Below are positions 1 to 64,000 of a DNA stretch of 64,000 bases, in pieces. The stretch is from Sphyrna mokarran (taxonomy: Eukaryota), in NCBI GenBank assembly GCA_024679065.1, contig JAGIQG010000008.1:97216001-97280000 (forward strand), in the 5' to 3' direction. Numbering within the stretch: the first letter of the stretch is position 1; each line of letters begins with the position of its first letter. A program made the position numbers and the translations under genes. The notes beneath the pieces were generated by a model. That model did not search any database. It saw nothing but the letters and a program-made list of their open reading frames with translations, and was not told where the DNA came from.

Positions 1-344
1 TTGATTGGGACTGGAAGGAGGCTAGTGGTCAGAGAGGGTCTGCCTCATGGGGAGTGGCAGTGTGAATCACTACTGTGGGGAGGGGGTAGTGTGGAGGGTG
101 GCAGTGCTGGAGATCGAAGCATTCCAGGAAGGGGAGGAGGGGGGCGTCAAATCAAATAAATTAACTCAAATTAACTGAGGGACAAAGTAAAAGAGGCAAC
201 TCCCCAAAAGGAGGGGGAACAAAGACTTAGGTCAGATGCAAATCCAAGTAGAAATCCAATAGTAATAAATAGGCAACACGCTTAAATGTTTGTAAACTAT
301 AATAAAAACAGACTGAAAAATCTTTAGCAAAGAAAGGAACGTAC

Positions 345-674
345 CTATCACTCTGAGCGTACTTTCTTGTGAAATGCCATCAGGACGAACTGACCGGTGA
401 GTCACAAAACATCTGTACACATCTCCATCATCATCCAATGTTGGTACAATTGTTATTTTGCTGGAAACACTGAAGGTTCCATCATTATTGGGAGTGACAG
501 CTCTGGAACAGACATCTGTTAGGTTTTTTGGTTCCTTAGATCCTTTGTTTGAGATCTTTTGCCAGATGAGTCCATGCTGCTCAGGGTAAAATCCTGTAAC
601 ATTACAACTCAAGGTTCCCTCAGATCCAATCAAAATCTTGATGTGTTCTCTGGATAAACTGATCACTGGCCGAG
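345..674 (-). CDS. Gene A exon: IgC1 domain of a B7-H6/NCR3LG1-like protein (gene continues beyond window start)
   Basis: Acceptor atgcAG|CTCGG and donor ATAG|GTAC on the minus strand; 330 nt, phase 1-1. Reads ARPVISLS...LSCNVTGFYPE...W...DVCSRAVTPNNDGTFSVSS...DGDVYRCFVTHRS, with C1-set motifs and the B7-H6-like 'N.DGTF.V.S'. Confidence 0.92.
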
Positions 675-1960
675 CTGCATTAAAGATAAATGTGAGAATA
701 GGTCAGATAGGCTTAAGACATTCCCAAAAAGATCTAAACTCAGATCTAAGTTATTCCATACAACAATGTTCCATAAACAACTTTTTGTCTGTCTTCAGCT
801 ATTCCAATCGTACAGGTTTCTACAAGATGGTGCACAATTATGCCCAGAGTAAATTAATCTCAAATTTGGATGGAAACATTCCAAATTCATCTGTCACCAA
901 TAAGGATGGGGAGAAATTGGAGAAGAAGGATAAAACATCTTTAACACATTTCTAAATGAAGGGGAAGAAAAAAATACATGCAGTCTATAAATCATTTCTT
1001 AATATCAAAGGTCATCCCAAGATTTTAACAATCAATTAAGTACTTTTGAAGTGTAATAGTTGTTCATGTAGGAATCATGGCAGTCAATTTTCACATAACC
1101 AGCAAACAATTTGATTAACAATGATCAGAAGATCAGTTTTCTTAAAGGTAAATCTCCCACTCTTAGATGGATTTAAAGGTTGGGACAGCACTATCTCTGT
1201 TGTCCCATCCTTTTTAGTTTAGTATCTCATCTTCAGTTTAGCTTTAGTTTAGTATCTCATTGAGACACCACACCTCAAAGTAGGGAACACCCTCAGTGAT
1301 GCACAATGCAGTATCAGCTTTTAATTATTTGATTCAAGCTCTGGAACGGGGTGCAAAACCACAAACTTCTGACAAAGATAAAAGTGCTCCAAAAGAGTCT
1401 AAATTAATACATAAGATGCTTTGGTGGGAAATACTAAAAAAGGATTTAGATTACTGAAGGAATGCTGGAACTGGGGAGGCCACAGCCAAAAGGATGGTGT
1501 ATTCTGGAAAGGGTCAGTAAAGCCTGGAGGAGGTTACAGGGACATGGAAAGCCAAGATCACAAAGGGTTAATTAAACAATTTAAAATTTAGGAACCATAA
1601 TTTATAATTATTTGTAACACAGTGCATTTTTTTTTGAAATGTAGAGAAGCAAGAGGAGACTATATGGTCTGTCAGGCACCCTCTACCATTTAAAATGATT
1701 ACAGCTGAACCTCCTCTTCAACTTAACTCTTTTACCTACTCCTCGTATCTTTTAGTTCCCTGAGACACCAAAACTCTGTTACCTCAACATATTCAATGAT
1801 TGAGCATCACAACTTTCTGGCATAAGAGAGCTCCAAAGATCCACAACCCCTTTGAATGAAGAAATCTCTCCTCTGTTCTAAATAATTGCCCTCTTACCCT
1901 AAGACTGTACTTTCATGTTCCCAAATCCCCAAACAGAAAGAAAATTCTGTGTCAATTCTG

Positions 1961-4150
1961 CCAAGCTTAAACAGAGGAGACTACAAAGGGATGAGGGAGA
2001 CATTGGCGAAGGTAGACTGGGAGCTAAAACTTTATGATGGGACAACTGAAGAACAGTGGAGGACTTTCAAAGTGATCTTTCACAGTGCTGAGCAAACTTG
2101 TATACCAGTGATAAGAAAGGACTGTAGAAAAAGAGATGATTAGCCTTGAATATCTAAGGAAGTAAAGAAGAGTATCAAATTGAAAGAAAATGCATACAAA
2201 GTGGCAAAGATTAGTGGGAACCTAGAGGATTGGGAAATCTTTAAAAGGTCAACAAAAAGTCATTGGAAAAAGCTATAAAGAAAAGTAAGATGGATTATGA
2301 GAGTAAACTAACTCAGAATATAAAAACAAGTCATAAATGTTTCTATAAATACATAAAACAAAAGAGTGGTGAAAGTAATCATTGGTCCTTTAGCGGATGG
2401 GAAGGAAATGTAATAACCGTAAATGAGAAAATGGCAGAGGTATTGAACAGGTATTTTGTGTTGATCTTTACGAACCGATGGAAGACACAAACAATATGCC
2501 AAAAATTGATGACAAGAAGGCTATAGCAGGTGAGGACCTAGAAACTATCATTATCACAAAGAGGTAATGTTGGGCAAATTAATAGGACTAAGGGTAGACA
2601 AGTATTCTGATGGAATGCATCACAGGGTACTGAAAGAGATGGCAGGAGAAATAACAAATGCACAAGTGGTAATTTACCAAAATTTGCTGGACTCTGGGGT
2701 GGTTCTTGCAAATTGGAAAACAGTAAACATGATGCCACTGTTTAAAAAAAGGAGGTAGACAAAAGGCAGGTAACTATAGGCCAGTTAGATTAATTTCTGT
2801 AGTAGGAAAAATGCTTGAATCTATCATTAAGGAAGAAATAGTGCGACATCTGGATATAAATTGTCCCATTGGTAAGATGCAGCATGGGTTCGTGAAGGGA
2901 AGGTCATGTTTGACTAATTTGGTGGAATTCTTTAAGAACATTACATATACAGTGGACAATGAAGAACCTGTGGATGTGGTATATCTAGACTTTCAAAAGG
3001 CATTTGACAAGGTGCTAGACCAAAGACTGCTACATAAGATAAAGGTGCAGTATTACGGGTAATACATTAGCATGGATAGAGGATTGGTTAATTAACAAAA
3101 AGCAAAGTGTGGGGGTAAATGGGTGTTTTTCTGTTGGCTATCAGTGACTAGTGGTGTGCCTCAGGGATCAGTGTTGGGACCACAATTGTTTATGATTTAC
3201 ATAGATGATTTGGAGTTGGGGACCAAGTATAGTGTGTCAAAATTCACAGATGGGATGGCAGAGCAAAGTGTCCAGAGGACGCTGAAAGTCTGCAGATAGT
3301 CTAAGTGAGTGGGGGAGGATCTGGCAGATGGAGTACAATGTTGATAAATGTGAGGTCATCCATTTTGGTAGGAATATTAGCAAAATGGATTATTATTTAA
3401 ATGATAAAAAATTGCAGCATGTTGCTGTGCAGAGGGACCTGGGCGTCCTTGTGCAAGACTCATAAGGAGTTGGTTTTCAGGTGCAGCAGGTAATTAAGAA
3501 GGCAAATGAAATGTTGTCCTTCATTGCTAGAGGGATGGAGTTTAAAAACAGCGAGGTTATGTTACTGCTGTATAAGGTACTGGTGAGACCACACCTAAAA
3601 TACTGTGTACAGTTTTGGTCTCCTTACTTGAGAAAAGATATACTGGCACTGGAAAGGGTACAGAAGAGATTCAATAGGTTGATTCTGGAATTGAGAGAGT
3701 TGGCTTCTGAGGAGAGACTGAGTAGACTGGGTCTACTCAGTAGAGTAGACCTGAGGAGAGATCTTATAGAAACATAAAAGATTATTCAGGGAATAGATAA
3801 GATAGAAGTAGGGAAGTTGTTTCCGTTGGCAGGTGACACTAGAACTAGGGGGCATGGCCTCAAAATAAGAGGAAGCAGATTTAGGATTGAGTTGAGAAGG
3901 AACCTCTTCACACAAAGGGTTGTGAAGCTATGGAATTCCTGCTCAGTGAAGCAGTTGAGGCTACCTCATTGAATGTTTTAAGGCAAGGATAGACAAATTT
4001 TTGAACAGTAAAGGAATTAAGAGTTATGGTGAGTGGGTGGGTAAGTGGAGCTGAGCCCATGGAAAGATCAGCCATGATTTTACTGAATGGTGAAGCAGGC
4101 TCAAGGGGCTAGATGGTCTATTCCTGTTCCTAGTTATTATGTTCTTATTA
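1961..4150 (+). mobile_element. CR1 LINE, 5'-truncated, degraded ORF2 (reverse transcriptase) plus 3' end
   Basis: Fragmented ORFs with [57 protein letters not shown]; stops and frameshifts. Confidence 0.9.
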
Positions 4151-5539
4151 AGCCCTTTCATAATCTTTAATATTTCATTAACATCACTTCTTTTGAGTTC
4201 TTGTATTTCCAGAGAATACAGACTTAATGTGTTTAACCTCTCATCAAAAGGAACAATCAAGTGAACCCTTTTTGTTGCAGGCTTTGATGTTCAGCCTTTA
4301 AATTGATAACTATTTTGATCCCTTTAAGTAACCAGATCAAGTCACAAAATTCCATGAAAAAACTGTTTTCATTTTAAGCTATAGCAAGGACCCTATAAAG
4401 TCATAGGTCACAGACTGTATGTAGCCAGAATTCATGGATACACAAACAATTATAGTTTCAAATTCAATTACATGTAATTGACATATTCCAATCAAGGTAT
4501 AGGGGTTCTCTCTATCCATTCACAGCTTCTAATTAAGGTTTCATCACACAAGATGCAGATATTAAAACCAATCACAATCATTCATGCCTACTTAATTATA
4601 TCCAGTGTGAAGACTTGATCAATGTTAGCTGATATCATTGTTACAAGTTATCATTAATGTTCCAGTTTGTGTCTGTGGATATCATTCCCTCTTCCCATGT
4701 CCAGATATCTGATTTAATGAATTCTCTCAGACTACCAGCCTTGATGCTTATCTGTGTTAGCTTTTATAAAGGCTTCTCATTTTTCTCATAGCAGCTTACG
4801 TGATTTTTTTTAAACTCGTGATTATTAACCTTTTCACATGCTGTCCCACCTCTAATGAAAGAAAATCATTTCTTAAGTATGGAGACCAAAACTGCTCAAA
4901 GTATTCCACAGTATGATTGTGACACAGTATGATTCTTGTACTCCAATCTCCATGAAATAAAGAACGACATGCTGTTTGTTTTCCTAACTGTTATACTGTA
5001 TCTGCATGCTAACGTTGTATCACCTATATAAGTAAACTTAAGTTTCATGCATTCCAACCTAGCTGTATAAAATCAGCAAACCTATATTCATTATTCACCA
5101 TCTCTTTATGTAAGCCAGCAACATAGATTGTAAATAGCTAAGGCCCCAACACTGATGCTTGCAATTTTCTATAGTGAAATTTTCTAAATCCTTGACAAGC
5201 AGGAAGTAGACAATATGAATTTGAATTTGAAAAGAATTGCTGTAGTAATTTGCCTTCAGTGAACATAGATTCTTCAGGGTTACGGAAAGAATGCACACAG
5301 AGTGAGTGAGAGTAGTGGTCAAAAAAACCCTCAGATATCCAACAGTATATCTGGCATAATATCAATTTCTTGAGTAACTTTTAAAAATTATATTTCATAG
5401 TAACACTCTTGGAATTTTGTTCATAGCTTGCAATTTTTCCCCACTTGATATATTCAATATTAGCAGCGTTCTTATTGCTTGCCTTGGCTGCAGTTCCAAT
5501 GTAGCTGTGTGGGCACATTTCTTGTGCTGCTTATTACTT

Positions 5540-8500
5540 TTCTCCCGTTAGGTCGCTTGATGGCTCTAGTGCTGTGGATGGATTCACTTTGGAGCATCCA
5601 CAATGCTGAGAAAGTTGTGGACAGCATGTTCAGTGAGCCAGTCACACCGTAGGTAAGATTTACTGAGGGAGATAGGGAATGGGTGACTGCCAGACAGAGG
5701 AAGAATAGAGAAGAAGTGCAGGAGTCCGTTGCAATCGTCTCCTTTCAAAAAGATATACAGTTTTCGATACTGAAGGGGTAGATAGCTCATAAGGGGAAGG
5801 TGGTTGTAGCCAGGTTCGTGGCACTATGGCTGGCTCTGCTCCATAGGACAGCAGAAAAAAATAGTGGTCGAGCTATAGTGATAGGGGATTCATTTGTAAG
5901 GGGAATAAACAGGCATTTCTATGGATGCAAACGAGACTTCAGGTTGGTATGTTGCCTCTCTGGTGCAAGGGTCAAAGATGTCTCGGAGCAGCTGCAAGGC
6001 ATTTTGGAGGGGGAGGATGAACAGCCAGCTATCATAGTGCATATAGGCACCCATAAGATAGGTAAAAAGCATGATGAGGTCCCAGAAGCTGTATTTAGGA
6101 AAGTAGGAGCTAAACTAAAAAGTAGAATCTCAAAGGTAATTTTCTCAAGATTGCTGAGTGCCATGTGCTAGTCAGAGTAGGAATGTCAGGATAGCCAAGA
6201 TGAATATATGGCATGAGGGATGGTTCAAGATGGAGGGATTCAAATTCCTGAGACTTTGGAATTGGTTCTGAGGGAGGTGGGGCCAGTACAAATTGGGTGG
6301 TCTGCACCTGGAAGGACTGGAACCAATTTCCTAGGGGGAGTGCTTGCCAGTGTTGTTGGGAAGGTTTTAGTTTGATGTGGTGGGAGATGGGAACCAATGC
6401 AGGAAACCAGAGGGAAGCAAAGTGGGGACAGAAACAAAAGGCAGTAAGGGGAAATATGGAAGGCAGAAAAACCAAAGACAAAAATCAAAAAGGTCCACAT
6501 TATATTTTAATTCTAAGAGGGCAATAAATGCCAAAAAAAACCTTGAAAGCTCTGTCTCAATGAAAGGAGCATTTGTAATAAAATGGATGAACAAAATGCG
6601 CAGAAAGTTATTAATGGATATGATGTAATTGAGATCACGGAGACCTGTCTCAGGGTGACCAGGGATGGGAACTCATCATTCAGGGGTATTCAATATTCAG
6701 GATAGACAGAAAGGAAAGAGGGATGAGGTCGTGTTGCTTGTTAAAAAGGAGATTAACACAATAATAAAGAAGAGCATTAGCCTGGACGATGTAAGATCTA
6801 TATGGATGGAGCTGCCAAACAACAAAGGACAAAAAACGCCACTGGGAATTGTGTACAGACCACCAAAGAGTAGCAGAGGTCAGGGATGGCATCAGGTAGT
6901 AAATTAGAGATGCACGCAATAAGGGTACAGCAGTTATCATGGGTGAGTTCAATCTGCATATTAACTGGGGTCACCACAGTGCAATGGAGGAGCATTTCTT
7001 CTACTGTATAAGGGGTGGTTTTCTCAACAAATATGTTGAGCAACCAACTAGAGAGTAGGCATTCTAGACTGAATATTGTGTAATGAGACAGGATTATCTA
7101 GCAACCTTGTGGTATGAGGTCCTTTGGAGGAGAGTGACCACTCTATGGTAGAATTCTTCATTCAGATGGTGAGTGACACAGTTAAGTCTGAGACTAGGTC
7201 CTGAACTTGAGGAAAGCTAACTTTGGTATGAGATGGGTATTGGCTAGGATAAGCTGGCAAAGGATACTTAAGGGATTGACAGTGGATAGGCAATGACAGA
7301 CATTTAAAGAACACCATGAATGAACTTCAACATCTGTGCATCCCTGTCTGGTGTAAGAACAAAACAGGGAAGGTGGTTCATCCATGGCTAACAAGGGAAA
7401 GCAGGGATAGTCTTAAAGCCAGAGGAGGCATACAAACTGGCCCAAAAAAGCTGAGTACTGTAAGAAATTTAAAATCCAGAGGAAGAGAAAAGGTCTAATT
7501 TGAAAGGAGAAAACAAAACATGGGAGTGGCTTGTTGAAAACATAAAAATGGACTGTAATAGCTTCTATAGACACGTGAAGAGAAAAAGACCGGTGAAGAC
7601 AAACGTAGGTCCCTTACAGTTAGAATCATGTGAATTCATCAGGAGCAACAAAGAGATGGCAGACTAGCTGAACAAATACTTTGGATCTGTCTTCACTAAG
7701 GAAGACACAAATAACCATCCAGAAATCCTAGGGGACAGAGGGTTTAGCATGAGGAGGAACTGAAGAACATTGTTATTAGTCAAGAAATTATATTGGGAAA
7801 ATTGCTGGGATTAAAACCCGATAAGTCCTTAAAGCTGTCTGCCCTGCATTCCAGAGTAATCAAGGAAGTGGTTCTAGGAATAGTGGATGCATTCCACCAT
7901 TCATTTCCAGTGAATTGGAGAGTGGCTAACATAATCCCACTTTTTAAAAAAGGAGAGAGAAAATAGGGAAATATTGGCCGGTTAGCCTGACAGCGGTGGT
8001 GGGGAAAATGTTGAAGTCAGTCATTAAGGATGTAATGATTGCGCAGGATTGGCCCAAATCAGCATAGATTCACTAAAGGGGAATTGTGCTTGACAAATTT
8101 TCTGGAATCTTTTGACCATATGATCAGTATAGTGGACAAGGGCGAACCAGAGGATGTTTGAATCTTGGAGTTTCAGAACACTTTTGAGATTAGTGAGCAA
8201 AATTAAAGCTCATGGAATTGGGGGTAATGTATTGACATGGATTGAGAACTGGTTGGCAGACAGGAAGCAGAGAGTAGGAATAAATGTGTCATTTTCACAG
8301 TGACAGGCAGTGACTAGTAGGATACTGCAAAGTTCGATGCTGGGGATCCCAGCTATTCACAATATACATTAATGATTTAGATGAAGGAATTGAATGCAAT
8401 GTCTTCAAATTTGCAGATGACACTAAGCTTGGTGGCAGTTTGTGCTGTGAGGAGGATGCTCAGAAGCTGCAGGGTGATGAGACAGGCTGGCTGAGTGGCA

Positions 8501-9300
8501 AATGCAATATAATGTGGATAAATGTGAGGTTATCCACTTTGGTGGCAAAAACAGGAAAAAAGATTATGATCTGAATGGTGAGAGTTTAGGGAAAAGGGAC
8601 ATGCAACATGACCTAAGTATTATGATGGGACAGTCACTGAAGGTTGGTATTTAGGTACAGCAGGTGGTAAGGAAAGCCTTCATAGCAAGAAGATCTGAAT
8701 ATAGGATAAGGATGTTTTACTCCAACTGTACAGGGCCTTGGTGAGGCCACACCTTGTGTCTTATGTGCAGTTTTGGCCTCCTAGTCTGAGGGAGGACATT
8801 CTTGCCATTGAAGGAATCCAGTGGAGGTTCACCAGATTGATTCCTGGAATGGCAAGGCTGACATAGGAAGAGAGACTGGATCGATTAGGCTTGTACTTAT
8901 TGAAATTTCGAAGAGTAAGAAGGAATCTCATTGAAACATATAAAATCCTGATGGGACTGGACAGGCTAGATGCGGGAAGGATGCTCCTGATGTTGGGGAA
9001 GTCTAGAATTAGGGGTCAGAGTCTAAGAATAAGGGGTGAACCATTCAAGATTGAGATGAGGAAGATCATCTCCACTCATAGTTGTGAACCTGTGGAATTT
9101 TCTACCACAAAGATTTAGGGCCAATTTGTTAGATATGTTCAAAAGGGAAGTGGATATGTTTCATGCAGCTAAAGAGATCAAAGAAGAGAAAGCAGGAATG
9201 GGATACTGAAAGTGCACGTAGGCCACAATCATATTGAATGGTGGTGCAGGCTCAAAGGGCCGAATGGCCTACTCCTGCACCTATTTTCTATGTTTTCTGT
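5540..9300 (+). mobile_element. CR1 LINE, near full length, degraded: ORF1 esterase (SGNH-type) domain, ORF2 endonuclease and RT
   Basis: ORF 5800-6171 has IVIGDSFVRG and IIVHIGT (CR1 ORF1 esterase); GIVYRPP (AP endonuclease) near 6845; RT C-terminus 8891-9118. Confidence 0.88.
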
Positions 9301-9689
9301 TCTGAGCAGTTGAAATTTGTTAGAGTACTCCACTTGATGAAACTTTTGGACATTTTACTGCTCATCACAATCGGGCATCAGATGATTTTCTAATTGCTTT
9401 AATCCAGTGTTATCAAGCAGATACTGTAGTTTGTATTGTTATCACATAAAACTCATCTACTCCACCAACATTCAACCTCTCTTTTCACCTTAAAGGGAAA
9501 TATCGCAGCTGCACTATTTTGAGTTTCCAGTTTCCCGCACTACCTACTTTGCTGATCTAAGAAGTGAAATTGTCAATTCCACACCAAAAATAAGATTCTT
9601 CAAATTAATTCACACACCGCTAGGTAATAGAGCAGAACATCATTCCATCAGCATAGGCGCCATGTTACAAAAGAAACTCTAGGTACAGA

Positions 9690-9910
9690 ATGAGCTACAC
9701 CACCTTCCCTCCCATCCCTCCACCATCATATCTTTGGTCCTGATGGGCAATGCCAAGGCGCCCAATAAGCTGAGCCCAGTCATGCCCCCAATTATATGGG
9801 GGTTCAGATGGCCTCATGAGCAACCCCTCCCCTTCCCCCCCCAGTGAGGCCATGGCACCTGGTCTCTGCTGGTGGAGACTAGCTGTGTTTGTTGCCAGTG
9901 CGTGGACCAA
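9690..9910. repeat. Unclassified interspersed repeat fragment, shared with 28700-28975
   Basis: Shared string cctggtctctgctggtggagac at about 9858 and 28933, in a similar C-rich context. Confidence 0.5.
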
Positions 9911-10111
9911 ACTGGATTTTTCATCCCGTGCACAATTTTACTGGCTCGCTGTTCATTGTGGCGAGGCAATAAGACCATATCCTCAGGCTTCAGAGATGAA
10001 AAGGTAATGTATCAACTCAAGGAGCCACTGAATCCAATTGGAGCCTGCTTATTTTACAGCTCTAGCTTAACATTTCCCTAACACAAGGGGTAGCATTACA
10101 GAGGGTCTTAC

Positions 10112-10450
10112 CTGAGACTTCCAACGTTGATTTCTCTTCTGCCTTTTCAGGTGTGATAAACACAATACAAGTGTACTCCCCTTCTTCAGTAAGCTGTATC
10201 TTCGGAAGATGAAGTGAAGCATCTCCTTTCTGTAATGCGTCTGTTGACATTTTTGCTCCAATTCTTTTTGAAGTAGCAGCTCCTCCATTAAAGACATAGA
10301 TTTCCTGATTGTTGGGCCCAAGCCATTGGATACCTACTTTTTTTAGGTTGAAGGCTGCTGGATTAAAGCCAAAAAACTTACATTCCAGGGAAATATCTTC
10401 ATTCACTAAGACACTCTTTGGGTTTGCAAACATTGTCACCTCCAAAGTTT
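10112..10450 (-). CDS. Gene A exon: IgV domain of a B7-H6/NCR3LG1-like protein
   Basis: Acceptor tatttAG|AAACT and donor TCAG|GTAAG; 339 nt, phase 1-1. ETLEVTM...ISLECKF...VGIQW...LQKGDASLHLPKIQLTEEGEYTCIVFITPEKA closely resembles the B7-H6 V-domain motif [26 protein letters not shown]. Confidence 0.93.
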
Positions 10451-10999
10451 CTAAATAAACAGAGCATTAAATATTAGTAGAATTGTTCAATTGTCAAAGC
10501 TAGAAATAAAAGAGATTCAGAATAAACTATTGAAACTATTGAGGAACAGTAGCAACTCAGATATTTGTCTTCAAAACATGGCAATGAAGTAATTATACCC
10601 AAATCATATCTATGATTCCCTAATGTGATTTTTAAGAAATACATTAATGGGATGTGGAAACCTCACAAAGACAACATTAGCTGCCTGTATCTAATTTCCA
10701 TCAAGAAAGTGGTGGTGAGTTATCTTCTTGAATTGTTGCAGTCCCTCTGGTGTAGATACACCCATAATGTGAAAGAAGGACTCCCAGATTTTGACCTGGT
10801 ATAGTTTCAATAGCACACATTGCTGCTGAAGAGCTTGTATCCCAGGATCACAACTCATAACCTATCCAGTTTAGAAAGCCAAGCCTTTAACTCTACTTAC
10901 CTGCCCAAACCTCAAACTTTGATTCCCTTGTCAAAACCATATATAACTCAGCCTCATATATATGGCACAGCTCTCTGGGCAAGGAATTCCTAGAATCCT

Positions 11000-11465
11000 G
11001 GAAACAGTTTTGGTCCTCTTCCCTAAGGAAAGATATGCTGGCATTGGAGGTAGTCCAAAGAAGGTTCACTAGGTTGGTCTCAGGCACGTAGGTATTTTCT
11101 AATGAGGAGAGGTTGAGTAATTTGGGACTGCACACATTAGAATTTAGAAAAATGAGGCGATCTTACTGAGACATGTTCAATTCTCAGGGGGCTTAAGTGG
11201 GTAGAGGAGGAGAGATTGTTTCCCCTGCGGGAGACTTTAGGGCCACCGGGCACAATCACAAAAAGAGGTCACCTTTTTAAGACAGATGAGGAGGATTTTT
11301 TTGTTTCTCGAGAGGGTAGTGAATCTGTAAACTTATTTATCGCAAAGAGTTGTAAACTTGGGAAGTGGGGTTGAGGATTATCATATTAGATCAGTCAATC
11401 AATGCCGGAGCAGACTCAATGGGCCAAATGGTCTACATCTGCTCCTATGTCATATGATCTTATGC
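11000..11465 (+). mobile_element. CR1 LINE 3' fragment, degraded
   Basis: QFW..LRKDMLALEVVQRRFTRL remnant followed by a CR1-type 3' tail. Confidence 0.75.
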
Positions 11466-12364
11466 AAAAGGGGAGCTAGGAGAGGAGTTACCTACTATGG
11501 AATTCCCAGCTTCTGATTTCCAGTTGATATTACAATACTTATGTGACTGTTCAGTTTCTGGTCAATGGCAATCACAGCATGTTGACAGTGGGGGGATTCT
11601 GAGGGTGGTAATACTGTTTAATATTAGAGGGACATAGTTAGACTCAGGTTGGAGATGGCCATTGCATTGCACACATGAGATGAACATTATTTGCCAAATA
11701 TCATCCCAAACCGTATCCAGGTCTTGCTGCACATGGATGTGGACATGTTACAAATGGTGCTGAAAATGGCACAATCATTAGCAAGCATCACCAATTCTAA
11801 CCGCTTGGTGGTGGAAGGTCATTGATGTGGAAACTGAAGATGATACAGCCTGAGACATTATCCTGAGGAATTCGTGTTGCAATATCCTGAAACTCCAACT
11901 ACAAAAACAGGATCTTGGTGTTACTCCAACCAGTGGAATGTTTTTCCCTGATTTCCATTTACTTCAATTTTACCACAGTTAGTTGAATGTTGATTTGATG
12001 TCAATGACAATCACTCTCGAGTTTAGAAGGGGGCAGGAGTGTTTATTTGGAAGCCTAATGGTGAAACAGGAAACTGGATACCAATTTTTCACTTAATATT
12101 GATTTATGAAATTGTATTCTGTAAATAATTCTATGTAATAAATTCCTGCCTTTTATTCCAGAGGTCTCTCTGTATACGCTTTAAAAATAAATTAGAGAAC
12201 AAACAAATTTCTGATCCATTCTTATGGGGTAATCTTCATTATTTCAACACAACTAATTAAACTTTAATAGAAACTTAGCAAATTAAAACAGCACTTTGGG
12301 AGTGATGATGCTCTTTAGCCCCTCCAGTACCAACAGTCATATAAGGGCTCCAGTTTTTTACGCT

Positions 12365-12652
12365 TAAAGTTTATTTACTATTGTCACAAGCAGACTTACA
12401 TTAACACTGCAATGAAGTTACTGTGAAAATTCCCCCAGATGCCACACTGTTGTTCAGGAGATGTTAATGGGCCAATCCCCTAACCAGCCTGTCTTTCAGA
12501 CTGTAGGAGGAAAGCAGAACACGTGACAGAAACCCAGGCAGACTTGGAGAGACCATGCAACTCCACACAGATAGTGACCCAAGCCAGGAACCGAACTCAG
12601 GTGCTTGGCGTTGTGAGGCAGCAGTGCTAACCATGCTAACTGCTGTGTCGCC
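12365..12652 (-). mobile_element. tRNA-derived V-domain SINE (HE1-like)
   Basis: The reverse complement carries the tRNA-like head (GGTTAGCACTGCTGCCTCAC) and a degenerate V-domain core. Confidence 0.75.
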
Positions 12653-12799
12653 AGCTTAGTAGTGCACAGGTTGTCCACCATATCCAGCGACTACTGGGCA
12701 AAAATGCAATCATAGAAGACAGAAGATTCAAACAAGGAGCAGGAGTAGATCATTTGGTTCCTCAAGCCTACCCTGCCTTTTAATAAGATCATGGTTTTT

Positions 12800-13275
12800 T
12801 TTAATTCATTTGTGGGATGTGGGCTCCACTTCTGGCCAGTATTTATTGTCCGTCTCTAGTTGCCCTTGAGAAGGTGGTGGTGAGCTGCCTTCACAAATTG
12901 CTGCAGTCCACATGCTGTAGGTTGACCACAATGCTGTTAGGGAAGAAATTCCAGGATTTTGACCCAGTGACTGTAAAAGAACAGCGATATATTTCCAAGT
13001 CAGGAAGGTGAGCGGTTTGGAGGGGAACATGCAAATGGTAATGTTCCCATGTATCTACTGCCTTTGTTCTTCTAGATGGAAGCGGTCATGGGTTTGGAAA
13101 GTACTACTTAAGGATTTTTGGTGAATTGCTGTAGGGCATTTTGTAGATAGTACATACTGCTGCTACTGAGCATCGGTGGTAATGAGATTGAACATTGTAG
13201 ATGTGATGCCAATTAAGTGGCTTGCTTTGTCTGGGATGGTGTCAAATTTCTTGAGTGTTGTTGGAGTTACACCCA
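12800..13275 (-). mobile_element. LINE 3' fragment (family also seen at about 55635-56265)
   Basis: Clear similarity to 55635-56265 (ccaggattttgacccagtgac...atttccaagtcagga). Confidence 0.6.
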
Positions 13276-14340
13276 GTAAGAAGTCTGACAACACCAGGTT
13301 TAAGTCCAACCTTAAATGGTTGAATGGAGCAACCTTGCATTAATTTGTCTTTCCCTACACCCTAACTATAACTGTAGCACTACACTCTGCATTCTCTCGT
13401 TTCCTTCTCTATGAACGATGCACTTTTTCTTTATAGCATGCAAGAAACATTATTTTTCATGTATCCTAATACATGTCACAATAATAAATCAAACATGGAC
13501 CACGCAAATGGCTGTTGACTTCGGGCAGGATTTCCTGGCCTTAGGGTGAGTGCGGCCAAAATATCCTGCCCATCTTCTCCGTTTCCATTTTGTCCAGACC
13601 TTTTTGGATCGTGTATGTTTCAAGCAAGTTACCTCTTACTTTTTTAAACTCCAATGGAGATAGTTCTAGCCTGTCCAGCCCTTCCTCTTAAGACAATGTG
13701 CCCATTCCATTAGCCTGCTTCAGTAAGAAAATCAAGGTTGTACACTGCAGTCCAGATGTGGTCTCATTGATGCCCTATATAGATGAAGCATAACCTCCCT
13801 ATTTTTATATTCAATTGCCATTGCAAAAAATCAAAATATTCTGTTAGTTTTCCTAATTAATTGTTGAATGAGAATACTAGCCTATGGTGATTCATGCATT
13901 GAGACTCCAAGGTGCCTCTACATTTCAGTGTTTTGCAATCTGTCACCATTTAAGTAATAAGCTTCTCTTTTATTTTCCCTGCTAAAATGGACAATTTCAC
14001 ATTTTCCAATGTTACACCACATTTAGATGTGTTAAATCACTAGGCAAACATTGGCTATATCCATTTGTAACCTCCTCATGTCATCTTAAGAACTGATTTT
14101 TCCACCTATCATTACATCACCAGCAAATCTGGCAACCGTCCAGTTATCCAAATAATGTATTTAAACTCTAAATAGTTGAGGTCCCAGCACTGATCCCTGG
14201 GGCAAATCATTTGTTACATCTTGCCAAACATGCCAGCCAGTCAGAATAAACAGTGCTCTCAACTGCCCAATGCCTAGACCATTAGGTCCACTTGGTCAGA
14301 CCCAAGAGCAAACCAATGAGAAGTCCTCTAAACTGGATGC

Positions 14341-14820
14341 TGAAGACTTGCAGCATCCAAAAATTCTTGGTATGAAAAGCCTTCATTTCAAATTTACTTT
14401 AAGTAGACTCGGTTAAGGTGAAAATTACAAGGTATCTTAAATATAGAATAAAGATTCACCATGTGCCTAATACAATATATGCAAAGATATTGTCTGTATA
14501 ATCACAATTTAAGCAAGTATTATGAAATTAAACTACATTAATGTGTTTCCTGTGAATCCTGAACCAAGAAACTAACTACCCACTCAGCATGATGGGACAT
14601 AGACAGTATGAGACAGACCAAATACTTTTGGGATAAAGGAGCATAGAGGAGCAGTTTTGCTTATCAGCTTGAGTGAGTCAGCTGCAAGCTAATCAGGCTT
14701 GGAATGTATGGGAGTACATTGATCCATGGTTGCTGAGGCTGGTGCAGTGTCTCAAATTGATGTGTGAGGCGGATTTGACATGAGTAATGGCTTCTCCTAC
14801 GAATTAAAATTTGCAGGCAT
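14341..14820 (+). mobile_element. LTR (solo-like copy) of the endogenous retrovirus family found at 16894-23835
   Basis: Starts TGAAG and aligns with the LTR that follows env and the polypurine tract at 22991; ATTAAA near 14803. Right end uncertain. Confidence 0.6.
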
Positions 14821-16595
14821 TAGAAAATATTCTTGAACTTATTGCATTTACACAGTTAGACTTCCTAGTAATGAGGGAAGAAGTTTAGAGTGCAATGGAC
14901 CAATGATTCCCTAATCCTGCTGGCAGGTACAGCATTATTAGATCAGGTAATAGTATGTAATATTGTAATTGCACCATCCAGTGTAGGTGACAAGCTCATA
15001 CAGTAAACCCCTCTGAAAGATGGCTTACACTGTGGGGCTACAGCCCCCAAGGGCAGGTTTGGGCCAGACCAATGAGAAGTTCTGTCCAAAAAGGGGTCAA
15101 TTCAGACATGAGTGCTTCACATGCTAGGGTTGCCTCGACACAAAGTGCAGTCAATGCTGAACACAAATGTTTTTAAGGCTCAAGAGGGATTTAGCTGTGA
15201 GCTGGACACTGACCGACTCACATCACATGATACTCCTGGTGGCATCTAGCCACTCCTCCATAGTCCAGTATACACTGGCTCTTGTCACCCCGAACCCTCT
15301 CTTCTGACTAATCACATGAAACTATGTTGCTGGGAACTGGACTCAATTAGTACCATCCTGGAACAGCCTCATCCACTCACTGTGACTCTCTTCCACTCAT
15401 CCAGATGCTCCCACTCACCACCTTCTTGTCCAATTCTCTCCCTTCCCTTCTCTTCCTGACTCTCCCATCAGAGCCCCTTTTGTCCTCTCCTTCCATCTCA
15501 TCAATCGCCTCCTGAGTCCTCCCTCACAGTAAAGGTTGAGGAGAGTGATGAGGCAAGTAGGAGAGATGGTGAGTTGCAGGAAGCTTGAGAGTGAAGTGGC
15601 CTGTAGTATGGAGTCAGCCTTTGTGAGGCACGTAGAAGCTAGACTGTTTCTTTTCTATTTTGAAGATTATTTTACTTGCAAATGCAGGAATTTAGGAATG
15701 TACTGTATAGTATTTCAGCTTACAAGGTAAAACTTTTTTTGACCAGAATAGTCCTACAGAACGTGACTGCAGTTTTTACACTGGTTGCAATGGGAAAAAT
15801 GTTCACTCGAAGTTTTCAGGAAAGCTATTTAACGAGAAATTACTGTATAATTCATCATGAGACACAACTCATTATTGCTGCATGTGTACCAAATATATAT
15901 TGTGTTATACATACATTCTGCTTCTCATGAAGTGGTGAGAGAAATTATACACAATGCAGAATTTGAGCCTAAAGTGTGATATATTTTGGAGCTCTAGGAA
16001 GCACAGAACCTAACATAATTTAATTAAGTATCCATTTAATTTGAGAGAAGGTTTCAAATTTGTTTTGGTATTCATTTGCAGACTGAGTTTGTCACCAACT
16101 ATGACAGCATTGACTACTGATCCTAATTATCTTGCTGTCTTTGGTGGCGGGTCCAATAACTGGATTAGATCAGGCTTAGATCATTTCAGATGTGGCGCCT
16201 TAAGGGATTGGAACTCCGACTGGATTTTCCTTACTAAAGCATTCAGTAAATATTCTTAAGACGGCATTGACAGTCATTTTTGACTTCAACCAAATTTTAA
16301 ACAAAATGAATTCAGGTTATTTTAAAACTAAACAACTGCCCAACAGGAAGACAATGGGTGGGGCTGGACAAAATATAATTTTGTAACTTTTTCCACACAA
16401 GTAGATATACCGTCAATGACAAGAACTGACTGCAACAAACACATATACACAAGTTTTAAAGTTGTTTAAAATGGTCAGTTCCGGAGAAAAGTTTATAATT
16501 CTGCTTCAAGTTAAGCGTCCATTTTGTGGGTCGACTTTTCTTTTGAAACAAGACAATTTGCAGGACAGAAGCCGCACACCACACTGTTCCTCTAC

Positions 16596-16695
16596 CTGTC
16601 GGAGAGGCAAACCACACAGTAAGCAGAGTTCCAAACAGGAAGAAGCGAACACCAACTCCAAACCTCCACTGGACGTGGATTTTATCCAGCAACAT
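16596..16695 (-). CDS. Gene A proximal candidate leader (signal peptide) exon
   Basis: MLLDKIHVQWRFGVGVRFFLFGTLLTVWFASPT then G|GTAGAG; 100 nt, phase-1 donor compatible with the IgV exon at 10450. Confidence 0.7.
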
Positions 16696-18779
16696 CAGGG
16701 CAGCCGTTTCACAAAATAAAGAGGAAAATAATTTTTAGTTTTGATTTTGTTCACTTCTCGTTCACATGGTTCCTTCCTCTAGCCGAACTGCTGTGCTACT
16801 TCAGTGTGATACTGTTTCAACATTTCAATCGTGTCACCACAGTAAGTTCTGTTACCATTTCACAACAGCAATTTTAACATCTTCTTGGTGGTGAGAGAGA
16901 GAAAGAAAGAGACAGTGAAGTTAGTTGGTGTGGAGAGCCACAAACCAATGAGGGGACTTGAGGGTTAGAAGAAACAAGCTGACAGCCAACTTGCTGTGAA
17001 TCACAGAGAGAGAGATCAGAAGCTGTAGTGAGATGAGGAGCAACAAAATTGTGCAGAACAGCTTCAGTTCCTGAGAGACTGAGTGAGGATCAGATGACAG
17101 TCTGATTTAAACAATAGCTTTAAGATGTTTGAGAATTTACTTTGGGTTTTCAATATAGTAAAAATGATTAGTATAAAGGGGTAAAGCATTTCAAGAGAAG
17201 AGGAGGAGGAGTGCCAGCTATTAGTCATCTCTTTTGAACACCTTTTGGTGACAGTTCCAGTCTTAAGGCTGTTGGATAATGGTAAGTGACTTAACAGCGG
17301 TCTAGTCGGAATATTGGTACAGGTGTTCAAAGTTAGTGAGCCAGTCGTAAGACTGAGAGAAGTAGTTCAGATGGCTTGCACACACTATTGTACACTTTGA
17401 ATATGGAGAGATTGAAAATTGTACCTTATTATAATAAGAGATGAGGGAAATAATCAAATGGAATAAATGAGGTAAGGGAAATGAACAGTATAATAAAAGA
17501 TATGTTATAGAAGGGCTGGTAGTAAACAGATGAGGACAGAATTAAATGGGATTCATTTGATGGAAAACAACAACGATGATAAAAATACTAATTTAAATTG
17601 ATTCTAAAAGGTAAAATACTGTTTAGGTGATAGTTATGGATAAATGGACAATTTTTTTTAAAGAAAGAAGAGATGAGAAAAGCACTAAGTAAGAAATGAT
17701 GTTATTTAAGATAAGAATAACTTAGCAAATAAGTTACTGCCCGGGATCAAATTGCAAGGTTTAAATTCTGGTTCAAAGATGTTACGTTACAGAATTCTGG
17801 GAAAAAAATAAGAAATTTCACTATACTGGAAGAAGATTGCATTTAAAGCCTTTCACCAGAAAAGGGATAAGACAGGTATTAAAGGTATTTATATTTACTG
17901 CCGGAGTTTTGTGCAGAGTTATGTAAAATCTGCGTATCTTTTACTGGGAGATAAGCATGTAGTAATCAGCAGAGATATCAGGGAAAATCCTGTAGGTGGA
18001 TCCATTGTACATGAAATGGAACGTGAATGTGTTGCAGGATTAAATGAAGAGGCAAGTGAAGGATTAGCAGAGAAATCACTAGCAGGAGAAGGGGTAATTA
18101 ACCTATTGGTAGATGGTACAAGAAGATGTTAATGGAAAACCCCGTACAGCATAAAAAGGGGGAGGTGATTGCAGGGGAGCAGATCCTGGGAACTGATTCA
18201 GGACAAGTAGCAGAATTGATAGCTTTTACTAAAACGTTAGAGTGAAGCAGAGGGAAAAAGGTTGATGTTTTTACAGACAGCTATTACACTTTTGGAGTTG
18301 TGCATGATTACATGGCAGCTTGGCGCAGACTTGATTTTGTGACTTTAAGTGGGGGGCATATACAAATATGAGATTCTAATGAGAAATTTACTCTAAGCAC
18401 CCGTGTTCCTTTAGAGGCAGAGGTAACAAAGATCCAAGCTCACTGGAAAGTTGAGAATAAAGTGTTTCATCAGAAGGAATTCCTCAAATGCACACAATAA
18501 AAATGTAACAAAATTTACTCCAGCTCATAAATCAAAGGAAGAATTTAGTAAAGAAATTTCATTACTCCAAACTTGGAATGGCCTCACCATGGGCCACTCC
18601 AAGCTCTCCACAATTCCGAATATTAATAGTGGGTCAGCTGACCAGCAGACTATTACATCATTCTGTAATTGGTTCCATGGTTTACTGGGTCAATAGACAC
18701 TTACAGCTTGTTATCATTGGTCACATTACATCCAACATAAAGTGGTCACTGGCTACATTCTAACAGATTCCTTTATTTT

Positions 18780-19280
18780 AATTTTTTTCTCAAAATAGTT
18801 TAAGACAACCATCTTTCAATATTCTTAATAAGTTTCCAGTACCTGCACTCCTTTTTGTAAAACACTCAGATACCTGTAGATTTGCACCGACCCAATTAAC
18901 TTTGGAAACTTCCTTGTTTTCCAGCATTTAACACTGGCCATATCAATTCTTAGTCGTTTTTCTGATACATCTTTTGTTGAGTGTCCCATAAAAAACGATT
19001 GTCCACATAACGCTCAGTTGACACTTTGTTGCCCGATGTGCCCATAAAAAATTCTGTTAATGTGTCAGACAAATATATCCCCATATCTAACACCTCCACC
19101 AATGCTAAGGTTTCAGCCACCAATGTGCTTTTGACTCCCCTTTTTATTTTCTTTGCTTTCCAAGCCAAGAGGCAACATTTTTCTTTCTTACCTAACAGGA
19201 ATATTATGAATCCAGCACAGCTTGAATGTCTATCTGGTAGACTGCATGTGAAGCATCACTAAACATAACTAACCTCACGT
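18780..19280 (-). mobile_element. Ty1/copia retrotransposon RNase H fragment nested in the ERV
   Basis: FSDASHA...LAWKAKKIKRGVKSTLVAETLAL...YVDN...LQVSECFTK matches the copia RNase H motif order. Confidence 0.8.
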
Positions 19281-19650
19281 GCTTCACGTTGTTAGTGTAC
19301 GGTTGACCTGGATGGGCAACATGATGGGCAACATGACAGCTCAGTGACTATCGCTGTGCTGTGCAGATACATGGATTTGAGCCTGTGTCTGTGGGAGTTT
19401 GCGCATTCTCCCCGTGCTTGCGTGGTTTTCTCCGGGTGCTCCGGTTTCCTCCCACATCCCAAAGATGTGCTCTTAGGCTAACTGGCAAAACAAATTCTCC
19501 CTAAATTGTCTCAAATTTGGTTTTTAATCCATAGATCTATAAATATAGACAGAGATCACAGGTAGAGGTGGGAACATAGGGGTGGTGGCGCGGGCTCATT
19601 GGGCTGAAGGGCCTGTTTCCCGTTTGTTTTGTTCTTTGTTCTTTATTCTT
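19280..19650 (+). mobile_element. 3' UTR-only fragment of the SINE-tailed CR1 family (see 41175-42150)
   Basis: Nearly identical to 41789-42150; ends in (TTCTTTG)n. Confidence 0.8.
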
Positions 19651-21094
19651 TGTAAAACAGAAGTTGTACAAACTGTTGTGATGATCACATGTTTACATCA
19701 TTTTAGTATTAAATATACGATACTGGCTGAAGCAGAGCCAATATTTGGGATGATTCATCCTTCTGGAGAGGAACATATGAACACATTTATATATGGTACG
19801 TAAATATGTAAATATGATTAACTAGTCAAAGTGTTGGGTTTGTTCACATAGTCATATCCAAGTGGGAGAAGGAATATCTTTACAGTCAACACCCGTAACA
19901 TGGTCAGAATGATAATGGCAGATTAGGTATCCCAGGAGACTAAATATTGTAGACACCACATTTCAGGATTTGACCATACAAGGATTTGAATGGAGAAAGT
20001 TCCATAGCAGTAGGGACTGTGCAGAGATGATAGGTTATATGAGGAAGTACACATCCATTTATAATCTATAAAAATCAGCCCCTAATCTGATTTTGAAACA
20101 ATCAAACCTGAAACCAAAAGGAACCTGCTGTGTAGAGAATTTGAAAGGCCCTGGGAAAAATTTAGTGGTAAGTGAAGACAACTACAAAGTAGGTCAGAAT
20201 AGCCACCCAAAGGAGATGAGTCATTTGCTGTATCCTATAACTTTAAAGGCTGCAAAGCTTATGCAACACTTACTGGATCTGTGCAGACAAAGCATATCCT
20301 TGGCTCCCTATTGGATGGAAGGGGTCATGCTACTTTGGATATGTGCTCCCATCCCATACCATATTCACAAACTCCCTCCCTTGCCATCAACGGACAATTT
20401 CAGAAACAAAATGATTCATTAGTATACTATTTCCCCAATATGGAGAGCCTAAAATAATGTGAGAGGTTATAATATTGCGCTCCATTTCAGAACAAGTTGC
20501 CAATAACATAGCTACTGCTCTAGCTGCAATAAATAATGGGATGGTTGTCCTGCACACTGTGGTGCTTCAACTGATTGGCATTGGATTATGTCTTGGCAGC
20601 GAGGGGTGGACTTGTGGAGTGATTGGGTCAGAATGTTGCCCTACATATCAGATAGTTCAGAAAACATAACTAATCCGACTGTTTACGTCAGAAAAGACGT
20701 GGAGAAAATTAAACAACCACCATAATGGTTATGAGAATGGGTGGGTGCTGTGGAAATGTCAATCCTACAAGACTGCAATATTTTTCATGGTGATTTACGC
20801 ATTGATGGCACTGATCAATGCAGTTAAGTGTGCCTGTGCAAGACTGTTCATGTCCACAGAAGTGATAGCACCAGTGATGGCTGTTAAGTTGAGCAAGAAA
20901 GGATACTAAGGGTCCAGTTGTATTCCAGGATGAATGTGTGGGACACCTCCATTTAGTGGCCTTATCTTGGGCTAGCCAAAGTGCAAAATCAGGTACTGAA
21001 GAAGGGTTATATAAAATTCTGAGTACAAAAGCCCCTCATTTTAAATGTATTATAATAAATAGACTAAATTAAAATGAAGATTACGTCACCTTAC

Positions 21095-22675
21095 TAGTAC
21101 ATAAAAGAAAATAGTAAGAGTATTTTAATATATAAAAGGTAAGAGATAAACAAAAATTGGACCACTGAAAAATGAGGCTAGAGAAGTAATAATAGGAAAC
21201 AAAGAAATGGTAGAGAAACTGAATAGTTACTTTGTATCAGTCTTTATGGTGGAAGTCACCAGTGGGATGCAACAGCTCCGGAAGAATTGGTGGCACAAGT
21301 GAGTAGGAATGGCCATCACTAAGGAGAAGGTTCTGGGAAAACTGAAAGGTCTGAAGATGGATAAATAGCCTGGACCAGATGGAGTACACCCCAGGATTCC
21401 AACAGAAACAACTGAGGGAATTGTGGAGGCATTGGTGGTGATCTTTCAGGAATCACTGGAAACAGAGAGGGTTCCGGAAGACTGGAAAGTAAATAATGTA
21501 ACACTGCTGTTTAAGAAGAGAGGGAGGCGGTAGACAGGAAATTATAGGCTGGTTAGCCTGATTTTGGTCATTGGCAAGATTTTAGAGTCCATTAGTAAAG
21601 ATGAGATCATAAATACCTGAAAGCGCATGGTAAAATAGGACTGCATCAGCATGGCTTCATCAAAGAAAGGTCATGTTTGACAAATACGTTACAGTTCTTT
21701 GAGTTAACAAGGAAGTTAGATAAAGGAAAACAAGTGGACATGATTTATTTAGATTTCCAGAAGGCTGTTGACAAGTTGCCACATAGAAGACTGTTCAATA
21801 AGTTAAAAGCCCATAATGTTAAGGGTAAGTCCTATCCAGATAGAGGATTAGTCAACTGGCTGAAGGCAGAGAGTGGGGATAAAGGGGTCTTCTTCAGGAA
21901 AGCAGCCTGAAGCCTGATAGTGGTGTGCCTCAGGGGTCAGTGCTGAGTCCACAACTTTTCACAATATACATTAATGATTTGGAAAAAAAGAACTTTTGAG
22001 AAGCTAGAAGTAATTGTGGAACTAAAAAGAAGGTACTATTGCTAAGTTTGCAAATGATGCAAAGATATATAGAGGGACAGGTAGTATTGAGAAAGCAGGG
22101 AGGCTACAGAAGTATTTGAACAGGCTAGGACAGTGGACAAAGAAATGACAGATAGAATACAATGTGGAAAAGTGTGAGATTAAGTACTTTGGAAAGAGGA
22201 ATGGAGACATAAATTATTTTCTAAATGGGAAAATGCTTAAGAAATCAGAAGCATAATGGGAGTGTTCTCCCTTTGGGAGTAGGAGTCCTTATTCAAGATT
22301 CTCTTAAGTGTAACATGCAGGTTCAATTAGCAGTTAGGAAGGCAAATGCAATGTTGGCATTCATGTCGAGAGAGCTAGTATATAAAAGCAGTGTTGTACT
22401 TCTGAGGCTGTATAAAACTTTGGTCAGATCCCGTTTGGAGTATTGTGAGCAGCGTTGGGCCTCCTATCTAAGGAAGGATGTCCTGGTCTTGGAAAGGGTC
22501 CAGAAGAGCTTCACAAGAATGATCCCTGAAATGAAGAGCTTGTCATATGAGGAACAGTGAAGACTCCGGATTTATACTCATTGGAGTTTCGGGATCTCGT
22601 TGAAATGTACGGGATACTGCGAGGCCTGGGTAGAGTGGACATGGAGGGGATATTTCCACTAGTAGGAAAAACTAG
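21095..22675 (+). mobile_element. CR1 LINE fragment (RT), degraded
   Basis: [37 protein letters not shown]. Confidence 0.88.
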
Positions 22676-23835
22676 TACAGAAAACATAACTAATCTGGCT
22701 GCCCATATCAGAAAAGAGGTGGAGAGAATTAAACAACCACCATGGTCTACCTTGGGTGAATGCGGAAAATCAATCCTATAAGAGATTGCAATTTTTTTAT
22801 GGCGATTTCAGCACTGATGGCACTGGTTAATGTAGTTAAGTGTGCCTGTGAAATAGCACCAGCGATGACAGTTAAGTTGAGCAAGGAAGAATACAAAGGA
22901 GCTAGTCGCTCTCCAGGACACAGGAACAAGTGTTCAGACACCTCTATTTAGTGGCCTATCTTAGGCTGGCCAAAGGCCAAAAGCAGGGACTGAAGAAGGG
23001 TTATATAAAACTCTTAGTACAAAACCCCTCATGTTAAATGTATGATAATAAATAGACTAGGTTAAGGTGAAGATTACAAGGTGCCTTAGATATAGAATAA
23101 TGATTACGTAAAGGTATTGCCTGTATATCGACAATTTAACCAAGTATCATAAAACTAAACTGCATTATTAATGTGTTTCTTGTGAATCTTGGCCAACAAG
23201 AGAACTAACCGCTCAGCATGGTTGGATATAGACCGTATGAGACATACCAAATTCTTTTGGGACAAAAGGAGCATAAGGAGCAGTTTTGCTTATCAGTTTG
23301 AGTGAGGCAGCTGCAAGCTAATCAACAAAGAACAAAGAACAAAGAGCAACACAGCACGGGAAACAGGCCCTTCGGCCCAACAAGCCCGCGCCGCCGTCCT
23401 AACGTCTTAATGACAATTAGGGACCAATATAGGGAAAATTTGTTGCCCAATCAGCCTAAGAGCACATTTTTGGGATGTGGGAGGAAACCGGAGCACCCGG
23501 AGAAAACCCACGCAACCACGGGGAGAACGCGCAAACTCCCGCAGACAAAGGCCCAAATCCATGTGTCTGCACAGCAACAGCGATAGTCTCTGAGCTGTCA
23601 TGTTGCCCATCAGATGGTCCAATTTAAGCATACACTAACGACATGAAGCACTAGGCCACTCCTGAAGCAACATCCAAGAGCAGCCCTCGCACGACCTGCC
23701 GAATGCATGGACCGAATAACCTGTGGAATCAGAGCATGGAATATATGGGAGTACATTGGTCCATGGTTGCTGAGGCTGATGCAGCTGATAAATGAGGAGG
23801 ATTTGGGCTCCTCTTACCAATTAAAATTTGCAGGT
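22676..23835 (+). mobile_element. Second ERV env 3' end, polypurine tract and LTR
   Basis: 22679 onward is paralogous to 20659 onward (ENITNL...RKEVERIKQPP, hydrophobic TM FFMAISALMALVNVV); aaaagcagggac|TGAAGAAGGG at 22991. Confidence 0.8.
23325..23727 (-). mobile_element. 3' UTR fragment of a SINE-tailed CR1 inserted in the LTR
   Basis: Absent from LTR copy 1; flanked by AATCA; V-domain core and (CAAAGAA)n tail. Confidence 0.75.
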
Positions 23836-24827
23836 GTAAGAAAATATTCTTGAATTTGCTGCATTTATGTAGTTAGGTTTCCTAGTAACAAGGGAAGAAT
23901 TTTCAGGTGCAATGAACCAATGATCTCCTAATCCTGCTCACAGGTACAGCATTATTGGCTAATGTGTAACATTGTAATTGGATGCTCCAATGTGGGTGAC
24001 AAGCTGAGTGAGACATTCAATCTCACATGTACTGTCATGTCAGACAGGATAGTCAGCACTCACGGATGCATGTGTTAGTAAGTAACAAAACTTCCTTTCA
24101 TTCTTTGACCACATGTTACCTTTCATGATCTCTGTAGTGGTTGAGCGAATAAAAGACACCCCCTGGACACCCTGGAAAATTCCTCTTACAAATGCGAATG
24201 CCGCTCCTTTCCTGTGTGGCTAGGATCTGGAGTATGGGATTGAAGCGCAACCAAAAATTGCAGAGCAGCCTTTTCAGATAATGAAAAATGGGTTGCATCC
24301 TCCGAACTCAAAATAACTATAGAACATAGACTCCACGAGACACAGAAAATGCAGGCAGATGAAGAGTTTGCTAACTGATTTTACTTTCCATTGTATGGGG
24401 TTGTTGTTTACAATATTCTCCTGATGATGAAATGGAAGATTCCTTGTAGAGAGCCATTCACCGTGACTTTGCCTCCTCTGGAGATAGGATGGAACACCAC
24501 AATGTGTCCAGGCAGCTGGCAAGTGCAAGTGGAGGTTGCGCAGCAACAGCCAATACAGTATACCCCTCTAAAAGATAGCTTAGACTGTGGGGCTATGGCC
24601 CCGAAGGGTGGTTTTGAGCCAGGCCAATGAGAGATTCTGTCCAAAATGACGTTAAGTCAGGCACTAGTGCTTCACGTGCCAAAGTCGCCTCGACACAAGA
24701 AATGCACTGTTTTTAAACCTCCAAAGGGATTTGGCTGTGAGCTGGGCATTGACCGACTCACATTACATCGTACTTTTGGTGACATCCAGCCATTCCTCCA
24801 CAGTCTATTTTCACCCAACTCTGGTCA

Positions 24828-25163
24828 CAGAATAGAATCCCTGGAGTATAGAAAGGGGCCATTTGGCCCATCAAATCTACACCGACCACAATCCCATCCA
24901 GGCCCTACCCCCATATCCCTACATATTTACCCACTAATCCCTCTAATCTATGCATCTCAGAACACTAAGGACATTTTATTAGCCTAGCCAATCAACCTAA
25001 TCCGCACATCTTTGGAATGTGTGAGGAAACCGGAGCACCCAGAGGAAACCCACGCAGACATGACGAGAATGTGCAAACTCCACACAGACAGTGACTCAAG
25101 CTGTGACTCGAACCCAGGTCCCTGGAGCTGTGAAACAACAGTGCTAACCACTATGCTACTGTG
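24828..25163 (-). mobile_element. tRNA-derived V-domain SINE (HE1-like)
   Basis: Head, V core (ggaaaccggagcacccagaggaaacccacgcagaca) and LINE-like tail; absent from duplication copy 1. Confidence 0.85.
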
Positions 25164-25700
25164 CACTCACTGTCCAAGAGCAGTCCAAGCCCTCTCTTCT
25201 ACCAATCACATGAACCTGTATTGGTGGAAGTGGCATGTGAGACCCATTGCACAGCCTTTCTCCCTCACTGTGACTCTCTTTGATTCATCCAGATGCTCCC
25301 ACTCATCCCTTTCCTGACCAACCAACCCTCTCTCACTTGTCACTTCCCTTCCTGACTCTCTCATCCAGAGCCCCTCTTGCCCCTTCCTTCCATCTCATCA
25401 CCCTCTCCTGAGTCCTCATTAAAGCAAAGCTTGAGGACAGTGATGTGGCAAGGAGGAGACTTGGTGAGTCTACGGGAAACTTGAGAGTGAAGTGGCCTGT
25501 GCGATGGAGTCAGTCTGCATCAGGAGTTAGCCCTTTTTTTATATATATTTTGAAGGTTATTTTATTTGCAAATGTAGGAATTTAGGAATGTACTGTACAG
25601 TATTTCAGCTTACAGAGTATGACTTTTTTTGATTAGAATGTTAAGGTATGTCAGAATGTCAAGGTTTGACCAGAATGTGCAGCACGGTAGCACAGAAGTG

Positions 25701-26043
25701 GGGCATGATAATACTGTGGTTAGTACTGCTGCTTCACAGCTGCAGGGGCCTAGATTTAATTCCTGGCTCAGGTCACTGTCTGTATGGAGTCTGCATATTC
25801 TCCACATGTCTGCATGGGTTTCCTCTGGGTATTCTGGTTTCTTCCCACGGTCCAAAGATGTGCGGGTTAGGGTTGATTAGCTACGCTAAAATTGCTCCTT
25901 AGTGTCCTGAGGTGCATAAGTTAAAGGGCGTAGCAGGTAAAATATGTAGGGATATGGGGTAGGGCCTGGGTGGGATTATAGTCGGTGCAGACTCGATGGG
26001 CCAAATGGCCTCTTTCTACACTGTAGGGTTCTATGATTCTATG
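25701..26043 (+). mobile_element. tRNA-derived V-domain SINE (HE1-like)
   Basis: Head, V core and tail ending (TTCTATGA)n; absent from duplication copy 1. Confidence 0.85.
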
Positions 26044-26927
26044 AATAATCCTACAGAACCTGACTGCAGGTTTTGCACAGATTGAATGGGAAAAATCTTC
26101 ACTCCAAGTTGTTTGACTTAAAGTTACATTTTTCATGAAAACGTCTTACGCCATTAAGCGAGAAATTACTGTATAATCCATAGTGCTACGCAACTCATCA
26201 TTGCTGCATGTGTACCAACTATACAGTGTATATATATACATATATATATCTGCTTCTCATGAAGTGATGAAAGAAATTATACACGATGCAGAATTTGTGC
26301 GATATATTTTGGAGATCTGGGAAGCACGGAACGTGACACACAACACAAATCCGTTTCATTTGAGAGAGGGTTTCAAGAAAATCGCAGACTGAGATTGTCA
26401 GCAGCTAGAAAGCATTTTCTTTGATAGCGGGTCCCATAAATTTCTTTGCCATCTTAGGTAGCGGGTCCAATAAATTAATTAGTGCTTCAGATCACTAAGA
26501 CATTTTATGGGACTGGTACTCCGATTAAGGCAGACTTTCCTCCTCACTAAAGGATTCAGCAAATATTCTCATGAATATTCACAGTCACTTTTGACTTAAA
26601 ACAAATTTAAAAATAACCTGAACTCATTTCGTTTAAGAGTAAACAACGGCCCCACAAGATGAGAATGGGTGGGGCTGGACAAGATATAATTTCGTAATTT
26701 TTTTTTCCACATAAGCAGATATACTGTCAATGACAAGAACTGACTTTAACAAATACACGCATACACATATACACTTATATACATCCTAAAGTTGTTTAAA
26801 ATGGTCAATTCCGGAGAAGAGTTTATCATTCTGCTTTAATTGTTAAGCCTCCATTTTGTGGGTCGGCTTTTCTTTTGAAACAAGACAATTTGCAGGACAG
26901 AAGCCGCACACCACGTTATTCCTTTAC

Positions 26928-27039
26928 CTGTCGGAGAGATCAAGCACACAGTAAGTAGAGCCCCAAACAGGAAGAAACGACCACCAGCCCCAAACCTCCA
27001 CTGGACGTGGATGTTATCCAACAACATCGGGGCAGCCAT
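26928..27039 (-). CDS. Gene A distal candidate leader (signal peptide) exon, paralog of 16596-16695
   Basis: MAAPMLLDNIHVQWRFGAGGRFFLFGALLTVCLISPT then G|GTAAAG; 112 nt, phase 1. Confidence 0.7.
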
Positions 27040-27065
27040 TTCACAAAATAAAGAGAAAAATGTCT

Positions 27066-27110
27066 AGTTTCGATTTTGTTTCCTTCTTGTTCACGTGGTT
27101 CCTTCCTCTA
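27066..27110 (-). promoter_or_regulatory. Putative promoter motifs upstream of the distal gene A leader: ISRE-like, E-box, ETS-like
   Basis: AGTTTCGATTT (27066-27076), CACGTG (27092-27097), CTTCCTCT. Motif match only. Confidence 0.35.
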
Positions 27111-28451
27111 GGCGAGCTGCTGTGATGTTTCATCCTATACTGTTTGAACATTTCAATCCTGTCGCCACAGTAAATTGTCACCGTTTTGCAACGACGATCT
27201 TGATATCTTCTTGGTGGTGAATAATATTTACTGAACCAAAGATGTTTCATGAACTGAGATTCTCCAGAACATTGTCTGTACTCCCAAACAACCCTGTGGT
27301 CAGAGCCTCAATTGATGTGAACGCATGTCACCGAATCTCTATTTACCATCGTGGAATCAATCCTTCTTCTTGTCTGTTAATCATTGCCAAGACCATTTTA
27401 TTTCTGTTGCATATCAGGGTTTGTTTGCTACCACAAGAACCAGAAATCCTTGAATTGTTGAGAAGGGTGAATTGCTGCGTTGTTGCAGGCGGCTGAAGGA
27501 CATAATATGGGAAGGCGGTGGTATTGTCTCTGGGACAACCAATCCAAAAGCACTCCATGGTGATCCTTGTAGTGTCCCTGGTTCAAATTCAACCTTGACA
27601 CGATGAAATTTGAATTCAATAAAAATGTTGCGATTGTCTTAAAGAAGCCACGGGGAAAAAAATCTTCTGTCCTTAACTCTTTCTTTTAGGGAAATATTTG
27701 GTCCTTACCAGGTCTGTTGATTCACAGTAAAGTGATTAACTCTTAACTGTCCACAGGGATGAGCAATGAATGTTGGCTCAAACCCCTAATAAATGAATTT
27801 TAAAAAATCAAAGTGATAGGAATAAATGAAGCAACTACAGAGGAATCAGTTTATTTCCAAAAGCATTCACGATGTAGTGATGATTCTAAAATGATATGAG
27901 GAAGATCAAGCTGTTTTTAGACCGGCGTGGAATGTCATATACAACAAAAGGCTCAATATTATAACAATGTCATGGATTTTAAGCAAATGTCAAGTTGTTT
28001 ATATAGCTTTGCTTTGACTTAATAAAATGTTTCAAGACACTTTACAAGAGTATTCTGAAAAAAAGCCTGATGCTGAGCCAGAAAAGGAGGCTCAGGTACT
28101 CACAAGCTTGGTCAAATGGTCTCAAGGAGTCTCTTCGAGGAAGCTTTAAGTGGTGATAAGAGACGCAGCGTGTCTTGAGGATGTGTGGCTAATCTGATAG
28201 AAAATGTAAAAGCAAAATATCAGGTGTGGTAGAATCTGAAAATATTCAGTCATACAGACTCAAAGTATTGGCAGCCAAAAAATGACTAAGTGTCAGAACG
28301 GTGCTGGTCTGTCTGGCGCCACAAGTTTGAAGTCCAAATGGACTTAAACCTGGTGTTTTCAGACTTCTTACTGTGTTTACCCCAGTCCAACATCGGCATC
28401 TCTGGCGCAGTCCAGGCTGCAAGTGTCTGATATTCAGTCATTATCTTTTGG

Positions 28452-29040
28452 AGCGGTGAATTGCGTGCTGGTTGTGGGAGGGGCGTGGACACGATGTTCA
28501 GCAAAGCTTCAAGGCGATCGGGCGCCATTTTGAAAGTGCGCCCCAATCTCAGATTACTGGAAGATTCCCCCCCTTCCCCCACAGACATCGTGATTCCACC
28601 CCCCCCCCATTCGACGGCAGCACTTTTTGCCACCCCCTTGCCGACATGGGTTGCCAGCATTGGAGCAGTGGAGTCCTCCCAATGGGTTCCGTTTCATGAC
28701 TGTCGACATGTCACCCCTTCATGACCCCTGGCATAATCACCACTTCATGCCCCACCCTTTCATGGTTTTCCCATCACGACCCTTCCCTTTACAACCCCCC
28801 TCGTCATAGCACCTCTCAGTTCCTTGATACTGTCGTTTGTACACTGCCAGTGTGTCAGATAGGCAATGCCCATCCATGTCCCCAACCACTCGAAGGCTCA
28901 ATGACCTCAGCCCCCTGGTAATGACCATCATGCCTGGTCTCTGCTGGTGGAGACCAGTAGTGATTCTCACCAAGCTCACAGTGTGCCCGAGAATCGAACG
29001 GGCTGAGCATATTTATAAATGCTATTTAAATACGCTAATC
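28452..29040. repeat. Unclassified GC-rich interspersed repeat (possibly a non-autonomous DNA transposon)
   Basis: GC/CpG-rich block sharing sequence with 9690-9910; no credible ORF. Confidence 0.45.
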
Positions 29041-29889
29041 GACCTGGAGCCCTTTCTGGGCGCGATCTGGTTTGTGCCTGTCAAAATAGACCAGGACGAT
29101 TGTTTGGCACCACTATCTTCCAGGGTCAGCACAATCTGCTCCAGGAGCAGCGGGGCCGTAGACTCTGCTTCTCTCTTCGTAGATGCTGCCAGATCCTCAG
29201 AGCTTTCTGAGCATTTTCTGATATAAAATGTAACAAAAGACTGAATGCTGTCAGCATAGATATGATGCTAAAGAAACTTTTCTGTCAGGTATTCTCCAGC
29301 TGTGGTGCAGGTAGTCTATAACTGTTTAGTTTATCTTATATATATTGATTATACATTAAGATTATATACATTGTAACCATGGTGCAACAGTGATGGAGAG
29401 GGTGGATACTTAGATCAATGGCAGGGACATTGTTCAAACGAACTGCTCTGACCTGTCTTCTTGTGTATTGTTATCACTGCAACCAGACAAGTAAATGATG
29501 AGAACATCCTTTCTTCCCTCTGCTGAGTTTGTCGGTAGTGGAGAGGATTTGAAGGATAAGATAAGCAATCAGTGTATTCAATATTTGCCTTGCTGTTGTA
29601 GTTAGTGTTGATATGATTAGGTCATTTTACTTCCAGTCAGTATGTTGATGGTGAGGACATAAAACATTAGCAGATGCAGGCCATTCAGCCCCTCTCAACT
29701 GTACTGCACATTTTTGTTTAGTTTCTTGTTCTCTGAACACTCCCTGTCATTTCTTCAACTCCCTGATTTGTTTTGTTTTGATTCTTTCCCTGTTGTACTC
29801 ACTAAAGTTTTTGCTATGTCCTGTAGGTTACTACTGTGCCTGTCTTAACATCATTTGCAAAAGGGGAAAGTAGTCTGGAGTATTGGAAA

Positions 29890-32800
29890 GATTTTTAAGG
29901 TGAGGGGGTGTAGATGCCGTCTGGGGGTCCTGAGCCCAGGGATGTGTGGGAATGTGGGGGTGTTGGGGAAGTTAGGGGCAGTCTGAGGCTCATGAAATTG
30001 CAGGGTGGGATGGGATAGTTAGGGCAGTGTGGGGCTCCTGAACCCGGGGTGGGAGGGGGGTTAGGAGTCTGGGGGTGCGGAGCTTGGGGTTGGAGGAGGA
30101 GGGCCTTTCTGGGGAAAGAGCTTGGAGTCGTTACTGGCTAGTGTTGAGCACATTCTCCCTGGCTGCTGAGGGAACCTCCGAGGCATCTCTCTATAACTAT
30201 AGACACCAACTCTCCCCTGCCCCACCCCATCCTTTCCCTGTCAGCTACATAGGCTTAGTGGCTGACTGCTGCAATTTCATCCTGGTAACCCCACTAACTC
30301 AAACAACAAGCAGCTTTCAGAGCTGCTGCTCCAGGCAAGGGAGCTTTGCAAGTGTAAACATGTATGAGGGCTCTTCACATGCCATGGACTCATCAGTGCT
30401 GCCCTCCACAGGAACCCATCCCATGAGGGTGTCCCTCTACCATCTGTATAAATTGCTAGCCATTCCTGAAAGCACTGCACCAGACATCCAAGTGGGTGCA
30501 CTTACGTCAATACTTCAAAGTTCCCAATACGGACCCCCACACAGTCATCCATATTCTCTTCGCACCCCCCATTACAAACGTGAAGTGACACTCGTCATTC
30601 CGTCCAGGTGGAGCATGGCATCATCTTTGGTGTTGGCTTGCCACCATTCACACTCAATTGAGGCAAGAGTTGTTAGGATGGAATGGAGGTGCTGGAATGG
30701 CAAACCTATTGGAATTCATCTCTCTCTCTCTCTTCACCCAACCACCCCTCCATCCAACCGCCCCCATCTTCCAGAACAATGATGGACTTCACCAGGGAGC
30801 CCATTGACCTGATGGTGATTCTTGTGGCTGCTGCTGTGGAAGAGGACGAGGAGAAGAAGGAGGAAGTAAATGCACTGCAAGGCCAACCCAGGCCAGAGGA
30901 TGCAGCAGGAGAGGGAGGTGCTGATTGGACGCAAAAGCCGGGGGAGGGGAGGTGGGGAAGTAGGCCACAGAGGAGACAGAGACTCCAGCGGTTCAGGACA
31001 TGCATGTCCTTCAATGAGCTAACAACTGACTATCTGTGTCGCCGTATGCTCTGTCTCAGCCAGGAGATGATTTGGCACCTGTATCATGTCCTTGTAGGTT
31101 TGATACCTTGAGGGACAGGGGGATACCTGGCCGGAAAAATGTAGAAGAGAGTTATAGGATAAAAGGTAAAACTATACGGAGCACAGAGACACAGAGAGAC
31201 TTGGGGGTGCAGGTTCACAAGTCTCTGAAGGTGTCCTCACAGGTGGAGAAGGTGATAAAGAAGGCGCATAGTATGTTAGCTTTCATAGACAAGGGTATAG
31301 AATACAAGAGTAGGAGTTTGATGTTGCAGTTGTATAGAACTTTGGTTAGGCCTCACTTGGAATACTGCGCCCAGTTCTGGTCTCCGTACTATCGGAAGGA
31401 TGTGGAGTCCTTGGAGAGAGGGCAGAGGAGGTTTACCAGGATGCTGCCTGGTATGGAAGGACTGTCTTATGAGGAATGATTAGATAGACTGGGGTTGTTT
31501 TCCCTTGAAAGACGTCGGCTTAGAGGGATCTCATAGAGGTGTATAAGATTATAAGGGGTATAGATAGAGTAAATGGGGGTAAACTTTTTCCACCTTCAGA
31601 AATGGATAGGACGAGGGGTCATGGCCTTAGGGTGAGGGGGGCTATGTATAAGACAAATATTGGAGGGCAGTTTTTCACACAAAGGGTAGCGGGGGTGTGG
31701 AATGCACTGCCGAGTAAGGTGGTGGGAGCAGGCACGCTAGGGCTGTTTAAGGGTCTCTTGGACAGCCACATGAGCGGTATGCAGATAGAGGGATATAGTA
31801 GGACTATTTAACTATGGCTTTTTTTCCACAGGTAATTCGGTCCATACTTGACCAACATTGAGCATGCATTCGGTAGGTGGTGCGGGTACAGCTCTTGGAT
31901 GTTGATTCATGGGTTGCCTGGTACCTCATGTCGTATATGAGTGCTTTATGTGGACCACCTGAAGGGCACCAGGACAGCTCAGAGACTATCGATGTGGCTG
32001 TGCAGACACTTGGAATTGGGCCGGTGTCTGCGGGAGTTTGCGCGTTCTCCCCGTGGTTGTGTGGGTTTTCTCCGGGCACTCCGGTTTCCTCCCACAACCC
32101 AAACATTCGCTCTTAGGCTGATTGGGAAACAAATTGTCCCTATGGTGAGAATTTTCCATATTAGGAATAATATATATATTATTATATAGGAATATTAAAA
32201 TAGGACAATGGATTTGCTACTATATAGTATGACGGCGGCGCGGGCTCGTTGGGCCGAAGGGCCTGTTTCCCGTGCTGTGTTGCTTAAAAAAAAAAATACC
32301 TGCTCATGATGGTGGTGAAGGTTACAGCAGCCTTCAACTTGTACATCACCATGTCCTTTGAGGCTGTGAGCAGGGACTCTGTGGGACCTCCTAATGACCG
32401 AGATGTCAAATATGTAGGGGATAATCAATTGCATGCATGTTGCCCTGTAGTCCTCACAACACCAGGTATCATGGTTTGTGAACAAGAAAGGATTCAGACA
32501 TGTATGATGTACATTCTGTGGTCACAAACCAGCTGAATGTTTATGCACGATCCTCAGGTAGCATGCATGACAGCTTCACCTTGGGGGAGCTCTGAGAACC
32601 AGTCCAAGCTGTTGATGGTAGCTGGGGGACAAGGGTAATCCACTAAGGACTTCATTGATGAAACCAGCACGAGGCCTGAGACCAAGGTGAAGGTCCAATA
32701 CAATGAGGTGCATGCTGCCACCGGCCCATTATAGAGCGGTGCATTAGGCTCCTAAAGATGCATTCCGTTGCTTGGACCTCTCTGGTGGGGCCTTCTGGTA

Positions 32801-34450
32801 CTGTCCCCTGACAGACTCCTGCATCATGGTTCTACTGCATGCTCCACAACCTGGTGCAGCAGCGAGGAGATTTCTTGGAGAAAGAGGCAACCAGCCCTGA
32901 GGAGTAGGCAGCCCAGAAAGATGGGAAGGAGAAGAATGGCTGAGGAGGACAGGCGGCGAGTGGCAAGGGTCTGGCAGGACAGAGCGACGAGGGAGGTGCC
33001 CATTGCCACAAGGTTTTCGGACCATGGAGTGTCACTGACAAACCTTACCTTTTTACCTCCAATTGCCTGCAACCTTTCCCCCCGCTAACCTTTTTCATTC
33101 TTCCATGCAATGCAATGATAACATTGGAGTGATAGCCTGTGTTGGCCATGTTAGTGAGTTACTGATCTAGGCAGGGTGGGTGATGACGACTTGCTATGCC
33201 ACACAGTGTGATTTTGCCCTGATGCAAAACATGTCTGATTCCTATCTGATCTCTGCATGCACATTGACGCCTAGGGGTTGGGGTTGGGGCACAGTGGGAA
33301 TTAGAAGGTTGTGGCACACTCCCAGAATCCATAGTGTTTCTGAGATACCATGCCAGTTTGTGCAACCTAGTGGGTGCGGGACACCCGCAGCTGATACTGT
33401 TCGTTCTGAGTGCTTTGATTCCACAGCATTACTGCTGTGGAATCCACAGGCTCTTGGATTTGGTGATTGCATTACTGGTGGACCAATGCATAATGATGTT
33501 CGAAACCCCTGTGGATCAGGTTGGGGTACGGTCATCCCTGTTAGAGGATAATCACAGACATATTAATCACAGCTGTGGGGCGCAATAACGTTTATTGGTG
33601 AAACTAATGGTGCAATAACTTGAGGTGCTGATTGTTAACAATGTTATAAATTGGTTGGAGATGACCATTGATAGTGCCTAATGTCCTCAACCTAACTGGC
33701 ACCGTCTTTCACCCATGCCCTCTTGGTGACCCTGCAACTTCTTTATCTTACGTGACCTAGCGCTATGTTGTCTCCTTAGGATTCACATGGAGGCAGTCAG
33801 CTGAGTTCCATACCCTATTGTCTGGGATGCCTTTGGATAGAATCCCTTGGAGAGCCAGGAACTGTAGGATCTTGACCGACTTTCTGGTAATATGGACATA
33901 TCCATATCCACTTTTTTCATCCCATTGCTCTTGAGATGCACCGGTGTCAGGAAACGAGAGTCGTAAGGTCTTGCAATGACCTGAGTTTCTTGGGTGGAAA
34001 GCCCTGGCACAGGCTCCAGCCTTCCTCTTTCTTCGGGTTTCAAAGGCCCCTGGGATGTCGGAGCAACTGGACTGAACTCCAGAAGTGCCAACATGCAAGC
34101 CCTCAATGATGGTCCTTGGAATCGGGGCCAACACCTTGCTGCAGGCAGTAGGTACCTCCTGAGATTGAGCCAAGCTCAACAGCCTCTCAGTGTGTTCCAT
34201 TAGTGACTGGCCATACTCTCAAGGCCCACAACCCCATAGCCCTCTTTGTCTTGGCCATAACTGGTTGAGTCTCCAGAATGCTCCTGAGCTCCTCAGCCAT
34301 GGACCACAATGACTCAGAAGGGTCCTAAGGCCCTCAGCCATGGCTCGTAGGAAGTCTCTATAGGCCACTGTGACTCAGCTGTGGCCAGTTGTAACTCAGC
34401 AGTGGCTCACTGTGAATCGGCCATGTCTTGAATGCTGCTGCTGATGGCAA
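29890..34450 (+). mobile_element. Decayed PIF/Harbinger DNA transposon; transposase about 30780-33010 interrupted by a CR1, probable second ORF on the minus strand about 33740-34430
   Basis: Joining across the CR1 gives P*GTGGYLLMMVVKVTAAFNLY; later GSMHDSF, LGDKGNPL, YNEVHAAT, IERCIRLLKM, FRCLD (HARBI1-type DDE motifs). Outer boundaries approximate. Confidence 0.8.
31130..32295 (+). mobile_element. Young 5'-truncated CR1 with SINE-like 3' UTR and 7-bp target-site duplication
   Basis: RT C-terminus; ATACCTG at 31123-31129 and 32296-32302; oligo-A tail. Confidence 0.93.
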
Positions 34451-34811
34451 CCATTTCTTGCCCCAGGCTTACAACTACAGAGAATATTTGGCTCAAAATC
34501 GATGAGCTAGAGTCTGAGCGTCAGCTACTGCAAAGCACGAGGGAGGGAGAGATTTACCTGAGCACTTTATTCCTACAGGCAGTCAGAACCCTTGAATTAA
34601 GTAAATCCGGTTAAATCTGCAGTCAGGGATAGGAGAGTGTGACTCAGTGAGGCAGGATACAGACGGTAGCACCGAAGGAGCTTCAGGCTACTTTTTTAAC
34701 AGCTTTGAAATTCTTTGATTTGAGTTGATTTATTATTGTCACATGTATTGGGATAAAGTGAAAAGTATCGTTTCTTGCACGCTGTTCAGAGAAAACATAC
34801 CATTCATATAT

Positions 34812-35048
34812 GACGTGGGAGGAGCGTGGGCACATCATAAACATTATAATATAGCTATTGCGCTCAGGAATTGTTGGAAGTCCTTGTTATGGGTAATATA
34901 GCGAATGCACTGTTTTCTACACTACCAAAGTAAATAGGCTGACAAATGCTGTGCCTTTTTAATGCCTTTTGACAATCCATATATACAATGGGTACAGCAT
35001 TTTCTGATTGAGATAGATTGATTTTTTCTATATGGTATTGACCTTCAG
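34812..35048 (+). repeat. Direct repeat copy 1 (about 235 bp); copy 2 at 36351-36578
   Basis: acgtgggaggagcg...tatggtattgaccttca occurs twice with few differences. Confidence 0.9.
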
Positions 35049-35089
35049 TATCCCACTCAGAGTCATGACAGACAATTCTTGGCAATATG

Positions 35090-35432
35090 GGGCAGCATGG
35101 CAGCATAATGGTTAGCAATGCTGCCTTACAGCTCTAGGAACCTGGGTTTGATTCCTGGCTTGGGTCACCGTATATGCGGAGTTTGCACATTCTTCATTTG
35201 TCAATGTGGGTTTCCTCCGGATGCTCCAGTTTCCTCCCACACTCAAAGATTTGCAGGTTAGATGCATTGGCCATGCTAAATTGCCCCATAGTGTTCCGAG
35301 ATGCGTAGGTTAGAGGGATTGAGGGGTAAATATGTGGTGTTTGCGAGGATAAGGCCTAGGTGGGATTGTCGATGCAGGCTTAATGGGCCAAATGGCCTTC
35401 TTCTGCATTGTAGAGTTTCTATGATTTCTGAT
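35090..35432 (+). mobile_element. tRNA-derived V-domain SINE (HE1-like)
   Basis: GGGCAGCATGG...GGTTAGCAATGCTGCC head, V core, tail. Confidence 0.85.
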
Positions 35433-35539
35433 TCATTACTGGTGAACTTTGCAATTTTGCACGCACATGGAAGTTTGAGCATATCATGAACAGTTAATTC
35501 AGTTAAACCATTTGGTGAAGTGGGCAGTTAGCTCAGTAA

Positions 35540-36230
35540 ACATCTTCTAAAGAAATGTTACGGGATTGCACAAACCCCCCCATGCTGCACTCCACAGCCT
35601 GCAAAATCCACTACGACTGGACCTACTCTCATCAGCACAACAACCTTTTACAGGTACAGCAGAACCATGATTTCCAATGTTAAAGCTCTGCTGCAGTCTA
35701 AACTCGAAACCAATGTGAATGATTCCTTCCTGTAATGCAGATCAAGAAACCCCCAGGCTTGGTCTTCTAACACCAGGTCAAAAGGTCAAGATTCACTCTA
35801 CATATGACTATCATCACTAGGCGGGGATTCACAGTAATGCTTACAGCCGAAAAGTTGCGATGTAGTCTCAGATGATGCCCACTATGTATGCAATCGGGGT
35901 CAATTCTGCAAGTAGTAGAACCAGCACCAATTTATAGCACAGCACTTCAGTCATCTGGCCTATGGCGCCCGCCCCCTGCACCACGGATATGTAGATTCCT
36001 GCAGCGGCCAATGCAGTGAATCCTGCACCTAATAAACACACGGATAAAACATCCTGTGTTGCTAACAGTGAGGACGCGAGTCATAAAAGGCCAGCAGCAC
36101 CACCAACTGGTGTAATCACACGCTCAGGGAGCCTGAGCAAGCTGAACACAAGATTTTATGACTTTTTTTTACCGCAGACTTTTGAATTTCAGTATTTACT
36201 TGCAACAGAAAAACGGGACAGGGGTAGAGA
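35540..36230 (+). mobile_element. Ty3/gypsy integrase C-terminal remnant
   Basis: PKSCDVV...YVCNR and VITRSGSLSKLNTRFYDF resemble gypsy PRSY..RNR and TRSGR motifs; a purine-rich tract follows. Confidence 0.55.
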
Positions 36231-36779
36231 GGCGATACAATGCTCTGTACATAATTTCGTATTTCACTGCTATATCTCATGTCATCAACTAAACAGGAAA
36301 AGTGTAGACCGAGTGGTCATGTGAAAACGTAATGGCATACAAAAGATTTCACGTGGGAGGAGCGCGGGCACATCATAAACATTATAATATTGAGCTCAGG
36401 AATTGTTGCAAGTCCTCGTTATGGGTAATATAGCGAATGCACTGTTTTCTACACTACCAAAGTGAATAGGCTGACAACTGCTGTGCCTTTTTAATGCCTT
36501 TTGACAATCCATATATACAACGGGTACAGCATTTTCTGATTGATATAGTTTGATTTTTTCTATATGGTATTGACCTTCATGAACAACTAAATAAATAACA
36601 AACTGTTCACTTCCAAATGTATACCTTATGTGATTTTTAAAGGAAAAGTTATAAAATCTGATAAATCAAATATTGAGGGCAAATATATATAATAAATTAG
36701 ATATTTATGTATTTAATTTTATGAATCAATTTATTAGCTTGGCCTGTGTTTGTTTTTCATATACCTTTATCATCCTCAG

Positions 36780-37195
36780 AAAGCCCACCAATGCTCCAAT
36801 TTCTCAGGAAACTAAGGAAATTTGATATGTCCACTGCAACTCTTATAAGTTTTACAGTTACATTATAGAAAGCAACCTTTCTGGAAGTTTTGCAACTTGG
36901 TAAGGCTCCTGCTCTGACCAAGACTGTAAAAAACTGCAAAGGGTTTTGCACATAGCCCAAACCATCAAGCAAACAAGCTTGCCATCTATTAACTTTGTCC
37001 GCAGTTGCCACTGCCTCAGAAAAGCAATCAGCATAAGCAAGGACCCATGTACCCCAGACATATTTTCTTCTCCCTTCTTCCATTGGGAAAAAGATACAAA
37101 AGTCACCTACCAACCGACTCAAGAACAGTTTCTACCTTACTGCCATCAGACTTTTGAATGGACCCACCATATATCAAGTTGATCTTTCTCTGCCC
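36780..37195 (+). mobile_element. LINE RT C-terminal fragment (L2/Rex-Babar-like)
   Basis: FLRKLRKF, CLRKAISISKDP and RLKNSF remnants. Confidence 0.6.
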
Positions 37196-37199
37196 CCTA

Positions 37200-37485
37200 A
37201 AGTTTAAAGTTTATTTATTATTGTCACAAGTCGTCTTATATTAACACTGCAATGAAGATATTGTAAAAATCCACTAGTCACCACGCTCCAGCACCTCTTC
37301 AGCTACACTGGAGGGAGAATTTAGCTTGGCTAACGCACTTAATCAGCAAATCTTTTGGTAGTGTGGGAGGAAACCCATGCAGAAACGAGGAAAATGTGCC
37401 GACTCTATACAGATGGTGACCCAAGCCAGGAATGGAATCCAAGTTCCCGGCACTGTGATGCTGCAGTACGGACCACTGTGCCACT
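37200..37485 (-). mobile_element. V-domain SINE
   Basis: Same structure as 12365-12652 and 59312-59608 (tail aaagtttatttatta on the plus strand). Confidence 0.75.
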
Positions 37486-37819
37486 TTTAAATGGACCAAC
37501 CTCACCTTAGTTGGTCTTTCTCTTACGCCTGTGACACTATATTCTGCACTCCCTCCCTATGAACGGTACACCTTGTCTGTATAGCATGCAAGAAAGAATA
37601 CTATTCATTGTATGTTAACAATGTGACAATAAAAATCAAATCACTATAACACTACATTGTGCACCGTCTCCGTTCCTTCTCCCCCGTGTACTCCATAAAC
37701 AATATGCTTTGTCTATATAATGTGCAATAAACAATACTTTTCACTGTATCCCAATATGTGTGACAATAAAAAAATCAAACCACTTGTTTGTAAGAGAAGC
37801 AGGAAGGCAGAGGCAACTA

Positions 37820-38160
37820 GCATCCGGCGAAAGTGAAACAGGGCTTAGCGGAGTCCCTTCCTGCTTCTGGAACCGAGCGACCGAGAGAGTGACGGGGGGA
37901 CCTATGGGCCGAACTGGCAGCTGGTGGCCGTTTCTGGCCGTGCTGATGATTCTGGCACCGCTTTCAGGTGAAGGACGAGACGGGCGTCGCAGGCGGGGAA
38001 CGGGAGGGAGCGCACATTCCGGCGGATTGGGCCCAGCGCGGCGCGGGGCAAACCGAAACCGCACTCCGATCAGGGTGGGGTTTGTACTGGGGACTCTTGT
38101 TGATGATTCCCCGGGGCTGCAGATTAAGGACAGGGGCTGAGGAGGTTGAAGTGAAAGCCA
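37820..38160 (+). promoter_or_regulatory. CpG-rich promoter/first-exon region of gene B with IRF/ISRE-like motifs
   Basis: Dense CpG; GAAAGTGAAAC at 37829-37839, AAACCGAAAC at about 38050, AAGTGAAAG at about 38149. Confidence 0.6.
37904..37967 (+). CDS. Gene B exon 1: signal peptide
   Basis: MGRTGSWWPFLAVLMILAPLS then G|GTGAAG; 64 nt, phase 1, inside a CpG-rich island. Confidence 0.8.
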
Positions 38161-38426
38161 CAAATATTGAGTTCACCCTGATAGGGTCATTCGGCCTATA
38201 GTGACTGGTACAGCCCTTCCGGTTAGCCTCACTATCTACTCATTCAGCCCCTTTTCCCCAACAGATTTTCCCTACCCCTCCCCATTCAACTATTTAGCCA
38301 GTTTCCTTTGGAAAGTTATTATTGGGTCAATTTCAATGTCGTTTGTAGTTTCAAGGTTAGAGGATTCCCAGAGTTGTTTTTCCCCTTTCCAAAAGGGTTG
38401 TTAGTTTGATCTCCCCACCTTTGATC

Positions 38427-40043
38427 TTTTTTTTTATTAATTATTAAGCAACACGGCATGGGAAACAGGCCCTTCGGCCCAACGAGCCCACGCCGCCGTC
38501 ATACCAAATAGTAGCAAATACATTATCCTATTTTAATATTCCTATATAATAATATATATATTATTCCTAATATGGAAAATTTTCACCATAGGGACAATTT
38601 GTTACCCAATCAGCCTAAGAGCGAATTTTTGGGTTGTGGGAGGAAACCGGAGTGCCCGGAGAAAACCCACGCAACCACGGGGAGAACGCGCAAACTCCCG
38701 CAGACACCGGCCCAATTCCAAGTGTCTGCACAGCCACATCGATAGTCTCTGAGCTGTCATGGTGCCCTTCAGATGGTCCACATAAAGCACTCATTTACGA
38801 CATGAGGTACCAGGCAACCCATGAATCAACATCCAAGAGCTGTACCCGCACCACCTGCCGAATGCGTGCTCAAATTATGGACCGAATTACCTGTGGAAAA
38901 AAGCCGTAGTTAAACAGTCCTAATATATCCCTCTATCTGCATACCGCTCATGTGGCTGTCCAAGAGACCCTTAAACAGCCCCAGCGTGCCTGCTCCCACC
39001 ACCTTACTCGGCAGTGCATTCCACACCCCCACTACCCTTTGTGTGAAAAACTGCCCTCTAATATTCGTCCTATACATAGCCCCCCTCACCCTATGGCCAT
39101 GACCTCTCGTCCTATCCATTTCTAAAGGTGGAAAAAGTTTACCTCCATTTACTCTATCTATACCCCTTATAATCTTATACACCTCTATGAGATCCCCTCT
39201 AAGCCGACGTCTTTCAAGGGAAAACAACCCCAGTCTATCTAATCGTTCCTCATAAGACAGTCCTTCCATACCAGGCAGCATCCTGGTAAACCTCCTCTGC
39301 ACTCTCTCCAAGGACTCCACATCCTTCCGATAGTACGGCGACCAGAACTGGGCGCAGTATTCCAAGTGAGGCCTAACCAAAGTTGTATACAACTGCAACA
39401 TCAAACTCCTACTCTTGTATTCTATACCCTTTTCTATGAAAGCTAACATACTATACGCCTTCTTTATCACCTTCTCCACCTGTGAGGACACCTTCAGAGA
39501 CTTGTGAACCTGCACCCCCAAGTCTCTCTGCGTCTCTATGCTCCGTATAGTTTTACCTTTTATCCTATAACTCTCTTCTACATTTTTCCGGCCAAAATGC
39601 ATCACCTCGCATTTATCCGGATTAAATTCCATTTGCCATCTATCTGCCCAGTCTACCAACCTGTCTATGTCCTGTTGTATTGCCTGACACTGCTCTTCTG
39701 TACCCGCCAATCCAAGCATCTTGGTGTCATCAGCAAATTTGCTGATCTCACCACCTACCCCTACTTCCAAGTCGTTTATGTAGACCACAAATAGAAGAGG
39801 ACCTAGTACTGAGCCTTGTGGCACTCCACTAGTGACAGGCTTCCAGCCGGAAAAAGAGCCTTCCACTACTACCCTCTGTCTCCTCCTCCCGAGCCAGTTT
39901 TCGACCCATCTACATACCCGACCCTGTATCCCATGCGCCTTCACCTTCTCTATCAGTCTACCATGAGGAACCTTGTCAAACGCCTTACTGAAATCCATGT
40001 AGACGACATCAACAGCCTGTCCTTCATCAACTGTTTTTGTCAC
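38427..40043 (-). mobile_element. Young 5'-truncated CR1 with an uninterrupted 377-codon RT frame and SINE-like 3' UTR
   Basis: ORF 38910-40043: [30 protein letters not shown]; near-identical to 31130-32295. Confidence 0.95.
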
Positions 40044-40579
40044 TGTGAGGGTGTTGAAAGGTTATTGGGTGGGTGGTCACCCATTGAGGGGCAACTGTAC
40101 TAAGATATGTTGGATTTTCCCCCTTGAAAATCCTTATGTCTCAGTAAGGTTGCTTCTCCGTCAAAATTACAATGAATATAGCCCCGTCCATTAAAAAATC
40201 CTCGGGATCAACCAAGTGAGCCTTCTCTTTATTGCCTCAGATTGCAGATTATATCCTTAGATAAGGGGACAAAAACTGTTCACAGTGTGGCCGAATTAGT
40301 GCCTTTTATAGTTTCAGCAAGTCTACCTATTTTTGTATTCCAGTCCTTTTGAAATAAAGGCCAACAATCCACATGCTTTCCCTATAAATTGCTGAACTTG
40401 CCTCTTAGCTTTTTGTGATTTATGCATGAGGACCCCCCTCTAATTAGAGCTTTCTGTTGTCTTTTTCTATTTAAATAATATTCAGTTCCTTTGACCTTCT
40501 ATCATAAGTACATAACTTCATATTTTTCTACATTATATTCTATCTGCCAAGTGTTTTACCCACTCATTTAACCTATCTA

Positions 40580-43500
40580 AATACATAAAGGGCAAAACAG
40601 TAACAAAGAGAGAGTGGAGCCTCTTAAGGATCAACAAGGTCATCTATGTGCAGATCCACAAGAGATTGACGAGATCCTAAATGAATATTTCTCATCGGTA
40701 TTTACTGTTGAGGAAAGCACAGATGTCAGGAACTTGGAGAAGGTGCTGGAACTTGGAGAGGAGGTGCTGGAAGTTTTAAAGTGTATCAAGGTAGATAAAT
40801 CCCTGGGACCTGATGAGATATATCCCAGGACATTGTGGGAGGCTAGGGACGAAATTGTGGATCCCTAGCTGAGACATTTGTATCATTGATAGTCATGAGT
40901 GAAGTGCCTGAAGATTGGAGAGTGGCAGATGTTTTGCTTTTGTTTAAAAAGAGCTGCAGGGTAAAGCCTGGAAACTACAGGTCAGTGAGTCTCACATCTG
41001 TAGTGGGTAAATTGTTGGAAGGTATTTTGAGAGACAGATCTACAGCATTTAGAGATGCAAGAACTGATTAGGGACAGTCAGCAAGGCTAACAAACTTAAT
41101 TGAGTTTTTTAAAATTTTTTAAGTCTTTTTAATTTTAATTTTTTATTTTTAAATTTTTTAAATTTAATTTAATCCAGTTCTGGTCGCCTTACTACCGGAA
41201 GGACGTGGAGACTCTGGAGAGAGTGCAGAGGAGGTTTACCAGAATGCTGCCTGATATGGAAGGTCTGAGTTACGAGGAGAGATTAGGCAAATTGGGACTG
41301 TTTTCCTTAGAAAGACGTAGACTTAGAGGAGATCTGATAGAGGTGTACAAGATTTTGAAGGGGATAGATAGAGTAAACAGGGTTAAGCTTTTTCCTAGGA
41401 TGGACTCAAATAGCACGAGGGGTCACGGGCTTAGGGTGAGGGGGGTAAGGTATAATTTGGATGCTAGAGGGAGTTTTTTCACACAGAGGGTGGTGGGGGT
41501 ATGGAATGCGCTGCCAAGTAAAGTGGTGGAGGCAGGTACTCTGGAGTTATTTAAGAAATACTTAGATGGGCACATGAACAGAATGGGAATGGAGGGGTAT
41601 AGAAAACTGATTTAAAATAGGGATCATGAGCCTTGGGAGTCCCTGGGAAGTGTGTAAATAGATGATGATATTGATGTACTTGTTTTTATCCTACAGGTGC
41701 TTTGGTCCACCTTGTTGTCTAACAAGGGGCATACACGCGATGGGTCGTGAGAGGACTGCTCTTGGATCTTTTTTGAGAGTATCCTAGTGCTTCACGTTGT
41801 TAGTGTATGCTTGACCTGGACCATTTGATGGGCAACACGACAGCTCAGTGACTATCGCTGTGCTGTGCAGATACATGGATTTGGGCCTGTTTCTGTGGGA
41901 GTTTGCGCATTCTCCCCGTGCTTGCGTGGGTTTTCTCCGGGTGCTCCGGTTTCCTCCCACATCCCAAAGATGTGCTCTTAGGCTAATTGGCAAAACAAAT
42001 TCTCCCTAAATTGTCTCAAATTTGGTTTTTAATCCATAGATCTATAAACATGGACAGGGATCGCGGGTAGAGGTGGGAACGTCAGGGTGGCGGCGTGGGC
42101 TCGTTGGTCCGAAGGGCCTGTTTCCCGAGCTGTTTTGTTCTTTGTTCTTTGAGTTTTTGAAGGGGTAACCAAAAAGGTAGATGAGGACAGTACAGTTGAT
42201 GTTGTCTGCATGGACTTTAGCAAGGCCTTTGATAAGGTACCATATGGTATGTTATTGCATAAAATTAAATCTCATGGGATCCAGGGTGAGGTATCTAAAT
42301 GGATACAAAATTGGCTTCTTGACAGAAGCCAGAGAGTGGTTGTAGAGAGTTGATTTTCAAACTGGAGGCCTGTGACCAGCGGTGTCCCTCAGGGATCAGT
42401 GCTGGAACCACTGTTATTTGGATGAGAATATAGGGGGCATGGTTAGTAAGTTTGTAGATGACAACAAGGTTGGTGGCATAGTGGATAGTGAAGAAAGGAG
42501 GAAGTTATCTCCTTTGCAACAATCTTGATCAGTTGGGCCAGTGGGCTGACAAATGGCAGATGAAATTTAATTTAGACAAATGCAAGGTGAAGCATTTTGG
42601 TAAATTGAACTAGGGCAGGATTTCCTCAGTTAATGGTAGGGTGTTGGGGAGAGTTACAGAACAAAGACATCTGGGGGTACATGTTCATAGCTCCTTGAAA
42701 GTGGAGTCACAATGGACAGAGTGGTGAAGAAGGCATTCGGCATGTTTAGTTTCATCGGTCAGAACATTGGGATATCTTGTTCAAGTTGTACAAGAGATTG
42801 GTAAGGCCACTCTTGGAAAACTGTGTGCAATTCTGGTCACCCTGTTATAGAAAGGATATTATTAAACTAGAAAGCGTGCATAAAAGAGTTAGTAGGATGC
42901 TACCGGGACTTGATGGATTGAGTTATAAGAAGAGGCAGAATAGATTGGGACTTTTTTCTCTGGAGCGTAGAAGGCTGAGGGTCTATTATATATTATAAGT
43001 CTATAAAACAAAGAGAGCATAGACAAGGTAGATAGTCAATATCTTTTCCCAAAGTTGGGGGAGTCTAAAATTAGGGGGCATATATTTAAGGTGAGAGGGT
43101 AGAGATACAAAAGTGTCCAGAGAGGACGTTTTTTCACACAAGAGGGTGGTGAGTGCCTGGAACAAGCTGCCAGAGGTAGTAGTAGAAGTAGGTATAATTT
43201 TATCTTTTAAAAAGCATTTAGACAGTTACATGGGTACAATGGGTATAGAGGGATATGGGCCAAATGTGGGCAATTGGGACTAGCTTAGGGTTTTAAAAAG
43301 AAGAGTGGCATGAATTTGGGCCTGTGTCTGTGGGAGTTTGTGCATTCTCCCCATGCTTGCGTGGGTTTTCTCCGGGTGCTTCGGTTTCCTCCCACATGCC
43401 AAAGATGTGCTCTTAGGCTAATTGGCAAAACAAATTCTCCCTAAATTGTCTCAAATTTGGTTTTTAATCCATAGATCTATAAACATGGACAGGGATCACG

Positions 43501-43650
43501 GGTAGAGGTGGGAGCATCGGGGTGGTGGCGCGGGCTTGTTGGGCTGAAGGGCCTGTTTCCCGTGCTGTTTTGTTCTTTGTTCTTTATAGACAAATTGAGC
43601 CAAAGGGCCTGTTTCCATGCTGTAAAACTCTATGAACCTCTATGACTCTA
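40580..43650 (+). mobile_element. CR1 LINE (RT) nested in the older CR1, itself interrupted at 41110-42150 and 43313-43585
   Basis: [52 protein letters not shown]. Confidence 0.85.
41175..42150 (+). mobile_element. Young 5'-truncated CR1 with SINE-like 3' UTR
   Basis: Open RT C-terminus 41205-41615; TGAGTTTTT target-site duplication at 41101 and 42150. Confidence 0.9.
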
Positions 43651-44884
43651 TCTATGTTGTTTTGTAGACTTCTTTGTCATCCTAACTGCTTGCCTTCTCA
43701 TCTAGTTTTGTGTTATTGGCAAATTTAGCAATAATAACTTCACTTGTCCAAATCATTAATATGTATCGAAAATAATTGTGGCCTTACACTGATCCCTGTG
43801 ACACTCCACCATCCTGAAAACGTCCCTCTTATCCCAACTCTCTGTCTTCCATCTATACTAATACACTGCCTCAAATGGGCTTTTATCTTATTAAACAGCC
43901 TCTTGTGCAGTACCTTATTGAATGTATTGGAAATTCAAGCATATTACATCTATTGGTTACTCTTTATTTATCCTGCTTGATACCATCTCAAAGAATTCTA
44001 ATAAATTTGTAGGCATGATTTCCCCCTCATGAAACCATGCTGATTCAATTTGATAATATTATGTATTTCTAAATGCATCCTTTATGAACGACTCTAACAT
44101 TTTGTCAATGACAGATGTTAAGCTAACGAGCTATAGTTAGCTGTTGTCATCATCCTCCCTTTTTGAATAAGAGTGCTTTCATTGGCAGTTTTCAAATTAC
44201 CTAGGACTTTTCCAGAATTTAAAGATTCTAGTGCATCCACTAAGTCTGTAGCTACTTATGATATCCTAGGATTTATTGGCCTTTAGCCCCATTAGTTTCC
44301 TTAGTAATTATCTAGCAATTTTTTTTAAATTTCCCCCACCCTTTTTGCTCCTTGATGTCTAGTATTTTGGAATATTATTAGTGTCTTCTACTGTCTTCTG
44401 TGAAGATTGATACAAAGTATGTCCTGATTCCCCATTATTATTTCCCAATCTAATTCTCTAAGGGACTGATGATCACTTTGGCCTCTCTTTTTAATATATT
44501 TAATGAAGCTCCTACATTCCATTTTTATATTACTTGTTAGTTTACCCTAATGGTTTCTCTTCTCCCTCATTGTTTTTTTTTGATATCTTTTGTTTGTTAT
44601 AAAACTTTCCCAATCTTCTGACTTACTGCTAATCTTTGCCATTTTGCAAATTTTTCTTTCAGTTTAATACTATTCTTAACTTTTTTGGTTAACTACGGCT
44701 GATTTATATCCTTCATAAAATCCTCCTTCATTATATTTGCTATGAGTCACGAACTATTTTCATAAAAATGTCTGCCATTGCTGATCAGTCTTTTCTGACA
44801 GACTCCTTTCCCAGTCCGCTTCAATAATTCTGCCCTTTCTTTTGTTAATTACTCTTATTTAAATTTAGCACAGTTGTTTCAGGT

Positions 44885-45480
44885 CTTCAAAGTAAGAGGA
44901 CTTGAGTATAGGAATAAGGATGTCTCGCTGCAGTTATACAGGGCCTTGGTGAGGCCATATCTTGCATATTGTGTGCAGTTTTGGTCTCCTAGTCAGAGGA
45001 ATTGAGGGGGTCCAACAAAGGTTCACCAGACTGATTCCTGGAACGGCAGGACTGACATATGAAGAAAGACTGGATCAACTAGGCTTGTATTCACTGGAAT
45101 TTAGAAGAATGAGAGGGGAATCTCTTTAAAACATATAATATCTTGAGGGGACAGGACAGGCTAGATGTGGGAAGAATGTTCCCGATGTTGTGAAGGTCCA
45201 AAGCTAGAGGTCATAGTCTAAGAATAAGGGGTAAGCCATTCAGGAAGAACTTCAGTCTGAGAGTTGTGAACCTGTGAATTCTCTATCACAGAAAGCAGAT
45301 GGGGCCAGTTCGTCAGATATGTTCAAGAAAGAACTGGATATGATCCTTGCAGCTAAGGGATCAAGTGGTATGAAGAGAAGAGGAAGTGAGATACTGAGAG
45401 TGCATGATCACATTGAATGGTGCTACAGGCTTGAAGGACAAAAAGGATCTACTTCTGCATTTACTTTCTATGTTTCTGTG
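44885..45480 (+). mobile_element. CR1 3' fragment
   Basis: [19 protein letters not shown] remnant and CR1 tail. Confidence 0.8.
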
Positions 45481-46284
45481 ACTGAAGTTTCTCACATTCA
45501 AACTGAATGCTAAACTCTACCGTGTTATGGTCACTGTTTCCTAGGAGCTCTTTTATTCTGATACTGTATATTAAACCTGTCTCATTACACATCAGATCCA
45601 AAATACTGTGATCCTTGTTTGGGTCCACAACATATTCTTTAAAACTGTCCCGAATACACGCAATGAATTCTTCTTCATGGCTACTTTTGCCAATTTGATT
45701 TTCCCAATTCCAATGACAATTAAAGCCACTTATGATTAAAGTACTACCCTTTTTGCATTCTCCCTAATTTTTCTTGGTCCTACATTATAGATACTGTTAG
45801 AGGGGCCTATAGATTACTTCCACAAAGTCATCTTTCTCTTTTTATTTCTTGCCTCTGCTCACTTGGATTCTACATCTTCCAATCCAAGATCTATTTTTTT
45901 GCTATTGTACATATTCCATCTCACACTAACAAAGTTTCCTTCCTTCTGTCCTTAAGAAAAATCACATATCCTGATTATTTACTTCCCAGCTTTAATCTCC
46001 TTGTAACCACATATCAGTGATGACTATAAGACCATATCCATTAACCTCAATTTGTGCCATTCATTCATTGTTTTGTGATGCATATTATGCATTTAAGTAA
46101 AGAGTCATCAATTTTGCTTTTTTTTAACCATTCCGCCCCCCCCCCCCCCCCCCCCCCCGCCCTACTCTTATCCTACTTGCTGCTGTTGTTACATTGTACC
46201 TTCTCTCCTTCCCTGTCCCACTCTGGGTATCATTACCTAAATAGCTGCCTTGCAACACTGCCATTTCCTTTTGCTTTGTAAGCC

Positions 46285-48555
46285 TACTCTTATCCAGAAT
46301 GATTTTCCTGCCCCCACCCACCTACCCACTCCGAGGCTGTGCCCTCTAGTCCTGCTATCTTTGCTAAGCCGGAAGAGTCACTCAACCTCTACCCTATCCA
46401 TCCTCTTCATTATCTTATACGTCTCTATAAGATCCCCTCTCAGCCTTCTAAACTCCAAAGATACAAACCTACCTATTTGGTCTCTCCTCATAATCCAACA
46501 CCCTCATCTCTGGTATCAGCCTACTGAATCTTCTCTGCACCCCCTCCAAGGCTAATGTATCCTTCCTCGAATGCAGTAACCAAAATTGCACACAGTACTC
46601 CAACTGCGGCCTCACCAGTATCCTATACAGCTGCAAAAGTACCTCCCTACTTTTATATTCCATACCCTAACTATAAAGACCAAGAGTGCATTCACCTTCT
46701 TGATCACCTGCTGCACCTGCAGACTGTGTTTTGTGATTTGTGCACAAGGACCCCCAGGTCCCTCTGCACTGTTGCATGCTGCAGCTTTTCGCTATTTAAA
46801 TAGTAATCCTTCCTACCATTATTCCTACCAAAGTGGATAACCTCACACTTGCTAACATTATACTCCATCCGCCAGGTCCTCGTCCACTCACTCAACCTAT
46901 CCAGATCCTTCTGCAGTCTTTCCACACCTTCCATGCAATTTGCTTTTCCACTTGTTTTTGTGTCATCAGCAAATTTCGTCACCCTGCACTCAGCCCCTTC
47001 CTCCAGATCATCTTTGTAAATGGTAAATAGTTGAGGCCCCAGCACTGAACCCTGGGTCACTCCACTAGTCACCAGCTGCCAATCAGAATAGCACCCATTA
47101 ATACTTACTCTCTGCTTCCTATTAGACAACCAATCCTCTATCCAGTTTAATACCCTACCCCAACTCTCTGCACCCTAATTTTCTGCAGCAATCTTTTGTG
47201 AGGCACCTTATCAAACACCTTTTGGAAATCCAAAAACACCATATCCACTGGTTCCCCTCTATCTACTGCACTAGTCACTTCCTCATAGAACTCCAATAAA
47301 TTCATCAAACACGACTTCCCCTTCACAAATCTGTGCTGCGTTTGCTTGATCAAACAGTTCGTATCCAGGTGCCTCGTTATTTCTGCTTTGATGACAGATT
47401 CAAGCATTTTTCCGACTACAGACGTTAAACTAACTGGCCTATAATTCCTTGCCTTCTGTCTGCTACTTTTTTTAAACAGCGGCGTAACATTAGCCGTTTT
47501 CCAATCTTCCGGCACTTTCCCGGAGTCCAGCGAATTTTGAAAGGTAATTTCTAGGGCATCCGCTATCCCCTCTGCCATTTCCTTGAGAACCCTGGGATAC
47601 ATTTCATCCGGTCCTGGGGACTTATCTACCCTCAGCCCTGTTAGCCTATCAAGCACCACCTTTCTAGTGATTGTAATCTCATCAAGGACCTCATCTCCTA
47701 CCACCCTTTCGGGCAAGCTATTTATGTCCTCTTCCGTAAAGACCGACACAAAAATCTTATTCAAGGTCTCCGCAATATCCTTATCGTCCACCACTAAATC
47801 CCCTCTCTCATCCTCCAGGGGTCCAACATTAACTCTGGCTATCCTCCTATTCTTTATATATTTATGAAAACTTTTACTGTCCTTTTTCATATTTCAAGCT
47901 AGTTTAGCCTCATATTCTATCTTTCCTTTTTTAATCACCTTCTTAGTCATTCTTTGCTATTGTTTAAAACTTTCCCAATCCTCTGATCACCACCTATTTT
48001 TAGCTGCTTTGAACGCCTCAGCTTTTGATTTGATAGTCTCCTTAATTTCCTTGGAGAACCACGGCTGATTTTCCCTTCTCCTACAGTCCTTCTTCACCAT
48101 TGGAATATATTTCTGCTGAGTACCGAAAAAGATCTCTTTAAAAATCCCCCACTGTTCCTCAGCCGTCCTACAACCAGCGCACTCCTCCAATCCACAGTCG
48201 CCAATTCCTCTCTCATCCTATCATAGTCCCCTCTGTTCAAACATAGTACACAGGTCCGGGAAGCTACTACCTCATCCTCCATCTGCATCATAAATTCTAC
48301 CGTACTATGATCACTCGTCCCTAGAGGATCCCTCACATGAATATCCCTAATTCTACTGCCTCATTATAGTACCAGATCCAAGATTGCTAGCTCTCGTCGA
48401 TTCTGTAACATACTGTTTGAGGAACCCATCGCAACAGCGTTCCAAGAACTCTTCCTCTAGCCCACTGTGTCCGACTTGTGTCGCTCAGTCAATATGCAGA
48501 TTGAAATTTCCCACTACTAACGCTGTTCCGTTTTTGCACACACCTCTTATTTGTT
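46285..48555 (-). mobile_element. CR1 LINE ORF2 (endonuclease end plus RT), moderately degraded
   Basis: ORFs 46469-46663, 46704-47129 and 47147-47890 with RT motifs. Confidence 0.92.
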
Positions 48556-49116
48556 TGAAAATGCTGTAAATAATCAGCATGTTAGGACAGTTGACCAAAA
48601 TGTTGGCTGAAGATGCAGGTTTGAAGGACCATCTAAAGAAAGAAAGAGAAGAGGAGAGGTTTAAAAAAGAAATTCCAGAGCTTAAAGCTTAGACAGTGGA
48701 AGGCATGGCCGCCATTCATGGGATGATTAAAATTGGGGATGAACAAACGGGCAGATCTGGCAGGCTGCATCCATCTCAGATGGTTTCAGGGATGGAGAAC
48801 ATTACAGAGGTAGGAAGGCCCTGGAGGGATTTGAAAATAATGAGAATACCTCACCTTGATGAACCAGTGTCACCAAGCACAGAGATCAGGTGAGATAAAG
48901 GGTAACAGGATTGGGTGGGAAGCATTGGAATAGATTGAATAAGCAAATGAGGGGGAAAGGAATAGGAGGTTAGATGAAGCAATGTGCAAGGAGGCTGATG
49001 TAGAGCTGTTAAGTTATGATAGTCTTTTTACATTCTTTATTACATTGAAATAAATGTAGACTAGGTCTTGTCTGGTGGACACTAACAAAAACAGCCTTCT
49101 ATTATTAAATCTGCAG

Positions 49117-49470
49117 AAAACAAGTTGGAATTGAGAGTGAGTCAAAGTCCTGTGGAAGTAAATCAGAATGAAAATGGTCTCCTGCTGTGCGAAATTACTG
49201 AACTCACTGGGGCTACGTTGAACCCACAAAACTTGGGCGTATTATGGACTGTCACTCGTGGCACTGAAACATCAACAGCCTTTTCCTACGCTTTTGGAAG
49301 TATAAAGGAAGCGTGGCCAGAAGCTGAGCTTTTGGAAAGCTCCATTCTAAGTAGAAACATGTCATTGTTGCTAAGAAGTGTCACATTTAAACATGCCGGA
49401 CAGTACAAATGTGAAGTTGTCATTCCACCAAATGATAAGGCCTCTAAGATAGTGAAGCTTGAGGTTTTAG
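49117..49470 (+). CDS. Gene B exon 2: IgV domain, B7-H6/NCR3LG1-like
   Basis: Branch site ACTAAC at 49081, acceptor ctgcAG, donor TTAG|GTAAGT; 354 nt, phase 1-1. LLCEI...LGVLW...RNMSLLLRSVTFKHAGQYKCEVVIPP. Confidence 0.93.
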
Positions 49471-51115
49471 GTAAGTTGAATTATATGCAGTAATTGTAAT
49501 TTTTTATAACTTGCAGTGTAACCAAATGCCAACAGTTTCACATTTAAGTTTGTCTTTATAGCTTTTGGAAATGTAATCTGCTGGAAGGGAATGCCCTTAA
49601 TTATAAAAGCAAACTGCTGCAAATGATGGAAATCCTGAAATGAAAATGCTGTAAATAATCAGCATGACAGGCAGAATCTGTGGAGAGAGAAGCAGAGTTC
49701 CTTTCATCAGAGTGGTTAAAAAATAGTTTTTAACCTAGCATTTAATGCTTTTTGATCTGATGCATGTTGAGATCAAGCTATGTAATTTTAATATATTGTA
49801 CATCATCAATTAGTTGAATCAATAACAAGAGTAAAAGTTAAAATTGGAAATATTGGCTGTGTAAAACTACATTTTGAGAAGAAATCAAAACAAGTGTGTG
49901 TTTGGTTGAGGGAGTGACACTTGTCTCAAATAACCACATAGTTGCCTGGGGATAAACACTTTACTATTAAATATGATTAATTATCTGTAAGAGCCATTGA
50001 AGTATTTTTCATGTTTGGAGCTGAAACAGATTAAAAGCATGCACATACATATTAAGGCTTCTCTGAAATTTTAATGTTACTGTGTATGAAGAAATAAGGA
50101 GCTTACGTTTATCTAATTCCTTTTACTTCTGGAAGATGTCATTCATTCAGTTATGTTGAGTCTGCAACATAGCAACAGGTCTTTTTGTCCACCTTGTCAT
50201 GAAACCTTTTTGTTATGTTGAAGACAACTATCACCCTCAGCTTCTTGCTTCTAGAGAGAAAGCCCAATCTGTTAAGTCTTTTTTGATAATTTTGCAGTTC
50301 TGGTATCATCGTTACGAACTGTATTGACACCTACTCTGGCTGTATATTCATTTTATAGTATGGAAATCAGAACTGTGCACGGTGTTCTGAATGGGGTATA
50401 ATCATATTTCAATGCAAGTTTAACACTGTTTTTCAACTGTATCCTTCTATAAGTGAATCCCAGTACTGGATTTGCTTTTTTTAATAGCCTTATTAACTAG
50501 AGTTGCTTCTATTGATTAATATATCGGAATCCCGTAGATGCCTTCTTCTCTACTTCACTTCCACTTCTTATCCAGCCAGTATGTGGCCCCCTTATTGTTC
50601 TTGCCAAAATGCACCAGCTCCTACTATTGCAGGCAAATGAATTTCAGTGATCCATTTTGTTTAATAGTTTATTGATGTCATATATTTTTGTTACTTCTTC
50701 ACTGAGATGTCTACAGCTTCCACTTTGCTGCCTTCTGCAAGTTTTAGAATTGTACTTCGGTTCCAGAGTCCAAATTGTTAATGTAAATGGTGGACAAAGT
50801 GATCTCAGCAGTGCCAAGCACCACTTCCCATCTTTTGGCAGCTGACTAGCTACCCCTAAGCCCTACACAGTGCATTTTCTTTGGCCATCCATTTGGCCAT
50901 GTGTTCAACTCTCTTTTTAAACATAGGAATCACACCAGTTGTGCTCTTTTTCTCTTATTCCATTTATAAATTATTTATTTATATAAATAGCTAACAGTGC
51001 CTCTGCTGTTTCTTCACTAATTTATTTTAGCACGCTCATATTCAGTCTAATGCATTACTGTTCAAGTGTAGCTACAATTATTAGTGACACTAACTATATC
51101 CTTCTATTTTGACAG

Positions 51116-51442
51116 CACGTCCTACAGTGACTGTGATTTCAGAAAATATCGTGGAAGTTGGCACGGGGGGAGAGATGGTCTTGGGTTGTCAGTTAAGTGG
51201 ATATTATCCTTGTGACAGCAGTGCTGAATGGTTTCAGACAATCCCGTCACAAGGAGAGACAAAATTATTGAAGGACATTTGTATTGCCCCGCCAATCAAA
51301 AACCCTGATGGAACATGTAATGTAACCACTGAAGTTAGGTTGGAACCTCGTGTAAAAGACATTGGCAGCACTTTCGAATGCCATGTCACACACAAGACAT
51401 TTTCCGAGCCCCTCTCTGTAAAAGCTTCGGTGATTTTGAAAG
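51116..51442 (+). CDS. Gene B exon 3: IgC1 domain
   Basis: gacAG|CACGT to AAAG|GTCAG; 327 nt, phase 1-1. LGCQLSGYYP...W...PPIKNPDGTCNVTT...FECHVTH. Confidence 0.93.
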
Positions 51443-52142
51443 GTCAGTTGCAGTGACAAATGCAAAGTATAACAACATTTTTTTATTGAAAAACATTTAT
51501 CATTATCCAATGTACTGCAGTTTTTTTCTTGGGGAAACAACTAAATCAGAAACTTTTAGATGGATTTGTTTGATGCTGACAACTTTCTTGTGTTTATTAA
51601 GATGTTTTTACAAAAATGTTGATATGTAACTCACTCAACTTCTTTCTATTGATGTGATCTAATTAGATTACTTGTATGTTATGAATAATTATTTTGTTAT
51701 TGTTCTAAGCATGTGAGAGGTTTATCAAATTCATAAATATGTATTTTTAAACATAAAGTTAGCATTCCACCTAATGAATTGAACACCTTTTCCATACCAA
51801 GCATCTATTTCTGGCCATCAGATATATCTTGATGACTGCCTGATCTAGAGAAAGTTTAATTGATTTCAATTTTCCACTTCGTTATCTGAACAAATCTTTT
51901 TAATGGAAAATGATTGTTTCTGAGACTTGGCTCCAATCTTACCTATGGGCACTTTGTCCCTTGGGCAGTGCCAGGGAGTACAGGCTTGCATTGCCAGGGT
52001 GCCCATATGCAGGGGATGGCACCCTATACCGCCTGACCCCCTGGGGGGGTCTCCAGTTGCTTCCCCCTTCAATCCACTGGTGTTGGGCCGCTAGTTCCCT
52101 GAAAGTGGGGAGCTAGACTGAACCTCACTAGAATGAAATACT

Positions 52143-52405
52143 GGGGTGGCACAGTGATTAGCTGCCTCTCAGCACCAGGGATCCGGGTTCAATTCCTGAC
52201 TTGGGCCACTGTCTGTGTAGAGTTTGCAATTCTCCCCGTGTCTGCATGGATTTCCTCAGTTGTTCCAGTTTCGCCCCACAATCTGAAAGATGTGCTAGCT
52301 GAATGCATTTACCTGAACAGGTGCCGTAGTATGGCAACTATGGGAATTTCACAGTAACTTAATTGCAGTGTTCATGTAAGCCTTACTTGTGGTTAATAAA
52401 AGACT
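52143..52405 (+). mobile_element. V-domain SINE nested in an unclassified repeat (about 51930-52670)
   Basis: Head GGTGGCACAGTGATTAGC, V core, tail ending AATAAA. Confidence 0.75.
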
Positions 52406-53555
52406 TTAAATAGAGAATGTGGGATGGGAGATGTTAATGGGCCCAGAGAATTCAGTTCTGCCCCTCTAAAAGCATTAAAATGAAACGTAAAGTACTTATC
52501 TGGTGTTCCTGTCGTTTTCCAGCATGAATCAGACAGCACCAGAAATCCTGTGCTGGGAGATGCACACATGGCGGGAATGCATATGTGAATCTTACATATG
52601 TCTTGATGTGAGATTCTCCCACCACGCAGTGCTGGAAAATTAGTACGGCAGGGTGGGAGAATTGCCCTCATTGTCTCATTTCTATTTTGTCCAACTGATC
52701 TGTAATTTGAAAGACCGCTATCGGGTCACCTATAAGTCTTCTGGTTTCCAAAGATGATGGCCCCAAGCTATTCAATATTTCATCAATAATTTCTTAGTTC
52801 TGGTACCATGCTTATAATTTTTTCTCCACATTTTCTCTCATAATTGTGTATCTCTTTTACTAGTACATGATCAGAACTGTACACAGTACACTGAGTGCAA
52901 CCTGACCAGGTTCTGAGATAAGTTTAACAAATTCTGTGCTTCTAGAAATAAATCCCAGAGTTTTCCTTACTTTTTAATGCTTTTTGTTGTAATGCTATTT
53001 TGAGCAATTTGTTCACCTCTCTGCTAAGATCCCCTTGCAGTTCTACTTTTTATGACTGCTTTTTATGACTGTAAAGTGCAGTTGATGATTCTGTTTTTTC
53101 TTCGCAAGTGTACATCATTAATTGAGGCTAAAATTTATTTTTAACTACCTGGTCTGCAAATATTCCAATATTTTCTCTAATTATGTTGCAGTATTTTTCA
53201 GTGTTAGCTATGCCCTCTTGATGTTTGGTATCAGTTGCAAGTTTTGATCTAAAGTAATTTGTTTTCAATACCAAAGATCAATGTAAATTATAAATAACAG
53301 TTTCAGCACTCATCGTTATGGAACACTGCATTTATGTTACAAGTAACCAGTTTTCAAAGTAACACAACTGGGGTACAAACAATCTAAGATATTTGGGTTT
53401 GAAAATAAATGCCAATTAGCTGTGAGCACTGGCTGGCCCAGAGCTGTGCTAAATATTTATTGACTATTCTTTATCCTGTTCTACAATATTACATAGGTGA
53501 ATCGTGGTACAATTGAAACCAGTTGTGTGAGAAATATGAAACTTTTCTTTTACAG

Positions 53556-53672
53556 AAGCAGAAGTTCGTTGGTCAATTTCATCAATAGTCGGAAGCGTGA
53601 TTGGGAGTATTATTATTTCTGTTGCCCTAACAGCACTTGGAATTTTCTTCTATATGCGGTTCAAACATAAAG
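53556..53672 (+). CDS. Gene B exon 4: transmembrane segment
   Basis: ttttacAG|AAGCA to AAAG|GTAAG; 117 nt, phase 1-1. EAEVRWSISSIVGSVIGSIIISVALTALGIFFYMRFKHK: hydrophobic helix plus basic stop-transfer. Confidence 0.88.
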
Positions 53673-55634
53673 GTAAGGCTGCATTCTGGGCATTGTGTGT
53701 CAATTTGGACAGTTTAGGGAATAGCCTTGAGAGTGATGACACCAAAGGAAATTTGGCTTATGTACTGGGGAGGGAAGCTGTACATTGAGAACTTTTACTG
53801 CTGGTTGGTTGCTGTTATTGTAGCAAATTTGTGCATCTTCTGGTTAATCAATGGTATCTCAAATTTGCTAGCATTTTGTTTTTTGCTTCTGCTTATGGCA
53901 GTTCCAGCCAAATTTATAGGCATGTTGGCTTTGAAATCACTCCACAGGCTTGGAATGCCAATACATAATTGTTTCTGTATTGCTACAAAAAGAGAAACTG
54001 TTGAAGCTTTTTGTTTTGCGCTCATCAAGATAAAATCTCAAGAATGACAAATTTCAAAGGGAACTATAATTTATCATGAAGAAAGAGTGCCAATTGATTG
54101 GCAGGTGAGCATTGATTGTTGGAAGTGTTGCCGTGAAGAATGCACCGATTAACAGTTTGCAAGTTTTAGGTTAAATTGAAACTAGCCAAGTCGATTTTGC
54201 GCATGGCGTTTCTATGAGAATACACCCCTCACTCCCAAGCTTTTCTTTCGTTGAAAAAGATGCAATGCCCTGGACTTGTTTTTTTTTTACAAAGGACATG
54301 ACCCTCTGTGATTGTGTGAATAGCTGTAGTTTCTGGTAAGAGTGAGCCCCATTGTAAACCACCACCACCACCACCTACCCCTCTCCCCACTGCAACAGAT
54401 GACCTTGAAATGATTGAAACAACACAGTTTGGATTGTTAAATAAGTGCTGCTTGATTCCAGAATTACACTTAATGTTTGACCCTGTTTTCTGAGTTTTGT
54501 AAGCACTCACTGATTGAGTGCAGTTCATATTCTGCCTGTTCAGAATAACCAAATGTATGTGCTGTTTGATATGATCCACCAGATATTGGAATATAAGGCC
54601 TGGCATCTCACTGGCATAGGAACTCAAATCACATTACTCATTAATCTTTTTGGCTTGATGGCAGCATCCTGTTAGTGGTGAATACCGCTCATTGCTACTG
54701 CATGAAAGTGGCTTGAAACAGCTAGCTTCACCTGTTCAAATTCTTCTGATACCTTGTCCTTCCAGGGCACCAGAATTGTTAACCTTGAGGCCTATTCTTG
54801 AGTTTGTCGGCAAGCAATGGCACGATCAGGGTAGCCGCTTTTCTGCAGGAAAGCTTTTATGTGGCCTTTCTTGGCATCAAGATTTCATGAGCATGTGGCT
54901 TGGGATTTATTACTGAGGTTGCCAAGAAGACAGATCTTGTAGGGTTTGGAGCTGTTGTGTATCGACATGTATATTCATCAGAGAAAGTAGGTTTGTAGCA
55001 ATCGTAGTAAAAATAGGTAGTAGACAACTGGCAGATTTCTCAATTAAAAAATTTAAAGAAAGGAAGCTCATTAGATTGTTCTACTTCAAAGGTGTATTTG
55101 AATGTGGCATGGAGCCCATTAAGATGTTTAAGGAAATTCTTACCTGCAGCTTCAAATATAGCAAATGTATCATATACTTCTCAGAAGTATGAATGTGGTA
55201 GGTAGTAAGGGGTCATTCTCTTGATGCATTTTTCCTGGAAACCAACAAAAATGTTAGCAAGAACTGGGTCTAGAAGTGATAAAGTTGAACTTAGATGCAT
55301 AAGTGGCTCGGTTTATAAGTTCAATGAATGTTGTGGGGAATTTATTGAATTCATAAATATGTATTTTTAAGTTTGAGATAAATTCCATCTAATAACTTGA
55401 ATATCTCTTTCTTCAGTGTTGTTGGAACTGCAGTTATCCAGGCAAGTAGAGATAGTCCTTCTCACTCCTAACTTGTGTCTTGATGACTACATGATTCTTG
55501 AGAAATTTTTCAATTTTCTACTTCATTGCATGAACAAATCTTTTTAGTGAAAAATGATCCTGTGACCGTTGTTCCCCATGGTTCACTGCATCCATGTTTA
55601 TACAGGTTGCCCAAGATGCACAGAAAGTTTTTTT

Positions 55635-56265
55635 AAAAATTCATTTATAGGAAGTGAGCTTTGGCTAGACCAGTGTTTATTTCTCATCTTTAATTGTCTT
55701 CAAAAGGGCGGTGATGAATTGCCATTTTGAACTGCTGCAGTCTCTATGGTGTAGATACACCCACAGTGCTGTTAGGGAGAGTGTTCCAGGATTTTGCCCC
55801 AGTGACAGTAAAAGAACAGTGATATTTCCAAGTCAGGATGCGATGTGATTTAGAGGGAGCTTCCAGACGACTCTGTTCCCATGTGACATGCAGTCTTATC
55901 CTTATGGATGGTAACAGTTGTGAGTTTGGAAAGTGATGCTAAAGGAACCTTGGGGGTGTTCTGCAGTGCATCCTGTAGAAGGTACACATCACTGCCACTG
56001 TTTGTTGGTAGTGGCAGGATTGAACGTTTGATCCCAATCATTGTCCAGTTTCTTCAGTGTTGTTGGAACTGCAGTTATCCAGGTGAGTAGAGATAGTCCA
56101 TCTCACTCCTAACTTGTGTCTTGTAGATGGTGAATAGAATTTAGGGATTCTGGAGTTGAGTTACTTGCCACAGGATTCCTAGCCTCTGACCTGCCCTTGA
56201 AGTCACTGTATTTAAATGACTGCTCTAGTTTCTGGTCAACTGCAATCCCCAGAATGTTGCTAGGA
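55635..56265 (-). mobile_element. LINE 3' fragment
   Basis: Homologous to 12800-13275 and to parts of 10640-12020. Confidence 0.6.
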
Positions 56266-56675
56266 GATTTAGAGCTTTATGCATTATCTTGACTGGTTCA
56301 GCACAACATGAATTGGCCAAATGGTTAAATGAAGTATTCTGATAAATACTTTAGCTTCATAAAAATTAACAAGACCTGATGAGTGCAAGATGAAAAGCCT
56401 TTACAGTATATTCTCCTGGCCAGCAGCGATAATTATTTTTGTTGTATCTCATTTATTCTTTAATGATCTATTATATTTTAAAATTTCTTCTATGCTCCAT
56501 TACCAAAGATCTGCCTGTCTAGCACCCTTTCCAGATGTTCTTTATATTTATTCTCCACATCTTGAAGCTTCTGAAATAAAAGCAAAATACTGTGGATGCC
56601 AGAGATCTAAAATAAAATACCGGAAAAATCTTTCTGAATGATCCAACTTGAAAATGCTTTTTTTTTTATTCCTAG

Positions 56676-57098
56676 TTGTACCAAAAGTGTCACAAATTCA
56701 AAGACCCGCGCAAGTTGTACACAAAGAACTTGCAGAGTTTGTATGCCAAGTGTCTGGATATCGACCCAATGTTATTACTATCAGCTGGTATTTGCAGAGA
56801 CACAATGACAATGAATTGAAGTTGATCGCTGAATGGCAAGAAAACTACATATTCCATTTCCCTTTCATCACTGACAGGAAACTAGACAGGACTAGTAGTA
56901 AGAAGGAAAATGATAAGGCATGGAAAGTCAGGGCAGTTGGTTTCCAGAAAAATAATGATGGAACATTCAGCGTTTCCAGCGTTCTTGAGGTTTATCCTGA
57001 CATCAATGTGGACAATAATGCACAAATCATATGTAAAGTGGTGCATGCATCTGTCAGTGAAGGCATCACCAGAGCGATTGACTTACAAATTAAGGGAG
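56676..57098 (+). CDS. Gene B exon 5: post-TM IgC1 domain with a long internal insertion
   Basis: Polypyrimidine cctAG|TTGTA to GGAG|GTAAG; 423 nt, open, phase 1-1. FVCQVSGYRP...ISW...NNDGTFSVSS...IICKVVH. Confidence 0.9.
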
Positions 57099-59311
57099 GT
57101 AAGCTTTTAATCAAAATCTACTGTTCCATTAGGTGGAACTTCTGAACTCTTTCCAGTCTCCACTGTTTTGTGTCGTAAATTAATGATTTTAAATTAATGA
57201 TTAATGATATTTGCAGCAACATTTTATGGTTGTCCACATGTTTCTCTAGTTGAATGTTGCCATGGTGTTTCAGTGAGGTACCTGAGAGTGGGCCTCATGA
57301 CAAAGTTTGCCCTTCTCTCATAGATGACTGTGTTAAAATTACACATGTTGTAGTAAAATTATCCATCTAGAATTCTAAGTGTTTTAAAATTATATGATTG
57401 CTAACTTAAGAAATAAAGCTTTACGAAATTGAAAAGGTAAATTGGAGGGATAGCAGCACTGAAATGTTCAATATAGCATCAATAGATTAGAATATATCTG
57501 GAACCAAGGCTGTGAAAAATTGTGGAGGGAAGGGGGGAGAACTACAGCAATCCAGTAGAGAACAGAATGGAACTTAAGAAAAGTCTTTGGTCAACAGTTA
57601 CCAACGACAAGGTATAAAACATGTTCCTTTGTAATTTAGTGTTTCCTCCTCTAACCCTAATGCCAAATGCAGTCTTATAGATTTTTTCCATTAATAGCAT
57701 TATGATTTTTGTTAATTTAAGGCACAAAGTAGAAAAGGAGTGTCCTACCTTAAATTATATATTTTTAAAAGGAAATAATATAGACTTCAATATTATTTTG
57801 TAACCGTTTTGCAGCTTTTCTGGCCCTTGCACCCCTTCCATCTTTTTTTTAATGTTTTGATTTTCTATCACACTCTAGCTCTAATTTTGTCATACATCTT
57901 TTCAGTTTATCTTTTATCTCCACTCCTTCCTTTGTTGCATTGTTTTGAATCTCATTTAACATTTGAAAAATCTTCTGCTGATCCATGGTCCTATTTACCA
58001 ACTTAAAATCATACCATCGTATTACCCAATTATTCTTGTGTCTCTCTGAGATGTTGACATATTTCATCTTTACTATTTGCTGGCCTACTTCAGTTCACAG
58101 AAACGTTTGTCTTCTTTTCCTTAACTTTATCCATATAGATTTTGTTCTAACTTAAGCCTTTAAAATATCCTTGTATTTTAACAGTGGGATAGAATGCTTA
58201 ATGCACACTCAACCTCACTTTCTTCCGTCTGCATCTCTCCTGAAGAAGTTTCAGCAGGAATGTTAAGTTCCCAGTTTGTCCAAACCTTAAATAATTTTGA
58301 TTATAGCTGCTATATCATATTCATAAGCTACCAGTTCATTCAGTTTATTTTAATGATTTGTCCATTTGTTTACATACCAGTCAATTTTGAGTCCAATTTT
58401 CTTTTTGTTTTTTTTCTTTTTCCTATTATAAGTTTTTTGCTATCTTTTTATTCTTTTTGCTTCTCATTACCTCAAAGCCCCTTTCTCGTTTAGCATTTTA
58501 CCATTACATTTTCCCAATTAAGCCTTCTGCTTCTACTCCAATGGCTTGTCCCCCTCTAATCTCAAGCCTATTTTTCTTATCACTTCCTCAACATACTTGT
58601 TATATTCTTCTTGCTAACCTATTTATCCTCTTCACAAGGATGTTGGTGTCACTTTGGATGGGATGAAGGCTCCTTGGCTTCAATTTGCTCCCTTCTGTGG
58701 CTTTGGTGCTCAAGTTGGACATGCTGTCCGTTTTCAAACCCATTGACTTTGGTTTTTAGCTGCAAATAAAAAGCTATTTATTGATAGACTAGGAAATAAC
58801 TGGATGATTGTTAGAGAATATGAGGTTATTTATCTGATTTTAATCTGCTCGAAGTGATTCTCAGCAAATAATGCAATTGAGTTATTGGAAGTACCCCCTT
58901 TTGCCTGCCTCTCCCTACTTTCCCTCTATTCCATCACATTTACAATCTCCGGTTTTTGTCACTGCCCTGGTGTCAGAGATGAGATTCTGACCAATTTTTT
59001 TCCCCCCATTAGCAAAGAAGTCAAGAATTTTGGAGCAGTTTCGGGCTGGGAAAGCTGTTGAGGTTAGGTCAGGTTGAATATTTCAGAGTTAAGGTTGATA
59101 GATTTTTGTTGGGCAGGATCATTGAAAGAAAGCATTGTTAAATAATGTCCTTTACAATCTCATGACATGCCAAGGCTCTTTACAGCCAATGAAGTACTAT
59201 TGAATTATAGTCTCTGTTGTAGTTATGGAGTCAAGACGAATGGATGGGGGTATATGATGTGACAAGTGAAGATGTTCACTTCAACAGAAAGAATGAAAAA
59301 AAAGAGAATTA

Positions 59312-59608
59312 AGTTTAAAGTTTATTTATTAGGGTTATACGTAGGCTTACATTAACACTGCAGTGAAGTTACTATGAAAATCCCCTAGTCGCCACACTCT
59401 ACTGCCTGTTCGAGTACACTGAAGGAAAATTTTGCATGGCCAATACACCTAATCACGTCTTTTGGACTGTGGGAGGAAACTGGAGCACCCGGAGGAAACG
59501 CACGCAGACACCAGGAGAATGTGCAGACTCTTCACAGATAGTGACCCAAGCCAGGAATTGAACCTAGGTTCCTGGCGCTGTGAGGCAGCAGTGCTAAGCA
59601 CTTTGCCA
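59312..59608 (-). mobile_element. V-domain SINE
   Basis: Head, V core and tail on the minus strand. Confidence 0.85.
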
Positions 59609-59609
59609 C

Positions 59610-60300
59610 CAATCCACCTCATTTATTACTTAAATGGCTGCACAACCCTGAGGTATAGAAGGATCTAGATTTTCTAGCACATAAGTCTCAAAAAGTTAAT
59701 AATTAAGAAATTAAGAATATTAATGGAATTATATCCTTTAGTATATGAGGAATTGAACATTAAAATAAGGATTTTATGGTTCAGTTATAAAGGATATTGT
59801 TGAGACCTCATCAAATAATCTGTGCAGTTCAGAGGAGATTTGTCAGATTGATACCAGGAGTGAGTGTGTAATTCGGAAAGGTTAGACAGACTGGACCTAT
59901 TTCCCCTGGACGTTAGAAGATGAGAAGTGAGCTGAAGATTTTAAACAGTTTTGACCAGGGGGTTGTGTAAAGCATGTTTCCTCTTGTGGGTGAGTCTAGA
60001 ACTGGGGAGCACAGTTTTAAAATCAGGGGGTTTCCCTTCTAGGAGTGAGGTGAAGAGAATTATGTTTCTCTGAGGGTTGCGTGTTTGTGAACTGTCTGTT
60101 TCAGAAGAGTCATTGAGTGCCAACTTGAGTACCAAAGCCATAGCTGGGTCATTGAACATCTTTAAGATGGAATTTGATAGATTTTTGTTGGGTAAGGAAA
60201 TTTTGTTGGGTAAAGATTATTGGGCATAGAGGGGAATATGAAATGTGAAACGTAACAGGTTTAAGGGGTGAATGGCTAACTTTTCCTATTTTATATGGAG
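59610..60300 (+). mobile_element. Degraded CR1 3' fragment
   Basis: QLYRILLRPH-like and QRRFVRLIPG remnants. Confidence 0.6.
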
Positions 60301-60680
60301 TTAAGCTAGTGAACACCGATATCTAATTGGATGGTGGAATATATAGCTGGTCCCATGTTTCCAATTCCCTCCTGAGTGACGTTATCTTTTTGTTATGCTT
60401 GTCCTGAATTTGGAATGGCATTGCTGGTGTGTCGGAGGATTGGTACATGTGATAAAAACAAGAGCAGCAGCATGGTTAGGATGCAGGAGGTAGAACAGAG
60501 AGCAGATCACTTGTATAACTTACAGGGAAATAAAAAGGCTTAAAATAATGGACACAATATTGTTTGCTTAATACATAAATAGATAATATCCTCTAATTAT
60601 AAAAAGGTGAAGCAATAACATTTATCTTGAGAAGTTGTACCATTAAAACTGAATGCTTTGTGTTTTTTTTTCCTCTTTAG

Positions 60681-61043
60681 TTCCTCCTAAGTTGGCTAAC
60701 ATAATTAAGCCTCCAGTTGTGCACCATAACAATTCTGTGATGCTGGCTTGTCCGATAAATTTCTTCAAGCCACGTCCTCTGAAGATCATATGGTATAAAA
60801 TAGTAGATGGAGAGAAAATCCCTTTGCTGAAGCACAACAATGGAGTTGAAGAGAATTTCTGTTTCAGCAAATATACCCATCATATGGTTAAATTTGATTA
60901 TCCTGACCACACTCACAGTGTCTGCAGCATGCTGCTCTTTACTGCAACAATCCAAGAAGATGAAAACAGTCAGTATTCCTGTGAAGTTGGACACATTGGT
61001 TTGAAAGATCCAGTGGAGGAATCTGTTCAACTGAATGCAAAAG
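60681..61043 (+). CDS. Gene B exon 6: second post-TM IgC1 domain (gene continues beyond the window)
   Basis: tctttAG|TTCCT to AAAG|GTAAC; 363 nt, open, phase 1-1. LACPINFFKP...IIWY...YSCEVGH. Confidence 0.9.
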
Positions 61044-63701
61044 GTAACAGAAACATTTTGTTGATTTTTTTTATATAATGTATTGGTGCCTTCCTTCTTC
61101 TAACATTGCTACGAGGAATTTCGATATGAGGGGATAGAACAAACATCTATTTTGGGCATCTGTTGTCAGGATTAAGCATTTCCAAACATTTAATTGAATG
61201 GATATGAGCAACTATTGCAAATTTGATCACTTCTTATGTTAGTCCTCTGTGGCCTTTCTGTGAGAAAGTATTCCCTGGATCCTGACCATCAGGTATTGAG
61301 CTGACTCCAACTTTGTTTGTGTAGAATGTATAGGGCATTAAAAGGGAGAAATAATCTTTTTTTTTCTTTGAATGTACTTAAATATAGAGATGAAAGTATA
61401 ATGTGCTAAATCATGACGCTACCTTATTCCAGACTTCTAGATTACAGATAACCTCCATAAATTTGTATGAATCCAAATTTATTAAAAAATTTCATCCAAA
61501 TTTCATAAAGAATTATTCTTGTAATATAACACATGGAGTACTTTTGTACATCATCGGAGGAAAAGGGCTAATGTTACATTTGTGGTGTGAGGTGTTTCGC
61601 CTTGACACATGAAGCAAGCCTGAATCAACTAGGCTTGTACTCACTGTCATTTAAGAGAACGATGAGAGGGGTTCTCATAGAAAGAAAAAAAGTCCTGATG
61701 GGACTGAACAGGCCAGATGCAGGAAGAATGTTCCCGATGTTGAGGAAGTCCAGAACTAGGAATTACAATCTTAAAAATAACATCTATTAATATTGCAGTG
61801 AATTTTCACAACAGGCACACAAATGACACTGATGAGAAAAAGCTGGTAAGTGAGAGTTATGTCCAGGTTGAAAGCCGTATTGTTTGGGGTGGAGGTCAGA
61901 AGTAGCATTCCAGCATGTGCAGGTTGCTTGTATGTATCCTACTTGCTCCCTTCAGTGCTGATGTCTGTGTCAGCAGTGAAATGTCATGGATGTAGATGGA
62001 CATCTTGGAATTTGGTGGAAGGCATGTCGCTGTATAGATGTGAAAAAGATAGTGCTGCAGAATACTGCTCTGCCTCATGGCCCCGCAGTCGCTCACAATT
62101 CCAATTCCATTAAGGCAGCAATTTTTCAATTTACTGTCATTTTTTTCTATTATCTGTTTATCATAGATATTTTTCTATTCAGATTTCCCTTTTTTTTAAG
62201 CCAGCTTCATGAAGCTTTTGCTTTCCTTGCAAGTGGTGAGGTTCCGCTTTCTGTCTTCACTGTTCCATAAGATGTGTTAGCCTTGTGCTTTTTTTTTTGA
62301 AGGCTTGCTTTCAGTATTCGTTGGTTTCTTTCATTTCATCAGGTCTTTATTATTGCATTGATATTTGTGAGAACTTGCTTTGTACATAATGATCTTGGAC
62401 ATGTCAGAGTCATTTAAGTTCAGCCTACCATCCATAAGGTGTTGAAAAACTGCAAAGAATGTTAAAAGTGTGCTGACCTTTCTGGGAAACTGCAGCTAAT
62501 ATCCATGCATCCATTGTGCAACCCAGAAGGAGAGAATTGTGGGCATGTGCAACATAAACCCACATATCATCAGTCATCCAACAACAGAGGTCACCAGCTT
62601 CGACCTCCAACAAGACAGTGGATGGCACTCAATATTGTGTGTGCACAATGAGGGGCAACCTGGGGTGCAATTGTGACCATCAGTTCCTGTCAATGGATCC
62701 CATCGCAACAGTTCTTCCACTAATATCTATTACAGGAGGCATCCCATTTCTCTTGGCAGTGGAATACATTGCAACAACCTTTCCACTGATACCTGTTGCA
62801 GGAGGCATCTCATTTCTCCACTCAGAAGCCACTGAATAGACAGTAAAACCAAACATCTCATTATAAGCTGTCCTTGTCATACAACAATAATAATAGTGAA
62901 AAAAATGGAAAATTGTTGTGATAAGAAAGCTCAGTGAGATGGAACTAATGCCCTTACATAGAGTTGATTCTATACCTTAACTTAGAATGGTTAATGTTGA
63001 TGGAACACAGTGGAAAATGGTATTGCGAAATCTATTCCCTTCATCGTTAAGAATCCAAACTTGAAATAATAATCACATCTCTTCTTTTCACAGCTGCTAG
63101 TGGATCTGCTGTTTATTTCTAGTGTTTTCTATTTTCAATTCCAATATCCCATCTCTTTTACGTTATGTTGTAATTTATTCTATCAACATCACTAAAAACA
63201 TACCATCAAGTCTTTATTGCATTGATGTTTGTGAGAACTTGCTGTACAGGAAGACACAAGAGTGTTGAAAGCTCGCAATTTTACTATCAAATAAATCGGT
63301 TGGATTAAAAATTGGTGTTGCTAAATTCTTACACAAATTGATTGCCATATTTCCTAATTACAGTAATCAGTTGGAAAACATTTTGATGGTTTAAAAAAAA
63401 ATTCCTTTCCCATTCTGAATAATAATCAATCTCCTTCTGCACCGCCAGCCTCAAACTGTCTCTGAGTTAGAAAATCTAAGATCCAGTCGCAGAGGGAGGA
63501 GCTGAGCCCTAGGCCACAGAATTTGGCGATGAGTTTTGTAGGAATAATGATGTTCAAGATTGAGCTGTAGTCAGTAAATAGGAGTCTGACATAAGAGTCC
63601 TTGTTACCAGGTAGATGAGGGTTGAGTGTAGGGCTGAGGAGGTGGTATCTGCTGTGGACCTATTGCAGCGATGGACGAACTTCAGTGGATCCAGTCAAAT
63701 G

Positions 63702-63972
63702 CGTGGCACAGTGACACATTAGTTAGCACTACTGCGCCTCAGCATCAGGGACCCGGTTTTGATTCCTGGCTTGGGTCACAGTCTGTATGGAGTTTGCACA
63801 TTCTTGTCGTGGCTGCATGGGTTTTCTCAGGATGCTCCAGTTCCTCCCATAGTCCAAACACGTGCTAGTTAAGTGCAGTGACCCGAACAGGCACCGAAGT
63901 GTTGCAACTAGGGTAGTTTCACAGTACCTTCATTGCAGTGTTAATGTAAGCCTTATTTGTGACTAATAAATA
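63702..63972 (+). mobile_element. V-domain SINE
   Basis: Head GTTAGCACTACTGCGCCTCAG, V core, (AATA)n tail. Confidence 0.8.
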
Positions 63973-64000
63973 AATGTTAGTTTATAACTATAACTATATT

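Follow-up and report, generated by a model that had tools for sequence, protein, structure and literature searches.

A B7-H6-like gene of cartilaginous fishes with a predicted cytosolic array of C1-set domains behind its transmembrane segment

We identified the first six exons of an immunoglobulin-superfamily gene in the window, the whole stretch of 64,000 nucleotides of hammerhead (Sphyrna mokarran) DNA that was analysed. The gene is probably a conserved cartilaginous-fish gene that encodes a signal peptide, a B7-H6-like IgV domain, an IgC1 domain, one transmembrane (TM) segment and then six C1-set domains in the cytosol. Its exons are spliced into one mRNA that contains the TM exon, and the frame as a whole is conserved among orthologues.

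Results

Gene structure and splicing

The window holds the 5' part of the gene, and the rest lies downstream (Table 1). As the sequence-only reading had described, six phase-1 exons with GT-AG sites (leader, V, C1, TM, C1 and C1) are found at positions that include 37904, 53672, 56676 and 61043, and they form a single open frame that has no stop and still ends in a donor. Each of exons 2-6 lies between AG and GT, spans a multiple of 3 nt, reads in phase 1 and contains zero stops. Translation of exon 2 gives no J-like Gly motif at the end of the V exon. The canonical B-strand Cys, C-strand Trp and F-strand Cys are present in exons 3, 5 and 6 (family profile columns 23, 37 and 88), in exon 5 as Cys23, Trp37 and Cys119. 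Exon 4, in which RFKHK follows the hydrophobic stretch, has a best 19-residue Kyte-Doolittle mean of 2.31 and is a predicted stop-transfer TM helix, judged from hydropathy and charge; it is also a possible cassette exon. The claim that no leader or V exon separates the TM exon from the later C1 exons held up, with no other V or leader-like Ig exon found between 53672 and 56676 by tblastn and a scan for Ig hallmarks. Two stop-free stretches there that were flagged by a loose Ig pattern are not Ig-like.

Table 1. Exons of the gene within the window, in window coordinates.
Exon	Position	Strand	Content
Exon 1	37904..37967	+	ATG start and signal peptide, 21 codons plus 1 base, GT donor; from translation
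Exon 2	49117..49470	+	IgV, B7-H6-like, two Cys, one sequon, AG/GT flanks
Exon 3	51116..51442	+	Membrane-proximal C1-set, predicted extracellular, five Cys, one sequon
Exon 4	53556..53672	+	117 nt, symmetric; short stalk, about 25 uncharged residues, RFKHK
Exon 5	56676..57098	+	First post-TM C1-set, 140 aa, no sequon, long C-D insertion
Exon 6	60681..61043	+	Second post-TM C1-set, 120 aa, four Cys, one sequon (NNS), GT donor at end

Splicing was followed in X1, the one public run found, which is not on record as RNA and whose contigs, like contigs in general, drop rare isoforms. One X1 contig (3273 nt, depth 20.3) aligns to 51114-51440, 53554-53670 and 56674-57098 of the window, and its matching positions (420-746, 747-863 and 864-1288) run in the same order, making exons 3, 4 and 5 contiguous. 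Over 869 nt there are 0 mismatches and 0 gaps, and the skipped parts begin with GT and end with AG. Because the contig splices exons 3-4-5 exactly at these sites, the exon pattern is not due to chance. The direct alignment covers exons 3-5; the contig holds 419 nt 5' of exon 3, in agreement with the 418 nt of exons 1 and 2, and continues 1985 nt past exon 5. The sequence-only reading was to be refuted if no transcript joined the TM exon to exon 5; the contig makes this joint, and exon 3 precedes the TM exon in it. No X1 contig skips the TM exon, and no joint of exon 3 to exon 5 is listed. Two other continuations were rejected for X1: read-through past the TM donor, with 38 more codons before a stop (depth 0 at 53705-53904), and a short alternative tail exon after the TM (every other joint seen in intron 4 is non-canonical, short-sided and in repeats).

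Domain identity

Exon 2 scores 30.4 bits as a Pfam V-set domain (cut-off 26), and exons 3, 5 and 6 score 30.3, 35.4 and 26.0 bits as C1-set domains (cut-off 21); exon 4 matches no Pfam family above cut-off. Among solved structures, human NCR3LG1 chains are the best matches of the V exon (E 5.2e-5), and exon 3 matches an IgG hybrid (3.7e-10), UrIg2 (9dmx; 6.4e-10) and NCR3LG1 (3.4e-9). Exon 6 matches light-chain constant domains (E 1e-8), and exon 5 has weak matches, the best at E 0.0027. An AlphaFold2 model of exon 5 has a mean pLDDT of 84, with residues 63-79 disordered, and a Foldseek search with this model retrieved Ig V-type domains (Fab, nanobody and MPZL1) and MHC class II beta chains. 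We conclude that exons 3, 5 and 6 are C1-set Ig domains, for which a beta-sandwich fold is predicted. In the AlphaFold2 model of the Mustelus orthologue, a helix at 272-285 is followed by six confident beta sandwiches.

Conservation of the frame

We found 14 orthologous cartilaginous-fish sequences of 890-974 aa, the nearest being LOC144498908 of Mustelus asterias. All 14 contain the window exons as one contiguous series in the same order, and the family architecture is signal, V, C1, TM and six C1 domains, with a stop right after the last domain and no tail; the same conserved C-terminus, at the last Ig strand, is present in 14 of 14. In these 14 sequences exons 5-6 share one open frame with V-C1-TM, which speaks against the refuting condition, named beforehand, that they belong to a different transcription unit. 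One orthologue, P0179, is encoded in a single frame on a Logan contig from another species, which at 3886 nt has no room for introns. Exon 2 is 88% identical to Mustelus, and exon 6 is 90% identical to Mustelus and 63% to Callorhinchus. Among the 14 orthologues, mean pairwise identity is 0.48-0.62 for the post-TM domains versus 0.60 for V, and the TM exon has a mean identity of 60% with a conserved Y-M-R-x-x-Y-K border.

The family ranges from chimaeras to amphibians. Lungfish, bichir, caecilian and frogs have relatives with a mid-protein TM and the same domain order, almost all of them named "uncharacterized protein", and 98 of 150 representatives have a mid-protein TM followed by C1 domains. 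NCBI models for Microcaecilia (P0155) and Heterodontus (P0161) include isoforms in which precisely the TM segment is missing, and a modelled Bombina isoform (P0039) has no hydrophobic segment; in such TM-less isoforms the same array would be outside the cell. To see whether the arrays are joined to further cytosolic domains, Pfam was run on 9 proteins with long uncovered stretches; it gave Ig families only, apart from P0068 (RVT_1, reverse transcriptase) and P0077 (LAP2alpha), both plainly merged gene models.

Side of the membrane

Topology rules and indirect sequence features point to a cytosolic post-TM array. The TM segment was called from hydropathy and charge. One internal hydrophobic segment with C1 domains behind it is present in the 98 representatives; in these, the uncharged stretch averages about 26 residues, and the 12 residues after it hold 3.6 K+R and 0.86 D+E, compared with 1.87 K+R and 2.37 D+E in the 12 before. 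The KD19 of the segment is 2.2-3.5 across the family. No second hydrophobic segment was found in the orthologues scanned for hydropathy (P0004 and P0151).

Cysteine use differs between the two sides of the segment. In the 14 orthologues, non-conserved Cys number 148 in 9423 post-TM residues versus 3 in 3151 pre-TM residues, a 16-fold difference in density, and the number of Cys per post-TM domain is variable and often odd. The canonical Cys pair is present in 236 of 503 post-TM domains (47%) versus 121 of 135 pre-TM domains (90%), while the Trp is retained in 89% and 95%, respectively. Arrays placed N-terminal to a C-terminal TM, the classical extracellular arrangement, keep the pair in 44 of 45 domains. 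The ratio of observed to expected sequons is 1.69 pre-TM and 1.19 post-TM, so that enrichment is confined to the pre-TM side; in these Cys and sequon counts, related proteins were taken as independent.

Some features argue against a cytosolic array. Post-TM domains 1, 2, 3 and 6 keep the canonical Cys pair in 13 or 14 of the 14 orthologues, as expected of a disulfide in an oxidising compartment. The sequon of exon 6 is retained in 11 of 14 orthologues, a frequency equal to that of the two sequons in the ectodomain, although the block that contains it is itself highly conserved. The sequence-only reading had pointed to the absence of sequons in exon 5 as partial support; its counts are right (10 Asn and 0 sequons in exon 5, one sequon each in the V, the first C1 and exon 6), but as an argument for the cytosol they carry little weight.

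Indirect support for a cytosolic place of the post-TM arrays comes from a group of frog proteins that begin with an N-terminal PYRIN domain (E 1.6e-17 and 8.5e-19), continue with C1 arrays and have neither signal peptide nor TM. PYRIN was found together with C1-set domains in 14 of 17 matches from 10 frog species. Compared with frog TM proteins, their arrays reach E values of 1e-54 to 1e-85 in the post-TM arrays but no better than 1e-8 to 1e-10 in the pre-TM parts. These fusions suggest that this type of array works without a signal peptide.

Discussion

Alternative explanations

The working product might instead be a UrIg-like chain (signal, V and seven C1 domains), secreted and fully luminal, that arises when the TM exon is skipped. 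The TM-containing mRNA would then be a membrane-anchored by-product or a form used in regulation, and its inside array would have no separate function. Skipping would keep the frame, as all exons are in phase 1, and the isoforms P0155 and P0161 without the TM segment and P0039 without a hydrophobic segment are consistent with it; the sole contig seen nevertheless contains the TM exon, with no exon 3 to exon 5 joint listed, and a mid-protein TM followed by C1 domains is the arrangement of 98 of 150 representatives. Conservation of the TM exon (0.60 mean identity and the border motif) likewise speaks against this reading. The invariant Cys pairs in four of six post-TM domains and the one sequon kept in 11 of 14 orthologues would suit a luminal array, as would the multi-C1 proteins, secreted or membrane-bound, that sharks possess in UrIg and UrIg2 according to PMC12227049. 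A secreted protein, however, should not tolerate labile and often odd-numbered Cys at 16 times the density, and extracellular arrays of the same match list retain the Cys pair in 44 of 45 domains, compared with 47% of the post-TM domains. With the PYRIN fusions also indicating an array type that is functional without a signal peptide, we regard a secreted working product as unlikely.

Much less probable is a hydrophobic segment that fails to stop translocation, either as a marginal helix slipping into the lumen or as a peripheral or re-entrant segment, with both halves luminal or extracellular and the protein retained at the membrane by other means. The segment does contain several Ser and Gly, a rough hand sum of biological-hydrophobicity values comes near 0 kcal/mol, and the conserved Cys pairs of four post-TM domains would fit. 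Such a segment is hard to reconcile with some 26 uncharged residues on average, a C-terminal basic excess in 98 proteins, a KD19 of 2.2-3.5 across the family and the asymmetry of Cys and sequons between its two sides. It is too short for a hairpin, P0004 and P0151 offer no second hydrophobic segment, and all 14 orthologues end at the last Ig strand. We give least credence of all to exons 5-6 being a separate downstream gene, with the joined RNA a product of read-through or of faulty assembly. Chimerism is possible in Logan contigs, and plainly merged models such as P0068 (reverse transcriptase) and P0077 (LAP2alpha) do occur in the family, but no such error readily explains joints exact at GT..AG, a contiguous V, C1, TM and C1 order with near-constant length and a shared stop in 14 orthologues, the same order in lungfish, bichir, caecilian and frogs, and the same single frame on an independent Logan contig of another species. 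The lack of a leader ahead of exon 5 was counted in favour of a separate gene.

Proposed role and significance

In the topology that we favour, with the C1 array in the cytosol, the signal peptide would place V-C1 outside the cell, and the hydrophobic segment of 25-26 residues, with basic residues behind it, would stop translocation. Together these two elements would leave the six C1 domains in the cytosol, where they would be both synthesised and retained, the first of them beginning a few residues behind the membrane. The V-C1 ectodomain might be a ligand of an NKp30-type receptor, and the inner array might act in binding or as a scaffold and tie ligand display or signalling to conditions inside the cell, comparable to the B30.2 domain of butyrophilins. 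Skipping of the 117-nt symmetric TM exon may yield a fully secreted form of the chain. More broadly, and as a tentative speculation that we would not yet bet on, C1-set arrays may have served jawed vertebrates since early times as a cytosolic module for recognition or scaffolding, placed behind a B7-H6-like NK ligand in fishes and amphibians to report the cell interior to the surface and fused to PYRIN in frogs to feed an inflammasome-type pathway. They would then form a family of intracellular innate sensors built from antibody domains, with no member in the amniote and teleost entries covered by the name look-up.

The C1-set domain is regarded as the hallmark of the extracellular machinery of adaptive immunity, including Ig, TCR, MHC, B7 and tapasin, and we know of no description of one outside immune molecules that are extracellular or luminal. 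If the predicted topology is true, tandem cytosolic C1-set domains would change where immunologists look for such domains, and B7-H6-type ligands would gain an inside sensor. A single symmetric exon that decides between a secreted and a membrane-spanning chain would also provide a simple test system. The claim can be tested at once, since the proteins are already in databases as uncharacterised models. Our literature search found no paper on a TM followed by C1-set domains, on PYRIN-C1 proteins or on the six LOC names tried; the tails of frog and shark B7H6 may be covered by Flajnik et al. 2012 (Immunogenetics) and Ohta and Flajnik 2015, which lay outside that search.

Comparison with known systems

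Like the shark gene, human B7-H6 (NCR3LG1) consists of a signal, an IgV, an IgC1 and one TM immediately behind the C domain, and the Bombina relative is named NCR3LG1 by NCBI. Similarity of the ectodomains is low, and the B7-H6 label is given here by sequence matches: NCR3LG1 ranks first for the V exon but only at E 5e-5, and for exon 3 the IgG hybrid and UrIg2 are slightly better. The tail of human B7-H6, the NKp30 ligand, is short, unrelated to Ig and equipped with signalling motifs. In the shark gene, this short non-Ig cytoplasmic tail of the B7 family is replaced by C1-set exons spliced to the TM exon, leading to six C1 domains in the orthologues.

PMC12227049 describes UrIg and UrIg2 of elasmobranchs as a non-rearranging, VJ-type V followed by 3 to 11 C1 domains, UrIg2 having a TM, with the array wholly N-terminal to any TM. 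The leader of this V is split. All UrIg2 domains are outside, because the TM follows the whole array. The shark gene differs from both in having its TM after the first C1 and a V exon without a J-like motif.

Frog PYRIN-C1-set proteins (e.g., Hyla sarda LOC130284740) have C1 repeats of the same clade as the post-TM arrays of frog family members. They differ from the shark protein in having no ectodomain and no TM but a death-fold PYRIN at the N-terminus, and all are predicted, uncharacterised proteins found in frogs only. Integrin beta4 carries FnIII domains behind its TM as a cytoplasmic tail, and titin and obscurin contain intracellular Ig domains. Like the predicted shark array, these proteins use beta-sandwich modules of extracellular type inside the cell, but the modules are FnIII or I-set rather than C1-set.

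The closest model of action may be the butyrophilins, in which, as in the shark protein, a B7-related ectodomain is followed by a folded domain, predicted to be intracellular in the shark. In BTN3A1 (V-C-TM-B30.2), the intracellular domain senses a cytosolic ligand and signals inside-out. The inner domain of butyrophilins is B30.2 (PRY/SPRY), whereas that of the shark family is a C1-set array; in P0004, Pfam returned Ig families only and no B30.2/SPRY domain.

Gene model and transcript

The B7-H6-like gene model is almost certainly real, with six exons in the window and a continuation beyond it. The sequence-only reading had placed these exons and reported no leader or V exon between the transmembrane (TM) segment and the later C1 exons; the placement is borne out by translation, AG/GT flanks, and phase 1, and a homology search and Ig-hallmark scan of the interval from the TM exon to exon 5 likewise found no further V-like or leader-like Ig exon. 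Exons 2–6 each have an upstream AG, a downstream GT, a phase 1 frame, and a length divisible by three. In homology searches made exon by exon, human B7-H6 chains were the best relatives of the V exon among solved structures (E 5.2e-5), and exon 3 matched an IgG hybrid, shark UrIg2, and B7-H6 at E 4e-10 to 3e-9. The best 19-residue hydropathy mean in exon 4 is 2.31.

Exons of the B7-H6-like gene within the window and the evidence for each
Exon	Positions	Evidence
1	37904-37967	translation
2	49117-49470	V-set above family gathering score (Pfam)
3	51116-51442	C1-set above family gathering score (Pfam)
4 (TM)	53556-53672	short stalk, ~25 uncharged residues, RFKHK
5	56676-57098	C1-set above family gathering score (Pfam)
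6	60681-61043	C1-set above family gathering score (Pfam)

The 11-kb intron 1 holds retroelement reverse-transcriptase-like ORFs at 38910-40043 (-), 40614-41615 (+), and 46704-47890 (-). The minus strand carries another member of the family in head-to-head orientation, with C1 and V exons at 235-702 (-) and 10065-10466 (-) that are 54-63% identical to the database representatives P0028, P0034, and P0035; its TM segment and array would fall before the window start.

The predicted splice from 53672 to 56676 is present in run X1, a public sequencing run whose record does not list RNA. In an alignment to 51105-57104, a single 3273-nt contig (depth 20.3) has exons 3, 4, and 5 back to back, joining the TM exon directly to exon 5 with zero mismatches and zero gaps across the three exons and omitting 2113 and 3003 bases, both GT..AG-ended. 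Its 419 nt ahead of exon 3 fit exons 1 and 2 (418 nt) in length, and the 1985 nt past exon 5 would be enough for five more C1 domains and an untranslated end, with a 967-aa orthologue as the yardstick. Of the words sampled from 51100-61050, the run contains 14%, close to the 12% of that stretch taken up by its four exons. It shows no read-through beyond the TM donor, with depth 0 at 53705-53904, and the remaining joints within that intron are non-canonical and fall in high-copy repeats. Summed contig depth reaches 15396 at 52305-52504 and 5486 at 55705-55904, where introns 3 and 4 contain high-copy repeats.

Relatives and conservation

A phmmer search of 1.84 billion representatives with exon 5 gave only 180 matches at E <=0.001 (72 at E <=1e-10), which marks its relatives as a distinct clade rather than general C1 domains. 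Many matches are 700-2158 aa long, with the exon 5 homologue beginning near residue 280-295, and the sequences inspected run from signal, V, C1, and TM with basic residues into a series of C1 domains ending at the last strand. The species are sawshark, sawfish, horn shark, lungfish, bichir, caecilian, and a tree frog, and every entry is labelled "uncharacterized protein"; further relatives occur in chimaera, Xenopus, newt, and Bombina, whose protein carries the name NCR3LG1. The V-C1-TM-C1 order occurs in both chondrichthyans and amphibians.

The sawshark protein, used as query, retrieved 14 chondrichthyan orthologues 890-974 aa in length, one of them a 949-aa frame in a 3886-nt Logan contig, which leaves no room for introns. 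The window exons map contiguously and in order on all 14, which stop at a common conserved C-terminus. The closest, Mustelus asterias LOC144498908, is 88% identical in V, 93% in C1, 71% in TM, 81% in exon 5, and 90% in exon 6, which points to a related shark as the source of the window. Across the orthologues, pairwise identity averages 0.60 in V, 0.71 in C1, and 0.60 in the TM exon; in the six post-TM domains it ranges from 0.48 to 0.62.

Conservation of the TM exon (53556-53672) is higher than a plain anchor would usually show. Small residues (Gly/Ser/Ala) recur in a run at intervals of three to four, and the Tyr-rich border is conserved; helix-helix contacts or a sorting signal may lie behind this pattern. 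In P0001, a Heterodontus francisci paralogue, seven (profile) or eight (phmmer) near-identical post-TM repeats have the canonical Cys and Trp replaced and acidic linkers between them, and look like a recent tandem exon duplication.

AlphaFold2 predicts an Ig sandwich for exon 5 (pLDDT 84), with residues 63-79 as a disordered loop, and for the Mustelus protein a helix at 272-285 followed by six confident sandwiches. In exon 5 (56678-57097), 40 residues are inserted between strands C and D (residues 41-82) in all relatives inspected; the insertion includes an additional hairpin at residues 48-60 and, at residues 63-79, a charged loop that is disordered.

Topology of the array

The sequence-only reading proposed a type I membrane protein with tandem C1-set domains in the cytosol; the arrangement of exons, TM segment, and array holds, and a cytosolic array is the best-supported reading, one we consider reasonably probable from sequence signatures on either side of the hydrophobic segment. 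Of the 150 representatives listed, 98 have a single internal hydrophobic segment with one or more C1 domains after it; in these, the 12 residues after the segment average 3.6 K+R and 0.86 D+E and the 12 before it 1.87 K+R and 2.37 D+E, counts that, like those below, are descriptive only, because related sequences are treated as independent. Sequons stand at 1.69x the shuffled expectation before the TM segment and 1.19x after it. Before the TM segment, 121/135 C1 domains have the canonical Cys pair, versus 236/503 after it, whereas the fold's Trp is retained in 95% and 89%, respectively. Four proteins from the same match list, with the array ahead of a C-terminal TM segment, serve as an internal control: the pair is intact in 44 of their 45 domains, the remaining one being a partial match. 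Among the 14 orthologues, non-conserved columns hold 3 Cys per 3151 ectodomain residues versus 148 per 9423 array residues, and Cys counts of array domains differ between species and are often odd. Such patterns are in line with a reducing compartment after the TM segment.

Frog proteins bear independently on the same question. In the Eleutherodactylus and Hyla matches, which have neither signal peptide nor hydrophobic segment, a PYRIN domain occupies residues 9-84 (E 1.6e-17 and 8.5e-19) and C1 domains come after it. Compared with frog TM proteins, these arrays align to the post-TM arrays at E 1e-54 to 1e-85, over 336-671 residues, but to the pre-TM parts only at E 1e-8 to 1e-10. The N-terminal 230 residues, used as query, retrieved 17 proteins, 14 of which, from 10 frog species, combine PYRIN and C1-set domains; several are 552-554 aa long, and all are predicted gene models. 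Since PYRIN is a cytosolic death-fold domain and is fused here to the same type of array, this clade of C1 domains can, as far as sequence indicates, work in the cytosol. The frog models P0083, P0095, and P0183-P0194, all uncharacterised, fuse PYRIN to four or more C1-set domains in about 552 aa.

Against a cytosolic array, post-TM domains 1, 2, 3, and 6 keep the canonical Cys pair in 13 or 14 of the 14 orthologues, domains 4 and 5 being the only ones to lose it, and 11/14 retain the exon 6 sequon, which sits in a very conserved block. A dual life of the chain, with the array inside when the TM exon is included and outside when it is skipped, could account for the retained Cys pairs. Skipping preserves the frame because every exon is phase 1, and NCBI isoforms from caecilian and horn shark are missing exactly the TM segment, while a Bombina isoform has no hydrophobic segment and is 34 residues shorter than its partner; such a dual life is therefore possible, and the skipped form would be wholly secreted. 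No direct joint from exon 3 to exon 5 occurs among the run X1 contigs, in which rare isoforms are invisible. Support for the TM exon as a possible switch comes only from the database isoforms.

Comparison with known systems

The literature searched contained no description of such proteins. Butyrophilins are the best working analogue of the gene's product, for which any proposed function is hypothetical, and for modules of extracellular type within a tail the best precedent is integrin beta4. The ectodomain and TM segment conform to the B7 family, and most closely to B7-H6; the tail departs from that pattern. UrIg2 also has many C1 domains, but all are N-terminal to the TM segment (PMC12227049), unlike the post-TM array of the window gene.
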